In this document: positions 1 through 64,000 of the stretch, one piece after another
Numbering within the stretch: the stretch's first letter is position 1
Layout: each line of letters begins with the position of its first letter
IMG/VR virus record: IMGVR_UViG_3300032038_000052
Span: 14,613-78,612 of that record
Length of the DNA stretch: 64,000 nucleotides
Reading direction: 5' to 3' (one strand)
Source of the DNA: a virus
Lineage: Duplodnaviria; Caudoviricetes
The notes under the pieces: model-generated
The model's database searches: none
Told to the model about the DNA's origin: nothing
Seen by the model: only the letters and a program-made list of their open reading frames with translations
Made by a program: the position numbers and the translations under genes

Positions 1-2
1 TC

Positions 3-242
3 GGTGGAGACAAGGTAAGGATTATCGATCTTAAGCCAGACAGAACAGACCCAGATCGCAAGCGGACAGTTTTTGTATTCAGAAACGATGACGCATTTCA
101 GGAGGTATTAACTAAGGTTCTTGCAGAAAAAGCACAGAGCAAAAGTGAGCATGAGCTGCAATCTGAGATTGATATCTTGAAGAAGAAAATTGAAGCATTA
201 TCTAATATTGCCGAATTAAAGAAAACGTCTGTAGAGGAGTGA
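3..242 (+). CDS. 5'-partial hypothetical phage protein (DUF5659-like motif VFVFRNDD)
   Basis: Open frame from the window edge (GGDKVRIIDLKPDR...KTSVEE) to TGA 240-242; its 3' end contains the GAGGAG RBS of the next gene. Confidence 0.65.
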   Translation, partial: GGDKVRIIDLKPDRTDPDRKRTVFVFRNDDAFQEVLTKVLAEKAQSKSEHELQSEIDILKKKIEALSNIAELKKTSVEE

Positions 243-248
243 TTGCGA

Positions 249-878
249 ATGGGCGAACTTGAAGAATTATTTGTACCATTTGTTGGTAATACAAAGTCTA
301 GTGAAATTCCTGCGCCAGAAGAATACAATTACTGGTGGCTTAGGAAAAATAGACATTTTTTTATAGATTATGAAATTATGGAAGACTATTCTTTGATAGA
401 ACTTGGAAAAACAATTCTTCAAATGAACTTTGAAGAAAAGGACATCCCCAAAGATGAGTTGAAGCCTATATATATATGGGTGTTCTCATATGGTGGAGAT
501 TTAGACCAGGCTTTCTGTTTTTGTGATATCTGCGAATCAAGTAGGATTCCTATTATTACAGTAAGTATGGGTATAGCAATGTCTGCTGGACTTCTTATTT
601 TCTTGTCTGGCTCTAAGCGTTATGCACTAAAGCATTCTAGGATGCTTGTTCATTCTGGGCAAGCTGGTTTCCAGGGTACTGCGGAGCAGATTGAAGAAGC
701 CCAGAAGGATTATAAGAAGCAGCTCAATTCTATGAAAGAATTTATCTTGGAGAGAACTGATATTGATGCTAAATTATTTGGAAGGAATAAAGCCAAGGAT
801 TGGTATATTTCCGGCGATGATTTACTTAAGTATCATGTTGTTGACAAGCTAATTGATAATATTGAAGAAATATTCTGA
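249..878 (+). CDS. clpP: ClpP-family (S14) serine protease
   Basis: Motifs IWVFSYGGD, MGIAMSAG (catalytic Ser), MLVHSG (His), KDWYISG (Asp); RBS GAGGAG at 234-239; no TAG. Confidence 0.9.
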   Translation: MGELEELFVPFVGNTKSSEIPAPEEYNYWWLRKNRHFFIDYEIMEDYSLIELGKTILQMNFEEKDIPKDELKPIYIWVFSYGGDLDQAFCFCDICESSRIPIITVSMGIAMSAGLLIFLSGSKRYALKHSRMLVHSGQAGFQGTAEQIEEAQKDYKKQLNSMKEFILERTDIDAKLFGRNKAKDWYISGDDLLKYHVVDKLIDNIEEIF

Positions 879-904
879 GGGCGATACTGCCCTCTTTTTT
901 TTAT
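878..904 (+). terminator. Rho-independent terminator-like hairpin
   Basis: GAGGGC-gatact-GCCCTC followed by a T-run. Confidence 0.7.
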
Positions 905-919
905 AAGGAGAAAAAGGAT

Positions 920-1138
920 ATGGCAAAGAACCCCAATTTTATTAGAAATATGGTAGATAAGTTTGCAATAAAAGGACATCTTTCAGAAGATGGTAAGGTG
1001 ATTACATATATCAATGATGATAAGGAAGAGGCTCAAATAGATATTGAGAAATGTCTAAAGAGTTTTAGAAATGAAGAGATTGAACTTACCATTGCTGTAA
1101 AGATGAGCCAGGATCTTAGCGGATCCGTGGAGGATTAA
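920..1138 (+). CDS. Small acidic protein, SPbeta YonK-like
   Basis: 72-aa ORF with AGGAG RBS; size and position directly upstream of a phosphoesterase match the SPbeta-like layout (inference). Confidence 0.6.
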   Translation: MAKNPNFIRNMVDKFAIKGHLSEDGKVITYINDDKEEAQIDIEKCLKSFRNEEIELTIAVKMSQDLSGSVED

Positions 1139-1140
1139 TA

Positions 1141-2340
1141 ATGTCTGTTATAGACATCAGCAGGAAAAAAGGGGAGACTGAGTTAGGTTATATCAAAAGA
1201 CTCGGCGAAGCAAAAGACGCTGGGCTACTTGATATGACATGGCAAGAACTTGCTGGTGTATTTAATAAGAACCTCCGTGAGCCTGGTGTTGAGTGGAATG
1301 AATCTACATATAGAAAGAAGTTCGCCGCATTACGTGATTACAGTGAAGAGTTTGGCACTGCTAATAAATCAGATGCAGACGAACTTATTTCTATAAAACG
1401 TGAATTAGAAAAAGAAAAAGTAAAACTCCGTGATGAAAGAACCGAATACAAAAGATTGATTCGGGAGGAAGCACGGAAAGAGTCATATCAAGAACAATTC
1501 ATTCGTGCTATAGAAGAAGCTGCTGGCAAGCATCCTCTTGATTATGATGTAAGTGTGCATACTCAAATTAAAAGGGGAAGCTCCGTAGTTGTAGCTCCTT
1601 TAACTGATGTGCACATGGGAATTCAGATTAGCAACTATTGGAACGAATATAATGAAGATGTATTAAGGCAAATGATGAAGTATTACCTTGATTACATAGA
1701 AGATATTGCTGTTCGACATGATGCGGGAGATGTTGTAGTATTAGCATCTGAACTTGTTTCTGGGTTAATCCATCCGACAATCCGTTTACAGAACAACCAA
1801 GATTTAATTGAACAATTTCTAAATGTAACCGATTATATATGTGATTTTCTTGCGGTTTTAAGTACACGTTTTAATACTGTTGAGTTTTATGTAGCTCCTG
1901 GAAATCATGGGCGAATTAATCCCAAAAAGGATGACGGTCTTGCTCATGAAAACATGGATGAGCTAGTTGTGCCGTTTGTAAAATCAAGGCTTCAAAGCTA
2001 TCCAAATTTATATTGTTATAGTAACGAAGTAGATTCTGGGATTGTAACTACTACTGTCTTGGGATCAAAACTTGTATTTGTCCATGGTGATAAAGATGAC
2101 ATGAGTAATGTTACAAGAAATATGACAAAGCTACTTGGCTATACTCCAGATATTATTGTTATGGGGCATAGACACTTTAACGCATATACTACCGACAATA
2201 CAACGAAAATTATACAATCTGGGTCTTTCATGGGGCCAGATGAATATTCTATTTCGAAGCGATTGGTCGGGAAACCAGAACAGACTGTTTTTGTTGTTAA
2301 CAATAATGGTTTGGAATGTATATATGATATGAGATTATAA
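1141..2340 (+). CDS. Calcineurin-like metallophosphoesterase with N-terminal HTH/coiled-coil
   Basis: Motifs DVHMG, GNHGR, HGD, GHRHF; 399 aa; no TAG. Confidence 0.85.
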   Translation: MSVIDISRKKGETELGYIKRLGEAKDAGLLDMTWQELAGVFNKNLREPGVEWNESTYRKKFAALRDYSEEFGTANKSDADELISIKRELEKEKVKLRDERTEYKRLIREEARKESYQEQFIRAIEEAAGKHPLDYDVSVHTQIKRGSSVVVAPLTDVHMGIQISNYWNEYNEDVLRQMMKYYLDYIEDIAVRHDAGDVVVLASELVSGLIHPTIRLQNNQDLIEQFLNVTDYICDFLAVLSTRFNTVEFYVAPGNHGRINPKKDDGLAHENMDELVVPFVKSRLQSYPNLYCYSNEVDSGIVTTTVLGSKLVFVHGDKDDMSNVTRNMTKLLGYTPDIIVMGHRHFNAYTTDNTTKIIQSGSFMGPDEYSISKRLVGKPEQTVFVVNNNGLECIYDMRL

Positions 2341-2353
2341 GGAGTAAAAGGAT

Positions 2354-2893
2354 ATGAGAAAAATAGTGATTGATGATATCGCTCAAATCTCAGCAGAAAT
2401 GATTGCTTTTAATAACATCGAAGGGCATCATTCAGTAGTAGTTGGTAGCTATGAAGTAATTGTAGAAATATTAAATACAATTATTAAGAATACCAATGCT
2501 GTATTTGTAAATGGTGAACTGAATATGCCAGATTCAGATGGTTATGAAAATGCATACTATCTTGAATATGCAGAAGATGAGCTTTGGGTTGATAAGATGT
2601 ATAATGAGATGCATAAGAGATATCTTACAATTGAGGCAGACAGGGTTTGGGTTGAAGATGAGTTTTCCAAGGATTATCTTGATGCTAATGACGCTAAGAA
2701 TGTGATTATATTTGAGTTTGATTCTGAAATTGAAGATTCATCTAAAGTCCCTTGTCTTTGTTTAGATGATGACGCACTTGGCTTTACTTGTTGCTACCAT
2801 AGTGAATTGGGACATGGTAAATTCAAGTATCGTGGTTCAGAAAAGCTAACGGAAGAAAAAGCTTGGGATATTGTATATAATTATTGTGATTGA
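2354..2893 (+). CDS. Hypothetical acidic protein
   Basis: 179-aa ORF with AGGA RBS and TGA stop. Confidence 0.8.
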   Translation: MRKIVIDDIAQISAEMIAFNNIEGHHSVVVGSYEVIVEILNTIIKNTNAVFVNGELNMPDSDGYENAYYLEYAEDELWVDKMYNEMHKRYLTIEADRVWVEDEFSKDYLDANDAKNVIIFEFDSEIEDSSKVPCLCLDDDALGFTCCYHSELGHGKFKYRGSEKLTEEKAWDIVYNYCD

Positions 2894-2902
2894 TATTAGT
2901 GA

Positions 2903-2932
2903 GGCTAGGTCATGTATTTATATGACTTAGCC
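2903..2932 (+). other. Hairpin upstream of the tRNA-like element
   Basis: GGCTAGGTCAT (2903-2913) / ATGACTTAGCC (2922-2932). Confidence 0.7.
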
Positions 2933-2938
2933 ATATTT

Positions 2939-2997
2939 GCTTCTGTGGCGCAATAGGTAGCGCAACTGATCTATGGTTCAAATCCATACACAGAAAT
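2939..2997 (+). pseudogene. tRNA-like element lacking most of the anticodon arm
   Basis: Acceptor-type pairing TTCTGTG/CACAGAA; D arm GCGC-AATAGGTA-GCGC; T arm TATGG-TTCAAAT-CCATA; only AACTGATC lies between the D and T arms. Confidence 0.75.
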
Positions 2998-3002
2998 TTA
3001 TT

Positions 3003-3101
3003 GAGCGGGTAGTATAAAGAAGTCATGAGCTTTATATTATGTACTATCCTATCCGGTGCATACCCGCTCTTATAATAAATAGGATAGGTGAAAGGATAGG
3101 A
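3003..3101 (+). promoter_or_regulatory. Structured leader: outer stem, inner hairpin, anti-SD and internal TATAAT
   Basis: GAGCGGGTA/TACCCGCTC stem; GTATAAAG/CTTTATAT hairpin; TCCTATCC (3047-3054) is complementary to GGATAGGA (3094-3101, RBS region); TATAAT at 3071-3076. Confidence 0.6.
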
Positions 3102-3107
3102 ATAAAT

Positions 3108-3734
3108 ATGAATAAAACAAAATAGATTGGATTAATAACTGAATTATCGTGCTAGTTATATCTTTCTTAGCTTGGGTACAATATTTGTACTCCATTATGC
3201 GAAGATTGTAGATATGACATGATTGCAGATTTTAATGGTATATTAAAAAAAATACAAGTTAAGACATGTCGTGAAAATAATAATAAGACTGGAATAGAAT
3301 TTTCAACCACTTCGACAAGAAGCAACTCTAGTGAAATTGTTAGGTAGAAATATTCAGAAAATGATGTTGATTATTTTGCGACATTCTATAATAATAAGTG
3401 CTACTTAATTAAGAATATCTATAGTAGCACATGTATTACATTACTATATGATGGGAATATCACTGGAAATGAGTGTATTCCAAAACATCTTTCTGATTAT
3501 GAATGTGAAAAACAGATTAAAAAAATATTAAATAATAATGAAGACACATTACCAAAAAGAGTAATATGCCAATATGATAAAAATTGGCAATTAATTGCAA
3601 CGTATAATTCCGTAAGGGGTGCTGCAAGAGCACTTGGAGACGAATTAAAAAATGCACATATTGCCGATGCAATTAATGGTAGACGCAAAATGGCATATGG
3701 ATTTTATTGGAAAGAAAATATAGATATATAGTAA
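3108..3734 (+). CDS. PD-(D/E)XK homing-type endonuclease (I-Ssp6803I/PDDEXK_5-like) with C-terminal NUMOD1-like DNA-binding domain; TAG=Gln; 208 aa
   Basis: Missing from the ORF track. With 5 TAG read as Gln: KQIGLITELSCQLYLSQLGYNICTPLCEDCRYDMIADFNGILKKIQVKT...DVDYFATF, then VICQYDKNWQLIATYNSVRGAARAL...INGRRKMAYGFYW; TAA stop. Confidence 0.8.
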
Positions 3735-3760
3735 TTTAATGATTAAAAGGAGGTGCTACG

Positions 3761-4957
3761 GTGGCCGTAGTAAAACAAGAAAAAAAAGTCCCCATAGCAC
3801 AAGTTCGGGCAGAAAATGAAAAGATGAAAAAGTTACTCGAGGATGGAGTAAGATGCATTGTCTGTGGGGTAATGAAAGACAAAAGCAAATTTTATGTGAA
3901 TACGAACCCTCGTTGTAAATGTGAAGTTGGGTGTGTTTGTAAAGAATGTGCTAGGAAAGTGGCTTTACAAGTTGATGATGACGGAATCGAGCATGGCGTT
4001 ACTAAAGAGTCTTGCATAGAGGCACTTAAACTTTTAAATAAACCGTTTGTTAATTCCGTATGGGATTCAAGTGTATAGGAATCTGATAACCTTGTTGCTG
4101 GGAAAACAAAGTCAAATCCTTGGGTCGCCTATATTAAAAATATCGCAATGGTCCAATGGGTTGGCATGGACTTCTTCGATTCTGATATGTTCAAGAAAGG
4201 TGTTGTTGGTGGTGGACAATATGTTGTTAAAGAGCCTACTACTGCTGAGGATTTGTCTGAAGATGTAAGAACTACTTATGAAATTAATAAGAAGACTACT
4301 CTTCGTTTTCTTGGCTATGATCCATTTGAAAATGAACCGCTTGAAGAACAGCCAATCTTATATGCTAAATTGGTAAGTTACTTTGATGATTCTGTAAGGG
4401 ATGACGGCTTAAAGCTTGAAGCCGTTATAGAGATTGTTCAAAGTTTCAAAGATATAAAAACAATTAATGATGCTATCTCAAAATATAAGAAACAGCTTGG
4501 GGAAAATCCGGCTGTCATTGCGACAATTAAGTCTCTTGCTGATACTAAGCAAAAGATGATTAATTCTGCACTAGCTCTTGCAAAAGACAATGGAATATCA
4601 GTCAACCATAATAACAGTAAGAGTAAGGGGGCTGGAACTCTCAGTGGTATTATTAAAGAGATGTCTGAGATGAATCTTGATGACATAGAAATTAATACAT
4701 TTGATTATGAAACAAATGCTGCCATATCTCAGATTATGGAGGCAAATTTTAAAAATCAGATGGAACAGCTTAACCCAGACGAAAATGATTGGGAACGAGA
4801 GGTGCAGCATCAAGCAAAATTGCTACATAAATTATAGAAAGAAAGGGACGACGCTGTCGAATATTGTAGGCTACTCAAAAAAGAAAACAAAGACTTAAAG
4901 GATTTTCTTATTGAGAAAAAAATAATCGATGAAGCGTTAAATGTGATAGATGAGTGA
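3761..4957 (+). CDS. Zn-finger-containing packaging-region protein (putative terminase small subunit); TAG=Gln
   Basis: GTG start with GGAGGT RBS; CIVC...CKEC motif; ORF-track pieces 3761..4078 and 4148..4837 share a frame; TGA overlaps the TerL start. TerS assignment is from position only. Confidence 0.7.
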
Positions 4958-6869
4958 AGAAATTGTTTTGTTGGGTGATAAAATAAAAGAATTTAACCCT
5001 AAGAATTTCACGTATTTTGTGAAGCCTACTTACTATGATATGTCTAATCTTAGGCTTGAAGGATTAAAGAAGACTGCTCAGATAGTTTAGTGGGGACGCA
5101 GAAACCCAGTAAAGTTTTGTGAGCGGTTTATGGGAATTGAATTCCTTGATTATTAGAAATATGTTTTTATGGAGAGCTGGATAACTCCGTATGTCGTTTG
5201 GTGTATGAGTAGATCTAGCGGTAAAACAACACTCGGCAGTCCTTTCTTAATGGCAAAGACTCTTCTACTTCCATACTTTGAGGGTTATATACTTTCTGGT
5301 ACTGGCGCACAAAGTATTGGAATGATGAAAAAGATTGAGGCAATAACCAAGAAAGAGATTGCTAGTTTTACTGGACTTACCGATGTATTTATGAATGAAC
5401 TTGTAAAGAGTCAAGCGAATTCAAATGGTTTTTCTCATAACCCAAATTCGTGGAGTTATAAATTGTATTCTGGTTCAACTATAGCTACGGTCAATTCAAA
5501 CTTTGATGCTAGTCGTGGTAAACGCTCACGATTAAATTTCTATGATGAGGCATCTTATGTTCTTGAAGATATGTATACTGCTACCCTTCCATTCGTAACA
5601 TAGAATTCAGACTTCGCACTTGGTGGAAATATTGATGTATCATTATTGCCGCCAAACTTCCCAAACCAAGTTATTTTTGCATCGTCTGCCGGATCTGTAG
5701 ATGATTATTTTTACAGAATGTATAAAGAATATTCTTTGCATAGTATGGCTGGGGACAAGAGATATGCTTGTTTTGATATAGACTGTGATTTAGTTATGAA
5801 TGCTACATACAATGGAAAAGTATATCCTGTTCCGCTTCTTACGCAAGAGAAGATAGATTCTGAAATGAAGATTAATCCTCTTAAGGCAAATAGGGAGTAT
5901 AGGAACAAATTTGATATCGATGGCGGCGACTAGATTATCGTTAAGAAATCACAGATTTTGAGGAATAGCGTTGTCAGAGCACCAGAACTTGTAAATGCAG
6001 ATGGTGACAGCTTATATGTTTTAGCATGGGACTTAGCTGCTAAAAAAGATAATAGTATCTTAAGTGTTGGCAAACTACTCCATTCTGATAAACGTGGTTG
6101 GTATATGGAAATTGTTAACTGTATTAATCTTCTTGACAAAGAGACTAGGAAACCACTAACTACTCCAGAACAGGTTAAGCGTGTATAGGAAGAGTTAATA
6201 AATTACAACGGCGTTGGAGTACCAGATTATGCGAATATCAAATATCTAATGATGGATGCTGGATCTGGTGGTGGTGCTACTTAGGTATTAGCTTATTTGT
6301 TTGATGATTTTTATGAAGAGCATCATAAAGGGGAAGAAGATTTTCATCACAAAGGATTGATGGATGAAACATATGAATTCTGCCAACCTTACATTAAGAG
6401 ATATCCAGATAATATAGATTTAATAAGAATGATTGAACCAACAAAGTATAAAGTACAAATGTATACTGAATTGATAGAATTGATTGAGCAGGATTTAATA
6501 TCATTTACTGCTGATTATGATTATCATGGTAATCTTACATTTCTCACAGAAGAAGATGGCGAGGAAAAGGAAGAGGTATACAAACTTAGTCTTGAGGAAG
6601 AGTAGGCATTAAAACAGATTGATGCTATGAAAGAGGAAGTGACTCATATGTATAGATATAAATCGTCGAACGGTAATATACGTTATGATCTTGCTCCTGG
6701 TTTTTCAAATATAATTGGTGATGATAGAAGCTATACGCTTTGTCTTTTGGCTCATTGTTTAGCGATGATGAGATAGGAAGATTAGATTCGTCAAAGAAAA
6801 AAACCTAATAGTGATGATTTGGTTAATCGCTTATCAATCCGTCCAGCAAGACGATTTAGTTCATTTTAA
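4950..6869 (+). CDS. terL: Terminase large subunit; TAG=Gln; 639 aa
   Basis: Walker A-like SRSSGKTT, Walker B-like NFYDEA, nuclease motifs LAWDLA, DAGSGGG and GDDRSY; 9 in-frame TAG (5088, 5154, 5601, 5931, 6186, 6282, 6603, 6774, 6783); TAA stop. Confidence 0.93.
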
Positions 6870-6883
6870 GGAGGTGTTTGCTG

Positions 6884-8392
6884 ATGGCAAATTCAACTGA
6901 GGTGTCTAAAGCGGCACCAGAAAAGATGAGTAAAGCAGAGTTTGTGAAACAATATTCGGATGAATATTTGAAACAACGTTTTGCTGATTCACAAGATGCC
7001 TTTAAGAAGTTAAGAGATTTTACTAAAAATTCCACCCGAAATGTTGGTGTTTTTGATAAAGAAACTCTTCGTGGATATTTTCAAAATATAGTTAGTAACG
7101 AAGCGAGACTAAGGAATTTATCTTGGTATTTATTCTATAGGTCGCAAGTATATGCTAGGCTTGTGCTGTTTTTCAGCAATATGTTTGTTCTTTATTGCAG
7201 ATCAGTGATACCGAATCATGATTTGACAAAGACAAATAATCCAACAAAGACATTAAAGTCTTTCTAGGAAACTGTTGATGAACTTGATAAGATGCGACTG
7301 CAACAGGAATTTTATCCAATATTTGTAACAAATTTTATATAGGATGTTAGTTATAATGTTTGGTTTGAGGATGATGATGGTGTTTTTGTTCTGCCATGGC
7401 CAGCGGATTCTGCGAGGATTATTGGTAAATATATGACTGGAGAATTTGCATATGCTGTTGATGCAACATACTTGCGTAGTCATCAAGAACTGATTGAATA
7501 TTTTCCAGAGCCATTTCAGCAGATATATAATGATTATCAATCTACTAGCGAGAAGTGGCAACCAATGCCTGAACAGTATTCTCTATGTACAAAGTACAGA
7601 TCAGAGGATACTGAGACAGCTCTTGGGCCACTCATGCCGATGGCTAATTCACTTATTAATTTGTTAGACCTTGAGGATATTCAAGCAGTAGCGGCGGAGC
7701 AGGAAATATATAAATTAATTTGGTATGAGTTGGAAACACTTGATGGCACTGATACTCCAGATGATTGGAAAGTAGATGTGGATTTGGCTGTTAACTATTT
7801 TAACAAAATGGTTGACGAAGCAATACCGCCGAATATGTCTGCTGCAATTGTCCCAGGTAAGTTGAATGAAATATCGTTCCCAGACAGTACTGCTTCTGAT
7901 ACTACCAAAGTTATGAAAGCGACAGAAACAGTTCTTAATACGGCTGGTGGTGCTGAAGTACTTAATGGAAGTACTATAAATAACACATATGCATTCAAGC
8001 TTGCGACACAAGTAAATACTGAATATGCTATTTCCTCTCTTCTCCCACAGGTGCAGAGTTGGGTTAATCATAGATTGCAATTAGTACTAAGCGATCCTTG
8101 CAAAGTAAAATTCTTCCCAGTTAGTGTTTATACACTTCCAGATTATAAAGAACAATTACTGACTGCTGCGCAAAATGGTTTCCCAACTATCTTTGCTTAT
8201 GGTGCTTGCAATGGGTATTCAGAGAAAGATGTTATAGCACTAAATAATCTTGAAGTAGATATTCTTAGTTTGGCAGATAAATTCAGACCGTTGAGCACAT
8301 CTTATACGCAGTCGAATGTTGGTAGACCAACAACTCCAGACGATGAGTTATCAGAATCTGGTGATAGAAGCAGAGATACTGCGGCAGAATGA
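6884..8392 (+). CDS. Portal protein; TAG=Gln; 502 aa
   Basis: Directly follows TerL; AGGAGGTG RBS; LRNLSWYLFYRSQVYARL motif typical of SPbeta-like portals; TAG at 7265 and 7340. Confidence 0.85.
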
Positions 8393-8409
8393 TTAAAGGG
8401 ATGGTATAA

Positions 8410-8589
8410 ATGAAAAATAAATTTATTAAGACAAATGATGAAAATACTGCAAAGTTGCTCCGAGATTCTGGGCTTGTTGAGCTTGCAAAAGAGGGCGATA
8501 AGTGGGTATTTGTTAATGAAAAAGATAAACTAAAATTTAGTACTGATGATTTGGAAGGATGTCATGTTTCAGACATCCTTCGTTTCTAA
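8410..8589 (+). CDS. Small hypothetical protein (59 aa)
   Basis: MKNKFIKTNDENTAKLLRDSGLVELAKEGDKWVFVN...; fills the portal-protease gap. Confidence 0.7.
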   Translation: MKNKFIKTNDENTAKLLRDSGLVELAKEGDKWVFVNEKDKLKFSTDDLEGCHVSDILRF

Positions 8590-8631
8590 TAATCTCCTCT
8601 CGGAGAAAATCTTGAGAAAGGAGTGAGTGTT

Positions 8632-10308
8632 TTGCATAGGAAACTGCTAACATTTGAAGACCTTGTGAAATTCTGCGATGAACATGATTTTACAAGGTTT
8701 AGTTCAAAAGAATCTGGATATCAGATTTGTGTGCAAATTCCAGCCTAGTTTAGTTAGGAAAAGTCCGATGACCCAACTATGTTATATGCAAATGTATTAG
8801 CTTTTCATACTGGCATTAATAGAAACCGATCCAACTTGACAGAAGATGCGGCTAAGAAAGCAATTAAGAACTTAGCATACAAGCCAGTGCTGGCGAACTT
8901 CTGTGAAATTGATGGTGTAAAAGATTTTACTAGCCATGATTTTGATGTAGATGAAAATGGCGAATATGTTTATTTTGAAAAGTAGATTGGGTGCTTTACA
9001 GCTGATAGTGCTTATATGGAGCAAGACCCAGATCACGATGATAGAATGAATGTTTATGCAAAAGTTGCAATACCTCGTGAGTATACTGATGCCGCTGAAA
9101 TCATTGAGCGTAAAAATGGTACTCGTGTTAGTGTTGAACTTGCTGTCAATGAGCTTTCTTATTCCGCTAAAGACAAAGTGCTTATGCTGGAAGATGTCGA
9201 TGTAATGGGACTTACATGCCTTGGCGTTGACCCAGATACTGGCGAAGAAGTCATGGAAGGTATGGAAGGTGCACATATTCAGATTGAGGATTTTAGCGTT
9301 GAGAATAATTCTCTTACTTTCAACGCTGAAATGATTAATTCGATTGCTGATGCCGTTGCAGAACGGCTTAGTAATAAAGCGGCAGATACCGCACAACTAT
9401 TAGAGGAAGGAGGAAAAAATCAAGTGAAATTTGATGAGTTATTAGAGAAATACGGCAAAACCGTAGAAGATATTGATTTCGATTATGAAGGACTAACGGA
9501 TGAAGAACTTGAAGAGGCATTTGCAAAAGCATTTGGCGAGGAAGAACCTTCTGCCTCTGAACCCGAAGAGAATCCAGAAGAAGATGAGCCTGTGAAAGAG
9601 TTTGCTGATGACGATCCAGTAGAGCCAGAAGAGCCTAGTGAACCTGAAGAGCCTGAGGCAGTAATTGATGATGATACTCTGCCAAGCAAAAAGATTACTC
9701 ATTCTGTAACATATGGTGAAATTACAAAGGATTTCTCTGTTAGTCTTCAAGACAAAATTTACGCTTTGAGTACGTTGGTTAATGACACATATTCTGAAAC
9801 GGATAATGCCTGGTATGATGTTACTGTGTATGATGATGAGAAATATGTTGTTATGAAAGACTGGTGGAATGACAAGGCATACAAGCAGTCCTATAAAGTC
9901 AAGAAAGATGTTTATTCACTTGTTGGAGATAGAGTTGCAGTATATGCACAGTATCTCACAGAAGATGAGATAAAGAAACTTGATGATATGAGGGCTAACT
10001 ACTCTTCTATGTCTGACAAACTTGCTCAGTATGAGGCGGAGCCAGAAAAGATGCAGATTCTGAATTCTGATGAATATTCTCAGATTGCAGAGACTGAAGA
10101 ATTTTCGGAGCTTAAGACTGTCGAAAAGCATTTTGATATGTCTGTAGAAGAAGTTAGAAAGGCTGCTGATGATTTACTTCTTGCGTTTGCAAAGAATAAC
10201 AAGCTTGAGTTCAACTCACAGCAAGAAAAGAAACCTGTTGGCGTAAAACTGTTTGGTCAAAAGAAATCAAATAAGACTGGACGGTATGGAAGTTTATTCA
10301 AAAAGTAA
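8632..10308 (+). CDS. Prohead protease fused to an acidic scaffold region (YonD-like); TAG=Gln; 558 aa
   Basis: TTG start after AAGGAG; LAFHTGINRNRS, YKPVLA, RVSVEL and GLTCLG motifs; E/P/D-rich linker; TAG at 8746, 8755 and 8983. Confidence 0.8.
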
Positions 10309-10340
10309 AATAAATATTAAATAAGAAAGGAGATATTGTT

Positions 10341-10820
10341 ATGGCTTATGGAAAACCCAATATGACTAAGCATGCTGTTGCTTTCCCGTCCAAGGTTCTG
10401 GCTGGAAGCATGGGTGCTCATATTTATAACATCACGCTCACCACAGCTGCTGATAACGGTAACGTAATCGGTCGTGGCGATTGGAATTCTTTTGATAATT
10501 ATGCTGAGGCGGCAGCTCCAAGTGGAATCACTGGTAAGATTGTCGATCAAGCAGCTAATGGCAACTGGTATGTAGAGATTACTGCTGTTCCAGCTGCTAA
10601 AGAGGCACTGGTTGTTTACAACTCCCCGATAATCCCTTATGAATCTCCGAGAGAACTCGCTGATCTCTCCAATTTCTTCAATGATGCAGATGAGGTTGTA
10701 AAGGCTTATGTTTGCACGGTTGGCGATATTTGGGAAGTATCCGAAGAAGGATTCTCTGGAACTCCAGCAAAGGGTAAAGCACTGACTGTTGCTTCTAAGA
10801 AGTGGGCTGTCGGAGCTTAA
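10341..10820 (+). CDS. Capsid decoration/auxiliary protein
   Basis: 159 aa between the protease and MCP genes; ADNGNVIGRG...VGDIWEVSEEGF pattern; strongly biased codon usage. Confidence 0.65.
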   Translation: MAYGKPNMTKHAVAFPSKVLAGSMGAHIYNITLTTAADNGNVIGRGDWNSFDNYAEAAAPSGITGKIVDQAANGNWYVEITAVPAAKEALVVYNSPIIPYESPRELADLSNFFNDADEVVKAYVCTVGDIWEVSEEGFSGTPAKGKALTVASKKWAVGA

Positions 10821-10851
10821 TTAAAATATTAAAGGAAGGAGGTAATAGAAT

Positions 10852-11982
10852 ATGAAGAAACTTAATTTTTCTGCTCATGTAATGAATGTATTCTCCGAGA
10901 TGGAGACTAATTATGATGAAGTAAAGAATCTTATGTTCGATCTTGCTATGGGCAATGAGATTTATGATGAAGAGTCTGGCCGTGTTGTTCCAAAGGCTGA
11001 AGCTGAAGCAAAACTGCGTAGCATTTGCCAGAAGGTATTTGGCGTAAATGAAAACTCTTCCAAGAGAGAACTTAAACGTGCTTACAGAGAGCATGGTCGT
11101 GAGTTCTTTGATATCATTGAGGAAGTTATTGATGTTGTAATCAGCAATGGCTTCAAGGATAATGAATTCTTCAACAACTTTGTTGATTATAGAAATATTG
11201 CACTTGGCGATGCTTATGAGTTCTATATGGAGAAAGATGTCATTCTTTCCATCGCTAAAGTTGGTGTAAGTCATCATGACTATATCCTTCAGAGACTTGG
11301 CAAGGGCGAGACTCTTACCATTCCTTATCAGAGATATGGTGCTGCAGTTGGTGCAGATATTAACATGTATATGATTGGTAGAGAAGACTGGACAAAGCTT
11401 ACCAATGCTATTGCAAAGGCATTTACTGTCCAGATTCAGCAAGAAATCTATGCAGAACTTCTGAATGCTGCAAATAAGATTCCGGCTGCAGTTAGAACTG
11501 GTTTTGTTGGAACTGGTGCACTTTCTGCTACCACAAAGGATGCTTTTGATGCAATCCTTGAGAATGTACAGACTGCAAATGAGTCTGCAATTGTAATTCT
11601 TGGTACTAAGACTGCTCTTAAGAAGCTGAATGCACTTTCCGATGTTAATTGGAGAGCACAGTCCCTTAAGGAAGATGTTTCTCATTCTGGAAGAATGGGT
11701 GACTATGAAGGTACTGTTCTGATGGAGATCCCGCAGAGATTTACTAGCCAGACAGATCTTACTCCGCTTATTGATAACACCAAGCTTTGGATTCTCCCGG
11801 CTGATTAGACTGATAAGTTTATCAAGATGGTCGATGTAGGCGAAACCGAAATTGATGAAATCACCGAGAAGGGCGAAGAGCATGGTCGCTGGGATGACAT
11901 CATGAAGTATGAAGTACAGCGTTCCTATGGTATTGCTACACAGCTTGGACGCTATTTTGGTCAGTGGACTCTTACTGCATGA
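10852..11982 (+). CDS. Major capsid protein; TAG=Gln; 376 aa
   Basis: Position and size; FFDIIEEVID...FFNNFVDYRNIALGD motif; one TAG at 11806-11808 followed by 57 more codons to TGA. Confidence 0.88.
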
Positions 11983-12016
11983 TGACTACTGATTTATGAT
12001 TAAAAGGAGATAACAA

Positions 12017-12583
12017 ATGGCAGCTACTAGAAAAAGAACTACAACTGCTACTGAACAAGTAGTAGAAAAGCCAGAAGTAAAAGTTACGGCACAAAAGGAA
12101 AAGCCTGTCGTAAAAGAGAAAAAGAAATTCTCTGATTCAGATGGTATTGTTTGCCGTTCTATTATTCAAGGCGGACTTTATATGGAAGGGGCCAAAACTC
12201 ATATGCTTTATGAATGGGTCGAATATGGAGACAAAACACAGGTTGAGTACGCTGATCTTGCGGCTGCTGTGAGAACGAGGTCTTCCTATTTATTCGGGCC
12301 AATGCTTATTATTGAAGACGAGGACTTTATTGAGGAATTCCCCCAACTAAAGAAGTTCTATACTGAGAACTATACAGTAAGTGATCTTGAAATGGTCCTT
12401 GCGTATCCGTTAGAAAGAATGCTTGAAGAAATTTCGGCACTTCCCAAAAGTGCCGTAGAATCTTTAAAAGTTCTTGCGGCATCTTCGATTAATGAAGGTA
12501 CACTTGATAGTGTTAAAAAGATTAAAGCACTTGATGAGATTTTTGGAACGAACTTAAGTTTATTAGCTGAGTTCAAAAATTAA
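12017..12583 (+). CDS. Hypothetical virion/head-associated protein
   Basis: 188-aa ORF with AGGAG RBS, directly after the MCP gene. Confidence 0.75.
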   Translation: MAATRKRTTTATEQVVEKPEVKVTAQKEKPVVKEKKKFSDSDGIVCRSIIQGGLYMEGAKTHMLYEWVEYGDKTQVEYADLAAAVRTRSSYLFGPMLIIEDEDFIEEFPQLKKFYTENYTVSDLEMVLAYPLERMLEEISALPKSAVESLKVLAASSINEGTLDSVKKIKALDEIFGTNLSLLAEFKN

Positions 12584-12603
12584 TTTAACGGAGGTGGTAT
12601 TAT

Positions 12604-13062
12604 ATGACCTCTGAATTTGAAGATATCTATTCACGGTTTTTTCTCCGTGTTGAAGATTACAATATTGTGGGCTTAGATACAAATCTAGTTAATGAAATGA
12701 TGAATGGATGGATGAAGTCTGTGTTATCACAGCCGTATATTAGACGGCTGTTTGATACATTGACATTCGATGAAGATATTGAACAGATTGAATATACAAT
12801 GAAATACCCTATCTCCGAAGATGAGGACAAGGATTTTGTAGAGGAATTGATTGCTCTTGGCATGGTAGCCGAATGGGTTTCCCCAAAGTATCATTCTACT
12901 CTTCTAACTTCTTAGTTTTATTCTAATAGCGAATAGAAATACTATTCTTAGGCTAATCATATGACCGAATTAAAGGATATGTACCATAGGGCTAAGAATG
13001 ATGTTCGCAAATTAATTAGAGACAGAGGGTATATAAATAACGTATATATAGGTGAGTCATGA
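12604..13062 (+). CDS. Putative head-tail adaptor; TAG=Gln
   Basis: MTSEFEDIYSRFF...; reads through 3 TAG to TGA 13060-13062, which overlaps the next ATG. Confidence 0.65.
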
Positions 13063-13391
13063 ATACTAAATATGGCTCATACTCTTCTGAGTAGATTAAT
13101 TCTGTAAAATACAAGATTCGAAAATCCATCTATTTTTTACTTCTTTATGTTGACCCACAAACTAGGGATGATTATCCCAATGTAAATGTTGCAGATGCGT
13201 TTCGCAGTTTGTAGCGTAAGCTCAATGGATTAAATAGTATTTTGCTTGAACCACCAGAATTGGTTCAAACCATGAGTCTTCTTGAAGCGGCATTGGCTGA
13301 GTTTTAGAGTGATTCTTTCAATTACCATACTTATAGGAAGCTGATATTGGATGCTGGGTCTGAGATTATGCGTGTAAAGGAAGGTGATTGA
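13059..13391 (+). CDS. Hypothetical neck-region protein; TAG=Gln; 110 aa
   Basis: MNTKYGSYSSEQINSVKYKIRKSIYFLLLY...; ATGA coupling to the previous gene; missing from the ORF track. Confidence 0.7.
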
Positions 13392-13392
13392 T

Positions 13393-14583
13393 ATGATTAC
13401 CTTTGCTGATTTTCAAAAGATACATAAGACAGATATCCCAGGTCGTGCAAGGAAAATGCAATCTGATATGATCATGGATGCTACATTTAACCAAGATATA
13501 CAATATTAGGTTGGATATTTTTTTGACTATTACCATACGACTCCAGAAAATCGGTTAAAGCTAGAAGGTTTTAATCCTAAAGATGATCCAAATCCTATTC
13601 CAATCGATGTGAAATTTATTGCGCATAGCAAAAAGACATATGAGAAGGATGAGGTAACAATGCATATTCAATTTCGTCCTGGACATGAATGTGCAGTTGA
13701 TTATTATGATGAAGTATTTGGCAAACGTTATAATGCTAGATACCCAATAGGTTTATATGTATGGTTATAGGGAGAAGATGGTATCTATAGACGTTGGCTA
13801 GTGGTTGCTACTGCCGACAGGGATAAAAATCAATTCCCAACTTGGGAAGTATTGCGCTGTGATGAAATATATAGGTGGATAAAGAACGGGAAATATTATG
13901 AGTTTCCAGGTGTTAGCAGAAGCCAGAATTCATATAACTCTGGACTTTGGTTGGATTATAAATTTCAACAGCCAGAAGACCAGGTTAAGTTCTGCTTACC
14001 ATTAAATCGTGATACGGAAATGCTTTATTATAATACCTACCTAGTGATTGATGCTCACGTACTTACTGAGCCAAGAGTTTGGCAAATCAGTAAGATAAAT
14101 CGTTCGAATTCAAAAGGTGTTGTAGTGTTTACTTGCGCACAGGATCTTGCGAATTAGCATACTCTAAAAGCGGATTATGATGAAGATGGTAACGTGACCG
14201 CTTGGTGGGCGGATTGGAATGAAACCGAGGTCGCTCCAACTCCTGCTATTGTTGACAACAGCGAACACGATGAATTAGTCACAGCGAAAATAACATGTTC
14301 TGGGAAACCGCAATTTAAGGTTGGCGGTTCTTCAAAGACATTTACAATTTCGTATTATGACGATGATGTTATTATACAAGACCACGAGGTTGGCACTTGG
14401 TCATTTTCGATTGATGGCGAAAATGTCAATGATGAACTTTTGAGCATAATCAGTACAGATGATGCCAATAAGATTAAAGTTAAGTTCTTGGGTGATGACA
14501 TGTATGTCGGCAAAATACTAACAGTTACAAACACATTTGAAGATGTCACTGCATCTATGCAAATTGAAATCATCGCATTATAA
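13393..14583 (+). CDS. Putative head-closure/neck protein with C-terminal Ig-like domain; TAG=Gln; 396 aa
   Basis: Track pieces 13801..14157 and 14194..14583 share a frame with ATG 13393; beta-rich C-terminus. Confidence 0.65.
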
Positions 14584-14594
14584 GGAGGGATAGC

Positions 14595-15164
14595 ATGGAT
14601 TTGACGAATGAACAACTTCAAACTCTCCTTCAGTATAAAACTGTAATGGATGATGACAATGTGCGTTTTAAAGAAATTATTAAAAAAAGTTTGATAGATG
14701 ATCCATTGATTATCTATTTGCTTAATAACAAGGAGTTGGAGAGCGTCGAGGCAGATCCTAGCGACTATCTCGGCGTTAACATACTCCCAGCTTTTTTAAT
14801 TCATCCTACATAGCACAATGTCTAGAACTTTATTTGTTATGAGACATCATGGAAAGAAATGCCAAGATATAATGGGAATGCTACAAAGTTACAACAGATT
14901 ATTTTTTATGTTTTGTGTGAAGAAAAGACAAACATAGAAAAACGTACTGGTATAGCACGCCATGATTTAATTGGTGCGAGGATTAAAGATATATTTAATT
15001 GGACCAACAAATTTGGTACACAATGCCATGTTGTATCTGATGTCCCATCTGTAACAGATAATGATTACGCAACAAGAACTATAACGTTTGAATTGCTTAG
15101 TGTTAATGATATCGTCAAGACGAGAAATGGTTCTTCTTTGGTGGTGAATAAGATTGGCGGATAA
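14595..15164 (+). CDS. Putative tail terminator/completion protein; TAG=Gln
   Basis: In-frame join of 14595..14813 and 14859..15164; GGAGG RBS; position before the tail genes. Confidence 0.6.
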
Positions 15165-15960
15165 ACAGAATCAGCCTAAATTTGACCGTCTAAAGATGTA
15201 TTTCGGAGAACCATTTGAAGTTGGAAATGGTATGACAGTATTGATACCAACTGTTGGGGATATACTGAGATTAGATAATTCCGACATAACATTTTATCAG
15301 ACGTTATATATTTGGATTGCGAATCCTACAACTTATAGATTAATGCTATGGGACAATGGTATTGATTGGAATAAAATTTCTGATTATGAATTGTTTTTGA
15401 TGTTATATAAAACCGAAAATCCAGATGTCAGCAAAATGATGTTTGGTAACGTGGACTTTCAGTAGTTTGGACTATTCCATAAAACTGTCTAGGAAAAGAA
15501 TGAAGACGGAGAAATGGTTGATGTATAGAAAGTTACTTTATATAGTCCCGAATAGGATATAGAAATATCTGAGTAGGATTATACTCTTATTTCTTAGTAT
15601 TTAAAAGCTGCTTTCAATATATATCCAAAAGTAGAAAAGGCGAAGGGACGGATTACAAAAGAATCAATTATTGAAGAAGAGCGCATGAACCTTATAGCTA
15701 AGGAGCGCAAAGGAGAAGATATACCTACATCTTCTCTTCTTCCATTGATATCTTCTTGTATTAACCATCCTGGATTTAAGTATAACCTTAATGAACTCCG
15801 TGAAGTTAATTTTGTTCAATTTATGGATAGCGTACAGAGACTACAAATCTATGAGTCTACTTCTGCTCTTTTGAAGGGAGCATATTCTGGTTTCTGTGAT
15901 ACATCAAAAATTGATAAGGATGAATTCAATTTTATGAGGGATATAGTTCCCGCAAAATAA
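15154..15960 (+). CDS. Conserved hypothetical tail-region protein; TAG=Gln
   Basis: TTG start; 15154..15465 and 15685..15960 share a frame and are separated only by TAGs. Confidence 0.7.
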
Positions 15961-16005
15961 CTATGTTTATAACAAATTAATATTATAGAAAAGGAGGATA
16001 TGATT

Positions 16006-16800
16006 ATGGCCTTTAAGTTAGATGACCTTATTATTGACCGCATATAGGTGGCTACTGCTGAGGATTCTCATGGTAATGTTCTTTATACTCTGACTCAGCT
16101 TTAGGAAGCAACTATCAATATCTCCGCAGAGTCTAACGATGTTACCGACAAAGACGGCAACCTTGTGAAGAGATTCTGGAGAGCAAAGACTGGTGAGTTC
16201 ACTGCAACTAACGCATTCATCAATCTGAACATCCTTGGTGAGGAAGCTGGTTCTGGTAAGATGGAAGCAAATGCAACTCGCAAGATCACCGCTCCTGGTA
16301 TCATTGTTGCAAAAGCTTCTAATGGAGCTACTGTTACCCTTGCTAATGTAACTGGCACTCCAAAGGTTTATGGCATGGAGACCAATGGCACTCTTGGCAC
16401 TGAGTTCCAGACAGGTGGAACAGCTACTGCTACTACTTTTGTATATGATGACCAAACTGGCGTTGTAACTCTGCCTCTGAGCGGTGATTATGTTCAGTAT
16501 CTCATCCGTTATGACCGTGAGCTTACTTCTGGTGCGGTTGAGATGACCAACATGGCAGATAAGTTCCCTGGCACAATCCGTCTTGTGCTTAAGGTTCTGT
16601 GCGTAGACCCATGCGAAGCTGATACTTTACGTGCAGCATATATTGATATCCCGTCCTTCCAGGTTAGCCCTGAGAGTGAAGTTTCTCTGAGTTCTGATAA
16701 TCAGACTATTGATTTCAGCGGATCTCTCCAGGTTGACTATTGTGATGCCGACAAGCGCCTTTACAGCATCTATGTTGTAGAAGATGACGAGGAAGAGTAA
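16006..16800 (+). CDS. Major tail (tube) protein; TAG=Gln; 264 aa
   Basis: AGGAGG RBS; MAFKLDDLIIDRIQVAT...QLQEATINISAESNDVTDKDGNLV; TAG at 16045 and 16102; IPSFQVSPE motif; followed by a hairpin. Confidence 0.8.
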
Positions 16801-16819
16801 TTGTAAATTTGACTTAATT

Positions 16820-16860
16820 AGAGTAGCTAGTGTAAAAGCTAGCTACTCTTCTATAATTTT
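16820..16860 (+). terminator. Terminator-like hairpin (loop TGTAAAAG)
   Basis: AGAGTAGCTAG / CTAGCTACTCT, perfect 11-bp stem. Confidence 0.65.
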
Positions 16861-16949
16861 TGCTCTATTTCAATCCCTCAGAATGAGGCAATATCATATG
16901 GGGCAAAGAATTAGACAATAAGGAATTGATATAGAGGAGGAATTATATT

Positions 16950-17435
16950 ATGGCAAAAGAAGGAAGATTTGATAGATATTGTACTGTATGCGGAAAGCAT
17001 TATGAATACTGCCCGACATGTAGCAGGTTTGCACATATGGAGCGTTGGCATGATGCCTATTGCTGTGCGAACTGTAAAGACCTTTATAACGTAACTGCTG
17101 GGTTTATTAATCATTGGCAGGAGCCAGAGGTGGAAGCTGCTAGGCTTCAAAAGTTAGATTTATCATACAAGAATAAACTTCCAGCATGGATGCAAGCGAC
17201 AATCAAAGATATTCAGCGTGTAGAGTTGAATAACGCTAATGAGGCTGTTGTTGAAAAGGTAGTTACAGAACCAGCTACGGAAGTTGTAGTTGAAGAAGTA
17301 AAAGATGAAGTTAAAGAAGATAAGAAAGTTGATAAAGCTGAGACAGAAGAAAAAAATGTTACGGCTCAACTTCACAAGTTTGAGAAAAAAGTAAATACTC
17401 AAAATAAATATAAGCCAAATAAATTTGGAAAATAA
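16950..17435 (+). CDS. Cys-rich (Zn-binding) hypothetical protein
   Basis: CTVC...CPTC...CCANC motif; E/K-rich C-terminus; GAGGAGG RBS. Confidence 0.75.
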   Translation: MAKEGRFDRYCTVCGKHYEYCPTCSRFAHMERWHDAYCCANCKDLYNVTAGFINHWQEPEVEAARLQKLDLSYKNKLPAWMQATIKDIQRVELNNANEAVVEKVVTEPATEVVVEEVKDEVKEDKKVDKAETEEKNVTAQLHKFEKKVNTQNKYKPNKFGK

Positions 17436-17520
17436 TAGTGAATGTGATTAAATACAACCATAGTTAAACAGGTATAGTTTAACTATTAATAATGGGACTA
17501 GGTATATTTCTTAGTCTAGC

Positions 17521-17557
17521 GGGGTTGGCTCACATTCATGAGCTAACCCCTTTTTTT
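17521..17557 (+). terminator. Rho-independent terminator
   Basis: GGGGTTGGCTCA / TGAGCTAACCCC followed by T7. Confidence 0.8.
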
Positions 17558-17590
17558 ACCATTTTTAATGAGCAAAAGGAGTAAAAGGAT

Positions 17591-17866
17591 ATGGATAGAG
17601 ACAATATAGTTCATTCCGATGTAACAGGAAAAGACTACTATCCATCTTAGGTTGTTCGATTGGTGAATATTCGATAGATATGTAGTTATATGCGTCTTGG
17701 AAAAATCCCAGTAGATATTTATCCATCTATTGATTTTAAGTCGAACAATCCTGTATTGGTAGTTTTGTTTGATAGGAATGATACAAAAGAGGCATATAAC
17801 CGATGGTGTGAAAGCACAAACTTGTGGGAGGAACTGTAGAATGAAGCCAATGATTTACATGGATAA
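17591..17866 (+). CDS. Hypothetical protein (DUF5659-like); TAG=Gln
   Basis: MDRDNIVHSDVTGKDYYPSQVVRLVNIRQ...VVLFDRNDTKEAYNRWC; 3 TAG; TAA stop. Confidence 0.65.
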
Positions 17867-18977
17867 TGCGGCAACGACAAAACCATTCGCAGATGTTGTG
17901 GAGGCAATGATTCCATATTACAAAGATAGCTTCTATAATCCTTCTGCCAACTATGATATGGCTTATGATGTAAATGATGTATTGCAAGATTGCCGTAAAA
18001 CAATAGCTAATACTATTGGATGTGAAGCAAATGAAATATATTTTACATCTGGTGGAACTGAATCCGACAATTGGGCATTGCGTTATGCACAGCCTGGTCA
18101 ACATATTATAACGTCAAAGATAGAGCATCATGCGGTTCTTAATACTTGTAAATACCTTGAGTCAATTGGGGTAGATGTTAGTTATATAAATGTTGATGAG
18201 CATGGAATGATAATACTAGAGGAGTTGGAAAAAAGTATTAAGACAAATACTTCTCTTATATCTATCATGACTGCCAATAATGAAATTGGTACTATTCAGC
18301 CCATATTGGATATAGCCAAAATCGCTTTTGATTATGGTATTGCATTTCATACTGATGCAGTACAAGCCTATGGACATAAGGAATTGGATGTTAATGAATT
18401 AGGGATTGATATGTTGAGCGCAAGTGCTCATAAATTTAATGGACCAAAAGGTGTTGGATTTTTGTATGTAAATAAGTGTATTAAATTACAACCGTTTATT
18501 TTAGGTGGTATGCAACAAGGCGGCATGAGGGCTGGTACTGAAAATGTTCCTGGTATAGTTGGTATGGCTAAAGCAGCTGATCTGTCGTGCGATTTAGATA
18601 ATATATATCATAGGGCAATTGTTGCTGGTCTTAGGGATTATATGCTAAGTAAAATTAAAGCTGAAATTCCTAATATTATTGTAAATGGAGATTTACATAA
18701 TAGATTACAAAATAATCTGAATATATCATTTATTGGAATTCGTGGCGAACAGTTATTAAGCCAATTAGCAATGAATGGCATCTACGCATCAACTGGTTCT
18801 GCTTGCAATGCATTTTCTCCAGAGCCATCACATGTGTTAAAGGCAATCGGGCTATCTGATGAAGATGCAAGTTCTAGTATTAGGTTCACGTTGTCTAAAG
18901 AAAATACTATAGATGAGATTAATTATACTGTTGATGTATTGAAGAGAAGTGTTGAAGATTTAAGGAGAATTGGATGA
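17841..18977 (+). CDS. iscS: Cysteine desulfurase (IscS/NifS, PLP-dependent); 378 aa
   Basis: IYMDNAATT, FTSGGTESDN, EHHAV, HTDAVQ, SAHKFNGPKGVG (PLP Lys), GTENV, STGSAC (catalytic Cys); GGGAGG RBS; no TAG. Confidence 0.95.
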   Translation: MKPMIYMDNAATTKPFADVVEAMIPYYKDSFYNPSANYDMAYDVNDVLQDCRKTIANTIGCEANEIYFTSGGTESDNWALRYAQPGQHIITSKIEHHAVLNTCKYLESIGVDVSYINVDEHGMIILEELEKSIKTNTSLISIMTANNEIGTIQPILDIAKIAFDYGIAFHTDAVQAYGHKELDVNELGIDMLSASAHKFNGPKGVGFLYVNKCIKLQPFILGGMQQGGMRAGTENVPGIVGMAKAADLSCDLDNIYHRAIVAGLRDYMLSKIKAEIPNIIVNGDLHNRLQNNLNISFIGIRGEQLLSQLAMNGIYASTGSACNAFSPEPSHVLKAIGLSDEDASSSIRFTLSKENTIDEINYTVDVLKRSVEDLRRIG

Positions 18978-19231
18978 AGCATATAGAAAAGGTAAGAAAG
19001 GCTTATGTACTATGTTCAATAGATAATACAGGTAAAACGTGTTATCTAAGAAGCCTACATGAGCCTGGAAAGTGGGAAATTACTACAAATATTGAGGAAG
19101 CAACAAAGTATGCGACTTCTGGTGCGGCTGATTTATCTTATGATTTTTATCAGCATGAATTAGGATCTGATGCGGGGGTGTTTGTTAAAATTCCACTTGA
19201 GATTGAATACAGATTAGTGAAAGAAGAATAA
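18974..19231 (+). CDS. Hypothetical protein
   Basis: 85-aa ORF coupled to iscS by an ATGA overlap. Confidence 0.7.
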   Translation: MKHIEKVRKAYVLCSIDNTGKTCYLRSLHEPGKWEITTNIEEATKYATSGAADLSYDFYQHELGSDAGVFVKIPLEIEYRLVKEE

Positions 19232-19246
19232 TTAAATTGTTATGTA

Positions 19247-19270
19247 GGCCCTCATTTTATGAGGGCTTTT
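19247..19270 (+). terminator. Hairpin/terminator immediately upstream of the tRNA
   Basis: GGCCCTCAT / ATGAGGGCT followed by TTT. Confidence 0.55.
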
Positions 19271-19275
19271 ATTAT

Positions 19276-19346
19276 TGGGGTGTGGTGTAATGGAAGCACA
19301 GGAGGCCCTAACCCTCTTGATCTCAGTTCGACCCTGAGCGCCCCCG
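19276..19346 (+). tRNA. Amber suppressor tRNA (anticodon CUA), probably charged with Gln
   Basis: Cloverleaf: acceptor TGGGGTG/CGCCCCC with discriminator G73; D arm GTGT-AATGGAA-GCAC; anticodon stem GGAGG/CCTCT with loop CC-CTA-AC (CTA at 19308-19310); T arm CTCAG-TTCGACC-CTGAG; no encoded CCA. Confidence 0.92.
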
Positions 19347-19350
19347 TTCT

Positions 19351-19455
19351 ATGCGAGAAAACATAAGGAGTAATTACCCTTGTGCGAGAGTAATCCCTAA
19401 CTCTCATTTCTCGCATTTATTACAATTAGGGGTGGATTACTACAGGGAGGTAATG
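19351..19455 (+). promoter_or_regulatory. Structured leader: outer stem, inner hairpin, anti-SD and internal TACAAT
   Basis: ATGCGAGAAA/TTTCTCGCAT stem; GAGAG/CTCTC hairpin whose loop TAATCCCTAA complements TTAGGG..GATTA downstream; ATTACC(CT) complements the GGGAGGTAAT RBS; TACAAT at 19421-19426. Confidence 0.6.
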
Positions 19456-19457
19456 CT

Positions 19458-20345
19458 GTGGGGAATAGATATATTTTTAAATAGTCTTTTGAAGATTGGT
19501 GTATTACAAATAATAGAGAAGACATTCTACAATTATGGGATTACGACAAAAATGATGTTTTGCCGTCTGAAGTACCATTTGGAACCAAGAAAAAATATTA
19601 TTTTTGTTGTCCAGCTGGTATACATGAGAGCGTATAGAAAAAAATATATGCTGTGACTGAAAAAACAACAAGAAAAATGGTCTGTAAGTATTGTAACGGC
19701 GGGGTTTATTGGAATAACACTAAAGAAGATTTTTCGGGTAGACAAATAGGAGAACTACATGTTATTGGGCTAGATGAAGAGAAAACCAAAAATGGACAAT
19801 ATTATTGGGCGTGCGAGTGTTCTTGTGGGAATATTGTTTCTGTCAGTTCTTCAAAATTAAAAAGTGGAAAGAAGACTACGTGTGGTGGGCAATATAGACA
19901 TAAAGCGCCATAGTGGATAGAGCCAGATGGCGGGTTAGATTCATATAATTCACAATATCTAAGAGAGCTTCGTACTAGTCCGTTGTATTATGAATATAGA
20001 CGAGCAGTTCAAGAAAAGGACAATTGGAGTTGTATTGTTTGTGGTTCACATAAAGATATTGAGGTACATCATATTTATCCGTTTGCAGCGTATCCGCATG
20101 AAAGATTTAATCCTAATACTGGAATATGTATGTGCAAAATACATCATAGTATTAGTAGCCCTATTAGTTTCCACAGTATATATGGAAGATTTGGTAATAC
20201 GCCAGAGTAGCTTGAGCAATATGTAAATTTTATGCGAAAAGAACTAGGTATTTTAGAATATTTTGATGTTTATAAATACATGGATAATTATGAGTCTGAT
20301 AATATAGATATTGATGACTCAATGTTAATAGATTTATATGAATAA
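19458..20345 (+). CDS. HNH homing-type endonuclease with N-terminal zinc-ribbon (DUF4379-like) and CECSCG module; TAG=Gln; 295 aa
   Basis: GTG start after GGGAGG; LWDYDKN..EVPFGTKKKYYFCC; WACECSCGN; CIVCGSHKDIEVHHIYPF..E.FNPNTGICMCKIHH; 4 TAG; TAA stop. Confidence 0.85.
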
Positions 20346-20365
20346 ATCTAAGGAGGTAAAAGGAT

Positions 20366-20590
20366 ATGAAAGATTATTATGTAAATACACGTAAATGTAT
20401 AGACACATACAATAATTATGTGAATGTAGTATTTAAAGACCATGAAGAACTCTCAGATGATAGAGATGAATTTCTTTAGAATTTTTGCTTACATCTTGCT
20501 CATGCATTAATCAAAGACACTGGTTCTGGATAGCTTGCAAGAGATGAACTGGGTAAGATGGCTGATATTATTAATGATGTTGTAAGGTGA
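20366..20590 (+). CDS. Hypothetical protein; TAG=Gln
   Basis: 74 aa; AGGA RBS; 2 TAG; TGA stop. Confidence 0.6.
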
Positions 20591-20596
20591 AACAAG

Positions 20597-21067
20597 ATGA
20601 AAGAAAAACTATTAGCATTGGACACATCAACCAGCTCAACTGGCTGGGCGTATTTTGAAAACGGAAAGTACGTAGTTAGTGATGTTATATCTATAAAGAA
20701 TTAGAAGGATACTGATCTAAGAATGGAACAAATGATTTCTGAAATATATAGATTAATAGAGTGCTACTCTCCTACTGTTGTTGTAACCGAGATGACCGTT
20801 GTGGTTAGAAACCCGGCTGTTCAGCGAATGCTTACAATGATACTTGGAGCAGTATATGGCAACTGCGTAGTCAATGATATAGATTACTACAGCCTTCGCC
20901 CTACAGAGTGGAGAAAACTGATAGATCCAGGTAAAAAGCCTAAAAAGCGAGATGAATTAAAAGAATGGTCAAAGCAAAAAGTGTTTGAGTTATATGGAAT
21001 TGACAATGTAACTGATGATGTTTCTGATGCTATCCTCATAGGACAAGCATATGTGAATATGATATGA
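20597..21067 (+). CDS. ruvC: RuvC-like Holliday junction resolvase; TAG=Gln
   Basis: LLALDTSTSSTGW, VVVTEM, PTEWRK, TDDVSDAILIG; TAG at 20702. Confidence 0.85.
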
Positions 21068-21159
21068 TAGAAAAACTTAACCATCTTATGATGGAAGCGG
21101 ATAATCAGAAAGATAAGGATGCAATACAGAATCTAATTAGGCAAATGGAAAATAGTTAA
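21064..21159 (+). CDS. Possible 31-aa peptide
   Basis: ATGA-coupled to the resolvase; MIEKLNHLMMEADNQKDKDAIQNLIRQMENS; very short. Confidence 0.3.
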   Translation: MIEKLNHLMMEADNQKDKDAIQNLIRQMENS

Positions 21160-21164
21160 TGTTT

Positions 21165-21200
21165 AGGGTCTAGGGGTGTCACAGCTCCTAGACCTTTTTT
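21165..21200 (+). terminator. Terminator (loop TGTCACAG)
   Basis: AGGGTCTAGGGG / CTCCTAGACCTT followed by a T-run. Confidence 0.7.
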
Positions 21201-21219
21201 GATAAAAAGGAGATATATT

Positions 21220-21774
21220 ATGGCATCAATTAAATTATCAACATTTATGACTTTATTTAATGCTAAGAAAACCGAAGATGAAAAGGTTGATCTAATACAG
21301 AAATATATTAAAAATGAATATGTACCATATGAAGAAAAGGTGAACACGGCGAATGCTATTGCTGATATTGCATATTGGCAAACAGAGACACAAGCCGATG
21401 GTACAGAGACTAGGTTCCTTCATGTGGATTCTACGGTTAAATATATGTTAACGTGTATGGCGACAATTGATTTATTTACAAATATTGAACGCCAAAAGCA
21501 AAATGGAAAGATGTTAGAAGATTTTAACCTGTTAAATAGTAGTGGTGTCTTTGATTTGGTTATACGAAATATCAATCAAAGAGAATTAAAGGAATTTAAC
21601 ATGATTTTGCAGTTGGTATGTGATGATTTAATAACAAATGAATATGAAAATCATGCTTTCATTAGTAAGCAAGTAAATAGATTTGGAAGACTCATAGGTG
21701 CTTCTGTTGCTCCTGTTTTAGAAAGCTTAGACATGGAGCAAATTGTGAATATGATTAAAGAGAATATCAAATAA
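21220..21774 (+). CDS. Putative tail assembly chaperone
   Basis: 184 aa; AGGAG RBS; lies upstream of the TMP; function inferred from position. Confidence 0.55.
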   Translation: MASIKLSTFMTLFNAKKTEDEKVDLIQKYIKNEYVPYEEKVNTANAIADIAYWQTETQADGTETRFLHVDSTVKYMLTCMATIDLFTNIERQKQNGKMLEDFNLLNSSGVFDLVIRNINQRELKEFNMILQLVCDDLITNEYENHAFISKQVNRFGRLIGASVAPVLESLDMEQIVNMIKENIK

Positions 21775-21780
21775 TAATAT

Positions 21781-21824
21781 GGGGTTAAATTCAAATAAAG
21801 CATTTGAGTTTAACCCCTTTTTTT
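21781..21824 (+). terminator. Rho-independent terminator
   Basis: GGGGTTAAATTCAAAT / ATTTGAGTTTAACCCC followed by a T-run. Confidence 0.8.
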
Positions 21825-21853
21825 ACGTTTTTAGGAAAGGAGTGGTGTACTAT

Positions 21854-22357
21854 ATGCGTACATTAAATAAAATTTATCGGGACTTAAAAAATCGGATACG
21901 TGATACCCTTCCTACGATTGCATATTAGATTGGTGACAAAATGTTTAATAAGTATGTCGATTGTGTATAGGCTTTTTATGATGATATGCCAGAAAGCGAT
22001 GGATATTATAGGACATATAGTACATATTTAGGCTCTAGTATTTCCTATAGTTATGATGAAAAAACTACTGGGTCTTTGCGTAATAACAATGGCGAAGATG
22101 TTGTATTTTCAATTCATGTAAATATGAAGATTGACCCATCGTATTTGGGAAATCCTTATCACGACCCAGTAGATTATGTATTTGAACGTACATGGATATA
22201 TGGTATTCATGGTAATTTAGCAAATCCAGTTATGGAGCCATCTCCATGGGATATTTTTGATGAGTGGTTTGATGGTTTTGCAAATTCCAAAACTGGCGAT
22301 GTAAAGCTAATTACAAATCGTAACATGTTAAAAAAAGTTGGGATAGGATCTCGTTAA
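21854..22357 (+). CDS. Hypothetical virion protein (HK97 gp10-like neck type, tentative); TAG=Gln
   Basis: ATG 21854 is in frame with 21986..22357; FYDDMPESDGYYRT motif. Confidence 0.55.
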
Positions 22358-22375
22358 TATAAAGGCGGTGATATT

Positions 22376-25300
22376 GTGGCGTTTAGAAGTGACTATTAGG
22401 TTGATATTGACCTTAATTTGAGGAGCAAACAGGCATTCGATTAGCTTGAAAAACAATATAACAACATTAAGGCAGAAATAGAGGGGGACCTCATTAAAAC
22501 TAGGATTACTGCTGATACGAAAGACCTTGAAAAGGTGCTAAAAGATATAGCCGATATAAAACCAGATGACTTATCTAATGTATTCTTTAATATTCAAGGG
22601 GGAACACTTTCAAAGTAGTTAAAATAGTTAGAAACATTTGTCGGAAAATCTGGTGAAGAAATTGGATTATAGTTTAGAGAAAGCATACAGGATGGGATGA
22701 AAGGTTCTTTTTTAGACCTCTCCCAAATGGTTCAAAAATATGTTGGAGATGGTAAAAAAGTAACAAAAGGCAATGTGTCAAAGTTATTATAGGGATTAAT
22801 GCAAGATGTATAGTCTCCACTTGATGATACAAATTATTTAAATATAGTAGAAAGAGCAGAAAAACTAGAGCAGCTATATCACACTATGCAAGATTTGCAA
22901 AAAAATAAACTAGATATATATAAAGGATTAGATACAAATAAGTAGCAGATTGGTGATTTTATTTCTTAGCAATATCAATAGATTGGGGAGTTGTTAAGCA
23001 AACAAGTTAATGTTGACGCATTTAGGTCTCAAATATTAGATGTTTTTTCGACTCTGCAAAGTGACTTACAGAAGATGTTTACTGCTATTGCAGAACGAAG
23101 GAAACTCGGATTTGGGAATGGGAGCGGTACTGGCAATGGTGATGGGAATGGATCTGGCAGTGGCGCATATAATAAAGAGACTGAAGAAGAAATAAAAAGG
23201 ATAACAGATGAAATTACTAATCTTACATCTCAAATTGATGAAGCTAAAAATAAGTTAGAGGAATTGAAAAAGGGTACAAAAATATCGGAGGATCTTGATA
23301 GTAAAACAAAAGCTAGTTTAATTTCATCTATTAAAACAGATATCGCTGAAATGGTTTCTGAGCTTGATAAATTTGGAGATAATATTCCATTAGAGAAAGC
23401 TCAAAAGTTTGTGGATTTAATCACTACTTATTATGAGCTTGGCGGTCAAGAATCTAAAATCGCATCGACAGAAAAACTTAAAAATGAAATAGATGAAAAA
23501 TGTAATTACATTTATGAAAAGTTTGATCCGAATGCGGAAGGTGATTTTGAAGGGAAAGTACTATCATCTTATGTTGATTTGAAAGCAATTTAGGAGCAAT
23601 CTGCAGCAATAGAATCATTAACGCAAAAACTTTAGGAATTAGAATAGCAAAAAAAAAGGCTGGTCGAAGGGGTTACTAGTTCTAGTGAGACTGGCGAGGC
23701 TACTGTTACGGCTAAACCAGATGGATCAAAGTTTATTGAAGATTTATAGGAATAGATTAATGGTTAGTCTGTTACAGTAGATACTAAGCCTAGCGAAGAC
23801 TTCTTGGACAAAGTCAAGGATCTCGTCTCCGATGGTATAACAGTTGATGTAACTCCATCTAATAAAAAAGCGGAAAATACTGAATATACAAAACCAAATA
23901 TAGAGATTCCAGATGATATGTCTAAAAAAGTTCGTATTTTTGATGGTGTGAAAGAGCATATATATGATGTACAAAAAGATGCTGATGCACTTTATAAAAA
24001 GCTAGATGAGCTTGCTGGAAAAATGCAATTACCTGTATTCCATTCTGGTAATTTGGAGCAATCGGTATTATCTAGTCCAGATTATATGCCAGCAGATTCT
24101 TTAAGATTTGTTAAAGAACGTGGATTACTTGGATCTCTTGGTACTGGTACATACTGGGCTTCGAATTTACTTGACATTATTGAAGCATTTTAGAATCGTT
24201 CTTAGGACGTATAGAAATTTTTGTATGTTACTGATTTATCTAAGTATAGTCCAGAATTATTAAATCTTAATAGTGATGATGCGATGGATGATTATACATC
24301 CATGTTAACGAAAATTACTGCATTTGTTTTTAATTCTGTACAGGAGACAGAAAAATATACAAAGCTATTACATGGGACGAATAGTTCTGATTAGTTGTTT
24401 GAGGAATACAAAGATTTCTTCTCAAAATTTGGCGTGTCATTTGAAGATTTTTCAAAGTTTATTGACTCAGAGATTAAGCGAGTTTCATCGTTTGCATCAG
24501 TTGAAGATATGGGGAAAAGCACGAGTGTATCTACTGAACTTCAAAAACAATTATTAAAAATTAATGGTGTAGATATTACTCGTGGTAACACTAATGATTC
24601 ATATGCTTTGGGAAATATACTATTTGATATTGACAAGACACATCCATTTGATATTTCATTTGGAGAGAATGTTAATGTCGCAGAATATTTTTATAAAGCT
24701 GTTCTTATGAAAATACTTTCAAACAAGGCGATGAATCCAGAAAATATAATAGAAGAATTGGCAAACAACTATGCAGAAGGTATATAGGGTATCAATACAC
24801 AAGATATTATAAACAACTTGATGGATGTTTAGAATAAAGCGCATCCAATTTCTTTTGATGACATAAACTAGCACTTGTTTGGTCGAACACGAGGGAATAC
24901 TTCCGAGACGCCAGGTGGACAACCTAGCGAAGTATCAGAAATAAAACTGCATGTAGATTAGTAGAGCCTCAATTAGGTTAAGTCGGATATCTAGGCTAGT
25001 TTAGATGAAGCATCATTTAATATAGATATATAGGTAAATAAAGAAGATATTAGGTCTGATGTCCAAAGTGGTTTAGATGAATAGCCTTTTCATATAGTAG
25101 TAGATAGACAAGAAAAATCTGAGTCAAAGACACAAATTCAAGATACATCAACAAACGTTTATAGCGAATAGGTTAAAAAAAGTATCGAAGAAACACAAAG
25201 GTATTTAGAAAGATTAAAAGCAGACGTATCAAGGATGGATCCGGATGGAATTGTATCAAAATACCTTTTTGGAGAGAACGGTGTAAAATCTAGTTAGCAA

Positions 25301-28300
25301 TTAGTTAATGAAATATAGAATGAAGTTAAAGCTATTGAAGACTCGCTATATCAAGACTATTTAAATGGTCGTAAAGATATTAATTATGAAAATGAATTCG
25401 CAGCCCCATTTAATAAACTAAGATTAAGTTAGGATTTTGGGCTAATAAAATATACAGATAAGCTTTTGCCAGATCATATCTAGGATATTTATAATAATTT
25501 GTTTAAGAAAGCACCATCTATAACGTCATCATTAGATGATGACTAGATGTCTTTTTGGGGCGGTCTAATTGATGCACAAGAAAGATTAAATGTTCTGCAA
25601 CAAAACGGCGGGAAAGATTATGAAGCACATCTTGAAAAAATAAAGCAATTATCAGATGAAGTCAAAGTTATAAAAGAGAGAAATGCTTCTTTACAAAAAA
25701 CAGATGTAGATACATCAACATTATCACAGGAAGAAGCAACAAAACGTGCAGAAGGATTTCTTAAAGAAAAAGAAGCTATTGACAAGCTTATTGAGTCTGT
25801 GACTTAGTATCGCTTAGAAAGCAAATAGTTTGCAGATACTGATAGTTATTTCGGAAATTATTTACCAGATATTTCTGACCTTAAAACAATGTCTGAGACG
25901 CTAGAAGATGAAGCAGATTTATTAAAAACGTTAGATATATATCGCAATAGAAAGCAAGCAAAAATTTTTGATAGTGCAGTTGATTACAAGTTTAAAGGAA
26001 AGCATGGAGCACCATAGGAGTTAGAAAATTATTGGGAAGAATTAAGTGATTCTTTTTATCCAAAGTAGGGTTTGGCTTAGTATTCTGGCGAAGAGGCAAT
26101 AGAAAGATTAAATCAAAAAGCAAAAGAACTTGGTGTTACATTTGATGAGACATCTAAAAAATGGGTACAACTTACATCTGCTGGTTCCAATGGGCCTTTA
26201 ACATCGCAAAAAACTTCGACACAAATACCTGCTAATGGAGTATTATTTGGCGATTTATCTGCAAAACTTTCAGAAGAACAGCGTGCAACAGAGCAGTCCG
26301 TTTTGGGAGAAGAAAGTGTTTTTGATAAACTAATTTCAAAGTTAACAACGGATGTTCCAAATGCTGTTGATACAAAAACACAGGCATTCAGATCTGAATA
26401 GGTAGAAGTTGATGACCTTATAGATTTAGAAATAAATAAAATCAAAGAGTTAGCAGAGACTTTGCAGACCGCTTTTGCGACCTCTGGCAATGTATAGGAT
26501 TTTGGTGCTTTAAGAGATTTAATTCAAGCGATCAATGATTTCTCTAGTGGTGAAAACATATCTACTAATCTTGAAACGCTTTCCGCTGCTGTTTAGGGTT
26601 TAGTAGATGCGTTAAAAGGTGCATCAGATATTTCTAATGCTTCTACTCAATTATCTGATTTAATGAAGTCGATGAAAGTTTCAAAGGCGAATGTTGATAA
26701 CATGATTGACTTGGCTACTGCTATTGAGATGCTAGTTGAACAGTTTAGGAATCTAGGAAAATCTGCGGCAATGCCTAATATTTTGTAGCCAATTAATGAC
26801 ATCATAAAAAATGCGGAAGCATTAAAAGATTTATCTAAAGTACTCTCTGTTTCTGCAAAAGAAAGAAGAACTGCATCTGTTCAAGCTAGTATTAATCCAG
26901 ATGTGAATGAGAAGAAAGCGAACGATGCTGCGGAAAAGCAGTTGGACAATTTGATGCAATACTATGCTTTACAAGATGAAAAGAATCAAAGAAAAGTCAG
27001 TGGTAAAAATGAGCGTGCATCTCTTACTGCAATTGCAAAAGAAGAAAAGCTTTTGAGGGAAATTAATGAATATGAAGCTGAAATTGCAAAGAAAAAACAA
27101 AATGGTATTTCATTAACAGAAAAAGAAGTCGCAGCGTTAGAAAAACGTAAAGAACTAGAAAAAATAGTAGCCGATAGACGTGAAGAATATGAAAAAGCAC
27201 AGGCGGATGCGGCGGAAAAGAGTTTAAAAAATCGAACTGACAAAATAAGAAATTCATATGATGATATATAGAAAGAGCTTGATAACAACTTATCAATAAA
27301 CTAGGAATTCTTTACACCAGAGTTAGATCAAAAGGTCGCTGAAATAAAGCGGAAATTTTAGGAGTTACGTGATATATAGCTAGTAGACCAAGAAGATATA
27401 AATAAAGCAGAAAAACTGAGAACCGAAATTAATAAGGCAATTGCTGAATTAAAGAATGACCCAAACTATAAGACTGCGAATACAAATACTAGAACTGCCT
27501 TATAGGCGAAAGCTGGGAAATGGTTGGAGAAGAATACTGCTGCTCCAGAATCACTTAGGAATTAGGTAGGTGAGTTATATAGTACACTTTCTAGCGATGT
27601 CCCAGTTTCTATGTTAAAAGAAATCTCAGCCGAATTAAACAGAATTGATGCGGAAGCTGCGAAGGCCGGCAAAACAGGTAGAAGTTTTGTTGATATGCTT
27701 GGCGTTAGTTTTAAGAACCTTGGCAGATATCTTTTAAGTTTTGCAAGCTTCTATAGAGTAATTGGTATTTTCAGACAGGCTGTTGGGATAGTAAAAGAAC
27801 TTGATACTGCCCTCATGGAGGTAAGAAAAGTTAGCAGTGAATCATTGTCGTCATTAAAAGAATGGCAGCAATTAACGTTTAGCCAAGCGAATGACATTGG
27901 TGGTACTGCTCAACAAATCTAGGAATCCACTGCTGCATGGTTAAGACTTGGTAAATCATTTGAGGAAGCATCAGAAGCCGCACAGGCATCTGTTAAGTTA
28001 CTGAACGTTTCCGAGTTTACAAATATTGATGATGCTACTACTTCTCTTGTATCTATGCGACAGGCATTTAAAGATTTATCGTATGAAGATTTTATTGATA
28101 AATTAAATGGTGTTGGTGATAATTTCAGTTCGAGTACTGATCAGCTTGCGTATGGTATGAGGAACGTATCTTCTGTTCTTAAGGTTGCTGGCAATGATAT
28201 TGACCAATCTCTTGCTTTGCTAACTGCTGCAAATGATATTACTCAGGACATGAGCAAGGCTAGTATGGGTGTGCGTACAGTAGCACTTCGTATCGCCGGA

Positions 28301-31300
28301 ACCGAAGATGCGAAAGCTGAACTTGAAGAACTCGGAGAAGATACTTCTGACTTTATTGTACAAACGCAATCTAAAGTAGATGCGAAAGTAAGAAAATATA
28401 CTGCTACCGCTGATAATCCAAATGGTATAAGCGTATTGGATGACAATGGCCGTCTAAGAAGTACTTATGATATCTTATTGGATATTTCAAAGGTTTACGA
28501 TTAGATTGTCGAAAAAGATAATCAGTTCGGTACAAACACTAGTAATGCATTACTTGAATTACTTGCTGGTAAGACAAGAAGTAATATTCTTGCTTCTATA
28601 TTATAGAATCCAACTGTACTTGAAGAAGCTTATACACAATCATAGAATTCAAAGGGCATTGGTCAAAAAGAGCTTGATATCTATCTTGATTCTATTCAAG
28701 CTAAGATGACCAAGTTACAAAATGCTTTACAAAAACTTGCGTCTGTTACTATTAACAGTGATTGGCTTAAAGTGTTTGTAGACCTCGGCGCTGGCGCAGT
28801 TAAGATATTCTCTACATTAACGGAGAAGCTTGGAAGTTTCAGTACAGTTATAGCTCCTATAATAAGCATGTTCCTTCAGCGCAAAGGTTTTGGAATGCTA
28901 GGGTCTAAGAACGGAGCTGGAATTATCTCTATGCTGTTGGGCAATGTAAGTGATTCTGCCATCAAAAAGGAACTTAGCCCATTATAGAAATAGATGCAAA
29001 ATGTCTTTTCTGGCATGAAATTTAACGATGATGATAATTTCTTTACAACAATGGCTAAACGTGGATTGACTCCAGAGACCATGAAGACATCTGAGTTATT
29101 TGGACCAATGCTTAAGGATATGGATGGTGCTGAAGCCGCTTCTCTTAGTATGGGAACTGCTGTTGCGACATTGAACGAACGGCTTGGTATGACTGGGGAG
29201 GTTGCAGTTTAGACTGGTGGCACGCTATCTAGTCTTGCGGGTGGTTTAGCTACTGTAGGAAAATCGTTTTTGTCTGTAGGATTAACAACCATAGCTATCA
29301 CAGTGGCTACAAAAGTTATAGAAGGGCTTGTAAAAGCCGTTTACAACTGGGTTACTGCTGACGAGCGTGCTATTGAAGCTGGGAAAAAAGCTCGTGAAGA
29401 AGCAGAACAATTAGCGAAGTCATATGCAGACACAGAAAAAAAGACCAATGAGCTTGGGAAAAGATATAATGAATTAAGGCAAGGAGTTTTTTATGATGAG
29501 CGAAAGGGATATTCAAACAAATCTCTTTCTGAAGATGAATTTGAGGAATTCTTAAAAGTTAATGAAGATATAGTGGCATTATATCCTAGACTTAAAGAAG
29601 GTACTGACGCTCAAGGTAATGCTTATGTAAATCTTGGGGATAATGCTACACAGGCCACAGAAAAATTAAAGGAATATCTTAGGATTTAGGAACAAATATC
29701 CAATGAAGGTATAGGTAAGACATTTGATGACCAATTGGCTGGAGCTGTTGCAAAAGAAGCAGAATTACGTGGTATAATACAAAATGCTAACTTAGATAGC
29801 ACTACGTTAGATATATTAGATAATGGAATTGATGATTATATATAGCGTATAGATGATAATTATAACTATTATACCCTCAAATTAGAAGAACTTGGAACGG
29901 TAAATCAAAATACAGTTGATTCAATACAACAAGTACTGAATGAAAATGATTCTCTGTTATAGTTTGATACTTCCGCAGAAGGTTTTAAGTAGATAGTTAC
30001 ATTTACTTTCGAAATGGATGAAGATTCAGAAGCTAAAATAAGAGAGCAATTGTCATAGGCTATAAATGGTGGGGCTGATTATTCTACTACTGATACTGTT
30101 GCAGGACTTAGAGAGTAGGTAGAAAGTTATGAAGAAGAAATTGTAGATGCTTATGATTCTACTAGACCAGCTCTTTTGGCTAAGATAAAAGAGACTAAGA
30201 CATATAAAGATTTGCCATAGGAACTGCAAGAAGGTATTAGTAATATATATGATAATATAGATATATATCAATCATATAAGAATTATGAGAACTACAAAAA
30301 ACAGCATTCTGAATATTCAAAAGACTTCTATGCGTATATTAAAGAATAGTATCTATATGCAATAAATAAGGCGATTAACCAATCTGATGATTCTATGCAA
30401 CGAAAAGAAAAGGCGGACTTGGTCGGAAAATTATTCTCTTTTGACGCATCAGATCTAAACTCAGCGCAAGCTATTAATCAAATAGACACTATTCTCTCTT
30501 CTATATTCGGCGAAAATACAGAAGTAAAGTAGTCTATTAAAGTTGCACTTGGTATAGACTTTGTAGATCCAGAAACTGGAGAGGTAATAAGTGATAAATA
30601 TAAAAAGCAGAACCAGGAATTATATGATATCCTCAAAGATTATGGTTTATCTAGAGGGGATGTCGGTAAAGGGCTTACAATTGGTGAAAAGGATACAATA
30701 CAATCTGCTATATCATCTGGTGAATTTAATTTCATTGGTAGTGGGCTTGATAAGTTAAAGGAATGGCTTAAAAAAGAATATTAGCCATCACTTGATGGTA
30801 GCTTGTCAGATATATTCAACGATGCGTCATACAAGGAGAACACGGAAGAAATTTCTTCCAATATCTCTACTATCTCCTCTTCTCTTGAAACACTTAGGAA
30901 TAATGGTAAACTCACAGCAGAAGAGATGATGAAACTTCAAGAGTCGTTCCCAGATATGACTGAGTTTTCTGAAGAAGCCTTATCTTCAAGAGGTGTTGAG
31001 CTGCTTTCAAAATGGATTGAAGAGCTTAGAAAAGATTATGATACGTTTTCAGATGAAGGTAAAGAACAAGTAGATACATATATCAATAATCTTATGACTT
31101 CTTTCAGTGATGCCATTGCGACTGAAGAAGATGCGGTAAAAGTCCTTTATGATTCATTTATTAATCCTACCGACACAGAACGGGAAGAACAATTACATAT
31201 GAACCGTGCCGAGTCTGTTATTAAGGGATTAAAAGAAAAATATGGTGATGAGCTTGACTGGAATATTGTATGGCAATTAGCTGTTAATGATTAGCTGTCT

Positions 31301-34300
31301 GGAGAAATGGAAGACATCTATGCTCAATATGATGAACGTGTTCTTAACTGGGACATTAATGTTAATATTCCTAAAGAGGTTGAACAGTTAGAAAGGAACA
31401 TCGCAGGACGAAATGCTAGAATATCAGCTATTGAAGCCGAAAAAGGTTATTACGATGCTACTGGAGAATACTTGCCGGACATAAGTGAAAATTGGTTTGA
31501 TGAGATGCTCCGTTTAAGTGGGCAAAATGTTGCAGATAAAACAGTTGAGTATACAAATGCGCAAAAAACATATGCAGCCTATACAAATGGATTGTTTGGA
31601 AAAATGCTTAGTAATGCTTCTCCAGAGTTATCTTCTGGAGCGTATAAGGCTATGGCAGAAGCAAGAGCTGCTATGGTTTAGGCAATGACGGAGTAGACGG
31701 ATATTCAAAAATAGTATTATGAATTCTAGGCGAATATGTATACCAAAGAAATTGAAGAAGCACAAACAAATGCAGCAAAAGTATAGGCTAGAATTGATTA
31801 GGCGAAATTTGAAGGTGTAATGCCAGCCGAAACCGATTATGCCGAATTACGTGATGCATACAAGACGTAGGCAGAAATGCAAGAAGGATTGGCAAATTTC
31901 TGGGATACAGTTGCTAATAGTGGTAAAGTAAATTCAGTTATGCGTGCAATTGCAAATCAGAATGCAGCAACTGCTCGTGCAAATGCAATTAGTGCTAATG
32001 AATCTGCCAATGAGGCTGACCGTGGTTATTTAACTGATGAACTTCTAGAGAAACAGAATACTTATAATGATCTTCAAACTGAAGCATCTCAAATTGAGCA
32101 ACAGATTACTGATGATGAAACCAAACATCGTAAGATATCCAACAAGCGTTATGATGAGTTAATTAAGAATGGCGACAAACAAATCGCTAATCTTGAAGAC
32201 TAGCGCAAGACGTTAGTTGACCTTCGTAGCAAGACGATTCAAGGCACAGAAAAATGGCGTGAATATTAGTCGCAAATTGATGATGTTGACTCTTCTATCT
32301 CATCCATGGAGAACAGCCAGGTTGGTTGGTTTGAGTCAATGACTACTGCCGTCTCGTCCAATGCATAGACTCTCGCTTCTGCTCTTGATTCAGCTTTCTC
32401 AGAGATTAATTCTGAAACTGGATTAACTCGTGACACGATGAATACGCTTGTCGAGCAGTTCAGCGACCTTGAGAATTATGATGTATCTAAGATTTTCTAC
32501 TCTACTGCTGATGGTATGAAATTTAATACCGATGCAACTAGAGAATTGATAGATGCTGAGTATGATTTATAGGTTAATAATCTTCGTGATGCTATTGCTG
32601 AAGAAACTTCAATAATCGAGGCAAACAAGGATTCAAAGGACGCTAACTCATATGCTACTATTCAGAATGCATAGGCTAATATAAATGCTTATAATGCAGA
32701 ACTTGCATCACTCTAGGCATTATATGATCAATAGCAAGAATCTCTTTCTAGATACTCTGCTTGGGAGACTGCAAAGTCTACTGCCAATGCTGGTGATAAA
32801 TACACAAATCTCCAAGGTAGTTGGAAAGATATCAAAGAGATGTTCCAAAACGGTTTGACAGGCACTGATGATTTCAAATCTTTCGTTGCGTATTTTGACG
32901 AATGGGGAATGGGAACTGTCGATGCCTACAAACGCAATAAAGATATGATTGCTCGTTATCTTACTGAAGATGGCAAGGGCATGAAGAATTTTTATGATGA
33001 CCTTGTATCCAAAGGTTTTGGAACAAGAACTGGTAATATCTATTCAATTGGAATTGAGGATACCGAAGCTGCCGCTCATGCAATGGGAATGTCAGAAGAA
33101 GCATTGAAGATGTTCCTTGACCGTGGCGAGGATTATGGTTTCAGAAATACATGGGTTGAAACAGTTCTTGACGGAGAATTAAAATTATAGGATACTACTG
33201 AACAATTAATCGAAGAACAAGAACGTCTGCAGCATATGAGAGCAAACGGTGCTACAGAAGACGAAATTAAGAATCAAGAAACGCTAGTTAGCCAGCTCAA
33301 AGATAATATGAAAAATTATATTGAGAATACGGCTGATGTAGCTGGAGAAGATAATACAAAAACATATGCAAAAACAATTGAACAGCTTAAAGCTATAAAT
33401 GAACTTCGTGGCGAGACATTTGGCGCAAAAGTCAAAATGACTGATAGAGAATTGTCTGCGTACAATCAGCAACTTGATAATGCTATGCAACAGACTCTTG
33501 GGGGCTATACTTCAGATCAGCTGCAAGAGTTTAAGATTCAATATGAAGCTGAACTAGATGATGACTCAAAGAGAATTATTGACTAGATGACCGAATTAGC
33601 CAAGCAGCGTGAGATTATACAGAAGTACACAGCAGAAGTTGAGATAAAGGATGAATCTGGACAGCCTATTACTCCAGAAGAATTCTTATCTTTAACAGAA
33701 GAACAGTAGAAAGAGACTCTAGAAGCAACATATGGTGTTACTATAGATGAGACGAATTTTGATTTGTGGAAAGAACATTTCCAATCTCAGACGTTAACTG
33801 CGAAAGTTCAAACTGTAGTAGACTCTGGTACTACATCGTATAAAGACCTTCTTAATATGGATGCCGAAGAGTTGACTCAGACTATTGGATTTAACGTTGA
33901 TGAAAGTAATATTGATGAAGTTAAAGCAAAAATTGAAGAAATGTCTGCTGTTAAGGTATCTCTTGATGAGACATCTCTTACTTCTTTGACTAGTGCATTG
34001 AGCGAAGCTTTTGTCTTGGCTATTAACACTATTTAGGCTGGAGAATAGGTTGATGAGTTTGTTGAAGAAACAGATGATAAGACTGGTACTGTACAAGTAG
34101 ATGCGGATACGAAAGAAGGAGAGAATGCTGTAACTAGATTTGTCAATAGCATTATGGCAAAACATCCAGCGATGCGTGTGCTTGCAGATCCTACTGTGCT
34201 AATTGATAGTATTCAAGAAGTACTTAACAATCGTGAATTCAATGTCAATGTTAAAGCAAACGTGAATGCTCCAGCTGCTGTTGTTAAACCAGGTGTAGCT

Positions 34301-37300
34301 AAGAAAGTTGGCAATGTCGCTGTTAACGGCAGAAACAATGGTCACGCTTATGCTAATGGTAAGCCAGGAGATCTTGTTGGTGAGCTTGGGCGAGAAATGG
34401 TCGTCGATCCGCATACTGGCAGATATTACACGGTTGGCGACAATGGACCTGAGTTTACAAACATCCCAGATGATGCAATTGTATTTAACGCCGACTAGAC
34501 AGATGACTTATTAAAACATGGTCACACTTCTACTCGTGGTCGTGCTCTTGTAACAGGTAACGCTTTTGATAGTACAGATTCTACCAATGAATTTGTCTAT
34601 AATGATCCAAAGAATACATTTGGAAATGGTGCAAAAGCAACTAAAGATAATACTAAAGCTACGAAAGATAACACCAAAGCGTCCAAAGAACAAAAGACTG
34701 CTCTTGATAAGTTCAATGATTGGCTCGGTAAATGGGTTGACTGGATTGATAATCGTATTGATTCTCTAACAAAACGTATTGAACGATTTGAAAAGAAAGC
34801 AGATGAATTAATCGGTTATTCCAAAAAGAACTAGACAATCCAAAATGCGATGAATACTCTTTCTACTATTCCGTAGTATCAAAATGCGCAGTTGAAAACC
34901 AAGAAAGTTAAAGGCACCAATGGTGTTGTAACAGAAATTGCAACTGGAACAAGTGGTGTTAAGAAGGGAACTCTTCTTGGCGATACCATGCGTGGTGCTG
35001 TTAGATATCAGCAACAGGCCGACAAAGTGATGAAGAAGGCCGTTAAGAGCGGGCTTCTTTCTCAAAAGAAAGCTAACGAAATCGCTAAACTCATCTAGAC
35101 TGGTGAGATTGATATTCGTAAGTACAATGAGAAAGTTCGTGCGGTAATTTAGGCATACGAGGACTGGTTTGGCAAGTCACAAGATTTGATTGATTCTACT
35201 TATGAACTCAAGCAACAGTTCAAAGATCTCGAACAAACGAAGCTTGATAATATTACTGAGAGATTTGAAACATTAGTAGGATTATTTGAAGCGGCAAATA
35301 CTTTATCTGAAGCGGCTGTAGATTATTATTCTGAGCGAGGTCGTGCTGTTAACACTGTAGATAAAACAGAGATGGGCTTCCAGCTTGAACGGCAAGGTCG
35401 TATAACTCAAGAGCTAGAAAACGAGAGAACTGCATATGAAACTGAGATGAAGCAAGCCAAGGCTATTTTTGGCGAAAGCTCCAATGAATATCGTTAGGCA
35501 CGAACATAGTTCTATCAAATACAAGAAGAGTTAAAGAAATCTTAGACATCAGAGCTTAGTTTAAGACACACAATTGAAGAACTCACATTTACTGTACGTG
35601 GATTTGTGATTGACAGGATTCAATCTTTTGTAAGCAAACTTGGCAACATTGCTTCTTTGGCTGAAAAGCGTGGCACAAATAAAGCATTGGGTTATGAAGT
35701 AACCGAAGATGTATTTAATGAATAGATAGGGTATAATAACGATTTGATCCTTAAATATGCTGAAGATTTACAAGCTCGTAAAGACGAAATCGCTCGTCGT
35801 ACTATTGAAGAAGGACTTGAAATCAATTCTGATGCATATTAGGAGCTTTATAACAAGATTGTTGCGGATGAAGATGCAATGTATAAGCTTTATTCTGCAA
35901 ATGAAGATCTCAAGATGTCTATTCGTAATCTTAGATGGAAACCGTTCAAGGAATTTTAGGAAACTCTTGATAAGATTGAAAGCGACTTTAATCACATCTA
36001 GAGCTTTATTCGTGAAGGTGAATTGCTTGATGATGACGGACAGTTTACTGCTCGTGGATTTGCTCAGATAGCTCTTGTTGGCGAGAATATGGATGTCGCA
36101 GAAAAGAAGATCGCAAACGCTCGTGCTGCTATTGAGAAGCTGAACGATGAACTTGAAGTTGGCACAATTAATGAAGAGACTTTCGGCGAAGAGTTCGAGG
36201 CTCAGATGAAGATTATCCAAGATTCTGCTTCTAGTGCGTATGACAGCATGCAGAAGCTTGCTGATTTGTACATCAAGCAGATTACCGAGGAGAATTCGAT
36301 TCTTCAGGATTTGATTAAGAAGAGACAAGACGCATTAAATAAAAAGAAAGCGTACTATGATTATGACAAACAGATTCGTTAGAAAAATAAAGATGTAAAT
36401 GCACTTAGGGCTTAGATAAATGCCTTGACTGGAGTATCGACCGATGCGGCCAAGGCCCGTCGTGCACAACTCCAGGCACAGCTTAAAGAATCTGAACAGG
36501 ATTTAGAAGATACTCGTTATGAACACCAGATTGAAATGCAACAGCAAGGCTATGAGCAACTCTCCGAGGATATGCAGAAAGCCTTGGATGATGCAGTCAA
36601 GCTGATTAACGGCGATCAACAAGCCCTGAAAGATACTGCCGCAACGATGCTCTCTCAGCTTGAAACAAATTATATTGACGAGAAAGCTGTTATAAGCGGC
36701 ATTGTAGCGGGGACTGGTACTAAAATTCATACTGCAACCGAGGACATGATTGACCAGACCTTGACTGCGCAATCCGTATTGTCAGATGACGCACAGGGGA
36801 TTGCAAGTGCTGTTTCTGCAATTGCTAAAATTCTTGGACAGAATCCTCAAAAGATGGCGGAATCTTTGGGCGGTATTCTTACTCAGCTCGGCAGTACTGG
36901 AACGCTTTATCAGGCGATTGCTAAGTTTGCTGATGAGAATGGCATTAAGATTAATGAACTTGGATTGGATGGAGTAATATCCGCTATTGCTGCCCCGTAT
37001 GATGGACAGGGCCAAGCCGCTAAATTATTCGCGGAAATCAATTCTGCGATTACTGGAGATAATACAAGAAATTCTGTATTCTCACAGACGGCAGCTATCA
37101 AATCTGTTATTGATACCATTGCCGAGAAACTCGGTTTAGACAAAGAGGCCGCTTACAACGAGGCTCAGGAAATTGCTAAACAACTTGGAGGAGACGCAAC
37201 AATCTCCGATGTTGTAGACCAGTTCCTTGACAACCGCGGCATTGAAGTCGATTCTGAGTTGCAGGATTTCATTGATAACATAACAAATCCATTTGACGAC

Positions 37301-38455
37301 GTGTCAGCGAATGATTTGTTTGAAGGTTATAATGACTTGATATCTTAGTATAACAATTAGCTTCAACTCCTTGATGACCTCGGTGTTAAGGATAATCCAG
37401 ATGGAAGTTCTCCCGCCACGATGGAGCCAGCCGAAGCTATTGATATGCAACCTGTTGTTGAGGCTATTGAAAAAATAGACCCAGTTGTTAATATTACTAC
37501 CAATTCCGATGGCGAAGATATCAGCGATGTACTTGAACAGATTGAAGACGATTATTTGAAGTTGGATTCAGATAAAGGTACAACTGGCGGGACAACAAAA
37601 GATGATAATGTAGCGGGTCCTGAAAATATTGACAAGGCGCAAAAAGAAAAAGAAGCAATGGAACGCGCCGAGGAAATGGACAAATTAGCAAAACAAATCG
37701 TAACCGCTTAGAATAGTTTAACCAAATTAGAGAAGAATCTTGATTATTATGCCACTCAATATTATAACTATAACAGTAAGATAGCCGACAAAAAAAAAAG
37801 GCTGGCAGAGGCCAAGGCAAATAAAGAAGGCAGCGCAAAGTACGCTAAAATTAAAGAAAAAATTAAATCACTAAAAAAGAAAAGAGATGAAGCAGCAGAA
37901 AACAAAAAGGCTTTTGAATACCAAATCAAGAATGCAAAAGATGATTTGCAAGTACTTGAGGATAGGCTTGCTTTGATGCACCTTGAGGATGAATTTGATT
38001 CTTACGCTTCTGGCACAAAACGTGTCGGAAAAGATATGAATGCGTGGACGAATGAGGATTGGGAGAATCTCGGAGCCGAGATGATTGTTCGTAAATCAGA
38101 CGGTGCTATTCTCACACCTCTGAAAGCGAATGATTCTGTAATTCCAGCAAACCTTGCAGATAATCTGTTTAAGTGGGGAGCAATCAGTCCAGACAAATTC
38201 CTGTCGAATCCATTCTTGGGCAAGATGGGTGATATGCCGAGCAATGCGAACGTTACTAACTAGGTTGATCAGAAGGTTGAGATGCATTTCGACTCGTTGT
38301 TCACAATTCAAGGCGATGTTAATGCTGATGTTATGGATAGACTTGAAGAGTTTGGTAAGGCTCTTACGAGTGACCGTAACTTCTAGTAGAATGTTGTCAA
38401 ATTTGTAACCAAAGATTTTGTGCGTGAATCCAAGAAACAAGGTGGATTCCGTTAA
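22376..38455 (+). CDS. Giant tape measure protein; TAG=Gln; ~5,359 aa
   Basis: More than 20 ORF-track fragments share one frame; the gaps I translated contain TAG but no TAA/TGA. TP901-type TMP core at ~27780-28700 (VKELDTALMEVRKVS...IDKLNGVGDNFSSSTDQL); GELGREMVV and C-terminal YASGTKRV motifs; TAA stop. Confidence 0.9.
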
Positions 38456-38460
38456 TTAGG

Positions 38461-38496
38461 AAGGGTGGGTGTCACAGCCCACTCTTCTATTTTTTG
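38461..38496 (+). terminator. Terminator (loop TGTCACAG)
   Basis: AAGGGTGGG / CCCACTCTT followed by CTATTTTTT. Confidence 0.7.
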
Positions 38497-38520
38497 TGGA
38501 AAGGAGGTACGACAAGAAAA

Positions 38521-39717
38521 ATGTATGGTAAATATTTTACTTATGACAATGAGGCTTCCACCGATTACAACCTTATGATTGGTGGATTTCAGCGAGATGA
38601 TGTTCCACTCGCAATGAACAGAGAGCTATTAAAAGGAACGCTGAACCGCTACCGTAACCGTGTCAATCACATGGGCACTTAGTGGAGCGATGTGTTGGAA
38701 TTTACTATCTCGTTTATGAAAGATCCGTGCAACAAGAGTTACCAATCGGATATGATATTTACAGAAGATGAGGTCGATGCTATTAACACCTGGCTGACTT
38801 CGCCGGACTATCCCATCCTGTTCCACATGTATGATTATGACTTTGAAAAAGATGGTTCGGACAATATGGTGTTGATTGATAACACAAAGACAACTGTTAA
38901 TGTCGAGATTTAGGCTAATGATTATAGCTATGTAATATATAGAATTTCAGATGGCGAATTGGTATCCACTAACATTACGATAGTCGGGAACAAGACTCCG
39001 CCAGAACCTGAATCTATTGTTTAGTATGATAATTACTTATCAATAGCTTTCGATGAAGACTATATCCGTTCAATTACAAAGATATACGTTGGCGGTGTGG
39101 AATACGAAGAAAGTGATACAAGAAGTTGGCTGTCCACGTACGCCGCTGGGGACACCTGTGAAAACTAGTATGTCAAGGTGATAAATAAATCTCTCATTCT
39201 TAACAAGAAGTATAACTATTTTGGGTTGTTTTCGAATGTTGAGGCTGAGACATATCACGGCGACATCATTGGGCTAACAGCTACGTTTACTACTGACTCG
39301 CCGTTCGCATGGACGGATACAATCACAAAAACTTTTGAAGTGTCTGATGGTGATACGATTACTTTCGACGTGTAGACTTCTGAGAAGTACCGTGAAATAT
39401 ACCCGGTAATAAAGATAAAGCCTGTTTACACTGGCGGGGCAGGACGGTCTGACATTATATTGCATAATAATCGTGACGGGTACGAAATCCAGATGGAATT
39501 ACAACAGGCGATTAACGTTGCTACTACCACACTAGATTGTGAACACTCGAAGATTTATAGTGCGTCCGGCAGCCTGTCATTCGAAGATCTCGGTATTACT
39601 GATACGGATTACATTTATTGGCCTAGACTTTATAACGGCACAAACTCATTTACTGTCAGTGGAGATTGTGTATTGACATTTGAGTACCGTGAGCCGAGGA
39701 AGGTTGGTGCTTATTAA
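38521..39717 (+). CDS. Distal tail protein (Dit) with internal insertion; TAG=Gln; 398 aa
   Basis: Follows the TMP; MYGKYFTYDNEASTDYNLMI..., INTWLTSPDYP, TFTTDSPFAW, WPRLYNGTNSFTVSGDC motifs. Confidence 0.8.
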
Positions 39718-42700
39718 TGAAAACTGTAGTTGATGCATATAAGCATGGTGAATACTTTTTTGACACTGCGGTGATTACCCAAAGCTCCACGTAGCTGCCT
39801 CGTTCTACTGACATTTAGTACCGTGACATCCCGACCCAGATTATCTACACATGGGATGGGCAGCATTACAGGGATAGGTCGTTTCATTAGGCTTATACTT
39901 ATTATGATGTCGGGCAGGGGGACAGGATAGACACAAACAAAATATATCTTGCCCGCCCAGGTCAACGTATTCTCGGTGTATTAAACGGAGTTGATGAGGA
40001 GACTTGTTCTCTCACTAAGAATTTAAATAATACCAGCGAGTTAACTTTCGTGGTTGACCGCATTATCCATACAGAAAATGGCGCTGAGGTAAGTTCGTTC
40101 TATGACCTTATTTCTCGCCATTATGAAATATATCTCCCCCATCACGGGTGGTTTAAAATAAATGAAGAGCCGGAGTTAGATAACAACGGCAACCTTGAGA
40201 CTAAGTCGGTTCGAGCCGAGTCGCTTGAAATCGAATTATAGCAGTATGACCTTGTGAATTTCCGCATTAACATGGCGACTGAGGATTCCAAGGAAATGCT
40301 TGCGACGGATAACACATATGACATAGATGGATTTACCATGTTCCGGGATAACATTTTGTTTTACCGGGATGTTAGTAAATATATTACATACCTTCAGGAG
40401 TTCGAGGAAACCAGCCAGGAGTTATCTGACCTTCAAGACATGCTTTTGGAGGATCAGTTACTCCTCTCGTCTCCTCGAATACAGTATAGTACTGATGGCA
40501 TTGATAGTGCTTTGACTAGTGCTGCGGCCGAATACAGGGCTGCGGGCGATGACGCTTCGGCAGATGACCTTGAAGCACTGGTCGGAAAGATAACAGAGGA
40601 AACTCCTGAAGAACCAAAAAAGATAGGGAAAGACTATCCTTTGTTGCTTAAATACATGACATTGGTTGTTGACCAGACAGGCGAGGACGGAGTAACTCCT
40701 ACATACTCTCTCGCTGATGTACTCCAGCGGGAAATTGATAGACAGAATGAATTATCATTGATGTATCTAATCCTTCATGAACACGGCTGGGAAATCGGCT
40801 ATGTCGATCCAACAGTTGTGCCGGATTCGGATATTGAAGATGATAGAATTCCGCTGGCTGAAAAAGTTGGGTACTTCGAAAAGGACAGTCAGGATATTTA
40901 CTCGTTCCTTACGCAGGATGTGTCGTCTTATTACAGATGTATCTTTGTGTTTGACACTGAGAATTATCTGGTCAACTGCTATAACATTAATAATATCGGG
41001 TATGATACGAATATCTTCCTGAGTTTTCATAATATATAGAATGAGGTCGCTCGGTCATCTGATCGTGAGCTTTATACGGTTTTTCACGTACAAGGTGCAG
41101 AAGAATTGGATTTCACCGAAGCGAACCTCGGAGAGGACTGGATATCCGACATATCATATTTCTTAAATGAGGAGCATTTCACCCCTGAGTTTATTGAGAA
41201 ATATAATAGTTGGGCAGAAACTCGTGAGCAGAAGAGACTCGAATACATCTAGGCTTCGAAGGATTACAGGAACGCTAATGATATCGCTACAGAGATATAC
41301 GACCGTGTTCCGATTGATAACGCTGACGGCGGGCAGTACAACACCATGACAGAGGATGAATTACTCGCCGAGAAAGCGAACATGGAAGCCGAAAAGCGTG
41401 GCTATGAGTCGCTATATGTTGATGACAATGGAGATTTTGACCAAGCGGCGCTTGAAGCTTCAGACGACTGGAAGAGATACAAGGTATTAACAGGAATCGT
41501 ACTCTCCTCCCCGCTCGATGCGTTGGATTACGTAGTGTTTATTCAGCACGAGGAGTCTGATGATTACGAGTACGGATTTGACAGTGAACACTCTGACTAC
41601 AGGCTTGGTAACATTGATATTGCGTTGTTTAATCTTCGTGTTATTGATGGGTATTACACAAGTGACGAGATGTCGGACACAGATAAGCTAAAGCGTACGA
41701 ATGTAAAAAATCAGAAAGATTATCTTGATGACTATTAGTATGATTTTGCTACTTATGGCGATGCGTACGGTGTTGCGGAGCTGGAGAATCAGGCTACAAT
41801 TCTGCGTAATAAACTAACGACGCTTGATAGCACAGGGTATAACGAGTCAGATGGCACTATCTATGATACAAATACGTATGCTAAGTATACAAAATATACT
41901 AATGCGTTGGCATCCTGTGTTGAAGCTCTTGCGGTCAGGCAGCAGGAATATGACGACGCTATGCTGGATGTTGAATATGCTGTTCGAAATCTAAATTAGT
42001 TAAAAGCGGATGCTGATATCACAAGGCCAGCTTTTGGGTTTACAACGAAAGAATTATGGCTGTTGGATAAATACTATCTTCATACTGATTACGTGAATGA
42101 AAATATCCTGATTACATCCTAGTCTACGAATGAATAGATAGTGGACACTGAGAATCAATTGTATCTCGATGCTATGGAATAGCTTTATGTAGAATCGCAT
42201 CCTCAATACACTTGGAGTACGACTCAGGATAATCTGTTATTAATGCCGGAATTTCAGGATTGGCATGGGGATATGCACGTTGGCAATTTCATTCGTGTTG
42301 CTATGCGGGATGATTACCAGGTAAGGCTGCGTATATCTTCCATCACACTCAATCCGTTAATGACAGAACCGACTATTCAGATTGATTTTACGACGATGAC
42401 TGAGTATCGTTCGAAGCGTAACGATTACACCGATTTGATGGCCTCGGCGAATGCGTCTACAAAGAATCAGATTGGCTCGACTCTGAGCAAAAGTTCCGGC
42501 GACGGTTCTATCAGTGTTGACTCTGCGCTTATTCTGAAACTGCTTAATAACTCGACCTTTGCGTCTTATATGGGCAACCAGAGTGCGAATGTTTCGGGTA
42601 ATGCGATTAGTGCGGTGAGCGGAAGCATTGATAACTTAGTGTCATAGTCTATCAGCGCTATCACGATTAATGTTGATTAGATTACTGGTACATCTGCTTA

Positions 42701-44237
42701 GTTTGAGGATTTATGGTCCAATTACATCAGCTCGAATTTCATCGCTACGAAATTCCTGGATGCTGATGAGGCGTATATCAGGGAGTTAACCACTGATGTT
42801 CTACACTTCGGCGAGGATGGCATTACCACAATCACGAATAACGCTATCCAGACTGCGACGATTTCTGCCGACTAGATTACGTCAGGAACAATTAGTACTG
42901 ACAGGATTGATGTAGCTGATGTCATCACGGTTGGGACAAATTCTATTACTACAATTGCCGAGGGAGTCATCAGTACCGCTGAAATTAGTGCGGATCAGAT
43001 TACTTCCGGGACAATTGATACTAGCAGGATTAATGTCGCGGATGTGATTACCGTGGGTACAAACTCTATCACCACGATTGCGGAAGGTGTTATCAGTACT
43101 GCCGAGATTAATGCTAGTCAGATAACATCAGGGACAATCGACACTAATCGAATCAATGTCGCAGATGTTATTACTGTTGGCACGGATGCTATCACCACAA
43201 TTGCGGAGGGGACAATCACTACTGACAATGTTGTGGCTAGTCTCGTTGCGGCGAATGTCGGTGACTTTGATGCTTTAACGGCGAACAGCGCATTTGTGCA
43301 GTACCTGAACTCAGGTGTTATCACCGCCGGGACAGTTAGTGCTGATGCGGTAATTGCTGCCTTAGTTGAGGCGGACGTTGCAGATATCGGGCTGTTAACC
43401 GCCGACACGGCTTTTGTTCAGTACCTTCAGAGCGTGAGTAGCACAACGGCTACAAGCGTTATTGACTAGGGTTATATCATGAACTTGGTTGCCGGGAACA
43501 TCTCGGTAGCTGACCTGGCTACGCACACAGCGACGGCTGACCAGATTGTACTGATTTCACAGGATGGTGACCCGTCTATAGCTTTCAGCGGTTCGACACA
43601 GCAGTTTTATGACTCGGATGGTAATGTCCGTGTTCAGATCGGCTAGGATGGCAACGGCGATTTCAACTTTATTGTTCGTGGCGCTGACGGCACTACTGCT
43701 CTGTTTAATGAAAATGGTATTACGCAGAGTGGTATTCCGAACAGTACGATTGTTAATAACATGATTACTGACGGCACTATTCAGAAGTCAAAGCTAGGCT
43801 TCCAGATTGTTGATACCGATGAGAACGGAATGATTTCTATCACTGATGTGAAGGATGGTTCCGGCGGGAATTTTGGTGTTAGCTACACGACGTTTTAGCA
43901 GAATACAACTCAGAGTCTGAGCGATTTAGCAGATGCAATTGAGGACTCAGCAAATTATGATCTTTATATAGAAACTCCAAATGGCACAAATATTTGGGGC
44001 GGCAATATACAACTAAATGTAAAATTATTAAAGAACAATGTAGATGTAACAAATGATTTTGATGCATCTTGTTTTATTTGGACGAGAACTTCCCGTGATC
44101 ATGATGCTGATCTTTACTGGAATAGTAATCACAGCGATGGGGCAAAAGTAATCACAATCACTGGGAATGATGTTAGAATGAACGCCGATTTTCAGTGCAA
44201 GTTTGAGTATGAAAATGTCACTGTTGTGGCGGGATAA
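39717..44237 (+). CDS. Tail tip/baseplate hub (Tal-like) protein with C-terminal fibre repeats; TAG=Gln; ~1,506 aa
   Basis: TAATG coupling to Dit; fragments at 40050, 40254, 41346, 42243 and 43044 share a frame; TAA at 44235. Confidence 0.8.
42822..43230 (+). repeat. Three tandem 123-nt (41-aa) repeats
   Basis: Unit ITTIAEGVISTAEISADQITSGTIDTSRINVADVITVGTNS; aligned Gln codons at 42873, 42996 and 43119 are exactly 123 nt apart. Confidence 0.85.
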
Positions 44238-44251
44238 GAGGAGGAAATAAT

Positions 44252-46741
44252 ATGGGAAAAATACAAGCTTTTTCATCTGTAAGTGTTGTTGACCTTACCG
44301 ATGTTGGCGTAATTAATTTCTATCTGACTAGTAATTAGCCCAATAGTGTAATTTATGATCCGAATACAAACGGTGGGACATATTCTCCCAACTGGGCTTC
44401 AAGCAGATTGGATATTACTCCTGTAATATCTTATAATGGATCGAACTTAGCACTAACGGCAACTGGTCTTACAATTACTTATCAAAGAAAAGAGGGAACA
44501 GGCAATGCTACTGCTCTCACAACTGGTGAGACTGTTGTGTCTGGCGTCCTCAGAGTGTCTGCTAATAAACTAGCAAGTGTTTCTAGTGGGCAATTAACTT
44601 ATATTTGTAATATAACATATACAGATCCAGATACTGGCGTTCCAATCAGTTCATAGGCTTCGTTAACATATACATTGGTAACGATGGCTTCTGAGTTAAA
44701 GTACGCTGGCATAACTGGTGAGAATACATTCCTATATGATACTAGTAGGAATATTGTCGGTACTGGTATTATTACGTTAACCGCTGATTTAACAAATTGT
44801 TCTGTTACTTAGTGGCAATATAAAAATTCTGATGGTGATTTTGTTGCTTTCCCAACTACAAATAACGAGTCTATTTCTGGAAATACGCTTTCAGTGCATC
44901 ACGATGAAGCAAATATTTGGTTGAATGGTAAAACTGCGGTCATTAAATTAGTAACGAATGATAATGATATTTATGATATTACGCAGATAAATAAAATCTA
45001 CGATGGTGCTGCTGGTAATTCTACTGTTGCGGCTGTCTTGACAAACGAAAACCATGTGTTGGCAGTTAAATCGGATGGCACTGTAAGAAGCTGGGTTGGT
45101 GCTGCTACTGAAATCCATATATATGAGGGTGGAAATGATGTCACGTCCCAATGGACTATTACTAAAGCGGACGGAACGGGACTGACTGGAACATATAATT
45201 CATCTACTCATATATATACCCCTTCAGCATTAACGGTGGATAACTCGTATGCAGATTTTACATGTACTAGAACTGGATACTCTACAATTACGAAGCGTTA
45301 TACCATCACAAAACAGTATGCTGGTGCTGATGGCGAAGATGCTGTTATTTATGAAGTTGTCCCAGATGTATATTCGTTAAACTTGAGTGAGGCTGGAACA
45401 TTTACTCCTACATCTGTAACTTTTAGTGCTTATAAAAAAGTCGGAGAAACTTTAGTGAAATCCACCTATTCTGGAAGATTTATCATAAGCGAATCTACCG
45501 ATGGCGGTGCTACTTTCACGACAAAATATACTAGTAATTCTAACGAAGCAACAAAAGCTTATACTCCATCTGCGAATACAGTAGATGTAATAAGATGTGT
45601 TCTTTATGCCGCTGGCGGAACTTCACAACAGCTTGATGATCAGTCTGTTGTAATCACTAAAGACGGTGTCAAAGGACAAGACGGACAAAACGGAACAGAT
45701 GGTCTTTCTATGGGGCTTGGGAATTACTCTGATGTTATTCCTTGTAATACCTCTGGAAATGCTTCTGCTCAAAGAGATATCTCTATACCGTTTTATGCTT
45801 ATAAGGGAATTACGAGAGTTCCAGTTACTGCATCAGTTGGAACGTTGCCTACGAATGGTGGTGTTAGCATTAATAGTAATACTGCTGGAACAACTTCAGC
45901 AGACGGATTACTCGTTCTTCGTGTCGCTAGTGGTGCAACATTTGGTAATTCTGCTACTATGACTGGTGATATTACTATTACTTTAACGGCACAAAGCAAG
46001 AGTGTATCATACAAATATACTTGGACAAAAAGTAAACAAGCTGCGAATGGAACGAATGCTGTTCTTTTACAGTTATATAGTGAAGACGGCGGGAATGTTG
46101 AAGAGGGCAAAAATACAACTATTAAAGCCATTTTGTATTCTGGCGTTTCAAACGTAACATCTTCTGCTTCATATGTTTGGAAGGAATTTAAGAATGGTTC
46201 ATATACTGCGATTAGCGGTTAGACAGCAAGTTCTATAACTATCACTCCTGCAATGGTTACCGACCAAATGTGGCTGAAATGCGAAGCAACCTATAGCAGC
46301 AAAACATATAGTGCTTATTATACAATCGATGATACGACAGATCCGCTTGTTGCATATACCTATTCTACTATTTCTGAGTTCAAGAATAGCCAAGGATTTG
46401 CGGCGATTTATACCAGGGTCTATAGAGAAGGTGTAGAAGTGGACCCGATTAAGTCTACAACATTCTCTTCTACTGCTCCAACTGGTGCTTCTAATGGAGA
46501 TTATTATTACCATCTTGATAGCACGGCGAAGACATGTACGTTGAAGAAATATAATGGATCAAGTTGGGCAAATGCAGGTGCATCGGATGGAGATAAATAT
46601 ACTTATTCTTATTATAGGATTAATAACGCTGGCGATTCATTAGATACCACTACTGCGTGGAAAACTGGAAGATGTCAATATATTGATCCGAGTATTATTA
46701 ATGGCAGGATGCAATTTATTTGTGAAGTATCTGAAACATAA
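44252..46741 (+). CDS. Minor tail/fibre protein with Ig-like domains; TAG=Gln; 829 aa
   Basis: GAGGAGG RBS; fragments at 44408, 44894 and 46253 share a frame; T/S/G-rich beta domains; short G-X-X linkers. Confidence 0.75.
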
Positions 46742-46808
46742 TGTTTCCTACATTTTACATGCAAAGGAGGCATTAATATGATTAAAATAATGAAAGGAGG
46801 TGGCGCTG

Positions 46809-49800
46809 ATGAGTGTATTAGCAATGGGTTCAGTATCAGTAATTGATATTAATGATGGTGTGGGAATATCTTCTTCTGTTGTTGAATATTGTGTTTCTGA
46901 CTCTGGCACTACACCGCCTGGTAACCCTTTAACTGATGGAAGCGGTAATCCGATTATATCAAATAACGGGTATGTATTAACTGATGGCTCATGGTCTGCT
47001 ACTCTCCCAACTGTTCCAGAAGGTTATTACCTTTGGACAAGAACACGTCTGGTAATGTCGGACGGAACATTTGACATGATATACACTGTATCTCGTGCGG
47101 GTGAGGACGGAGCGACTGGGGCCACAGGCGTATCAGTAGTCAACGTCATCCCCGAATACCGCCTCTCAGACTCTAGTAGTTCTATGACTGGATCTGGCAC
47201 AGGATATACTTGGTCAACAACCAAACCGAAGGTAGCCTCCGGGCAATACATCTGGGAGCGTCAGCGCAACTAGTTATCAGATGGCTCGACCGTATACTCG
47301 GATGCCGTCTGTGACATTACGATGTCCGGGTTAGTATTTGATGTTAACGAGAACAAAAAGGTAATCACTCAGAAAGTCTGGTCAACTGATATTACTACGT
47401 CTCTGAGTCAATACGACAGTTCTACCGTGTAGTCAATCCGTGATGATGTGACGGAATTAAACACTGACCTCACTGGCATCACTACCCGTGTCGGAACAGT
47501 TGAAACCAATCTTGAAACCAAGGCGGATGGCTCAACGGTAACGACTTTACAAAATGACTACTCCGCTTTTAAACAGACGATGTCCGGGTTTAAGACAACA
47601 GTCGAATCAACATATGCTCAGCTGTCAGACATTGATGGGTTAAAAGTCAGCGGTGAGAACTTATATGTAATCAAGGATTCCGTAACAGGATATCTTCATG
47701 CGACTAGCGGTGCAATATCCGCACAAAGCTCAACGTATAAGGAGTATACGTCTGCATATATTCCAGTTTCTCCAGGTAAGACGTATATCATCCAATCGTG
47801 GGCAACACCTACCACTACTGGCGGGTCATGGCTTGCGTACCAGTTCTTTACAAGCGAATCAACAGACGGCAAAATCGGGTCAAGAACAGCCAAATACGGT
47901 AGTGATTCAGGCTCCGGCGTGGAAACAACCGCCGAGGGAATGGAACGCTTGACGTATAAGGTAGTAGCCCCTGATACTGCTCAGCACCTCAGGGTATCCT
48001 CCCGGTTATTCGAAGACGGATACGTCATGGTGGAACAAGCTACTATGGCATCTGAGTATGCTATTTCGTACAAGGACGTTGAAGACTATGCGGATACTAA
48101 AATTTCCGCTGTTCGTACAATTGCCGAGCAAAACGCTGACAAGTTTTCATGGATTGTGCAAGACGGAAGTACTCAGTCAAATGTTCAATACACGGCTAAT
48201 GCGTTAACAGCTATGGCGGATTAGATTGATTTGACTGGTAAAGTCTCGTTCAGTTCGTTTGACACGGATACGCAGAATGCTATCACGTCCGAGACTGAGT
48301 TGATTATTGGTACTCAGACCTCCTCGACGAGTGCATGGACAGGTACGTCAACAAAGTTGCGGGAAATCTCTGTCGGCACACGAATCTCGTATAAATTGCC
48401 GTATGCTTCTACTAGCTCGGCGGTAACCCTGAATTTGACGCTCAACACAGAACTCACAACTGGTGCGAAGGAAGTTTATTACCTCAACACGACACGTCTG
48501 TCAAATCAGTACGCTGTCAACTCGATCATTCAGCTTATTTATGACGGCTCTGCATGGCGAGTCCTTAACCCGTATTCCGATGCGAATACCTACGACAGGA
48601 CACGTTATCAACAGGCAATCAAAGCTGGAACTCCTGCGATTGTTGCGGGAAATATCATTGTCGCCGGGGCTAATAATGCGGGAACATATACGCATTTGAA
48701 ACTCGGCAATGCTTTTGACACAAGCTACCCGATTTTATACGCTGAGAGTGCGATCAGTGCGGGCAGCACAGGAACTAATAACTATCTCATTTACCCGGTG
48801 AATATTACGAATACTCAAAGTGGCACGTACACGGCGTATAGAGCGGTGTATATCAAGGGAACACTCTCAGGGACGACATTTACCCCTGTGAGCACGACCC
48901 CGTTAACGCAAACTGTCCCGACAACTGATGACGGGTATTACTATATTCTGCTCGGAACAACGTATAGCACGACTGGAATGTATTTGCTCGGTCAGCATGA
49001 AATCTTCCGTTATTACAACGATGGATTTAAGACGGTGTCTCAGATAGCGGCCGAAGCTGCGGTTGCGGCGGAGAATGCTCAGAGTGCTGCGGATGCGGCT
49101 CAGAATGCGATCGATACTAACACCGAGACAATTATCGGCACACAAACATCAAACACGTATTATTTCACTGGTACTGCTGAACACATTACCGAGTTAACGA
49201 ATGGGTTAACTATTCAGTACTTGCAACCACGGAGTGTCGGCGGTTCTCAGGTCGGTGCGACGTACACTACCATCTCAAGCGGTGCAACAACAAATACTAA
49301 CGGTGCGGTTCTTAACCTGACTCTCGCAGACGGAACTCAAACTGGGGACATCCCGATTTGGTATCAAGGCGTTGGCAGATTAACATCGCATTTTGGTTAT
49401 GGTTCGTCATACCGATTGACGTATTTTGAAAACTTGGAAGTCGGCGGATCATATCGTGCTACTGGATGGTGGGTCGATGCTCAGTATAACTCTGATACCG
49501 TAGATAACAGAATCGTCTATTTCACAGGCAAAACTGGTGCTATTGGTATCTGGGCTGGTTCACTGTTTATGCGTGATTCGGCGGGAACGTATCAAAATAT
49601 TTGTACTGCGTCTGACGGAACAGCTACAAGTGCTTCGTCTGGTAACGGTGCTAGAACAACAGCAACCACAAAACTGGCAAATACTAACGGATTCGAAGTC
49701 GGGTCTCCTATCTGGTACACTTCGACTTCTTATAACGCAAACACAAATATAACAGGAACAAATGTTATCTTTTCTTCGATGGGTAACGTATTTGATTCAC

Positions 49801-52800
49801 GGTATGCTTTTAACACAACGCTGACAGCTAATAACCTCACGCCGTACGCAAATTTGTATCTAGTCGGAACGGTTAATTCAACCGACGGGCTGTTTTATCT
49901 GGACTCGACTTGGTGGACACAGGCAGCTACCGACACTTCGAAAGTGTACGTCTTAGTCGGCGGTGTATATGACAGTTCAACCTCTTATAGTAGAATAACA
50001 CTTTATGAGGATAACAAGTGGCTTGTCTATAAAGATGGTAAACTTCAAGAGTATAACAAGGTATTAGCGAATAACGCTTAGTCAACTGCTGACACGGCAG
50101 ATAATACTGCTAATACAGCTAAAAATACCGCTAACACAGCCCTTAACGGATTAAAAGCTTTCACAGGCACATCCAGCACAGCTACAGGAACAGCGGCGAA
50201 GGTTGTGTCCTGCTCTGACAGCACATTTGCGTTAACTAACGGTGTGACTATCACGGTCACATTCTCAACGGCTAATACCGCCGAAGCTCCGACGTTGAAT
50301 GTTAATTCTCTAGGGGCAAAGGCAATTTATTTTGACAATGCAGTAGCATCTGCTAACAATAGATTTCACTGGCAAGCCGGGTCTGTTATTACGTTCCAAT
50401 ACAATGGAACTTACTGGGTAGTACTTAATTATGAGAATCTTGAATACTTTACAAGTTCAACAGCTGCTGGGACTGCGGCGAAAGTAAATGCATCAGTAAC
50501 TGGTACATTTGTTTTATGTAAAGGTACTACTATTAACGTGTATTTCAGCACAGCCAATACGGCGGCGGCTCCGACTCTTAACATAGGTGGAACAGGGGCA
50601 TATGCTGTTTATTATAAGAATGCGGTGACTAGTTCCTCGAACACCTTCACTTGGGATGCGGGGGCTACGCTCACATTCACATACAACGGCTCGTATTGGT
50701 ATGTTAACGATGGCGGGTCGCTGTTAGTAAAGAACTACGCCAAAACCGCCGTTGACTGGGTATCCACGAATGGCTCGACAGTCGTAACGGCTGCGGGCAT
50801 CATGAAGACTTGGACAGGTGACGCAACGCTCGGAACAACAACAATCGATGGCGGGTACATTAAGACTAACACAATCGAATCTCAGCATCTTGCGACCGAT
50901 GCGATTATGTCGAATAACTTCCAGGCTATCTCCGGCTCTGTATTTTCTTCGGCGGGATCGTATCTCGACTTATCCAACGGTAACTTCTATACTCCGAATT
51001 TCGGGGTGTCGGCGGCCGCTGGCTCTCAGGGTGCGTATATTAATGGCGATGTCGTGGCAACGTCTGGTACAATCGGCAGTAACGCTACGAATTACTGGGA
51101 AATCGGTAACGTGTATGATTATAACGCTGTCGAATCCGCCGCTATCATTGGACACGGAACCTCGTATATACAGTCTGGTAATTGGCAGCTGAGTAACAAT
51201 AGGTTAAATACTCAGTACTATTCCACTACTGCTGCTTCATCTGGTAATCTTAAGTATTATAAAGATACTGGGACAAATACATTCTATGATGTCGGCGTTC
51301 AAATCCCAACAGACTTCACAACGACTGCTCCTAGCAATGTAGCTGGACGGTTTGCAAAGTCATTCTTTTACGGAAGAAAATACACGGGTTCGACTGCTCC
51401 GACTCTGGACGGTAACTGGACGTACTTCTATCTCGTTGATACGTCTGGAAACATGTACCTTGCCGGGGATGTGTATGAAGGTGGCACGAAGCTATCCGAC
51501 AAATACGCTCTTAAGACAGATGTTGGTTCGACATATCTTCCAACTGCTGGTGGTACTGTAACTGGCAATCTAACAGTTAATGGCGAAACTAACTTAAAGG
51601 GCAAAGTTACTACCACTCTTCAAATCCGTACAAACCTCGGTTCAACTTCTGCTGCGACATTCACTGGTGCTGCTTCTGCTATTGTTGCTCCTGGTGTTAC
51701 TGGTACTCTTGGAGTCGGTAATGGTGGAACAGGGAAAGCCTCTTGGACACAATGGGGTATAGTTTATGCGTCTGCCACAAATGCACTTGCACAGGTCGGG
51801 GCTGGAACTTCTGGACAAATCCTTAAGAGTAACGGAAGTGCCGCTCCTGGGTGGATTAATTAGTCGGCTATCGCAGCTGGATCTGCTATAAATGATGCTG
51901 ATGGTAATGCGATTAAAACGACTTATAGAAAGTTAGCTAATAACGATTTTGATGCTATCAATGTTACTGATCTAAACGCTGGTAATCTAGTTGTTACTGG
52001 TGGTGCAACATTTACTAATGGTTTGAGTGGTAATTTGACTGGAGATGTAACTGGTAATGTTACTGGTGATGTAACAGGGAATGTTACTGGAAGTTCAACG
52101 AAAGTTTTGGATTCTGGAAATAGTACTGCGACTACATTCGCATATTCCAAAGCTGGATTAACAACAGCATCATGGATAGCAGTTTGGAATAATTATGAAC
52201 TTCGGGCTATGAGTCCGGCGAATCTCAAAACAACAATTGGGCTTGGAAATGTTGATAATACGGCAGATGCTAATAAAAATGTTGCAACAGCGGCGAAGTT
52301 TACATCTGCTCAGTCGGTAACACTTACTGGGGATACTACTGGTACGGCGAGTTCACAGGCTGGGTGGTCGATTGCTACAAAAACTGATCGATTAAGCACG
52401 GTCGGTGATAATCGTGCGGTCGCCACTACTCCGAATGACTATTCAAACAAAATTATATTCCAAGGGTTAAAGACAAACAGTTCGTTTGGGTCTCCATCAA
52501 CTGATACGTATTCATATGTTGTTGGATTACGTGGTTGGGGTGATTCATCTGGTGGAGATTCGCATGAATTAGCATTTAATAATAGTGGTATATTCCGACG
52601 TTCTGGTGCAACTACAGCTTGGGGCAATTGGTATAAGCTATTAGACTCTGGAAACTATACTGACTACACCGTTACTAAGACTGGTACTGGCGCAAGCGGG
52701 ACATGGGGAATCAGTATTACTGGAAATGCTGCAACAGCGACGACAGCATCTAAGATTTCTGGAATAGCTGGAACAGTAAATGCAAACAGACATATATGGT

Positions 52801-55800
52801 TTTCCGATAGCAAATATGAAGATGCTAGAAATTATGATGATGATTTTATGTATAATCCATCAACTAATACTTTAACAGTAGCGAATATTTCTGGTAATGC
52901 AGCTACTGCGACATCTGCAACGAATGACGGTGATGGCAACAATATTTCTACGACTTATGTTAAAAAATCTGGGGATACAATGACTGGCAATTTGACCGTG
53001 TCTAATACTGCCCCAGTTCTAACGATTAATAATACTGGCACTGGTACTTCGACATTAATTCTCAAGAGATCTGGAAGCAATTGTGCCGATTGGCAATTTG
53101 TTAATACTTCTGGAGTTCTCAAAATACAAAATAATTACACTAATGCAGAGGGTAGTTATTTTGATGTATTATCATTAACATATAATACTGGCAACGCAAC
53201 TTTTAAGGGGTCTGTAACGGCTTCATCATTTATTGGTAATGCTTCTACTGCTACTACCGCAGGGTCTTTAACTACTGGTCGTGATTTTACAATTGGGAAA
53301 ACTACAAAAACCGCAGTAAAGTGGGATGGTGCGGTTGCGTTTACTCAAGCAGAAATTTCTGATTGTGCTTCTAATTCAGCAAACGGTTGGATGAGTAAGG
53401 ATGATAAGGCGAAGCTTGATTCAATTACTGTCTCTGACATCGGTCGTGTATCTGCTGATACTATCGAAGGCGTTACGAATGGTGGTATCAATGTAACTAT
53501 CACTAGCGGTGTTGCGAAGCTTAAGCATACTAATCAGCTTTCTGCAGCTGGAACTGCTTAGGGAACAGCGAATGGGACAACCCTCACAAACGGTGGGACG
53601 TTTACTATTCCGAAGATAACGTATGACATTAATGGTCATATAACTGGCGCTTCGACTAACACACTGACGCTTCCGAGTATTACGAGCATCACTGGTAACG
53701 CAGCGACAGCGACGAAATTTAGTAGCACGAGAAAAATCGAATTAACTGGTGATGTCACTGGTTCTGCGACTACGGATGGTTCAAGTGGATGGTCAATCGC
53801 TACAACCGTTGCGGACAATTCGCACACTCACACTGTTAACAATATTACATTTGGAGGTAGTGCGGTTACGGCAAATCTCGATCCAATCACTCAAGCATAC
53901 ATAGGAAGTGCTGCATCAAATAAGAGCTTCGGGCTTCCTGCTTCTGCTATTACTATTCAGTATAGTACCGATGGCGGCTCGACATGGACGGATTACGGCG
54001 CAACGGATGCATAGAAAGTAGGCTTGTTTGCTGAGACAAGAGGGACATCTTTTGTCCTTGGTAAATCCTCATCTGTATCCACAAATACTGTGAATAATCA
54101 ACTTCGAATAACCATTATACCAACTGATAGATACGTGACATTTAGTGGCATTTACGTGTGGTTTTCCACTGCTGGTAACACTTGTGTAATGGATTTGGAT
54201 TGCTCAACTATCGGGGCAAAAGATACGTATACGAATATATTCACAGGGCAAAGCGTTAGCGGCTGGAGTGGTAATAATATTAGATACTTTTCACAAAGAA
54301 CTTTCGGAGGCGGATCAACGCAAACTAGCAATGCTTATGGATATCGAATTACTTTCCGATAGACTGCGGTAAGTACAACATATAATTCTGCTAGTGTCAG
54401 TGATATTAGATTTATCGGCACAAATGTCTACAGTTCTCCGAATAATATGGTTTCTAAGAATCATCTATACACTTGGGATACGTCATTTAACGCAACATTT
54501 CCAGCTGAGATTACAGCAACTTAGTTCAATGGAAATGCCACAACTGCCACTACTGCGAATTCTTTATCAGTCGGCGCGGCAATTACTACCGCCGCAAATC
54601 TAGATGCTTTTCTTGAGGCGTTAAAGATTAAAGCAACTATGATTGGTAATGGTGTTACATATTCAGATGGGACATTATCGGCTAATGATGGTAGTGTTAT
54701 ATCCATTGGTTGTTCTAGTACGACTTATGGCAATCAAATTTATTTTGACCCAGACTCAGATAAAATATCCGTGAGAAGAAAGGCTACATCTTGGAAGCCG
54801 TGGATTGATTTAATTCATTCTGGGAATTATACCAATTATACAGTCACTAAGACTGGAACAGGCGCTTCAGGCACATGGGACATCAGTATCTCAGGTAACG
54901 CAGCAACTGCAACCACGGCGACATCCGCTACAACAGCAACCACAGCTACGACAGCAAATAATCTTGCTGGTTTTAAGAACACAACTACCTCTGGTACAGC
55001 AATTGATAGTGCAATCACCAATGGTATTTATTATGTAACTGGTACAACTGATATATATAACATTTCTGATGGAGCAGCGTTTGTCCATGGATATAACTCT
55101 TATTGGGTTGCACAAATTTACTAGGATTACCGTACAGGGCAAATTGCAGTGCGTGGTAAAAATAATGGTACATGGCAAGCTTGGAGAAAAGTACTTGATT
55201 CAACAAATTACAGTTCTTATGCTCTCCCATTGTCTGGCGGAACGATGACTGGGCCAATTAAATGGAATGCTACATCCCTAGTGGAATCTACTGGTTTCAC
55301 ATATCTTGTTGGTATTGATGCTTTTGCATCTGGCGGGCAAATGAAGTGGTCTAGTGCATCTAATGTCACTGTTGGTGCTGCGACTAAGGCAACTCAAGAT
55401 GGAAACGGTGCTACCATCTCAACTACTTATGCTAAACTGTCGGGAGCTACATTTACTGGTGCAGTTAGTGGGACAAGTCTTTCTATGTCGGGGGCTATTT
55501 CATCTGCTACAACGATTACTGCCAATGTGGTTCGTGTTGGAGTATCTGGAACAACATCTGGATCAACCACTGGCGGTCTTTCATTTTATGATTTAACTCC
55601 GTCTAACTATGGTATGGCAATGCGCACAACTTCAAGCGGTGGCAAACACGGATACGTTCAAGGCGATTGGGGTATTTATAGCTACATGTCTGGAGCCACA
55701 ACTAGAGGATTTATCTGGAAAGCGGCAGGAACTAGTGTCGCTTCTATTGATGGACTAGGAGATGCTGCATTCAACGGCGAAGTTGCTATAGGTACAACTG

Positions 55801-55874
55801 GAACAGACATAAGTGGCTCGTGCAGCCTAGTTATGGACAGAACCCTCAATTGCCTAAACTTTGTATTTAATTAA
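46809..55874 (+). CDS. Giant tail fibre / receptor-binding protein; TAG=Gln; ~3,021 aa
   Basis: AGGAGGTG RBS; eight track fragments share a frame and I read the gaps as open except for TAG; collagen-like, coiled-coil, CBM-like and GNAATAT-type modules; ends CLNFVFN-TAA. Confidence 0.85.
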
Positions 55875-55876
55875 CC

Positions 55877-55905
55877 TTGCCCTCCTCTTCACCTCGTGCT
55901 ACAAT
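55877..55905 (+). promoter_or_regulatory. Sigma-A-type promoter with extended -10
   Basis: TTGCCC (55877-55882), 17-nt spacer, TACAAT (55900-55905), with TG at 55897-55898. Confidence 0.6.
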
Positions 55906-55929
55906 CTTTCGGGGAGAGAAGGAGAAGTT

Positions 55930-56022
55930 ATGGATTTAGATGAATACTTATTTTTAGTCTCGGAGATTTTACGAGACAGTGATATAATTGAATATCAAGA
56001 AACTGATGATGGAGAGGAATGA
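55930..56022 (+). CDS. 30-aa highly acidic peptide
   Basis: MDLDEYLFLVSEILRDSDIIEYQETDDGEE; AAGGAG RBS; has its own promoter and terminator. Confidence 0.5.
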   Translation: MDLDEYLFLVSEILRDSDIIEYQETDDGEE

Positions 56023-56040
56023 TGCCTCTCCTTTTTATTT
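56011..56040 (+). terminator. Rho-independent terminator
   Basis: GGAGAGG / CCTCTCC followed by TTTTTATTT. Confidence 0.7.
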
Positions 56041-56098
56041 GGGAAGGGCGAGGTTCGACTCCTCACTCTTCTATTTTTATTTTTAAGGAGGTGAAAGG

Positions 56099-58342
56099 AT
56101 GGCTTTACAGGTTTGGTTACCGCTGAATGGGAATTTAAATAATCAAGGATTATCAAATTATCAAGTTACGAATACTAATGCGATAATAAACACTAATGGT
56201 AAAATTGGGGAATGTTATCAATTTGGGACTGGCCGAAGTTATTTAGAATTACCAAAAGAATGTATGCGAAATTTATCCACAGAATGTACAGTGTCATTTT
56301 GGATTAAATTTATAACAAGAAATTCAAGTTATGAAACATACTTTTAGGCTGGTCTTGGTGGCTCTGCATGGAATGATTATGTATTTGGATTATTACGAAA
56401 CAGTAATGGTAATAGTTGTTGTTTTACTATTAGTAATGGGTCTTCTGCTTCCAATGCTAGTTATACGACACCAAATTTAACAGAATTAAATACTTGGTAT
56501 CATATAACACTAGTATATAAAACTGGTCATTGTTTAGTATATATAAATGGAGAATTGTATTAGGATTACACAACTACTATAATTCCAGCATTTGATAAAA
56601 TTACTACAATTACAATAGGATGCAGTAATACTAAAACAACATATCAAACAAATTGTTTAATAAATGATTTCCGAATATATGATGAAGCCCTCTCTCCTCG
56701 TGAAATTAAAGAGATATCCAAAGGGTTGGTATTACACTATCCGCTTAATAGAGAAGGGTTTGGAGTAGACAATATTTGCAAAAACAAAGATGTGAATTTA
56801 TCTGGCAGTGATTATGGGTCATATAATACACGTTCTTATGACTTAGAAACACATATTGGAAAAATACAAGTTACAGATACAAGTCATGCCTGGAATGCAT
56901 GGAGGTTTGGATCCACCGATTTAGATATCACATGCCAAGAATTAACTACTGGAACAAATACATATACTGTATCTGTTGACATAAGAGTAACAAATTATAC
57001 TACTGGGACAATTGGATATGGATTTGATTTTCGAACAAATAATCAAGTATCTGTTAGAGCCTCATCCGTTCTTACAACAGAACAATGTGATGGTAATTGG
57101 CATAGAGTATCTGCTACATTAACTACAAATAATTCACAAAACAATCAATGTTTGTGGAGCATGGGGTCTAGTGGAACCGCACATGGTTCGCAAACAACAA
57201 TAGAATATAAAAACTGGAAGTTGGAAAGAGGAAGCAAAGCAACGCCTTGGATACCGTATAAAACAGATAGCTTATATCATGTTATGGGACTAGATGATGG
57301 GACAACCAATTTATTGCCAGCGAATAGGCAAAACTTCAATTGTCAAAATAGTGATGGTATGAGTTACACTTATACTACATCTCAACATGGTACATATACA
57401 TTAAGTGGTTATTTAACAAGAAATGCCTCTGATGGCAATTGGGTAAACCCAAGAATAACAATATATGCTCGGTATAGTAGTGGTTCAGATACATTGGTTT
57501 AGGATTGGGATCATTTAGTAGCAGATGGTAAGGAACGCTATTTTGAAATAAGTGTAACAACCGATTCCAACAGAACATTAACTAGTATTGGTGGGTGGAT
57601 TTTAGACCACAGTGGAGGAACTACTGGGTCGAAGAACACAATAGGTAGACATATTTAGTTGGAACTTAAGGATCATGCAACATTATACACTCCAACGTCT
57701 AGAGACTTTATTTTTTATGATGTTTCTGGCCATGGATATAATGGATCGGCGATTGGTGTTTTTACGTACAGTGGAGATACCCCAAGATATCAAGTATCAA
57801 CCGTATTTAATGGCATAGACAATGGAATACTCATTGAAAATCTTCCGTTATCTAATATCATTAATGCTGCCGTTACTTATTCGTTTTGGATTAAGCCATC
57901 TAGTGAAAATGGGGCAAGATCTGTTTATTTTGGTAGTTATAGTGCCATTTCTTGGAGTATTGAAAAAACAGCTGGCAATATAATTCGAGGTTACTGGAAT
58001 GGTAGTCCAGACGTAGGCTATAGCGGTGCGACTATTACTGATGGTATTTGGTAGCATGTGTGTATTACAAAAAACGGCACATCTGATATAAAGGTTTATA
58101 TTGATGGAGTATTAAAAGCAACATCTACCGCAGCTCATAGTGCTCTTACATTCCCCACAACATATAGAATTGGAAGAGATGTTAGGTCTAACGATGGAAC
58201 TCCATATAAAGGACTTATGTCTGATTTTCGTATTTATGCAACCGCTCTATCGGCTGATGATGTTATGGAATTATACCATACTCCCATTACGCTTTCAAAC
58301 AACGGTACTTTCCTAACACAAGGCGAGTATGTGGAGGTGTAA
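56099..58342 (+). CDS. LamG/concanavalin-A-like lectin domain protein (two LamG plus CBM-like modules); TAG=Gln; 747 aa
   Basis: WYHITLVY...LVYINGE...INDFRIYDEALS and WQHVCITK...SDFRIYATALS motifs; KLERGSKATPWIP. Confidence 0.85.
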
Positions 58343-58343
58343 T

Positions 58344-60149
58344 ATGGGATTAGTATATTGGGCACCTTGTCTGGGCGAATTAAAAAATCAAGGATTATCC
58401 ACGGCATAGTCAACATCCACATTATTTTCAACAGACGCAAACGGAAAAATTGGCAAGTGTATTAAAGTTACAGGTGCTATTGATTCTGGATTGCTAGGAA
58501 CTTAGTGGGACATAAATGAAAATAGCATCACAATGATGGGATGGTTCAAATTTCCAGAAAGCGAAATTAGATCTATCGTTAACGGATATACAACCTGGGA
58601 TTCTACTCATCCAAATATGCTATGTTTGTTATTAGGTAATAATAGTTATGGCGGTTTATCATTGCATTTGGTAACTAATAATATCTATTCTAGTGGAACC
58701 ATTGGTACGTTTACGAATCTAAATGTAATGGCATCGATTAGATCTGGATCAAGTTTAGTAAGAACATCAGTATCTTCCATTCCTTTTGATAAATGGGTAC
58801 ACATAGCAGGCGTATTTGATATAAATACAAAAGTGGAAAAAATATATATTAATGGAACGTTATAGAAAACAAATTCTATTGTAAATCCTCTTGCTAATGA
58901 TATTCCGATGAGAAATTTTTATATTTGTAACAATCAAGTAGACGGAGGAAATGGACCAGCGAAGTATTTTCCGTTTTATTGTAATGATATAAGGGTTTAT
59001 ACAGAAGCGCTTAAAGATGAATAGATTAGAAAGATTTCATAGGGGATAGTTCTTCATTACCCATTAAGCAATCGAGGGTTTGGTGGAGACAATTTGTTAA
59101 CAAATACTGATTTTAATGGTGTTTCAAAAAAATACACATTAAACTCAGGTAGTGAAGGTGGTCTTTGGTTCCCACCGACTTCATGGGAAAGAAATACAGA
59201 ATATACTGTAAGTTGTAGACTAAGAGGCAATGCAAACATGAATTTATACCTAATTAGTTCTAGTGGTAATTAGGCATTATTATGGGTAAATAGAGGAGAT
59301 TTATCGACTACTGATTATAGATTTTTTAGCATTACATTTACATCAAAAAGCGATAGAGATGTGTCGAATTTATATATATGTACTCGTTATGGAACAAGCA
59401 ATTCGAGCGTTGGCGATTGGTTCGAAATAGCACCAAATAGCTTAAAATTTGAAAAGGGTTCTACTGCTACTCCTTGGATACCAAACTCATCTGATGCACT
59501 CTACTCTTCTCTTCAACTTGGTTCTACCGCAGAACTTGATTGCTCTGGGTACTAGTATAATGGAACGAAAAATGGAACGTTTGTTAATGCCGAATCTCCA
59601 ATCAATTAGGGGTGTTATGTCTTTAACGGAACAGATTCTTGGATACGAACAACTGCTAATACATAGCATATTGGAACTGGCGATTTTACAATTTCTGCAT
59701 GGATTAATCTAGAGGCTTCAAATAAAACTTATTAGCCTGTGATTTCGAACAAGACAACTGGTGCGGCTAGTGTGGGTTGTGCAATATATTTTAACCATAG
59801 TCAAAATAAGTTTTTGTGGTCAACCGCTGATGGCTCTGGGGCTACAGAAGTTTGGACAGCCAATATATTTTCAGATATATATGATAAATGGACGCATGTA
59901 GTAATGGTGAGAAATTTCTCAGATGCTAAAAAGGGATATTTTTATATCAATGGAGTTAGATAGGAACTCGCATCAGTTCCGGCAATTCGAAATATTTCTA
60001 CAACACATGAGCTTGTTATTGGTGCTTTATATACGGATCATGTGAACTACAGATGGACGGGGAAGATATCCGATGTAAGAATGTACGCTACTGCACTAAG
60101 TGAGGATGCAATTAAAGAATTATATATGATGGGAGGTGGCGTTGTATGA
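58344..60149 (+). CDS. LamG/concanavalin-A-like lectin domain protein, paralogue of the upstream gene; TAG=Gln; 601 aa
   Basis: WVHIAGVFD...IYINGT...NDIRVYTEAL; KFEKGSTATPWIP; SDVRMYATALS. Confidence 0.85.
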
Positions 60150-61414
60150 GTGATGTCACCAATTTAATATACAATGGAGATTTTTCAAAAGGAACTGATA
60201 GTTGGAGTGGATCTGGAGTAACTGTATCTAATGGTGTATTGACTGTTACTGGAGATTTAATATAGAGTGGTGGATATCATATTCCAGTTTCTTCCAATAG
60301 ACGATATAGAATATCTTTCGATATAAAATTTAATACAGTAAGTGGGACATCTTCATTTTATATTGCGTTAAGACCTTATGATAATAAGAAAGCATCTATT
60401 GGTATTGCCTCAACAAATAAGCCATATGGAGCAAAAACAAATACTACCTTGGCAGCAGAATTAAAACCAGGAGATACAACTGTAACTCTCACTAGTTCTG
60501 CTAATTGGCCAACAAATAGAACTTATCAAAGGGTCGGAATATGTGAAAATAAAGCTTGGGGATACGGAAGAGCTATTGCTACATATTCATATTCATCTAT
60601 TTCTGGGAACGTTATTACATTGAAATCAGCTTATTCTGGAACGGTAACTTATCCAGCTGGGACAAAAGTTGCTGAATTTGAAGATGGGTCAACATATTAC
60701 TACCCAATCTATTTTAGTGGGAGTAATCGCACAACTGATTGGAAAACATGGTCGGCTGAGTTTAATGGTGGGAATAACATGAGGTATTCATGTTAGTATT
60801 TTATATTTTCGACACTAGGGTATTCTCATAATTATTCATTGAGAAATCTACGAATAGAATGTATTTCTGATTATTAGGAATGCCATAAACGTGACTATGA
60901 AATATCTCCACAATTCTATAAAACAGGAATTATTCAAGCCCCATTTTTTAATGAGGTTGGGATGGATATAAGATATGTTAGGGACACCACAAATGGAAGT
61001 ACGGCTAATGCCAATAGTCATTGGTGCGAGTTCTAGGTATTTAATGATGTTGGTGAAAATATAGCCTGGGGACGTGATGTTAAAATTGACAGCACAAACT
61101 ATAGCAATAGTGTTATAACAGATGGTATTGTTAATAGCGCTTACATTGGGACAAGTAGTGGATCACATTCGCTGATATTTGATATCGGGTTTGTTGAGCA
61201 TGTAACAAAAATCAAGATTTGGCATTACTATCCAGATGGCAGAACTTACCATTCAAACGTAACAGAAGTATCAGTAGATGGGACGAATTGGTTTACGGTT
61301 TATCAAGGCGAAAAGCCAGAAACATCTGCTGGAAATGAAATAATCCTATCTCCTGCTTATATGAGTATTTACAAAAGTGGGGATATTTGGGCTAATGAAT
61401 TTATAGAGTATTAA
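60146..61414 (+). CDS. CBM-like plus F5/8 type C (discoidin)-like protein; TAG=Gln; 422 aa
   Basis: NLIYNGDFSKG N-terminus; IRYVRDTTNGSTANANSHWCEFQV...KIWHYYPDGRTY...SVDGTNW C-terminus. Confidence 0.7.
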
Positions 61415-61445
61415 AGAGCGGTCAACCACCGCTCTATTTTTATTA
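61415..61445 (+). terminator. Rho-independent terminator
   Basis: AGAGCGGT / ACCGCTCT followed by ATTTTTATT. Confidence 0.7.
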
Positions 61446-61464
61446 TAGAAAGGAAGGTGACGCA

Positions 61465-61758
61465 GTGGCTACTACAACTGTATTAGAAAATGTTGTTGCA
61501 GATTCGGTATAGACAGAAGAACTGAATTCTGGAAATCTGATTGTCCGTGGTGCGGCAAAGTTTGTAAACCCTATCTATGCGGAAATTCATGGGTCATAGG
61601 ATATAAACCAGGTTGTAAACGGAACTGTCGCAAATAATGCGTATGTTCTATTCTCAAATGGGACAAATCTTTTCAAAGTAAGCTACGCCGATCTGATATA
61701 GGACTTATCAACGAAGGTTAGTGTCACCTTCGCAGATTCGGAAGGAGTTGGATACTGA
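61465..61758 (+). CDS. Hypothetical protein; TAG=Gln; 97 aa
   Basis: GTG start after GGAAGGTG; 3 TAG; TGA overlaps the next ATG. Confidence 0.6.
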
Positions 61759-63536
61759 TGAGTAAAGTGTTAATAGATGACAGATATCTCACGGATATTG
61801 CCAACTCCATCCGTAAGAAAAGAGGAACACATGATTTAATTACTACCGACAGTATGGCTGCGGAGATTTTGAATGCTGAAATCGCTTCAAACCCAGATGA
61901 AAAGTGGGTAAGACCAGATGATTGGCCTGATTATTCTACTATTGATATAACTAGTTTTGAGGGGATGTATTTTACATACGACACTAGTCAAGCAGACCAT
62001 TATGATGAATGGGTCGGCATTTATTGTGCGTGCTCCGGCGGATATAAAGTAGAACGAGGGCAAATTGTTAATGGAGCATTCTAGGTATAGGCGACTACAA
62101 CTAAAGCTAGTGGAGCGGTATTTGAGGAATGGATTGAATCTACGATTACTGGATATGTTGTATATCGTGTTACAGCTGCGACAGCTGGGTAGCCGATTAC
62201 GAGCATTGGACTGCGTGATATGACAGCAACATTGAGGACGGATGGAAGGACAAATAGAACATATTCATACTAGCCATTAGTGGAGAGATATGGACGGCTT
62301 CCGAATTTAACAACATTCTCAAACTGGGGGAATTTTTTTGTATAGTCTGATACGATCTTAGACTTGAAGAAACTTACAAGTTTAGGTTTTGTTTGGGGAA
62401 ATTGCTATAATATAGAGAACATTGATATAACTGGGTATAATTCTGAAGTAACTTCATTATCATAGACATTTTATTGCTGTAGGAGACTTAGATATCTTAA
62501 TGAGAGTGATAAATTCGTTACTTCGAAATGCACGACAATGTATTGTGCGTTCAATGAATGTTATATGCTTAAGTTTTTAGATTGTAGTGATTGGGATACA
62601 AGCAACGTCACAAGAATGGATAATCTTTTCACCTCATGTTGGACTTTATAGAAAGCAGATGTTTCGAAGTGGAATATAAGTAAAGTAACTATAATGACTA
62701 ATATATTTAATGGTTGTTATTTATTAAAAACGATTGACGTGTCAAGGTGGGTAGTAACTTTGCCTACGAGTTTTGGGGCCATATTTAATGCTTGTGCATC
62801 TGTAGAAGAACTTGATTTATCTGGATTTGATTCAACAAACGTTACTAGTTTTTCTTCAATGTTTAGCGGTTGCACTAATCTGAAATCGCTTGATTTGTCT
62901 CATTTTAACACATCAAAAGTTACGACTATGTATTACATGTTTAATGCTTGTCGAAATTTGGAGCATTTGGATGTGTCTCATTTCGATACATCAAAGGTAA
63001 CAGATTTCAGATGTATGTTCCAATATACTATAAACCTGAAAGAATTGGATATCTCGAATTTCAGCTTTGAATCGGCGATATATATCAATTCGTTTTGTTG
63101 GAATACGAGTGCCAGAATTAAATCTTTACCGCTTATTAGCAATTTGACATCAGGCAGAGTTACTAGCAGTTATGCAGATTATGCTTTTGGGTATATGATG
63201 TCACTACAAGAAATGGACTTGACTGGGTTTGATTTAAGCGGGGTTACTGCGCCCAGCTATGTTTTTAGATATAACTATAGTATGGAGAAATGTATTCTTC
63301 CAGTTTCATTGCATTATATAGCTTAGTATTTCTTCGGTGACTGCCGAAATTTGAAAACAATTGTTATGCCATCGACAACGCTTGTAACATTAACAAACAC
63401 AAACGCATTTTCTGGAGCAAATCGTGCAAAGACAATTTATGTCCCAGATAATCTCGTTGCCTCCTATAGGACGGCAACTAACTGGAAGAGCCTTACGAAT
63501 GTTACTTTCGCAGGGCTTTCAACATATACATGGTAA
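61758..63536 (+). CDS. BspA-type leucine-rich-repeat protein (DUF285/LRR_5-like); TAG=Gln; 592 aa
   Basis: Repeats such as LDLSGFDSTNVTSFSSMFSGCTNLKSLDLSHFNTSKVTTMYYMFNAC; ends TIYVPDNLVASYRTATNW. Confidence 0.85.
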
Positions 63537-63576
63537 TTATAAATATTTGTTTATGGAAAGATGGAGGATAATCGAT

Positions 63577-63999
63577 ATGATTATAACAGCGAAATTAAAT
63601 AACGATGATAGTAAGGTATACTATCTTGTATCTTGGAACTCGCAGGATTTTGCGAACACTATGACAATTAAAGTACAAGGTAATGACTTATAGAAAGTAA
63701 GCAACGATTTTTCTGAGATTACGAAGCTTGAGATTTTCCAAGATGGTAATCTTATTGCAACATATTTGGATTTAGATACATTTACTGAGTTAAGTTATCT
63801 GAAGAATGAATACTGCCCAGGCGAAAGCAAATTCTGTGATGCGTTTAGACTTCAGTTAACGAAGATTGATATTGTGGCACAGGTTCAAAGACTTGACGAG
63901 CAAATTAATCCAGTTATAGATATTGATAAGATGACGCTGGAAGAAGTAAAAGCTTGGAAGGTTAAGGAACTTGGGGAAGTTTGTAGGGCGGAGATATCT
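63577..63999 (+). CDS. 3'-partial hypothetical protein (DUF4376-like tail-associated, tentative); TAG=Gln
   Basis: GGAGG RBS; open to the window end; TLEEVKAWKVKELGEVCRAEI motif. Confidence 0.55.
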
Positions 64000-64000
64000 G

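Follow-up and report, generated by a model that had tools for sequence, protein, structure and literature searches.

Why should two nuclease genes of different folds lie behind the same succession of hairpin, tRNA or tRNA-like element and structured leader, and does the tRNA travel with them? The question is raised by a stretch of 64,000 nucleotides (the window) from a cattle-gut phage which is SPbeta-like and recodes TAG to Gln, and in which two such cassettes occur, at locus A and locus B. A sequence-only reading had listed eight parts, all of which were recovered where it had placed them or within a few bases (all on the plus strand), and had proposed that they form tRNA-anchored mobile cassettes. 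Allele comparisons, covariance models and domain matches indicate that both cassettes are probably free-standing homing-endonuclease insertions at tRNA loci, with a leader that gates the nuclease mRNA, and that the nucleases are likely to home to tRNA loci and not to carry the tRNA.

Recoding is apparent in a TAG codon of the window protein P0001 that aligns opposite CAA in the L112 homologue. The tRNA-CUA at 19276–19346 (ARAGORN; Rfam tRNA, 43.3 bits) has the attributes of an amber suppressor, namely a cloverleaf, the anticodon CUA and ORFs in the genome that require TAG read-through; its acceptor features are of the Gln type and position 33 is a C. Both nuclease genes contain in-frame TAG codons. 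Nuclease A (3108–3734, 208 aa, five TAG codons) combines a PD-(D/E)XK domain (PDDEXK_5, E 1.6e-19) with a NUMOD-like DNA-binding tail according to Pfam and PHROG, and nuclease B (19458–20345, 295 aa, four TAG codons) joins a treble-clef zinc finger (DUF4379) to an HNH domain. The two hairpins resemble intrinsic terminators and follow a 179-aa gene (2903–2932) and an 85-aa gene (19246–19268); the terminator scan counted two and three terminator-like sites in two regions, where 0.5 per region were expected. They had been counted among the cassette parts but are resident, since the hairpin at locus A is also found in the nuclease-free alleles L081 and L083 and that at locus B in every allele.

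The leaders share a three-way junction followed by a tail that runs into the nuclease ORF. In leader A the core (3003–3069; covariance-model matches of 40.4 and 62.5 bits) is closed by an outer stem S1 (3003–3009 with 3063–3069) and holds two hairpins, H2 (3013–3036), whose loop (3020–3029) carries the palindrome TCATGA, and H3 (3038–3062), with the loop L3 (3045–3055). The tail (3070–3107) comprises an A/T-rich, TATAAT-like spacer, a first site complementary to L3 (X1, 3081–3089), the Shine-Dalgarno core GAAAGG (3090–3095) and a second L3-complementary site (X2, 3094–3103). Leader B has the same plan: a core at 19351–19416 (fold z-score -2.7), S1 (19351–19360 with 19407–19416), H2 (19362–19384; loop 19369–19377, palindrome TAATTA), H3 (19386–19405; L3 at 19391–19400) and a tail (19417–19457) in which X1 (19426–19439) and X2 (19444–19454) are each complementary to L3, X2 overlapping a GGAGG Shine-Dalgarno sequence. 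Beyond the outer stem lies a TATAAT-like A/T stretch, in which a sigma-70-type scan called no promoter.

The likeness of the two leaders is not due to chance, and they are members of one covarying RNA family; the common architecture first noticed in the sequence is upheld. A model trained solely on the leaders of relatives matched 3000–3114 with 40 bits, and model R2, which contained no B-type training sequence, matched 19350–19456 with 31.4 bits (E about 1e-3); no further significant match occurred in the 64-kb window. All 19 of 19 base pairs vary on both sides, 90–99% of cells are paired in each helix, and none of 500 shuffles reached the observed level of covariation; leader B itself shows compensatory changes relative to L001, L073 and L095. 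Palindromes of 6 nt are present in 11 of 12 distinct H2 loops (6–21% expected). Junction nucleotides are not invariant across the variants, and the family is not in Rfam.

The pairing of L3 with the tail is a second conserved element. L3 of leader A is complementary to the tail over 8 nt at two sites, a level equalled by 1.6% of shuffles, and pairs with X2 in the minimum-energy fold. The corresponding match in leader B extends over 6 nt and is equalled by 20% of shuffles, which is not significant from that copy alone; L3, X1 and X2 co-vary in L001 and L073, and they change jointly over about 17 variants. Compensatory changes in this pseudoknot are visible on an unfitted MAFFT alignment. Most variants have two tail sites matched by L3, both purine-rich and flanking or overlapping the ribosome-binding site, X2 lying beside the Shine-Dalgarno sequence and not on it in some of them.

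The leaders had been placed about 5 nt beyond the tRNA 3' end, in close agreement with the distances from the discriminator base to the outer stem, 6 nt at locus A (3003) and 4 nt at locus B (19351). Starts 2–6 nt past a tRNA or tRNA-like 3' end recur in L001, L003, L052, L054, L056, L073 and L095, and a tRNA-adjacent start is found in at least eight lineages. At about 30 related loci the leader has a promoter-like motif and an ordinary hairpin ahead of it in place of a tRNA, which makes the coupling to tRNA frequent but not obligatory. The ORFs behind the leader are interchangeable (HNH, GIY-YIG and PD-(D/E)XK types).

At locus A the allele comparison changes the identity of the tRNA-like element. 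Nuclease A is missing in strains X2 and X4 (strain names, distinct from the leader site) and in L080–L084, and nuclease-free strains have an intact tRNA-Thr(UGU) together with a tRNA-Asn, from which it follows that the element previously described as an anticodon-less tRNA is a chimera. It appears to consist of positions 1–33 of tRNA-Thr joined to a foreign T-arm/acceptor piece. The 5' half (2939–2971) ends within the anticodon loop and differs by 1–7 nt, depending on the allele, from the corresponding 33 nt of the intact tRNA-Thr genes of L081, L083 and L090, which have no nuclease; the left junction of the cassette thus lies after position 33. The remainder (2972–2996), assigned by the Rfam tRNA model and the predicted fold, supplies a T-arm, a 7-nt acceptor-3' strand and a discriminator base. 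This 25-nt piece is unlike the 3' half of the resident tRNA-Thr, and 23 of its positions are conserved in L112, which has a nuclease of 81% identity. Its acceptor-3' strand pairs with 2941–2947 and thereby completes an anticodon-less tRNA-like fold (2941–2996), which scores 31.9 bits against Rfam tRNA (gathering score 29) and has a z-score of -2.6. In this fold 2 nt replace 17 anticodon-arm positions of the model and positions 8–9 are absent; the complete cloverleaf with an anticodon arm is lacking, and ARAGORN makes no call. The tRNA gene at locus A would thus be the target or landing site of the cassette, which seems to have destroyed the resident tRNA-Thr and removed the tRNA-Asn.

The homologues of nuclease A point to the same target. 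Three distant ones (52–57% identity) each interrupt a tRNA gene within its anticodon loop, and the flanking halves, when joined after the anticodon, give tRNA-Thr(UGU). Nuclease A itself aligns over residues 2–93 with I-Ssp6803I (PDB 2OST, E 3.3e-9) and keeps the D...QVK motif. The anticodon loop may be the cleavage site.

At locus B the tRNA is untouched. The HNH gene and the 3' two-thirds of its leader are flanked by two resident genes, the suppressor tRNA and a 74-aa gene without assigned function (20366–20590). The latter is the neighbour of the tRNA in every allele: it lies immediately behind the tRNA in L098 and in alleles lacking the HNH gene, and comes after an HNH homologue in L001. 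In HNH-free alleles, seen in contigs of three other studies and in L096, L097, L100, L101 and L103, 39 nt stand in place of window positions 19382–20351. The suppressor tRNA is kept in all alleles with or without the HNH gene; L091 and L097, which lack that gene, carry an identical copy, and at least eight contigs without the HNH gene and three sequencing runs have the same tRNA in this position. The HNH-free allele B1 retains the outer stem and H2 with its palindromic loop, so that part of the leader may be resident or a deletion scar.

Contigs that join across both nuclease genes exist, and the genes are present or absent between collinear close relatives. Turnover from strain to strain would thus affect the nuclease genes and not the tRNAs. 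What stands of the tRNA-anchored mobile cassettes is the insertion or deletion of leader and nuclease at tRNA genes, between flanks that are 92–97% identical; the tRNA is not cargo. A joint gain and loss of tRNA and nuclease, which the sequence-only reading had anticipated, is not supported at either locus, given the constancy of tRNA-CUA at B and the destruction of tRNA-Thr at A.

It is unlikely that tRNA, leader and nuclease are one mobile unit in which the nuclease spreads the adjoining tRNA, the suppressor included, by co-conversion. T4 SegB offers a precedent with a tRNA cluster (PMC2988022), and some relatives do show the parts together. At the position of locus A, L001 (with a YonG-like protein that shares 91% identity with window P0004) has a block of tRNA-CUA, B-type leader, HNH homologue and 74-aa gene; in L073 a homologous tRNA-CUA stands ahead of a B-type leader and another ORF; and in L095 the tRNA-CUA and the full leader paired with it are both variants. 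Together with the four different CUA tRNAs that occupy one slot among close relatives, the L001 block makes co-conversion or block transfer of suppressor tRNAs possible, but the L001 tRNA is not homologous to that of the window and the HNH proteins are just 49% identical. Differences linked to the nuclease are concentrated 160–470 nt to the right of cassette A (24 of 30 fixed, in a comparison of only five versus three sequences), a pattern that, with so few sequences, could reflect population structure instead of co-conversion. Against such a unit stand the identical tRNA-CUA of the HNH-free contigs and a cassette A that destroys its tRNA instead of carrying one; the suggestion that cassette B spreads the recoding tRNA is weakened by the retention of the suppressor in all HNH-free alleles.

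Insertion at tRNA loci, the preferred reading, would have proceeded at locus A by entry of an I-Ssp6803I-type PD-(D/E)XK nuclease into the resident tRNA-Thr(UGU) at its anticodon loop, with replacement of the tRNA 3' half and the tRNA-Asn to leave the chimeric element. The tRNA or tRNA-like element, leader and nuclease would share one transcript, from which RNase P and RNase Z would excise the former. Most likely the leader then caps the mRNA end produced by tRNA excision and gates translation: the outer stem, 2–6 nt from the new 5' end, would shield the nuclease mRNA, and the anti-RBS loop L3 would pair either with the upstream decoy X1 or with X2 at the ribosome-binding site. These alternatives, possibly with loop-loop dimerisation, would hold nuclease translation low or late, and the early in-frame TAG codons would make the nuclease further dependent on the suppressor tRNA.

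Other functions of the leader have been weighed against this scheme. One, which we consider unlikely, makes it a phage counterpart of viral exonuclease-resistant RNAs, coupled to tRNA processing and provided with a dimer switch: excision by RNase P and RNase Z would generate the nuclease mRNA, the three-way junction and pseudoknot 2–6 nt from the new 5'-monophosphate end would stop decay of the RNase J type, kissing of the palindromic loops would form an RNA dimer that moves L3 between decoy and ribosome-binding site, and the anticodon-less chimera would be retained as a processing signal (a "t-element") and not as junk. Decidedly unlikely is a leader whose main role is to block exonucleases by its fold, like a flaviviral xrRNA, or which is a stable dimeric non-coding RNA in its own right, with nucleases inserted behind conserved DNA. 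The topology is that of an xrRNA (a three-way junction with a pseudoknot of L3 to the downstream region), the leader is constant at one locus where the ORF behind it is exchanged, L052 has a leader without nuclease, and allele B1 has a partial one that keeps the palindromic loop; but L3 has another match on or next to the ribosome-binding site, an indication of translational control, three candidate pairs between 5' end and junction, which would close a ring, are paired in just 70% of cells, and the leader is wholly missing from the nuclease-free allele at locus A. Most improbable is a self-cleaving ribozyme, theta- or HDV-like for example, that matures the 3' end of the upstream tRNA. The outer stem 2–6 nt past the tRNA suits the theta precedent (PMC10879173), but P2, P4 and the J4/2 catalytic cytosine are lacking, hairpin 2 is local and its pairs covary, L3 pairs at a distance (over 6–9 bp), junction nucleotides vary, many leader copies have no upstream tRNA, and no Rfam ribozyme, HDV included, matched even at E up to 10.

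The architecture of hairpin, tRNA, leader and nuclease had been thought undescribed, and no description was found in Rfam or in the literature searched; its ingredients, in turn, have precedents in T4 SegB within a tRNA cluster, the RBS-masking hairpins of T-even phages and I-Ssp6803I in a tRNA anticodon loop. T4 SegB and other seg/mob genes are likewise free-standing, located beside or between phage tRNA genes, variably present and masked at the ribosome-binding site by RNA structure (PMC2988022). In the present phages three nuclease superfamilies use one three-way-junction leader and not simple hairpins, one insertion bisects a tRNA gene, and the ORFs have in-frame TAG codons that need the phage suppressor tRNA. 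I-Ssp6803I, the PD-(D/E)XK enzyme of the Synechocystis tRNA-fMet group I intron, shares with nuclease A the homology of the catalytic domain and the link to a tRNA anticodon loop (PMC1995217). Nuclease A differs from it in the extra NUMOD-type DNA-binding tail and in the lack of a detected group I intron (neither the window nor L114 matched Intron_gpI); no 3' exon follows its ORF in the window, and with the tRNA 3' half gone there is nothing to splice back, unlike in the Synechocystis case.

The RNA has relatives of several kinds. T-even homing-endonuclease genes have their ribosome-binding sites masked in RNA hairpins (PMC2988022), and in those of I-TevI, I-TevII, I-TevIII, segB and mobE sequence from further upstream base-pairs with the ribosome-binding region, as L3 is predicted to do with X2. 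Here one arm of a three-way junction supplies the anti-RBS in its loop, and a second, decoy target and a self-complementary loop are added. The internal late promoter of the T-even leaders, which gives transcripts without the masking strand, would have its candidate counterpart in the TATAAT-like stretch. The dimerisation initiation site of HIV-1 has a hairpin loop of 9–10 nt, in which purines flank a 6-nt palindrome at the centre. The H2 loop resembles it by analogy, in a phage mRNA leader for which dimerisation is putative. Theta ribozymes are also structured RNAs a few nucleotides past phage tRNAs; they cleave within 5 nt of the tRNA 3' end, and one in five is located behind a suppressor tRNA of a recoded gut phage (PMC10879173). 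The leader departs from them in fold, lacks a catalytic core and runs on into an ORF; in place of the nested double pseudoknot of theta and HDV ribozymes (P1, P2, P3, P1.1, P4) it has a closing stem, two local hairpins and one distant pseudoknot. The modelled topology is shared by flaviviral xrRNAs, which combine a three-way junction with a P3-loop pseudoknot to sequence further downstream and leave about 5 nt single-stranded as a 5' stub; in those of mosquito-borne flaviviruses the exonuclease Xrn1 stops 5–6 nt ahead of P1, and bacterial RNase J1 is likewise blocked by a West Nile xrRNA (PMC5760640). The leader differs in having no conserved junction bases and in a pseudoknot partner that lies 9–21 nt downstream and is duplicated.

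All parts that the sequence-only reading had listed for the two cassettes (hairpin, tRNA or tRNA-like element, structured leader and endonuclease gene) are present at both loci. Both hairpins are terminator-like by site scoring. The tRNA-CUA of locus B (19276–19346) scores 43.3 bits with the Rfam tRNA model, and the tRNA-like element of locus A (2941–2996), with 2 nt in place of the anticodon arm and no 8–9 linker, scores 31.9 bits (gathering score 29). The outer stems of leaders A and B start 6 and 4 nt, respectively, past the tRNA discriminator base, and the ORFs that follow encode a PDDEXK_5 plus NUMOD-like protein (nuclease A, 3108–3734) and a zinc-finger plus HNH protein (nuclease B, 19458–20345). 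Early in-frame TAG codons occur in both (codons 6, 16, and 21 in nuclease A; codon 9 in nuclease B, common to L001, a locus of a related phage), and nuclease synthesis should therefore also depend on the suppressor tRNA.

Reading-frame analysis indicates that TAG must be read as an amino acid for ORFs to stay open; 107 in-frame TAG codons occur in a single 5359-aa frame (22376–38455), and the phage encodes its own tRNA with anticodon CUA. The window covers bases 14613–78612 of a single 78.6-kb phage contig, which is probably partial because its IMG/VR relatives measure 125–217 kb. A dozen bovine gut metagenome studies contain the phage, of which only small shares are present in RNA-labelled runs; its neighbor proteins fall in Pfam families named for Bacillus phage SPbeta genes (YomU, YonJ, YonG). 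A DNA similarity search of deposited phages gave nothing useful, and single-protein locus searches of viral contigs (426-aa structural protein, P0001, P0002) returned no relatives. Just before the window on the same contig, a stretch of about 1.3 kb with no credible ORF (L068:12902–14190) lies directly 5′ of a tRNA-Pro(UGG) gene (contig 14191–14263).

The similarity of the two loci extends to the RNA level, since leaders A and B belong to one covarying family. A variable tRNA array precedes the YonG-like gene (P0004) in 61 related loci, many of which carry there an element of about 100 nt with the hairpin-2 loop of leader A. A covariance model trained on 17 elements from these P0004-upstream loci matched leader A at 40 bits, and a second model, trained on the matches of the first without any B-type sequence, scored leader B at 31 bits and the leaders of L001 and L073 at 40 and 30 bits. 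Scanning the window with the leader models gave no further significant match, Rfam has no family for either leader (at gathering score across the whole window, and with E up to 10 for the two leader regions), and a pattern search for B-type outer stems recovered mostly chance inverted repeats, the only relevant hits being L073 and L070 (the contig of L001).

The leader fold has four parts: a closing stem of 7–10 bp, hairpin 2, hairpin 3, and a pseudoknot between the hairpin-3 loop (L3) and the tail. In an unfitted MAFFT alignment 100% of the pseudoknot cells are paired, and a compensatory change (A-U to U-A) is seen among them. All 19 pairs vary on both sides, with 90–99% of cells paired, in a model-fitted alignment of 42 distinct sequences, which is biased towards structure but whose slid controls nevertheless collapse; a candidate 5′-stub/junction pairing reaches only 70% of cells. 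L3 is complementary to two tail sites, X1 upstream and X2 at or just after a Shine-Dalgarno sequence of the GAAAGG or GGAGG type, and L3, X1, and X2 change jointly from variant to variant; the minimum-energy fold of leader A contains the L3:X2 alternative. A 6-nt palindrome (TCATGA, TGATCA, TAGCTA, TTGCAA, or TAATTA) is present in 11 of the 12 distinct hairpin-2 loops as compared with 6–21% of shuffled loops, so that self-complementarity is conserved whereas sequence is not; the simplest reading would be loop-loop pairing between two RNA molecules.

Downstream of the leader, ORFs of unrelated families occur (HNH and HNH-repeat, GIY-YIG plus NUMOD1, PD-(D/E)XK, and a few others), and four different ORFs stand behind a near-identical leader at one locus. 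The ORF of L073 was considered a PD-(D/E)XK nuclease on account of its MNKTK N-terminus, an assignment withdrawn as it has no Pfam match. In three related loci (L010:552–651, L008:551–648, L041:569–668) the gene behind the leader encodes a tyrosine recombinase (Phage_integrase), not a nuclease; hairpin 3 of this family member is short, and its L3 has no clear match in the tail. At L052:5887–6000 a leader core, without decoy site (X1) and nuclease ORF, directly follows a tRNA-Thr and lies 5′ of the YonG-like gene itself, and looks like a remnant after nuclease loss.

The outer stem begins 2–6 nt past the 3′ end of a tRNA or tRNA-like element at both window loci and in L001, L003, L052, L054, L056, L073, and L095, while the largest leader subgroup is preceded by a promoter-like motif and a plain hairpin instead of a tRNA; tRNA coupling is thus frequent, not universal. 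Many leaders are preceded by a stable hairpin that itself follows the conserved motif GAGAATAAATAT, often just past a tRNA-Tyr (L027:4506–4567, L015:505–555, L106, L109), and the two may represent a phage promoter plus 5′ hairpin; the motif is not enriched in the window. A reading of the conserved element (stem arms CCAACTAT and ATGGTTGG) as a tRNA minihelix was rejected, as it has no Rfam support and folds as a plain hairpin.

Alleles drawn from other cattle-gut contigs, together with loci fetched via near-identical neighbor proteins, provide natural nuclease-plus and nuclease-minus forms of locus A. The nuclease-free order is hairpin, intact tRNA-Thr(UGU), tRNA-Asn(GUU), small hairpin, and P0004, with flanks 92–93% identical. 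Nuclease-plus alleles match it up to position 33 of the tRNA-Thr; beyond that point they have a T-arm/acceptor piece of 25 nt, followed by leader and ORF. As the match stops after position 33, the "anticodon-less tRNA" is a chimera that arose on cassette entry into the anticodon loop. Pairing of the foreign acceptor strand with bases 3–9 of the resident half is perfect, which accounts for the missing 8–9 linker. Among 198 tRNAs of related loci there is no intact counterpart of the foreign piece. The same chimera is retained in L112, where the nuclease is only 81% identical, which hints at a functional role for the chimeric tRNA. On the right side of the cassette (3736–4600), comparison with L081, L083, and L084 gives 30 fixed differences that separate nuclease-plus from nuclease-minus alleles, 24 of them 160–470 nt from the junction, as against only one within 800 nt on the left; in this small sample the cluster would fit co-conversion.

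The nuclease A family points to the same target. Nuclease A aligns to I-Ssp6803I, including the D...QVK motif, and three homologs from other phages (52–57% identity) interrupt tRNA genes within the anticodon loop (L113:1435–2200, L114:1435–2180, L118:1434–2175). Each insert of about 675 nt is almost entirely PD-(D/E)XK ORF, with about 35 nt 5′ and 12 nt 3′ of it and conserved, mutually pairable ends (TTGTAA with TTACAA); no three-way-junction leader, and by Rfam no group I core, is found in these inserts. Joined in silico after the anticodon, the split genes give tRNA-Thr(UGU), and an alternative junction would give anticodon UCA. Together these features make the anticodon region of tRNA-Thr the probable homing site of the family.

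Locus B carries a tRNA-CUA in every allele and occurs in five forms: B0 (tRNA, 18 nt of leader, 74-aa gene), B1 (tRNA, mini-leader of outer stem and hairpin 2, 74-aa gene), B2 of the window (tRNA, full leader, HNH gene, 74-aa gene), B3 in L095 (variant tRNA-CUA and variant full leader, the contig stopping inside the leader), and B4 in L098 (class-II CUA tRNA with a long variable arm, no leader, 74-aa gene). What varies is the HNH gene together with hairpin 3 and the tail, and the resident part comprises the tRNA and the 74-aa gene. The interpretation proposed earlier is thus supported in part: the shared architecture and the mobility of the nuclease cassettes are upheld, but these alleles give no support for the nuclease as carrier of the tRNA, and in them tRNA, leader and nuclease are not gained and lost together: the tRNA-CUA stays without the HNH gene at locus B, and nuclease-free locus A keeps an intact tRNA-Thr(UGU).

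At the locus-A position L001 has a block in which a B-type leader follows a class-II CUA tRNA that is not homologous to that of the window; next come an HNH protein of 49% identity and a 74-aa homolog. Four different CUA tRNAs occupy the suppressor slot of close relatives, and this allele variety, together with the L001 block, marks the slot as a recombination hot spot. The class-II tRNAs found there (L098:1558–1649, L001:4189–4276) show no relationship to one another or to the window's Gln-like tRNA. The latter has C33 (loop CC-CUA-AC) instead of the usual U33 of the L095 and L073 variants; nuclease-free strains likewise have C33 in their resident tRNA-Thr(UGU) (L081:3086–3159, L083:3086–3159; loops CCTGTAA and TCTGTAA). 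Three more distant relatives have no tRNA, leader or HNH homolog at the position equivalent to locus B, where synteny (neighbor gene at 33–42% identity) is too weak for empty-site status.

Beside the anatomy, covariation and insertion polymorphisms established for the cassettes, a mechanism can be proposed in which the nuclease would be co-transcribed with the tRNA(-like) element, the latter would be excised, and the nearby outer stem would shield the new mRNA 5′ end; L3 would then act as a switch, leaving the ribosome-binding site (RBS) free when paired with X1 and blocking it when paired with X2. mRNA maturation in bacteria and phages would gain a new route if the leader does guard 5′ ends left by tRNA excision. 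The cassettes join three topics usually kept apart, namely the recoding of stop codons, the use of tRNA genes as landing sites by selfish nucleases, and RNA-level nuclease control, and an unstable suppressor-tRNA slot bears on the spread and maintenance of alternative codes. Nuclease A has in the anticodon loop of tRNA-Thr(UGU) a concrete putative target open to direct assay, nuclease-plus and nuclease-minus alleles in nearly identical strains are natural controls that allow homing to be compared on a matched background, and the leader is a compact, rule-based element (anti-RBS loop, decoy, self-complementary loop) whose covariation eases mutate-and-compensate work.

Several known systems resemble parts of this arrangement. 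A theta/HDV-like ribozyme would fit the position of the leader but not its fold topology, and this reading was rejected (PMC10879173). The topology does match that of flaviviral xrRNAs, a group with one member that blocks bacterial RNase J1 (PMC5760640), and by this analogy exonuclease protection by the leader is retained as a possible reading. For translation, T-even homing-endonuclease genes offer a known parallel in their RBS-masking hairpin (PMC2988022). Free-standing homing endonucleases at tRNA genes and RNA control of nuclease translation are known kinds, of which the cassettes are a variant, one accompanied by a well-supported, uncatalogued leader RNA family and unusually clear natural alleles.

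Follow-up and report, generated by a model that had tools for sequence, protein, structure and literature searches.

I-Ssp6803I comes from the group I intron of the Synechocystis tRNA-fMet gene, an intron that occupies the anticodon loop. To our knowledge, I-Ssp6803I was for long the sole studied member of its homing endonuclease family, and the family had been regarded as mostly cyanobacterial. Some integrative elements carry the 3′ part of a tRNA gene in attP. The target of I-Ssp6803I is a 23-bp pseudo-palindromic site (PMC3384342). In phage T4, SegB is a free-standing GIY-YIG homing endonuclease encoded in a tRNA gene cluster, and its homing has been shown experimentally (PMC2330249).

The sequence considered here, referred to as the window, is the whole 64,000-nt stretch that was analysed, part of a 78.6-kb IMG/VR viral record (Caudoviricetes) judged to be ~46% complete. 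In the window, a tRNA-like sequence lacking an anticodon arm, called the stump below, precedes a gene for an endonuclease of the I-Ssp6803I family. A sequence-only reading of this DNA took the stump for a tRNA from which the anticodon had been deleted. Comparison with related phages points to a different origin. That is, window 2939–3740 is reckoned to be a nuclease-occupied allele, in which a tRNA-Thr-directed homing cassette replaced the remainder of a tRNA-Thr gene and all of a tRNA-Asn gene. We give this reading a probability of roughly 0.7. Comparative evidence, presented below, gives good support to the notion of a putative nuclease that is directed at tRNA anticodons and is encoded in a genome without the target.

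Genomic Setting of the Locus

Public runs containing the window are mostly bovine-gut samples. TAG is a sense codon in the late genes of the phage, as in a single 5359-codon frame with 107 TAGs, and the same phage encodes a suppressor tRNA with anticodon CTA. Genes upstream of 2893 contain no in-frame TAG. The stump and the nuclease gene sit at the seam between these early genes and the late, TAG-recoded genes, with flanks as follows.

2903..2932, + strand: terminator-like hairpin with a 13-bp stem, found by terminator scan, which closes the TAG-free early genes
3761..4957, + strand: YonG-like gene (PF27269), with which the conserved late genes begin; proposed right-hand homology arm

The hairpin is seen also in the nuclease-free relative L030 and in L031. 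The YonG-like protein is 91% identical to its counterpart in relative L004; the YonJ-like phosphoesterase gene, located two genes upstream of the locus (1141–2340), shows only 34% identity to its L004 counterpart. The content of the locus varies in relatives: a tRNA-Met is found in L004, and tRNA-Pro plus tRNA-Asn are found in L009. At the corresponding locus of L005–L007, there is no tRNA. A blastn search of the phage GenBank collection with 5.7 kb around the locus found no match.

A tRNA-like Fold without an Anticodon Arm

The Rfam tRNA model RF00005 matches 2941–2996 on the + strand across model positions 1–71, with a score of 31.9 bits (gathering 29) and an E-value of 1.8e-4 in a 1.2-kb search, or 2.8e-6 when the whole 78.6-kb record is searched. 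In place of the 17 model positions for the anticodon arm there are 2 nt, and the sequence has neither a four-arm cloverleaf nor an anticodon. The early description of the stump as a tRNA without an anticodon arm is thus borne out. The fold has an MFE of −17.5 kcal/mol (z = −2.6) and is composed of the following parts.

2941..2996, + strand: anticodon-arm-less tRNA-like fold, from Rfam RF00005 and folding
2941–2947 with 2989–2995, + strand: acceptor stem, 7 bp
2948–2963, + strand: D arm
2964–2971, + strand: linker, 8 nt single strand
2972–2988, + strand: T arm
2996, + strand: discriminator

The acceptor pairing had been taken to be intact. It does consist of 7 perfect base pairs, but only in a register shifted 2 nt inward, in which the partners of the 3′ strand are ancestral nt 3–9. 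With G2939 as the first nucleotide, as in the ancestral register, just 5/7 positions pair. Missing from the fold are nt 8–9, which lie between the acceptor and the D stem. ARAGORN, run with or without its intron option, called no tRNA at the stump.

The same stump architecture is present in L022, a second nuclease-bearing lineage, at 2838–2893. Neither the stump nor the combination of its T arm and 3′ strand had an exact or near-exact match in IMG/VR, and a search of 185,579 species genomes with the same pattern likewise found none. A pattern scan of metagenomes gave five matches, all of which were chance matches in GC-rich DNA or lay inside a normal tRNA. Descent of the stump from the phage's own tRNA-Pro or suppressor tRNA was ruled out by sequence comparison.

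The Nuclease Gene and Its Leader

Downstream of the stump, a structured leader is followed by the nuclease gene, laid out as follows.

2997..3107, + strand: structured leader of the nuclease gene, from single-sequence folds and homologous leaders
3003–3011/3061–3069, + strand: outer stem of the leader
3011–3038, + strand: hairpin 1
3039–3061, + strand: hairpin 2, with an anti-Shine-Dalgarno loop at 3046–3054
3070–3083, + strand: TATAAT-like box
3081–3101, + strand: Shine-Dalgarno region
3108..3734, + strand: homing endonuclease gene of 208 codons, from translation with TAG as Gln and from Pfam and PHROG matches

The reading frame is open only if TAG is a sense codon. TAGs occur at codons 6, 16, 21, 80, and 208, i.e., four are internal and the fifth directly precedes the TAA stop. 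The codon-16 TAG aligns with Q16, which is invariant in 18 homologues, and this position supports the reading of TAG as glutamine.

The predicted protein has an N-terminal PD-(D/E)XK domain of the I-Ssp6803I family and a C-terminal NUMOD-like DNA-binding domain. The sequence-only reading had identified the gene next to the stump as a PD-(D/E)XK nuclease of the I-Ssp6803I family, and it was right on both counts: PF11645 matches residues 3–100 with 70.8 bits (cut-off 26.1; E 1.6e-19), and a profile built from 18 homologues finds, among solved structures, only PDB 2OST, that of I-Ssp6803I (E 3.7e-10). The catalytic motif aligns to 2OST: the acidic residues E32/D33, D37, and D41, and Q50-V51-K52 as the (Q/E)-x-K motif, are invariant in the 18 homologues. 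The NUMOD-like domain scores below its Pfam cut-off (25.5 bits vs 27). An Rfam search of window 2700–3900 for a group I intron gave no match at E ≤ 10. A tRNA carrying the nuclease inside an intron was considered as well, and was rejected for the window, where no 3′ exon follows the gene.

Two alternative structures are predicted for the leader, one of which pairs the anti-Shine-Dalgarno loop with the Shine-Dalgarno region. The homologous leaders of L022, L034, and L052 contain covarying stems. RNAalifold applied to seven leaders recovered just 4 pairs of hairpin 1 from a poor automatic alignment, and the leader architecture is therefore drawn from single-sequence folds and a reading of the sequences. 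Leaders of the same build begin 3–7 nt past the 3′ end of a tRNA in six other cassettes, namely the window's own HNH cassette behind the suppressor tRNA, those of L009, L034, and L052, and two in L040.

Related Nucleases in Other Phages

The two-domain architecture is shared by 19 homologues that are 42–96% identical to the window nuclease, and a viral collection provided 19 further nuclease loci. The next-closest enzymes are P0124, at 72% identity, and P0125, at 57%. In many loci (L023, L024–27, L028/29, L033, L035–L038, L053/54), a tRNA-Thr(UGU) gene is interrupted by the nuclease gene immediately past the anticodon, so that YTTGT is separated from AA. This insertion point, between nt 36 and 37, is found in at least nine other phage lineages. 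The homologues at this point, from whose insertion sites the target of the window nuclease is deduced, are only 42–57% identical to it. The connection of the family with tRNA anticodon loops, known from the prototype, is seen physically in these homologues.

The inserts at 36/37 have ~30 nt before and 13 nt after the reading frame, about 45 nt outside it altogether, and their ends pair mutually and covary. Both tRNA halves, the 36/37 insert, the terminal helix, and a 3′ end in ..AAUCA are all present in L023, L024, L028, L033, L036–L038, and L053. The window is not of this form: it has no 3′ half of the tRNA, and the flank begins right at the stop codon of the nuclease gene. An Rfam search for group I introns was negative in L033, L036, and L038 at E ≤ 10 and in six further loci at E ≤ 0.5.

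Other branches of the family are in or beside tRNA-Ser genes. In a maximum-likelihood tree of the nucleases, the Thr-associated enzymes form one group (support 90/96) apart from the Ser-associated enzymes, and the window and L022 enzymes join that of L034 (support 98/97). The L034 locus and, independently, L052 have the order: full-length tRNA-Thr(UGU), homologous leader, nuclease, short tail, displaced 3′ fragment of the resident tRNA-Thr, tRNA-Asn. Their leaders are like that of the window in having an outer stem, two hairpins, and an anti-Shine-Dalgarno loop. In these loci, which represent the closest outgroup, the cassette brings a full replacement 3′ half and thereby restores the tRNA gene that it interrupts. 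The restored tRNA-Thr has a conserved 28:42 mismatch, a 4-nt variable loop, and a normal anticodon loop beside the nuclease. Compared with L034 and L052, the window is without 15 nt of the tRNA, the displaced fragment, and the tRNA-Asn, and from this alignment it looks like an L034/L052 type that has undergone these losses.

Nuclease-Free Sister Alleles

A 179-aa protein is encoded just upstream of the locus. It has no relative in IMG/VR, and it has three in a large protein collection, two of whose contigs, L030 and L032, supplied nuclease-free alleles. At the position of the cassette, between the 179-aa gene and the YonG-like gene, both have a 237–247-nt spacer with intact tRNA-Thr(UGU) and tRNA-Asn(GUU) genes, the tRNA-Thr lying exactly at the stump site. 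An intact orthologous tRNA in relatives, for which the sequence-only reading had suggested a search, is thus at hand. L030 has 97.5% identity to the window in the left flank and 97.0% in the right flank; L032 has 95.3% and 97.2% identity, respectively, to the flanks of the nuclease-bearing L022. The window and L022 lineages differ from each other by 26% in the left flank and by 20% in the cassettes. These allele pairs, L030/window and L032/L022, show that presence or absence of the cassette is polymorphic in two separate backgrounds.

Alignment of the alleles divides the stump, and fixes the right end of the cassette, as follows.

2939..2970, + strand: resident tRNA-Thr(UGU) 5′ half, nt 1 to 31/32, from comparison with sister alleles
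2972..2996, + strand: cassette-borne T arm (TATGG/CCATA), 3′ strand (CACAGAA), and discriminator, from comparison with sisters
3735..3743, + strand: right junction, where the shared sequence resumes directly after the nuclease stop (window, L022, L030, L032, and L004 compared)

At the left end, agreement between the nuclease-bearing alleles and the intact tRNA-Thr extends to nt 31, and the window's 5′ half is identical to the L030 tRNA-Thr through nt 27. The resident half contains the 5′ strand of the acceptor, nt 8–9, the D arm, nt 26, the 5′ strand of the anticodon stem, and one loop base. The anticodon-stem strand of the window, ACTGA, is that of the tRNA-Thr alleles L017 and L018, and the AGTCA of L022 is that of its partner L032. 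After the shared 5′ part, 15 nt are missing, with the gap placeable at 33–47 or 37–51.

The T arm and 3′ strand, which are common to the window, L031, and L022, are not those of the sister tRNA-Thr. Three compensated pairs of the T stem differ, and the 3′ strand pairs with nt 3–9 in the stump vs nt 1–7 in the sister tRNA-Thr. To the right of the nuclease gene, neither the 3′ tRNA-Thr fragment nor the tRNA-Asn is left. Judged from these alignments, the stump is a chimera, its 5′ half being resident and its T arm and 3′ strand brought by the cassette. A plain deletion inside one tRNA, with the T arm and 3′ strand as the remainder of that same tRNA, is accordingly not borne out; the stump marks a junction with a cassette, and the tRNA-Asn has been removed as well.

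Support for the Allele across Assemblies

Could the missing anticodon arm be an artefact of assembly or sequencing? The chance of this is practically nil. Four runs, each from a different study, yielded contigs that span the stump and the nuclease gene and show single-base substitutions but no indels, and the same allele is carried by two further assemblies, L031 and the 20%-diverged L022. In other samples, the variable sites within the stump are one D-loop base, one linker base, and an A-to-G change that keeps a U·G pair. Further contigs from the samples that contain the allele agree with the 5′ half up to 2970 and run on into an intact Thr anticodon loop. On the yonG side, contigs of other alleles part from the window at 3739/3740 and have other upstream sequences, one of them being the tRNA-Met form of L004. 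Among the public runs, no RNA library is listed as containing the window; the metatranscriptome runs X19 and X20 have no more than a small share of it.

A Model for Homing into tRNA-Thr

From the anatomy of the locus, the allele pairs, the insertion sites of the family, and the independence of the assemblies, we infer the target, cleavage, direction of transfer, and timing as follows. The cassette is proposed to comprise the T arm, the 3′ acceptor strand, the structured leader, and the PD-(D/E)XK + NUMOD endonuclease gene, joined to the resident tRNA-Thr in the anticodon loop. The most likely target of the endonuclease is the region of the anticodon stem-loop in intact tRNA-Thr(UGU) genes, in parallel with the recognition of tRNA-fMet by its relative I-Ssp6803I. 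In a mixed infection, nuclease-free sister phages would be cut there. Repair from the nuclease-bearing genome, with the 5′ half of the tRNA and the yonG region serving as homology arms, would then copy in the cassette, at the cost of tRNA-Thr and tRNA-Asn. The carrier genome itself would be spared, as it lacks 15 nt of the presumed site on the 3′ side; provided that the anticodon stem-loop is indeed this site, loss of the 3′ half implies self-immunity. Expression is probably held back until late in infection, in that translation through the TAG codons depends on the suppressor tRNA and the ribosome-binding site can be masked by the leader.

The recognition site may differ from that assumed, because L034 and L052 keep a normal tRNA-Thr anticodon loop beside the nuclease. 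Immunity in these phages is perhaps due to subtler differences, e.g., the 28:42 mismatch or the 4-nt variable loop. More broadly, the nuclease might be directed to something other than tRNA-Thr, such as tRNA-Asn, the start of yonG, or another gene, with its place next to the stump reflecting a recombination hot spot in a tRNA cluster. The variability of the locus in relatives (L004, L009, L005–L007) would fit such a hot spot, as would the crowding of homing endonuclease genes of several families in phage tRNA clusters (L028). Against it, all nine sampled Thr-clade lineages in which the nuclease is inserted within a tRNA (a count that leaves out the L034/L052 and window/L022 forms) have it at the same tRNA-Thr(UGU) point, even with stem sequences that differ. 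Alleles with and without the nuclease do not differ at the yonG start, which therefore is not a site lost by the carrier. A target other than tRNA-Thr is thus considered improbable. As for the age of the cassette, it is possible that it was inherited vertically from an old ancestor and was later lost from some genomes, instead of being transferred recently; the 20% divergence between the cassettes of the two lineages is in line with such a history.

Why the Stump Retains Its Fold

Homing into tRNA-Thr would account for the origin of the stump; its persistence as a neat fold is a further matter. One answer is that the stump has no function and is a scar of microhomology repair or illegitimate recombination, following damage to the cassette or its replacement tRNA half, and that it looks neat only because it is recent. 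We rate this at somewhat less than an even chance. The 15-nt gap borders short repeats and the usual insertion point of the family, and the loss of the tRNA-Asn and of the displaced 3′ fragment that L034 and L052 keep points to a general erosion. The cassettes, however, are 20% diverged, yet all 16 pairs of the three stump stems are intact in both the window and L022 lineages, and the register shift requires two changes that jointly preserve a 7-bp stem. Another answer is that the stump is a selected tRNA-like minihelix, still cut by RNase P and RNase Z, which releases the nuclease mRNA. This is a serious contender, albeit with the odds against it; it is compatible with homing into tRNA-Thr, to which it adds a function, and is our preferred account of why the fold persists. 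The minihelix would be made up of the 7-bp acceptor stacked on the 5-bp T stem, with the D/T-loop elbow, and cutting would split the early transcript from the nuclease mRNA and define the 5′ end of the leader. The acceptor/T helix is the part of a tRNA that RNase P and RNase Z measure, and the 2-nt register shift kept 7 perfect pairs and hence a 12-bp acceptor/T helix. Between the window and L022, 0/32 stem nucleotides and 6/24 other stump nucleotides have changed, a difference (p = 0.004) confounded by the 5′ half being common to functional tRNA-Thr genes through recombination. In the cassette-borne half alone, there are 0 changes in 17 stem nucleotides where ~2 are expected (P about 0.1), i.e., no significant excess of conservation, as a scar would have it. 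The sole stem change in other samples is the one that keeps a U·G pair. Moreover, the leaders that begin shortly after tRNA 3′ ends in six other cassettes share the architecture of the window leader, although this association could merely mirror the insertion sites of the nucleases. Finally, a fold without nt 8–9 and the anticodon arm may be a poor substrate for RNase P and RNase Z.

A broader version of the processing proposal is that a modular unit of tRNA handle, Y-shaped leader, and endonuclease is used by unrelated PD-(D/E)XK and HNH nucleases in TAG-recoded gut phages. In such a unit, the handle would be cut by RNase P/Z, the leader would gate translation, and the decoding parts would be dispensable. 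We offer this tentatively and consider the odds to be against it. The sequence-only reading also raised the possibility of a decoy for anticodon nucleases, and the stump RNA could more generally mimic a tRNA so as to act as a decoy or regulator, for which anticodon nucleases, synthetases, and T-box leaders are examples of partners. The stump does retain the consensus bases of the D loop and T loop from which the tRNA elbow is built. On the other hand, an anticodon nuclease would find no anticodon loop to bind or cut, the ThrRS identity elements of the anticodon are gone, and nothing in the neighbourhood indicates such a system, which makes this role highly improbable.

Implications

The I-Ssp6803I family occurs, beyond its prototype, as a lineage specialised in phage tRNA-Thr genes. 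Three states of the target can be viewed side by side, i.e., a tRNA split by an insert, a tRNA restored by the replacement half of a cassette, and a tRNA reduced to an anticodon-less stump. They make up a natural series on how a selfish nuclease avoids cutting itself, and the near-identical nuclease-free partners available for two lineages are ready substrates for a cleavage test. Such elements can strip a phage in which TAG is read as glutamine of tRNA genes, here those for Thr and Asn. Should the stump turn out to be a processing handle, the shape of a tRNA would have been kept solely for RNA cutting.

Comparison with Known Systems

As with I-Ssp6803I (2OST), the window nuclease has the fold of this family and an association with a tRNA anticodon loop. 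Both the 23-bp site of I-Ssp6803I and the anticodon stem-loop presumed to be the target here are pseudo-palindromic. The differences are several. No group I ribozyme was found in the window or in the inserts of the homologues, and the window nuclease has an additional NUMOD-type DNA-binding domain. The host of the element is a phage, and the tRNA is tRNA-Thr(UGU) rather than tRNA-fMet. The gene lies behind a truncated tRNA and not inside one, the 3′ exon being gone.

SegB offers a second parallel, namely a free-standing endonuclease gene in the tRNA region of a phage, with carrier and non-carrier alleles among close relatives. By analogy, the window nuclease would be expected to cut the tRNA region of nuclease-free relatives and to be inherited along with flanking DNA. 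In contrast to SegB, the nuclease belongs to another family and homing is deduced from sequence. The presumed target in the window is, moreover, physically truncated instead of differing by substitutions. The L034/L052 cassette, in turn, supplies the 3′ part of an interrupted tRNA gene, much as integrative elements do from attP. Unlike those elements, it has no integrase, and transfer would proceed by double-strand-break repair; the part supplied in the window no longer restores the tRNA. For ribozyme-less inserts at 36/37 and for cassettes with a replacement tRNA, no description turned up in the literature searched.

To summarize, a homing endonuclease of the tRNA anticodon loop is already known from I-Ssp6803I, and free-standing endonucleases in phage tRNA clusters are already known from SegB. 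What is new at this locus is an anticodon-less chimeric derivative together with its matched nuclease-free alleles.

Leader sequences behind tRNA genes

The same leader design is repeated across loci: it starts directly after the 3′ end of a tRNA and precedes a homing endonuclease gene. It consists of an outer stem, a first hairpin, whose loop is often AGUAAUUA(A), and a second hairpin with an anti-Shine-Dalgarno loop, and it matched no Rfam family. The copies are as follows.

Window 19348–19457, leader
L009 (relative with other content at the locus) 777–888, leader
L034 (cassette with full-length tRNA-Thr) 791–900, leader
L052 (cassette with full-length tRNA-Thr) 147–256, leader
L040 about 809–900 and about 2073–2160, leaders

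The design is shared by endonuclease genes of differing families, PD-(D/E)XK and HNH; the HNH gene sits behind the window's suppressor tRNA.

Suppressor tRNA and nuclease expression

In the window, the nuclease gene has an in-frame TAG (3153–3155) at the invariant glutamine Q16. In L034, the in-frame TAG is codon 50 (about 1048–1050), at the invariant Q50, which is part of the catalytic Q-x-K motif. With TAG at invariant glutamines, production of an active enzyme would be impossible without the suppressor tRNA.

Position 33 of tRNAs is almost universally U. The intact tRNA-Thr(UGU) of both nuclease-free sister alleles has a C there, in the loop CCUGUAA.

L030 4086–4158, intact tRNA-Thr(UGU)
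L032 4079–4151, intact tRNA-Thr(UGU)

The sequence-only reading had noted the same oddity in the window phage's suppressor tRNA.

The spacer upstream of the YonG-like gene

Window 3744–3778 and L004 (a relative) 6432–6466 are identical over 35 nt, despite only 34% identity between their YonJ-like phosphoesterases (window 1141–2340), the nearest early-side gene compared. The identical stretch includes the YonG-like gene's ribosome-binding site, and the gene's GTG start codon lies in the loop of a 6-bp hairpin within the same stretch. Compared with L004, L005–7, L009 and L011, the window spacer at 2894–3760 is a hot spot of changing content. Relatives carry a tRNA-Met(CAT), a tRNA-Pro with a tRNA-Asn, a single tRNA-Asn farther upstream, or no tRNA.

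Split tRNA genes and their neighbors

Other tRNA genes are interrupted by endonuclease genes or by inserts lacking an ORF, and two split tRNA-Thr genes have a phage-encoded tmRNA gene (Rfam) shortly 5′ of them.

L028 2934–6352, three consecutive endonuclease genes inside a tRNA cluster
L023 2130–2452, tmRNA (55 bits)
L036 114–461, tmRNA (81 bits)
L038 97–242, tRNA-Glu(UUC) with a 71-nt ORF-less insert after the anticodon
L040 673–816, tRNA-Thr(UGU) with a 70-nt ORF-less insert in the anticodon loop

The L028 endonucleases are, in order, a PD-(D/E)XK+NUMOD enzyme within tRNA-Thr(UGU), a GIY-YIG enzyme, and a 256-aa PD-(D/E)XK enzyme within a split tRNA-Pro(UGG). The insert in tRNA-Glu carries a separate T arm of its own, together with a 6-bp terminal helix (~12 stacked pairs). 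It has a 14-nt string in common with the window leader (3010–3023), a match that may be due to chance. In L040, the split tRNA-Thr(UGU) is followed immediately 3′ by a leader and then a Ser-clade endonuclease gene, the stop codon of which overlaps the start of tRNA-Ser(GCU).

Follow-up and report, generated by a model that had tools for sequence, protein, structure and literature searches.

Does the late region of this phage fragment read TAG as a sense codon and, if so, as which residue? The window (the whole stretch of DNA analyzed here) takes up the right-hand end (64 kb) of a phage fragment of 78.6 kb (genome approximately 46% complete). The evidence, which is entirely comparative, indicates that the source phage, G0, very probably reads UAG as glutamine in its late (virion) genes.

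Frames interrupted by TAG only

From position 3039 to the end of the window, 27 of the 31 genes on the + strand contain in-frame TAG (225 codons; across the gene set, 27% of Gln-type codons are TAG), and none of the 31 contains an in-frame TAA or TGA, in agreement with the initial annotation, which had described nearly every structural gene as interrupted by TAG alone. Read with table 11, the + strand from 3039 on breaks into more than 80 short open reading frames (ORFs), the longest of 616 aa; read with TAG as sense, it forms tightly tiled genes (spacing between neighbors from -14 nt, an overlap, up to approximately +250 nt) at a coding density of 96%, with ORFs of 5,359, 3,024, and 1,506 aa among them. 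That all reconstructed genes end in TAA (23 genes) or TGA (11 genes), as had also been noted, is true by construction once TAG is counted as sense.

A proposed comparison of coding densities gives the same answer. With ORFs counted from 150 codons upward, the covered fraction of the window is 0.48 under code 11 and 0.96 with TAG as sense, against 0.54 with TGA and 0.66 with TAA as sense, so the gain is specific to TAG. This union coverage by long ORFs was used instead of six-frame summed ORF length, which was dropped as a code test (it is noisy in AT-rich DNA and is also inflated when TAA is read as sense). Chance is excluded: TAG occurs 107 times in the frame of 5,359 codons, and TAA and TGA are absent from it, whereas in the remaining + strand frames, TAA and TGA occur approximately 400 to 740 times each per 21,333 codons.

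Table 1. Features of the window, with the number of in-frame TAG codons in each gene. L026-L029 are SPbeta-like loci that use the standard code and serve as the table-11 comparison.
Feature	Position	Strand	In-frame TAG	Evidence
ClpP-like prohead protease	243-878	+	none	PF00574, phrog_94
Mre11-like exonuclease	1141-2340	+	none	phrog_284
179-aa gene, no assigned function	2354-2893	+	none	
PD-(D/E)XK + NUMOD-like endonuclease	3039..3734	+	5	PF11645 (2e-19), PF22083
YonG-like protein	3761..4957	+	2	60% identity to table-11 PF27269 YonG_N genes of L026-L029
Large terminase (TerL)	4950..6869	+	9	phrog_2; 68% identity to standard-code homologues
Portal protein	6878..8392	+	2	phrog_2739 (2.7e-72)
YonD-like head protein	8623..10308	+	3	phrog_3313; homologous YonD_N genes of L026-L029
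Major capsid protein, YonB-like	10852..11982	+	1 (at 11806)	tblastn match to annotated MCP of Bacillus phage PJN02
Head-tail connector, tail-completion, and tube (six genes)	12604..16800	+	19	Synteny with YomW and YomU_Tube of L027-L029
NifS/IscS-like cysteine desulfurase	17769-18977	+	none	PF00266 (8e-78); TIGR03402 (454 bits, below cutoff)
85-aa ORF	18974-19231	+	none	
Amber suppressor tRNA, anticodon CUA	19276..19347	+		ARAGORN; Rfam tRNA, 43.3 bits
HNH endonuclease	19458..20345	+	4	phrog_374, PF14311, PF13391
Tape measure protein, 5,359 aa	22376..38455	+	107	PF10145 at residues 1837-2044
Distal tail protein	38494..39717	+	5	PF20195, PF20753
Tail tip and fiber proteins, 1,506/829/3,024 aa	39717..55874	+	18/4/10	Partial homology in G1 and G3
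Lectin-domain and LRR proteins (five genes)	56099..63536	+	5, 11, 4, 3, 8	PF13385, PF03382, PF13306

The genes are set out in Table 1. The three that open the window have no in-frame TAG and are hence code neutral, and the PD-(D/E)XK endonuclease, a homologue of which is absent from the TAG-recoded IMG/VR relatives G1, G2, and G3, is the first TAG-dependent gene along the window. A comparison of ORF sets with and without TAG as sense bears out the earlier statement that table 11 loses the tape measure, the fibers, and both nucleases; because such an annotation destroys the terminase, portal, tape measure, fiber, and nuclease genes, the lineage needs table 15. The tape measure gene has genes of chaperone size on one side and the gene for the distal tail protein on the other, and there are giant homologous ORFs in G1 (5,777 codons) and G3 (4,755 codons). 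The capsid protein returned no match in a PDB sequence search, and the fiber protein at 44252-46741 had zero matches in the relatives' records, this gene being variable. From their domains, the lectin-domain and LRR proteins are probably receptor binding.

A TAG-free island formed by the cysteine desulfurase gene and the 85-aa ORF is flanked by terminator-like hairpins (17521-17550 and 19246-19268) and is conserved in L152, a metagenome contig 91% identical to the source phage. The source phage carries tRNA and HNH endonuclease cassettes; a 983-bp insertion that includes the HNH endonuclease (19369-20351) is missing from L152, as a blastn indel shows, and an HNH peptide-pattern scan across viral contigs gave no match.

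The residue at TAG positions and the suppressor tRNA

To identify the residue, we aligned codons of the source phage with those of four recoded relatives, of L152, and of standard-code SPbeta-like phages. Among the recoded relatives, CAG or CAA stands opposite TAG in 68 of 144 non-TAG partners (47%), far more often than any other codon; E (13), K (9), and D (9) follow, and this profile agrees with the substitution profile of the source phage's own CAG/CAA codons. Restricting the count to TAG sites of G0 leaves Q in 39 of 72 partners (BLOSUM62 sum of 188 for Q versus 80 for E). Within the relatives, the TAG columns of the portal, capsid, and connector proteins contain TAG, CAG, or CAA only; this applies to both portal columns across five relatives, and the single capsid column is CAG in G1, G2, and G3. 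Between L152 and the source phage, there are 20 TAG-TAG pairs, 8 TAG-CAG pairs, 1 TAG-CAA pair, and 6 other singles.

Homologues that use the standard code agree. Across 119 full-length homologues of TerL, Q is all but invariant at four of the nine TAG columns (47, 69, 218, and 445), and those homologues whose DNA was checked translate by table 11. Both TAG sites of the YonG-like protein lie opposite Q in L026-L029, and over the table-11 loci, Q occupies 8 of 18 well-aligned TAG sites. The two sites singled out beforehand as plausible Gln positions are present as described (DAGSGGGAT-TAG-VLAY in TerL, at residue 445, and LPAD-TAG-TDKF in the capsid protein, at residue 319), and the proposed Gln assignment is upheld by the partner counts, the four TerL columns, and the presence of a tRNA(CUA).

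This tRNA is one of two encoded by the fragment. Its fold is the canonical cloverleaf: the D loop contains GG, the T loop contains TTCGA, the anticodon stem spans 5 bp, and the variable loop has 4 nt; the general tRNA model of Rfam matches it end to end. In E. coli, the GlnRS identity set comprises a weak 1:72 pair, G2-C71, G3-C70, G73, and U35, and the acceptor end of the phage tRNA (U1.C72 mismatch, G2-C71, G3-C70, G73) together with its U35 fits this set, which suggests a Gln-type tRNA. L151 and L152 keep the tRNA, including these acceptor-end features, with compensatory stem changes. Position 33 excepted, its D and anticodon arms match those of 80 IMG/VR suppressor tRNAs exactly, and over the same two arms it shares 86% identity with a tRNA of the crAss-like phage cr53_1 that is annotated as tRNA-Gln. 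When compared with the 31 tRNAs of one Lachnospiraceae metagenome-assembled genome (MAG), the tRNA(CUA) scores about equally with tRNA-Trp, tRNA-Gly, and tRNA-Gln(CUG), and BLAST against two MAGs returned only chance 14- to 17-mers with no tRNA beneath. Its anticodon loop, CC-CUA-AC, places C at position 33, where U is near universal; T33 is present in 80 of 80 examined IMG/VR tRNAs sharing the same core. C33 is also kept in L151 and L152.

Could TAG be translated as another residue, such as Ser, Leu, Tyr (by a class II suppressor), Trp, Glu, or pyrrolysine? ARAGORN does label the tRNA(CUA) "Pyl," but it does so for every tRNA with a CUA anticodon, and tRNA-Pyl has a short D loop without GG, a 3-nt variable loop, a 6-bp anticodon stem, and no TTCGA T loop, an architecture other than the one found here, so this label was rejected. 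G1 carries a 92-nt, class II-like tRNA(CUA) with a long arm and G73 (without a match in the phage collection), which has a Ser-like look; nonetheless, TAG in G1 lies opposite Q 14 times versus S 4 times, and S makes up only 7 of the 144 partners in the comparison with the recoded relatives. The overall similarity of the tRNA(CUA) to host tRNA-Trp, which equals that to tRNA-Gln, might point to Trp, but neither W nor Y lies opposite TAG in that comparison (0/144), and amber suppressors derived from E. coli tRNA-Trp are themselves charged mainly with Gln. With Gln codons leading the partners and E, K, and D next, as for ordinary Gln codons, we regard a residue other than Gln as highly improbable. 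The notion that the TAGs are damage or artifact (the phage being defective and decaying, or errors having arisen in assembly or sequencing) draws on the fragmentation under table 11 and nothing further, and is already refuted, with practically no probability left to it: the frames are interrupted by TAG only, 20 TAG positions are kept in the independent contig L152 and others in four IMG/VR relatives, and the proteins are full-length homologues of intact phage proteins.

Slightly less remote, although still very unlikely, is a leaky stop with dual meaning, in which partial suppression yields both truncated and full-length proteins. It would accord with the failure to find a release factor gene, with the noncanonical C33 (which might reduce decoding efficiency), with a mild excess of TAG toward gene starts (first fifth; KS p = 0.026), and with an early gene that keeps a TAG stop followed by TAA two codons later. 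Against it stand the 107 TAG codons of one essential gene, in which appreciable termination would abolish the product: more than 10% full-length tape measure requires approximately 98% read-through per codon, and at 95%, the full-length product falls to 0.4%. Because of these 107 codons, reassignment to Gln must be nearly complete, and the gene puts a strict floor under the efficiency of suppression. Moreover, TAG accounts for 50 to 75% of Gln codons in several genes, among them four of the five lectin/LRR genes, which is unexpected for a costly stop.

Early/late division and decoding

Early and middle genes of the source phage contain no in-frame TAG, and the same early/late division is present in G3, a complete genome of 160.9 kb. 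Because they lack in-frame TAG, the early genes are readable by an unmodified host. The early gene with a TAG stop encodes the RdRP-like phage RNA polymerase and ends TAG-GAC-TAA. Other candidate + strand early genes ending in TAG (genome positions 2403-3142) were rejected as spurious ORFs opposite real minus-strand genes. Neither the source fragment nor the complete G3 yielded RF2 or RF1-related genes (RF-1 domain search of G000-G003, with positive controls) or GlnRS/GluRS genes (class Ic synthetase search of the same records, with positive controls). Nor was a tRNA(CUA) detected in G3, where ARAGORN runs with introns or low thresholds gave noise.

The comparisons establish how the ORFs are built, that TAG is equivalent to Gln in alignments, that the tRNA is present and conserved, and that early and late genes differ in their use of TAG. 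Beyond this, decoding would run as follows. Host GlnRS, which is encoded in Lachnospiraceae MAGs that contain relatives of the source phage's TerL (scores above the family cutoff), probably charges the phage tRNA(CUA) with Gln; the genes from 3039 on would stay incomplete until the suppressor is active, giving it a possible role in timing; and host RF1 would be outcompeted at the 225 TAG sites. The charging step would resemble that of E. coli GlnRS with supE (glnV44), a tRNA with a CUA anticodon, a weak 1:72 pair, G2-C71, G3-C70, and G73 that inserts Gln at UAG. However, supE arose by point mutation from a cellular tRNA and acts with partial efficiency, whereas the suppressor of the source phage is phage borne, must act with near-complete efficiency, carries C at position 33, and is truly mismatched at 1:72. 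Since read-through of approximately 98% or more is needed and no release factor gene occurs here or in G3, one might speculate that the suppressor (C33, U1.C72) and the adjoining TAG-free cysteine desulfurase island form a dedicated code-switch module, acting through an undescribed neutralization of RF1 or a boost to decoding by tRNA thiolation, an idea that we consider rather unlikely.

Kinship and known recoded phages

The source phage is a large gut or rumen phage and, by kinship, an SPbeta-like siphophage, neither Lak nor crAss-like. Homologues of YonG, TerL, portal, YonD, YonB, YomW, and the YomU tube are collinear with the Pfam-named genes of L026-L029 (tblastn of window proteins), and the order YonG-TerL-portal-YonD-YonB-...-YomW-YomU tube is that of Bacillus phage SPbeta and SPbeta-like gut prophages. 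These relatives likewise have an RdRP-like phage RNA polymerase and a long tape measure protein, and prophage-type loci with relatives of the source phage's TerL contain an integrase gene, but they use table 11 throughout. A megablast of 20 kb of the source phage against the phage collection gave zero matches. Relatives of its TerL in the Lachnospiraceae MAGs and of its RNA polymerase in Enterocloster phages suggest that the host is probably a member of the Clostridia.

Recoding of TAG to Gln in late genes is already published (Borges et al., bioRxiv 10.1101/2021.08.26.457843; Peters et al., PMC9523058; PMC10607447), and the source phage adds one Firmicutes-type lineage with late-gene amber recoding to an established picture that it leaves unchanged. 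Among published cases, the nearest to it is the phAss-1 group, or proposed Phassvirus (Babkin et al. 2023, PMC10607447; GenBank OQ749652), a 136-kb gut siphophage with a probable Clostridia host in which TAG interrupts 41 ORFs, including those for TerL, tape measure, portal, and fibers, a TerL TAG lies opposite a conserved Gln, and tRNA(CTA) genes occur with no aminoacyl-tRNA synthetase (PMC10607447). The two are only remotely related: the capsid proteins are distantly similar (28% over half the length), phAss-1 has 36 tRNAs with three suppressors compared to two tRNAs with one suppressor in the fragment, and the source phage has an SPbeta-like gene order and a far larger tape measure.

In the recoded clades that Borges et al. 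describe (bioRxiv 10.1101/2021.08.26.457843), which include phages infecting Firmicutes with standard-code hosts, only genes for structure and lysis use the alternative code, TAG stops are depleted, and approximately 40% of TAG-recoded genomes yielded suppressor tRNAs. Their Agate phages (clade mean of approximately 154 kb, with cattle and pig gut representatives) resemble the source lineage by size (compare G3) and habitat only, and two TAG-recoded Agate genomes encode RF2, of which none was found in the source fragment. In two crAss-like phages, late-gene recoding of TAG to Gln has been proven by metaproteomics (Peters et al. 2022, PMC9523058). Code-15 crAss-like phages are podophage-like Crassvirales of Bacteroidota with proteins unrelated to those of the source phage, yet their suppressor tRNA (e.g., in cr53_1, NC_055889) has D and anticodon arms identical to its own, position 33 aside, so that this core is common to phages of two host phyla; the crAss-like tRNA differs in its U33, A73, other acceptor stem, and encoded CCA.

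Outside the TerL/YonG module, proteins of the source phage share only approximately 25 to 45% identity with those of the SPbeta-like relatives. Within the module, where identity to standard-code phages is 60 to 68%, individual conversions of CAG or CAA to TAG are directly visible.

TAG as a sense codon in the late genes

The initial annotation held that TAG is reassigned to Gln across the morphogenesis region, and the breaks that TAG makes in the late genes are real. Under table 11, the plus strand is broken up from position 3039 on, whereas reading TAG as sense turns the same region into a tightly tiled gene array with open reading frames (ORFs) of 5,359, 3,024, and 1,506 amino acids (aa). 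The resulting gene set contains 225 in-frame TAG codons (versus 242 CAG and 357 CAA), terminates at 23 TAA and 11 TGA codons, and has a coding density of 96%. When coding density is compared across codes, as the annotation had suggested, ORFs reaching 150 codons or more have a union coverage of 0.48 under code 11 and 0.96 with TAG as sense, against 0.54 and 0.66 with TGA and TAA, respectively, as sense. Chance is excluded by the frame of the tape measure protein (TMP), in which 107 of 5,359 codons are TAG and none is TAA or TGA, whereas each of these two stops turns up hundreds of times among the 21,333 codons of other frames.

Late genes differ greatly in their TAG usage: TAG accounts for 50 to 75% of Gln codons in four of the five distal fiber/lectin genes and for 7 to 17% in the portal, capsid, and 3,024-aa fiber genes. 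Within genes, TAG is slightly overrepresented in the initial fifth (KS p = 0.026), too weak a bias to support any conclusion.

There is a split in TAG use between early and late genes. The 14.6 kb of genome preceding the window holds genes lacking in-frame TAG, including a tiled minus-strand block in which all stops are TAA or TGA. The only early gene with a TAG stop encodes 912 aa; Enterocloster phages carry relatives of it that bear the annotation RdRP-like polymerase, and it ends in TAG-GAC-TAA, so that either code stops translation within two codons. The genome of G3 (G003), a complete relative, spans 160,883 bp and has direct terminal repeats; its TAG-bearing genes cluster in a plus-strand structural block at ~70 to 150 kb. 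TAG in the late genes may have a role in timing or gating, the latter as hypothesized by Borges et al. (10.1101/2021.08.26.457843).

Coordinates of features in the window and in related sequences
Feature	Position	Remarks
First window genes	243-2893	No in-frame TAG
Gene of unassigned function	2354-2893	179 aa
YonG-like and TerL module	3761-6869	Mosaic; 60-68% identical to standard-code SPbeta-like phages
Portal/capsid region	6878-16800	Portal and capsid proteins only ~26% identical to those of the same phages
TAG-free island	17521-19268	NifS/IscS-like cysteine desulfurase and overlapping 85-aa ORF
tRNA(CUA)	19276-19347	ARAGORN and Rfam
HNH gene and leader	19369-20351	Clean 983-bp insertion shortly after tRNA(CUA)
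TMP gene	22376-38455	5,359 aa; giant ORFs in relatives: G1, 5,777 codons; G3, 4,755 codons
Distal fiber/lectin genes	56099-63536	
912-aa gene	10158-12902 (L025, genome including DNA upstream of the window)	
Site lacking the HNH insertion	L152:10851-10864	
tRNA(CUA) and HNH gene	L151:1104-2149	
tRNA(CUA) and HNH gene of G1	L017:14825-15875	Minus strand
tRNA(CUA) of G1	L017:15785-15875	Minus strand; IMGVR_UViG_3300012983_000045

The residue aligned with TAG

To assign a residue, tblastn alignments were traced back to codons. In well-aligned contexts of IMG/VR relatives, which carry TAG themselves, TAG is partnered with TAG 18 times, CAG 36 times, CAA 32 times, E 13 times, and K and D 9 times each, but never with W or Y, which is also the partner profile of CAG and CAA codons in this phage. 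CAA is about as frequent as CAG opposite TAG although it lies two mutations away, so the signal resides in the amino acid and not in mutational proximity. TAG columns in the portal, capsid, and connector proteins hold only TAG, CAG, or CAA, and in L152, a metagenome contig that matches over 10.8 kb at 91% identity, 20 TAG codons are kept, 8 are CAG, 1 is CAA, and 6 show other single changes.

Across 119 full-length homologues of the large terminase (TerL), Q is essentially invariant at TAG columns 47, 69, 218, and 445. Two of these homologues, followed to their DNA, are translated by table 11 and reside in SPbeta-like loci (YonG, YonD, YonB, YomW, and YomU present). Alignments to standard-code SPbeta-like loci contain no stops and place Q at 8 of 18 well-aligned TAG sites. 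Q has the highest BLOSUM62 sum in both data sets (188 versus 80 for E in one; 35 versus 12 in the other). In protein alignments, TAG is equivalent to Gln, including against table 11 homologues. The annotation had quoted two peptide contexts as plausible Gln sites, in TerL and the capsid protein, both of which we located in the sequence.

Because Q occupies five of the nine TAG positions of TerL in the standard-code version, conversion of CAG/CAA to TAG is visible in the YonG/TerL module. TerL is 68% identical to that of standard-code phages whose portal is only ~26% identical, while in relatives with a 78 to 86% identical portal, TerL is either undetected or 34% identical. Three TerL homologues (P0020, P0064, and P0092) reach ~990 aa, some 350 aa longer, match LAGLIDADG or Hom_end in Pfam, and are probably intein-containing members of the TerL family.

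Relatives and published recoded phages

The window represents bases 14613 to 78612 of a 78,612-bp linear virus record that has no terminal repeat and an estimated completeness of 46% (CheckV). PHROG and Pfam matches identify a ClpP-like prohead protease, Mre11-like exonuclease, large terminase, portal, TMP, distal tail protein, and lectin-domain and LRR fiber proteins. The portal and capsid share ~25% identity with their counterparts in large siphophages of Bacillus, Lactococcus, Brevibacillus, Clostridioides, and others, and IMG/VR holds four relatives, G003 among them, with portal identities of 76 to 86%.

Late-gene recoding of TAG to Gln is real and was correctly read, but the phenomenon is already known: together with phage suppressor tRNAs, it is described for numerous clades of gut phages whose Firmicutes and Bacteroidetes hosts use the standard code, and metaproteomics has verified it in crAss-like phages (PMC9523058). 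The 136-kb gut phage phAss-1, with a probable Clostridia host, has TAG in TerL, TMP, portal, and fibers and encodes three tRNA(CTA) genes but no synthetase (PMC10607447); its capsid protein distantly matches that of the phage studied here. Our literature search returned no paper tying SPbeta-like phages to code 15, and what differs here is the lineage rather than the kind of recoding.

The suppressor tRNA and its surroundings

A conserved tRNA(CUA) is present in this phage lineage. It scores 43.3 bits against the general tRNA model and has a GG D loop, a TTCGA T loop, a 4-nt variable loop, and an acceptor end with a U1.C72 mismatch, G2-C71, G3-C70, and G73; these acceptor features and U35 fit the GlnRS identity set. 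ARAGORN's "Pyl" call is merely its name for any CUA anticodon. Apart from position 33, the D and anticodon arms are identical to those of suppressor tRNAs on 80 IMG/VR contigs, many of ~100 kb, and the crAss-like phage cr53_1 carries the same tRNA, annotated as tRNA-Gln. By overall similarity to the tRNAs of one Lachnospiraceae metagenome-assembled genome (MAG), Gln identity is indistinguishable from Trp or Gly identity.

The anticodon loop, CC-CUA-AC, places C at position 33, where all 80 IMG/VR suppressors have T. This is not an error, since the L152 tRNA is identical and L151, a metagenome contig with 66% identical flanks, retains C33 (with U1.C72 and G73) despite compensatory changes in the acceptor and T stems. 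C33, conserved in these two independent contigs, stands in place of a near-universal U33, and the tRNA(CTA) of Acinetobacter phage ME3 also has C33.

TerL relatives (67 to 71% identical) occur in two Lachnospiraceae MAGs, one on a 378-kb contig, a link that is a pointer to the host only, as TerL lies in a mosaic module. Each MAG has a GlnRS gene that scores above the NCBIfam cutoff, making direct charging plausible, and host GlnRS would charge the suppressor. With positive controls included, neither an RF-1 domain nor a GlnRS/GluRS catalytic domain was found in this fragment or in G001 to G003. With p as the read-through per codon, full-length TMP yield equals p^107, and p must reach ~0.979 for a yield of 10%; nearly complete reassignment is required, despite no release-factor gene being present.

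The TAG-free island within the recoded block is flanked on both sides by terminator-like hairpins and ends 8 nt upstream of the tRNA. Its cysteine desulfurase scores 454 bits against TIGR03402, under the family cutoff; L152 has the island (77% aa identity) and G1 to G3 lack it, and one might speculate that it serves tRNA thiolation or Fe-S supply.

The HNH insertion is missing from L152. In L151 and in G1, the tRNA(CUA) is followed ~40 to 110 nt on by a homologous HNH gene containing in-frame TAG; in G1, the pair lies at another genome position, next to the homologue of the 179-aa gene. The G1 suppressor is a 91- to 92-nt class II tRNA(CUA) of Ser-like shape (55.8 bits in Rfam), in which the variable arm is long and position 73 is G; despite this shape, TAG codons of G1 mostly stand opposite Gln (Q 14, S 4).

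Follow-up and report, generated by a model that had tools for sequence, protein, structure and literature searches.

A phage amber suppressor tRNA(CUA) with cytidine at position 33, in a genome that appears to read TAG as glutamine

The DNA analysed here is a stretch of 64,000 nucleotides, referred to as the window, which comprises bases 14613-78612 of a 78.6-kb IMG/VR viral record. Coordinates are window positions unless another sequence is named. An amber suppressor tRNA gene with a CUA anticodon, a Gln-type acceptor and no encoded CCA occupies 19276..19346 on the plus strand, as found with ARAGORN, Rfam RF00005 and a family model, R1. The initial annotation had read a tRNA at this locus from the letters, and ARAGORN indeed calls one with anticodon cta, the only tRNA it reports in the window. 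The call spans 19275-19347; the one extra base at each end is a quirk, host tRNA-Gln genes being treated likewise. RF00005, the sole Rfam match in the window, spans 19276-19346 over the full model with 43.3 bits (E 7e-6; gathering score 29), and covariance model R1, representing 35 related tRNA(CUA) genes, gives the window tRNA 77.1 bits.

The gene folds as a class I cloverleaf with a 7-bp acceptor stem, a 4-bp D stem and 5-bp anticodon and T stems. The acceptor stem, read directly from the sequence, is UGGGGUG / CGCCCCC, where the mismatched U1·C72 is followed by G2:C71, G3:C70, G4:C69, G5:C68, U6·G67 and G7:C66. G73 at 19346 is followed by TTC, so CCA is not encoded. The D arm is GGUGUAAUGG-AGCAC, the variable loop is UGAU (4 nt), and U8, A14, G18G19, T54-Psi55-C56 (TTCGA) and G53:C61 are canonical. 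The anticodon loop at 19306..19312 on the plus strand, likewise read from the sequence, is C32 C33 C34 U35 A36 A37 C38, with the anticodon CUA at 19308-19310. Position 33, at 19307, is C in place of the U33 that makes the U-turn in a canonical class I tRNA. Thus, every feature listed in the initial annotation is present, namely CUA, C33, U1·C72, G2:C71, G3:C70, G73, the 4-nt variable loop and the lack of CCA.

ARAGORN labels the gene ‘Pyl’ because of the CUA anticodon alone. A tRNA-Pyl, for which TAG means pyrrolysine, has a 3-nt variable loop, a small D loop without G18G19, no T-Psi-C and one base between the acceptor and D stems. This identity is ruled out by G18G19, TTCGA, U8-G9, the 4-nt variable loop and the alignment of TAG with Gln described below.

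The flanks were compared with L186, a 13.9-kb contig from a different phage, likewise TAG-recoded; over 10.9 kb, it shares 90.9% identity with the window, with 964 mismatches. Upstream of the tRNA, a terminator-like site at 19246..19268 on the plus strand consists of a GC-rich hairpin and a T-run, and its 3′ end lies 7 nt short of the tRNA. It could either terminate the gene at 17697-18977 or form a hairpin in the 5′ leader of the precursor tRNA. It is retained in L186 with one loop change. Downstream, a 22-nt tRNA trailer at 19347..19368 (plus strand) is identical in L186, and a similar trailer follows an unrelated tRNA(CUA) of G001, the closest long relative (90% terminase identity, with TAG = Gln by the same codon test as used below).

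An HNH endonuclease cassette, recognized by PHROG and Pfam HNH matches, lies beside the tRNA at 19369..20352 on the plus strand. It has a structured leader at 19351-19455, whose start is inside the trailer, and an ORF at 19458-20345 with 4 TAG codons. In L186, the tRNA and the 22-nt trailer are followed directly by the next gene without the cassette. A homologous leader and HNH gene, ~71% identical, follow the unrelated long-arm tRNA(CUA) of G001 (G001:91527-92808). The cassette is an insertion and not part of tRNA function. Incidentally, an HNH homologue also adjoins a U33 tRNA(CUA) of another contig (L189:738-2150), and the HNH leader has a three-way junction fold (z = -2.7) with compensatory changes relative to G001. 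Elsewhere in the window, a tRNA-shaped element at 2941-2996 has acceptor, D and T arms with no anticodon arm, scoring 31.9 bits with Rfam and 30.2 bits with the family model. It is at the site of a G001 tRNA cluster (CUA, Pro, Asn) and adjoins a nuclease-like ORF at 3039-3734.

The comparison with L186 also bears on whether C33 is real. The tRNA is 100% identical in L186, and together with its trailer it lies within a 111-nt perfect run, although identity falls to 76-84% in the upstream gene. In the local comparison, 4 of 1,788 71-nt windows are perfect. Over the whole window-L186 alignment, the figure rises to 16%, since the two phages are almost the same in other segments, and it is only the local comparison that supports constraint on the tRNA. 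Because the ~9%-diverged L186 carries the identical tRNA, C33 was inherited, and a sequencing error or a private mutation is ruled out. Conservation in a single relative reflects inheritance of C33 and does not prove selection for it.

The record is 46% complete by CheckV, and all of its genes are on the plus strand. Translation with table 11 shatters the late region, whereas TAG read-through yields long closed genes; three that are open only in this way have 5,359, 3,024 and 1,506 codons with 107, 10 and 18 TAGs, respectively. Across the record, there are ~235 in-frame TAGs in ~23,000 codons, compared with 665 CAA/CAG codons. All gene ends are TAA or TGA, and the early genes, upstream of 2893, are essentially without TAG. 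Thus, a tRNA with the CUA anticodon and phage genes rich in in-frame TAG, which together mark a code-15 suppressor, are found in the same genome.

PHROG and Pfam matches name an exonuclease, a large terminase, a portal, tail proteins, an HNH endonuclease and a tape-measure domain. Among the suppressor clients are the large terminase (4950..6869, plus strand; phrog_2), which has 9 in-frame TAGs and was used for the codon test, and the heaviest client, a giant gene of the tape-measure type (22376..38455, plus strand) whose 5,359 codons include 107 in-frame TAGs. The latter matches PF10145 PhageMin_Tail with 70.7 bits at residues 1837-2044, and the homologous giant ORFs have 64 TAGs in G001 and 36 in G002, another recoded relative. 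The nearest cultured relatives of the portal, at ~25% identity, are large Firmicute siphoviruses and not crAss-like phages. The phage is a large, siphovirus-like, TAG-to-Gln recoded phage with relatives linked to Lachnospiraceae in rumen and gut samples.

The meaning of TAG was examined by codon comparison. Among the hundreds of full-length relatives of the terminase, 63 IMG/VR loci were taken, and the codons under the 9 TAGs of the window terminase were read. TAG codons 47, 69, 218 and 445 face CAG/CAA in nearly all of the ~60 standard-code relatives, codon 413 does so in most of them, and the variable TAG positions are CAG or CAA in the closest relatives. In-frame terminase TAGs occur in only 4 of the 63 loci, which are the closest ones (84-91% identity). 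The other ~59 are standard-code, with 33-73% identity, most of them at ~71%.

A wider comparison took in all ORFs of the record's first 40 kb, with TAG masked as X. The residue profile of the resulting 33 TAG columns is Q.31, E.12 and K.10. The phage's own glutamine codons give Q/E/K profiles of.35/.12/.07 for CAG and.31/.15/.08 for CAA, and these match the TAG columns. On the other hand, the TAG profile is unlike those of the AAG, GAG, TAT, TAC, TGG, TCG, TTG, TCA and TTA controls (K, E, Y, W, S, L). G001 and G002 show the same behaviour. Taken together, the terminase codons and these profiles show TAG = Gln to the extent that sequence comparison allows.

Relatives of the tRNA were sought by its anticodon arm, GGAGG-CNCUAAC-CCUCU. 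The arm matches 96 IMG/VR contigs, of which 93 contain tRNAs, all with U33. The 3 other matches, with A or G at position 33, were rejected as chance matches in non-tRNA sequence. When the UGAU variable loop was included, metagenome contigs gave 23 matches, 22 with U33 and one, L186, with C33. Thus, U33 is present in 115/115 of the genuine tRNAs sharing the anticodon arm (93 viral and 22 metagenome), and L186 alone shares C33 with the window. A BLAST search of the window tRNA against the whole records of 38 relatives, including standard-code relatives, G001 and G002, found no copy, and a locus search from a single neighbouring protein found no related loci.

When 35 distinct members of the family were aligned, 96.7% of cells proved to be paired, both sides change in 16 of 21 pairs, and no shuffle or slid register comes near the score of the real cloverleaf. 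The exception to the fit is pair 1:72, which is unpaired in 18 of the 35 members. Among 56 distinct tRNA(CUA) genes of the D-arm class, this pair is U:A in 18, U·U in 14, A·C in 9 and U·G in 8, and the rarer states are C:G (4), U·C (2) and G:C (1). A weak or open 1:72 is therefore the rule of the family rather than an oddity of the window tRNA. U1·C72 had been taken for a non-canonical feature; the mismatch itself is there, but it is not odd, since it is the norm for this phage tRNA(CUA) family. Weakness at 1:72 would fit a synthetase that has to open this pair, as E. coli GlnRS must.

The host side of charging was approached through the terminase alignment, which includes relatives in two MAGs of Lachnospiraceae, the likely host family, one of them within a 378-kb contig. 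These relatives are 67-71% identical, and the host assignment rests on these two, not on the window phage. Both MAGs have glnS (TIGR00440, 717 and 686 bits; NCBIfam equivalog cut-off 426). In the one MAG examined for them, tRNA-Gln(UUG) and (CUG) start with UGGGCUA and end with UAGCCCA-G, giving U1:A72, G2:C71, G3:C70, G4:C69 and G73, and CCA is not encoded. The phage acceptor copies these host tRNA-Gln features, but its 1:72 is open. A host tRNA with the body of the phage tRNA was sought in the two MAGs and none was found; a CCA-tail pattern search likewise gave no match.

E. coli GlnRS recognizes a weak or open 1:72, G2:C71, G3:C70, G73, G10, U35, A37, G36 and U38, an identity set for E. coli-type tRNA-Gln that reportedly comes from Jahn 1991 and Hayase 1992. 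The phage tRNA has the weak or open 1:72, G2:C71, G3:C70, G73, G10, U35 and A37, and has A36 and C38 instead of G36 and U38. A36 is unavoidable for an amber suppressor, as in supE, and C38 is also present in most family relatives. We infer possible GlnRS recognition from the acceptor end and U35 only, the tRNA body being unlike host tRNA-Gln.

Domain searches of the whole 78.6-kb record, and of G001 and G002 (65% and 98% complete, respectively), found neither GlnRS/GluRS (PF00749) nor RF-1 (PF00472). With glnS in the host, a matching acceptor set and no phage GlnRS or RF domain, charging by host GlnRS would therefore be the economical assumption. The initial annotation had called the gene an amber suppressor and had proposed that host GlnRS, or else a phage enzyme encoded outside the window, charges it with Gln, suggesting a search for GlnRS and release factor in the rest of the genome. 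The first proposal agrees with a CUA tRNA in a phage with ~235 in-frame TAGs that appear to encode Gln. The second, in its host GlnRS form, is likewise strengthened by the TAG = Gln result, the MAG glnS, the matching acceptor and the search of the record, which turned up neither domain.

The occurrence of C33 was examined more widely by scanning IMG/VR for the D arm while leaving the anticodon stem free. Among the tRNA(CUA) genes found, U33 is present in at least 113 contigs, A33 in one lineage, and C33 in two more independent genes, L233 (U1·U72, A73) and L234 (in a 234.9-kb record; C1:G72, A73, CCA). The A33 lineage in IMG/VR (L307:699-769 and L310) has the loop C-A-C-U-A-A-A. Six other contigs (L304, L306, L308, L309, L312 and L313) share an unusual tRNA-like gene; it has this D arm, and ARAGORN fails to fold it.

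Position 33 was then tabulated in tRNAs not selected on this position. Among 131 distinct tRNAs from the terminase-relative loci, G001 and G002, it is U in 120, C in 8 and G in 3. In standard-code relatives, C33 occurs in 11 of 24 orthologous tRNA-Ser(UGA) loci and in 5 of 25 orthologous tRNA-Tyr(GUA) loci, the C33/U33 relatives being in loci L105-L161 (for example, L106:6366-6551). Thr(UGU), Glu(UUC) and Pro(GGG) tRNAs provide single cases of C33, and Lys(UUU) and Trp(CCA) tRNAs cases of G33. In the other viral and metagenome loci fetched, 283 distinct non-CUA tRNAs have U (270), C (7), A (4) or G (2), and all 39 tRNAs called in the fetched stretches of the Lachnospiraceae MAG have U33. C33 is a recurrent minority state of phage tRNAs that, judging from these genes, affects several isotypes in the family. 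Because sense-codon tRNAs of standard-code relatives carry it, C33 is not a suppressor mark.

In the literature searched, we came across no report of C33 in phage tRNAs. U33 is regarded as near-invariant in elongators, with eukaryotic initiators (C33) and Candida tRNA-Ser(CAG) (G33) named as exceptions (PMC5041475, PMC11122139). In the Candida tRNA, G33 reduces leucylation and decoding (PMC1991585). A U33C change in yeast tRNA-Gln(CUG) has a phenotype that was taken as poorer decoding or charging (PMC3664417). Phage tRNAs have been proposed to bear anticodon-loop changes that evade host tRNases, in a paper that does not mention position 33 (PMC10264068).

We consider it probable that the window tRNA is a working TAG-to-Gln suppressor charged by host GlnRS, in which C33 is derived, inherited, compatible with efficient decoding and not specific to suppression. 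The gene would be transcribed and processed, and CCA would be supplied by the host CCA-adding enzyme, as for host tRNA genes, which likewise lack an encoded CCA. Host glutaminyl-tRNA synthetase would then charge the tRNA with glutamine, reading U35 and an acceptor end that copies host tRNA-Gln (U1, G2:C71, G3:C70, G73), with 1:72 already open. The charged tRNA would read the ~235 in-frame UAGs, which lie in late and structural genes, the early genes being essentially TAG-free. C33 itself would be a derived substitution of U33 and part of the wider U33/C33 polymorphism in tRNAs of the phage family.

The TAG load was used to judge how well such a tRNA has to decode. TAG makes up 26% of Gln codons here, a share inflated because the record is mostly the late, TAG-rich half, compared with 17-18% in G001, which has a U33 tRNA(CUA), and in G002, which has no canonical one. 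For the 107 TAGs of the tape-measure gene, the computed full-length yield is 0.4% at 95% per-codon read-through, 34% at 99% and 58% at 99.5%, so that this essential gene needs about 99% read-through per TAG. With this load and with C33 in sense-codon tRNAs, C33 is not suppressor-specific and is unlikely to be a strong throttle. These sequence-based estimates argue against a strong loss of decoding by C33, and a mild effect is possible. A second, canonical suppressor could be present in the missing half of the record; phAss-1 phages have three suppressor tRNAs (PMC10607447).

Four other explanations of C33 were weighed against a functional suppressor with a tolerated substitution. C33 could be an escape change or anti-determinant against a host enzyme whose recognition involves the 5′ part of the anticodon loop, such as a defence or toxin anticodon nuclease, a non-cognate synthetase or a modification enzyme, with decoding kept. 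This is rather unlikely, though the same pressure would account for C33 in Ser, Tyr and other tRNAs of the family. C33 does occur in several phage isotypes (8/131 in the family and 7/283 among non-CUA tRNAs elsewhere) and in none of the 39 MAG tRNAs, and at least three tRNA(CUA) lineages, those of the window tRNA, L233 and L234, acquired it separately, as their stems differ. Loop changes evading host tRNases have also been proposed for phage tRNAs (PMC10264068), and G33 of Candida tRNA-Ser(CAG) is a leucine anti-determinant in another code change (PMC1991585). However, no nuclease or target was identified here, the proposal on host tRNases is silent on position 33, and the difference between 11/131 non-U33 tRNAs and 0/39 is not statistically strong. 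In addition, U33 and C33 versions of one tRNA coexist in close relatives, which near-neutral drift would fit as well. C33 might instead weaken the U-turn as a built-in throttle of suppression, limiting read-through of host stops or timing late genes. The defect phenotype of yeast tRNA-Gln U33C (PMC3664417), the ‘medium’ decoding in Candida with G33 versus ‘high’ with U33 (PMC1991585) and the rarity of C33 among related suppressors are in its favour, and yet we find it unlikely. The 107 TAGs in one 5,359-codon gene would leave so little full-length product at 95% read-through, the C33 genome has the highest TAG density of the three recoded relatives, and a throttle has no obvious use in the sense-codon tRNAs that also carry C33. 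For the same reasons (the 26% TAG share, the 107 TAGs in one gene and C33 in sense-codon tRNAs), the suggestion of the initial annotation that C33 may tune suppression efficiency is not supported in that form.

It is very improbable that the C33 tRNA is a decaying or non-decoding copy, with the operative suppressor or another mechanism encoded in the unsequenced half. The record is 46% complete, the Rfam score of 43.3 bits is modest compared with 55-72 bits for tRNAs of the listed relatives, G001 uses another tRNA(CUA), and G002, which is recoded and 98% complete, lacks a canonical tRNA(CUA), so other routes may exist. On the other hand, the tRNA is perfectly conserved amid a divergent neighbourhood, its four stems are intact, all invariant positions but 33 are canonical, and its acceptor end matches host tRNA-Gln. 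Least credible, and very nearly dismissed, is a fourth base pair between C33 and a G following UAG, by which UAG-G would be read preferentially. G follows TAG in 36% of cases compared with 24% after CAG, AAG and GAG (p = 2e-4), and G001 and G002 show no such G excess. However, the excess comes mainly from the tape-measure gene, without which it is 32% versus 25% (p = 0.11), and a direct test against G001 falls short of significance (p = 0.45). Ayer and Yarus (1986) are also said to have concluded that the context effect needs no fourth pair, which goes against this explanation. Incidentally, A after TAG is less frequent than after CAG, AAG and GAG in the window phage. Quadruplet reading was ruled out, as the frame is kept across all TAGs.

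Phages of ‘code 15’, in which TAG is reassigned to Gln, include crAss-like, Lak, Agate, Sapphire and phAss-1 groups (bioRxiv 10.1101/2021.08.26.457843; PMC9523058; PMC10607447). The window tRNA is a member of the code-15 phage suppressor tRNAs, which are already known. Like those phages, the window phage has a standard-code host, keeps its early genes free of TAG, uses TAG heavily in structural genes and at conserved Gln positions in the terminase, and has a phage tRNA(CUA) without a phage GlnRS. The anticodon arm matches those of the code-15 phage tRNAs base for base (93 viral and 22 metagenome) except at position 33, which is C here and U there. Its acceptor, UGGGG...CCCC-C/G73, is of the Firmicute tRNA-Gln type, unlike the UGCCC...A73 type that is common in ~100-kb crAss-size contigs. 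Unlike the code-15 groups, its family consists of 150-217-kb phages, the others of which are mostly standard-code, with recoding in a small subclade.

Even within the recoded subclade the suppressor is not constant, as G001 and G002 differ from the window phage. The suppressor of G001 is an 88-nt tRNA(CUA) with a long variable arm and U33, located upstream of the terminase on the minus strand (C1:92721-92808). Other tRNA(CUA) genes in IMG/VR (L240, L242, L246, L252, L261, L266 and L274) form a class that combines the Gln-type D arm with variable arms of 20-21 nt. A long-arm tRNA serving Gln reassignment would be unusual. G002, at 98% completeness, has 288 in-frame TAGs, yet ARAGORN calls no canonical tRNA(CUA) in it. 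What the family model matches there is a tRNA-like gene whose anticodon arm contains an insert of 50-55 nt (C1:127213-127331; L178:7813-7931, minus strand).

E. coli supE is a CUA tRNA derived from the tRNA-Gln genes glnV/glnX, and GlnRS charges it and other CUA suppressors with Gln. The window tRNA resembles supE in having CUA with U35, a weak or open 1:72, G2:C71, G3:C70, G73 and G10. Unlike supE, which is a mutant host tRNA-Gln, it is a natural gene of the phage; it also differs in its D arm, in having C33 and C38, and in a true mismatch at 1:72. Candida tRNA-Ser(CAG) is likewise a codon-reassigning elongator without U33, in which G33 lowers mischarging and decoding (PMC5041475, PMC1991585). 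However, it has G and not C at position 33, it is a eukaryotic case of sense-codon reassignment, and non-U33 is present here also in tRNAs of the phage family that reassign nothing. Eukaryotic cytoplasmic initiator tRNA-Met provides a natural C33 in a working tRNA (PMC5041475, PMC11122139). It binds the P site directly, whereas the window tRNA has no initiator marks and would enter the A site as an elongator.

The core finding is a well-documented new member of a known group, and an unusually clean computational case for TAG = Gln with the host-GlnRS route. Less expected are a natural elongator without U33 that apparently bears a very heavy decoding load, and orthologous Ser and Tyr tRNAs that switch between U33 and C33 within the phage family. 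One could imagine, as an outside chance, that C33 is selected in phage tRNAs since it keeps A-site decoding efficient enough for the 107 UAGs of one gene while hiding the loop from a host nuclease or other enzyme that reads U33. If so, selection would account for the recurrence of C33 in suppressor, Ser, Tyr and other phage tRNAs together with its occurrence in 0/39 MAG tRNAs, and U33 would be far less essential in elongator tRNAs than usually assumed. If C33 tRNAs decode well, this would bear on how strict the requirement for the U-turn uridine is, on how suppressor tRNAs are engineered and on the proposed loop changes by which phage tRNAs may escape host tRNases.

Follow-up and report, generated by a model that had tools for sequence, protein, structure and literature searches.

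A 5,359-residue TP901-type tape measure protein in an uncultured TAG-recoded phage, putatively the ruler of a very long tail, and its clade of giant relatives

Introduction

The tape measure protein (TMP) of phage TP901-1, type member of TIGR01760 and PF10145, is about 937 aa long, has its core near the N-terminus and contains 11-residue repeats. N-terminal deletion or duplication shifts the TP901-1 tail length proportionally, and the first hydrophobic region of the protein is required for infectivity (PMC5099701). Far larger are P23-45 gp96 and the TMP of P74-26, which at 5,002 aa accompany a tail of 'nearly 1 µm' and match the figure of about 5,000 aa given for the Thermus phages in the original prediction for this locus (PMC10770324, PMC10034513). 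In P23-45 gp96 the N-terminal ~1,200 residues are a virion RNA polymerase, which is present in the virion within the full-length TMP (PMC10770324). Among phages of Firmicutes, the Bacillus phage Tsamsa has a TMP of 3,123 aa and a tail of 440 nm (PMC3903500), tails in the Lactococcus 949/phiL47 group measure 470-480 nm (PMC3888941), and Enterocloster phage PMBT24 combines a TMP of 1,508 aa with a tail of 238 nm (PMC11035940). TMPs of 3,149-3,209 aa have been described for the phAss-1 group of TAG-recoded human-gut phages (PMC10607447).

The gene considered here lies in a window of 64,000 nucleotides, taken from a 78.6-kb fragment whose completeness is put at 46% by CheckV. Our preferred reading, to which we give a probability of roughly 0.6, is that it encodes one 599-kDa TP901-type TMP, of which nearly the whole helical chain would act as the ruler for a tail of about 0.7-0.85 µm. 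The features on which the argument draws are collected in Table 1.

Table 1. Tail-related features of the window and modules of the TMP (positions of the window; aa, TMP residues)
Feature	Position	Strand	Remarks
Candidate tail tube protein (266 aa)	16000..16800	+	phrog_2729 virion structural protein; weak PF06199 match
Suppressor tRNA, anticodon CUA	19275..19347	+	decodes 107 TAG codons
Two small ORFs (191, 192 aa), tail-assembly-chaperone position	21199..22357	+	
Whole TMP gene	22376..38455	+	5,359 codons + TAA; 107 TAG read as Gln
N1 (aa 1-245), conserved N-terminal cap domain	22376..23110	+	
Gly/Ser/Asn flexible linker (aa 246-264)	23111..23167	+	GNGSGTGNGDGNGSGSG at 247-263
N2 (aa 265-489)	23168..23842	+	common to 5 relatives
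N3 (aa 490-880), sole candidate folded, swappable module	23843..25015	+	
N4 + pre-core (aa 881-1749), predicted helical rod	25016..27622	+	
TP901-type TMP core (aa 1750-2200)	27623..28975	+	TIGR01760 and PF10145 above cut-offs
Hydrophobic, Gly-rich segments behind core	28976..29365	+	windows aa 2131-2176, 2276-2315
Post-core region A (aa 2331-3700)	29366..33475	+	kept in 22-35 of 74 relatives; phrog_4211 profile
Variable region 1 (aa 3701-3999)	33476..34372	+	
GELGxE...P..IVFNA..T motif (aa ~4000-4060) + post-core region B (to aa 4800)	34373..36775	+	
Variable region 2 (aa 4801-5200)	36776..37975	+	recently exchanged module
Conserved C-terminal end (aa 5201-5359)	37976..38452	+	common to ~21 relatives
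Dit-like distal tail protein	38494..39717	+	DUF6558 N- and C-terminal domains
Tal-like large minor tail protein (1,506 aa)	39717..44237	+	phrog_6211

Reading frame and genetic code

The integrity of the gene is established. The original prediction had posited a 16,080-nt single frame under code 15, and full translation with table 15 indeed yields 5,359 residues before a TAA; its concern that a TAA or TGA might have been missed proved groundless, as TGA is absent and TAA occurs only at the terminus. Two alternative frames over the same stretch contain 201 and 636 TAA/TGA stops, and the openness of the TMP frame is therefore far beyond chance. Translation starts from a GTG at 22376 that is preceded by a good Shine-Dalgarno sequence, AAAGGCGGTGA, the nearest in-frame stop on the 5' side being the TAA at 22355 that ends the preceding gene. 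The choice of start codon is supported by N1, which aligns from residues 2-7 of four giant TMPs (P0006, P0022, P0030 and P0016). The product has a pI of 4.66, is poor in proline (1.5%), and contains a single cysteine and 29 histidines. That this is a real single TMP gene we regard as highly probable.

The phage reads TAG as glutamine via its own tRNA(CUA), an assignment with two independent supports, namely the tRNA itself and the residues that stand opposite TAG in relatives that use the standard code. In 17 standard-code giant homologues, the residue aligned to a TMP TAG codon is glutamine in 26.1% of cases, compared with 25.7% for CAA/CAG codons. TAG is found in every module of the TMP and in most structural genes, but not in the window's first three ORFs; the phage shows both a tRNA(CUA) and in-frame TAG in late genes that aligns to glutamine. 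Since complete standard-code relatives reach 5,681 aa, the giant size is not an artefact of recoding. The gene offers an exacting natural test of how a reassigned stop codon is read: 107 TAG codons fall within a single essential protein, and a useful yield of TMP would need a per-codon read-through of about 99% or better.

Family membership and tail module

The core is recognised by TIGR01760 at aa ~1793-2123 (75.4 bits, cut-off 28.8) and by PF10145 at aa 1837-2044 (73.2 bits, cut-off 33.2), and the TMP profile phrog_4211 matches over about 1,500 residues (E = 1.7e-51). These positions leave about 1,750-1,800 residues ahead of the core, in agreement with the estimate of about 1,800 aa made at the outset. 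The segments behind the core reach a peak Kyte-Doolittle value of 1.65. With these profile scores, a place in the tail module ahead of Dit and Tal, and hydrophobic segments 3' of the core, the protein classifies as a TP901-type tape measure protein. The core is common to about 70 of 74 giant homologues, and 10,338 clusters of the representative library have a core match.

The genomic context is that of a tail module. The two small ORFs in the chaperone position have no family match, their open frames overlap by only about 20 nt, and neither a slippery heptamer nor a G/GT-type frameshift was found there. AF2, run without an alignment, gives the tube candidate an all-beta but unreliable fold (pLDDT 39). 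A 426-aa ORF at 17697-18977, considered as tube or sheath, is actually a class-V aminotransferase. As for a contractile tail, the sheath family PF04984 is unmatched in the 78.6-kb record (about 46% complete, with several ORFs that lack an assigned function) and no structural ORF matches a sheath PHROG. Among cultured phages the portal comes closest to those of siphoviruses with long tails, namely the 949 group, Sundance and Bacillus phages. The phage, known from sequence only, is probably of the large-genome, non-contractile-tailed type that infects Firmicutes.

Modular make-up of the protein

The mosaic make-up of the TMP is evident from its alignment with relatives. The pre-core region is hypervariable: the N-terminal 1,300 residues are common to just 1-6 of the 74 giant homologues, as against 22-40 for the post-core regions. 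Variable region 2 is 94% identical to that of P0010, whose core has just 57% identity, and the exact C-terminus recurs in P0004 (5,398 aa). Internal duplication was considered as a source of length, and self-BLASTP of overlapping chunks returned no repeats at E ≤ 1e-3; a second GELGxE copy near the C-terminus, of the kind that a fusion of two TMPs would leave, is no more than a lead (pairwise E = 0.065, not consistent among relatives). The length appears to have arisen as modules were added and exchanged, without internal repeats, and the pre-core half is the portion that evolves fast.

The chain may be mostly helical. Segment-wise AlphaFold modelling had been proposed in the original prediction; for the segment taken up, aa 881-2080 (1,200 of the 5,359 residues), AF2 gives 76% helix and 4 strand residues at a low pLDDT of 54.7, and a crude propensity scan of the protein favours helix in 95 of 108 windows. 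Within this segment, aa 881-1750 come out at about 78% helix, the longest helix spanning 76 residues and strands being absent, at low to moderate confidence (21-row alignment, pLDDT 54.7). The GELGxE motif is the only clearly non-helical conserved island.

N3 is of a different character. It is rich in aromatics, its strand propensity exceeds its helix propensity, and 8 of the 29 histidines of the TMP fall within aa 528-906. The module carries the conserved blocks FHS, GxGTY and LGN..D.DK.HP..I.FG.NV, and its counterpart occurs in one relative only, well inside P0032 (residues 1826-2169, 29% identity). P0002 does without N3 though it is 87% identical elsewhere. N3, a module of ~350-390 residues, is probably a folded unit that is carried along as a passenger.

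A clade of giant relatives

Megablast found no close relatives among cultured phages, and a single-protein scan of IMG/VR confirmed no close relative; an alignment-based scan succeeded. The giant homologues number 74 database proteins of at least 2,947 aa, 19 of which are at least as long as the 5,359 aa seen here, and one relative, on IMG/VR contig 3300037400_002261, has a closed frame of 8,310 codons that was verified on DNA. The epithet 'exceptionally long', which had been given to this protein, therefore stands in relation to cultured phages only; within a large, undescribed clade the TMP ranks as mid-sized.

P0002 is collinear with our protein, with 87% identity over 3,791 aa. Standard-code relatives possess complete TMP ORFs of 4,600-5,681 aa in the canonical order chaperone-TMP-Dit-Tal, and one of them, L058, has the same TMP-Dit-Tal layout as the window. 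Pre-core length ranges from 600 to 4,090 aa across the giant homologues, so that a long pre-core region reads as a family trait and no peculiarity of this gene, and modules have been swapped between relatives. TP901-type TMPs of 5,000-8,300 residues are common in uncultured relatives of large Firmicutes siphoviruses. Tentatively, and with the odds against so broad a picture, these homologues might represent an undescribed uncultured clade whose TMPs start at about 3,000 residues and extend to 8,310 or more, using both codes and probably infecting Firmicutes, in which tail length is tuned by the insertion and swapping of entire pre-core modules and some of these modules, N3 for one, are folded passengers that reach the host cell.

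Tail length and the role of the N-terminal region

Cultured siphoviruses of the same supergroup provide a calibration of 0.158 nm/aa (PMBT24) and 0.141 nm/aa (Tsamsa), from which a tail of 756-847 nm is predicted; the value near 0.8 µm obtained earlier by the usual length rule falls within this range. A tail of at least 0.65 µm we would rate as somewhat better than an even bet. The number of residues per nm may vary along a TMP, as the ~1,200 N-terminal residues of the P23-45 protein are a folded enzyme. A review of the rumen electron microscopy literature, consulted for very long tails, gives no tail lengths. If the ruler rule holds, tails in the clade would span from 0.7 to about 1.2-1.3 µm, more than that of the record holder P74-26, and the longest virus tails known would be this clade's.

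By analogy with lambda, TP901-1 and TM4, we infer the following course of assembly and ejection. A few TMP copies, held extended by chaperones, would be fixed in the Dit/Tal tip complex through their conserved C-terminal end, and tube subunits would polymerise around them up to the conserved cap N1. Nearly the entire helical chain would in this way be the ruler and give rise to the tail of about 0.7-0.85 µm. On infection the TMP would leave the tail, and its post-core hydrophobic segments may help form a passage through the membrane.

The original prediction had offered a choice between a ruler and a large N-terminal cargo region, a choice that is false in the light of P23-45 gp96, which measures the tail and at the same time bears an enzyme at its N-terminus (PMC10770324). 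It might be that the ~1,300-1,750 pre-core residues, or much of them, are passengers ejected into the host and that only the ~3,600 residues of the core and post-core measure, giving a tail of about 0.5-0.57 µm. The scarcity of the N-terminal 1,300 residues among relatives would fit such passengers, as would N3 with its swappability, globular-type composition and conserved polar blocks, the GS-type flexible linker that sets N1 apart from the rest, and the precedent of the gp96 virion RNA polymerase. Yet aa 1-1750 yielded neither an enzyme family nor a catalytic motif, nor any match to PDB sequences. Searches of ten overlapping 600-aa segments against Pfam (E ≤ 1), NCBIfam and PHROGs returned only coiled-coil noise outside the core, and phmmer searches of the full set of PDB chains with aa 1-479, 451-1000 and 881-1750 as queries (E ≤ 1) found only engineered GS linkers, matched by the linker, and no similarity to gp96 (8H2M/8H2N). 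The motifs DxDxD and [DN]xD[GA]D are absent from the whole TMP (P0001), as is the metallopeptidase motif HExxH; with no DxDxD anywhere and no strands in the AF2 model of aa 881-1750, nothing in these searches points to a virion RNA polymerase of the gp96 type. The long predicted helices of aa 881-1750 also speak against cargo, and in the models this part of the N-terminal region looks mostly like ruler. Moreover, several relatives keep N1 at their very N-terminus, which is where a functional ruler end would be expected, N-terminal changes in TP901-1 do alter tail length proportionally, and even an embedded enzymatic motif counts toward length in TM4, where its deletion makes tails about 20 nm shorter. 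Of the large N-terminal cargo first suggested, only aa ~490-880 look like folded, cargo-type sequence, and we consider it unlikely that passengers make up the pre-core region or a large part of it.

Less probable still is cleavage of the product right behind the core, or some other way of working as two parts, so that one piece, or both end to end, would set the length. Among the 141 closest cluster representatives, 97 end within 60 aa past the core, which indicates that the pre-core-plus-core and the post-core can be separate genes and that the two halves need not both measure length; some of these short representatives may, however, be truncated at contig ends. In L020 the gene is interrupted exactly at the post-core boundary by about 3.6 kb with four ORFs, and its second piece matches positions 956-2591 of TMP phrog_4211. 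The same kind of split is reported for phage CB457P1 in the PMBT24 paper (PMC11035940), and the Tsamsa TMP runs as bands of 280 and 100 kDa (PMC3903500). In this window, by contrast, the frame is continuous across the boundary, at least 74 homologues are fused, and neither a protease gene nor a cleavage motif was identified. Fused and split genes are both common, and near-identical modules occur in otherwise diverged relatives; nature has thereby set up an experiment that could tell which stretches of a TMP measure.

The reading that some in-frame TAG terminate, or that the contig is chimeric, which would make the 16-kb frame an artefact of table 15, can appeal to table 11, which splits the frame into fragments (the database contains the window's own 200-aa code-11 fragment), and to the mere 34% of full-length product that 107 TAG would leave at 99% read-through each, but is scarcely credible and close to refuted already by the open frame, the tRNA(CUA) with glutamine opposite TAG, the spread of TAG over all modules and the collinear full-length homology to assemblies made independently, among them standard-code ORFs of 4,600-5,681 aa, while TAG-truncated fragments would lack the C-terminal end and so would probably not be built into tails.

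Comparison with known systems

This returns us to the described systems, with which the single-chain ruler that we favour can now be compared. The TP901-1 TMP shares with ours the core, hydrophobic segments behind it, and conserved N- and C-terminal ends, which are essential in TP901-1 (PMC5099701). Our protein differs in being about 5.7 times longer, in having ~1,750 residues before the core and in having no internal repeats.

Tsamsa, the 949/phiL47 group and Brevibacillus phage Sundance are siphoviruses of Firmicutes that have genomes of 120-170 kb and tails of uncommon length. Unlike ours, their TMPs measure at most ~3,100 aa, use the standard code and have an identity of only ~25% (22-27% for the TMP cores of Sundance, PBC2 and SPbeta). 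PMBT24, a cultured siphovirus of gut Clostridia whose tail is non-contractile by EM, also has a RuvC gene 5' of its TMP, and its TMP core is 24% identical to ours over 28% of a 1,500-aa query; its TMP, however, is 3.5 times shorter and in the standard code. Homology of the PMBT24 tail genes to ours was considered and is not detectable beyond the TMP, gene sizes alone looking alike. The phAss-1 phages resemble ours in being uncultured, in reading TAG as Gln and in having a long TMP gene that is fragmented under the standard code; their TMPs are ~40% shorter.

The sole characterised precedent of comparable size is provided by P23-45 and P74-26, which share with our phage a TMP of about 5,000 residues, a non-contractile tail and a long stretch that precedes the membrane and ruler parts. 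No sequence similarity between them could be detected, 8H2M and 8H2N included, and our protein has neither a DxDxD polymerase signature nor a metallopeptidase motif; its pre-core region is mostly helical by prediction, whereas that of gp96 is a folded enzyme of ~1,200 residues. The Thermus phages differ further in host type and from our TAG-recoded gene. A TMP of about 5,000 residues is clearly not an oddity of Thermus phages or of thermophiles.

A genuine gene in a recoded genome

The giant ORF encoding the tape measure protein (TMP) is a genuine gene and represents an undescribed clade. Under table 15, in which TAG specifies glutamine (Gln), it translates into 5,359 residues followed by TAA. 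TAG occurs in frame 107 times, TGA never and TAA only at the end, so that the single uninterrupted frame of the original prediction is confirmed; across this 16-kb span 201 and 636 TAA/TGA stops fall in the two other frames. The start is a GTG with AAAGGCGGTGA upstream, and the preceding in-frame stop is the terminal TAA of the gene upstream of it. Use of the GTG is supported by the first module, N1 (aa 1-245), which aligns with four other giant TMPs starting at their residues 2-7; such conservation suggests that N1 is a functional N-terminal cap.

A suppressor tRNA with anticodon CUA is encoded in the window. Independently of this, when the TMP was aligned with 17 giant IMG/VR homologues that have no in-frame TAG, Gln stood opposite its TAG codons at a frequency of 26.1%, compared with 25.7% opposite CAA/CAG. 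All modules contain TAG, with the highest density in residues 1-1,750. Decoding has to be very efficient, as 107 such codons cut the computed full-length yield steeply, to 34% at 99% read-through per codon and to 0.4% at 95%; truncated products lacking the C-terminal end would probably be inert. TAG is absent from the three ORFs that open the window, one of them an exonuclease gene, and present in most structural genes, a distribution that fits an early standard-code region beside recoded late genes.

Size among relatives

A collection of 5.8 billion proteins yielded 74 with the same core and a length of 2,947 aa or more; 19 of them equal or exceed ours in length, the longest reaching 7,587 aa. 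Contrary to the earlier claim, the TMP is thus not exceptionally long within its clade, and its pre-core region of ~1,750 residues is ordinary in a range of ~600 to ~4,090. The core is also encoded by 166 IMG/VR stretches and by 10,338 clusters of a representative library (E <= 1e-3). Relatives without in-frame TAG have complete ORFs of 4,620-5,681 aa, one of them (L058) in the order small ORF, TMP, ORF the size of a distal tail protein (Dit) and large tail-tip protein (Tal), which argues that TMP size is not a by-product of recoding. In the closest long relative (L082-L084; IMG/VR contig 3300037400_002261, 63815-88747), extension at the DNA level showed the frame to be closed and 8,310 codons long; it has a strong SD and ATG, 164 in-frame TAG codons and TAA at both boundaries, the other two frames having 338 and 1,150 stops. 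The core of this relative is 63-72% identical to ours, and its TMP gene accounts for ~23% of the contig, which is 107 kb long and rated 54% complete. A literature search found no description of TP901-type TMPs beyond ~3,200 aa in gut or rumen phages, those of the phAss-1 group having 3,149-3,209 aa (PMC10607447).

Gene neighbourhood

The source record is one IMG/VR contig of 78,612 bp without terminal repeats. CheckV rates it 46% complete, so the real genome is probably about twice this size and the share of the TMP gene below its apparent 20%. The window contains a morphogenesis module that comprises the terminase, portal, capsid-region and tube-candidate genes, the inserted block, the chaperone-position ORFs, the giant ORF and the tail-protein genes behind it.

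Features of the window and their positions
Feature	Position	Remarks
TAG-free ORFs	243-2893	
Large terminase and portal		morphogenesis module
Capsid-region genes		morphogenesis module
Candidate tube protein	16000-16800	
Inserted block	17697-21067	class-V aminotransferase, tRNA, HNH endonuclease, RuvC resolvase; between candidate tube gene and chaperone-position ORFs
tRNA (CUA)	19275-19347	
Two small ORFs in chaperone position		upstream of giant ORF
192-aa ORF	21779-22357	just upstream of TMP
TMP (giant ORF)	22376-38455 (+)	
GS-type linker	23111-23167	aa 246-264
Short tandem repeat	34634-34675	aa ~4087-4100
Exchanged module	36776-37975	aa 4801-5200
Dit-like DUF6558 protein		downstream of giant ORF
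Tal-like protein, 1,506 aa		downstream of giant ORF
Additional tail proteins		beyond Tal-like gene
Second giant ORF, 3,024 aa	46800-55874	downstream of tail-tip genes

The aminotransferase of the inserted block (PF00266, E = 8e-78) is an unusual metabolic enzyme to find within a tail module. Both glutamine codons of the 192-aa ORF, which has no family match in PHROGs, are TAG, and the adjacent 191-aa ORF in chaperone position has no TAG. A G/GT-type frameshift was looked for upstream of the TMP and not found. The closest cultured relatives of the portal belong to large-genome Firmicutes siphoviruses (the Lactococcus 949 group, Brevibacillus Sundance, and Bacillus and Mammaliicoccus phages), and no sheath family was matched in the 46%-complete record. 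We infer a non-contractile tail, from a record covering about half of the genome and with a tube protein that is only a candidate (model pLDDT 39). The second giant ORF, which probably encodes a fibre or adhesin, has almost no family match and a low TAG density (ten codons, 0.33 per 100 codons versus 2.0 in the TMP).

Modular anatomy of the TMP

The predicted protein (599 kDa) is acidic and contains 1.5% Pro, 29 His and only one Cys. Its sole recognised domain is the TP901-type core (TIGR01760, aa ~1793-2123; PF10145, aa 1837-2044; both scores greatly exceed the cut-offs), and the TMP PHROG matches ~1,500 more residues outside it. Gly-rich hydrophobic segments lie behind the core (aa 2131-2176 and 2276-2315), as they do in TP901-1. 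Self-BLASTP of overlapping chunks (E <= 1e-3) revealed no internal repeats; the only tandem repeat found is a short KATKDNT KATKDNT just behind a conserved non-helical motif, kept in the homologue P0004 as KDNTKATKDNTK.

Coverage by the 74 giant relatives shows a core common to nearly all, stretches found in 22-40 of them (aa 2200-3700 and 4000-4800), a final 160 residues present in ~21, variable regions (aa 3700-4000 and 4800-5200), and an N-terminal part (aa 1-1300) shared with only 1-6. Directly after N1 lies the linker GNGSGTGNGDGNGSGSG, whose sole PDB-sequence matches are synthetic GS linkers of engineered fusion proteins. Module N3 (aa 490-880) is missing from P0002, a homologue otherwise 87% identical, and recurs among relatives only in P0032, at an internal position, with 29% identity and conserved polar blocks; it holds 8 of the 29 His and is aromatic-rich and strand-favouring in composition. 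Residues 4801-5200 are 94% identical to those of P0010, a 6,363-aa TMP, and the two cores are only 57% identical, which indicates a recent exchange between diverged TMPs. The TMP was thus assembled from modules, by accretion and exchange.

Many relatives are split. Of the 141 closest cluster representatives, 97 terminate within 60 residues past the core. In L020 (9044-20986) the first ORF (9044-11413) ends just past the core, and a ~3.6-kb insert at this boundary, with four ORFs (two on the opposite strand) mostly of unknown function, precedes a 1,982-aa ORF that carries the post-core part and matches the TMP PHROG; L042 and many cluster representatives have the same form. A comparable split has been noted in phage CB457P1 (PMC11035940), and the Tsamsa TMP migrates as two bands (PMC3903500). 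By analogy with these cases, the fused TMP may be processed just after the core.

Ruler, cargo and tail length

Tail length per residue was calibrated on a pair of cultured phages from this broad group: PMBT24, with a 1,508-aa TMP and a 238-nm tail (0.158 nm/aa; PMC11035940), and Tsamsa, with 3,123 aa and 440 nm (0.141 nm/aa; PMC3903500). The tail predicted for 5,359 residues is 756-847 nm, or ~700-790 nm with N3 folded and excluded, and that for the 8,310-residue relative is 1.17-1.31 um, so that the clade predicts the longest virus tails known. The proposed tail near 0.8 um therefore stands, as a prediction; its framing as an alternative to N-terminal cargo does not.

An AF2 model of aa 881-2080, with a 21-row alignment as input, is 76% helical (78% over pre-core aa 881-1750), with helices of up to 76 residues and four strand residues only (pLDDT 54.7, pTM 0.28), as would be expected for an extended rod. 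No enzyme family, DxDxD, HExxH or PDB-sequence relative was detected anywhere outside the core. In our reading most of the chain acts as ruler, and N3 is the one credible passenger module. Experiments on known phages indicate that the two roles are not mutually exclusive. Deleting or duplicating N-terminal sequence in TP901-1 altered the length of the tail by ~30%, matching the residues removed or added (PMC5099701), and in TM4 deletion of an embedded 114-residue hydrolase motif made tails ~20 nm shorter (PMC1796659). The choice between ruler and cargo is a false one, since the N-terminal ~1,200 of the 5,002 TMP residues of P23-45 are a virion RNA polymerase, carried in virions within the full-length protein (PMC10770324).
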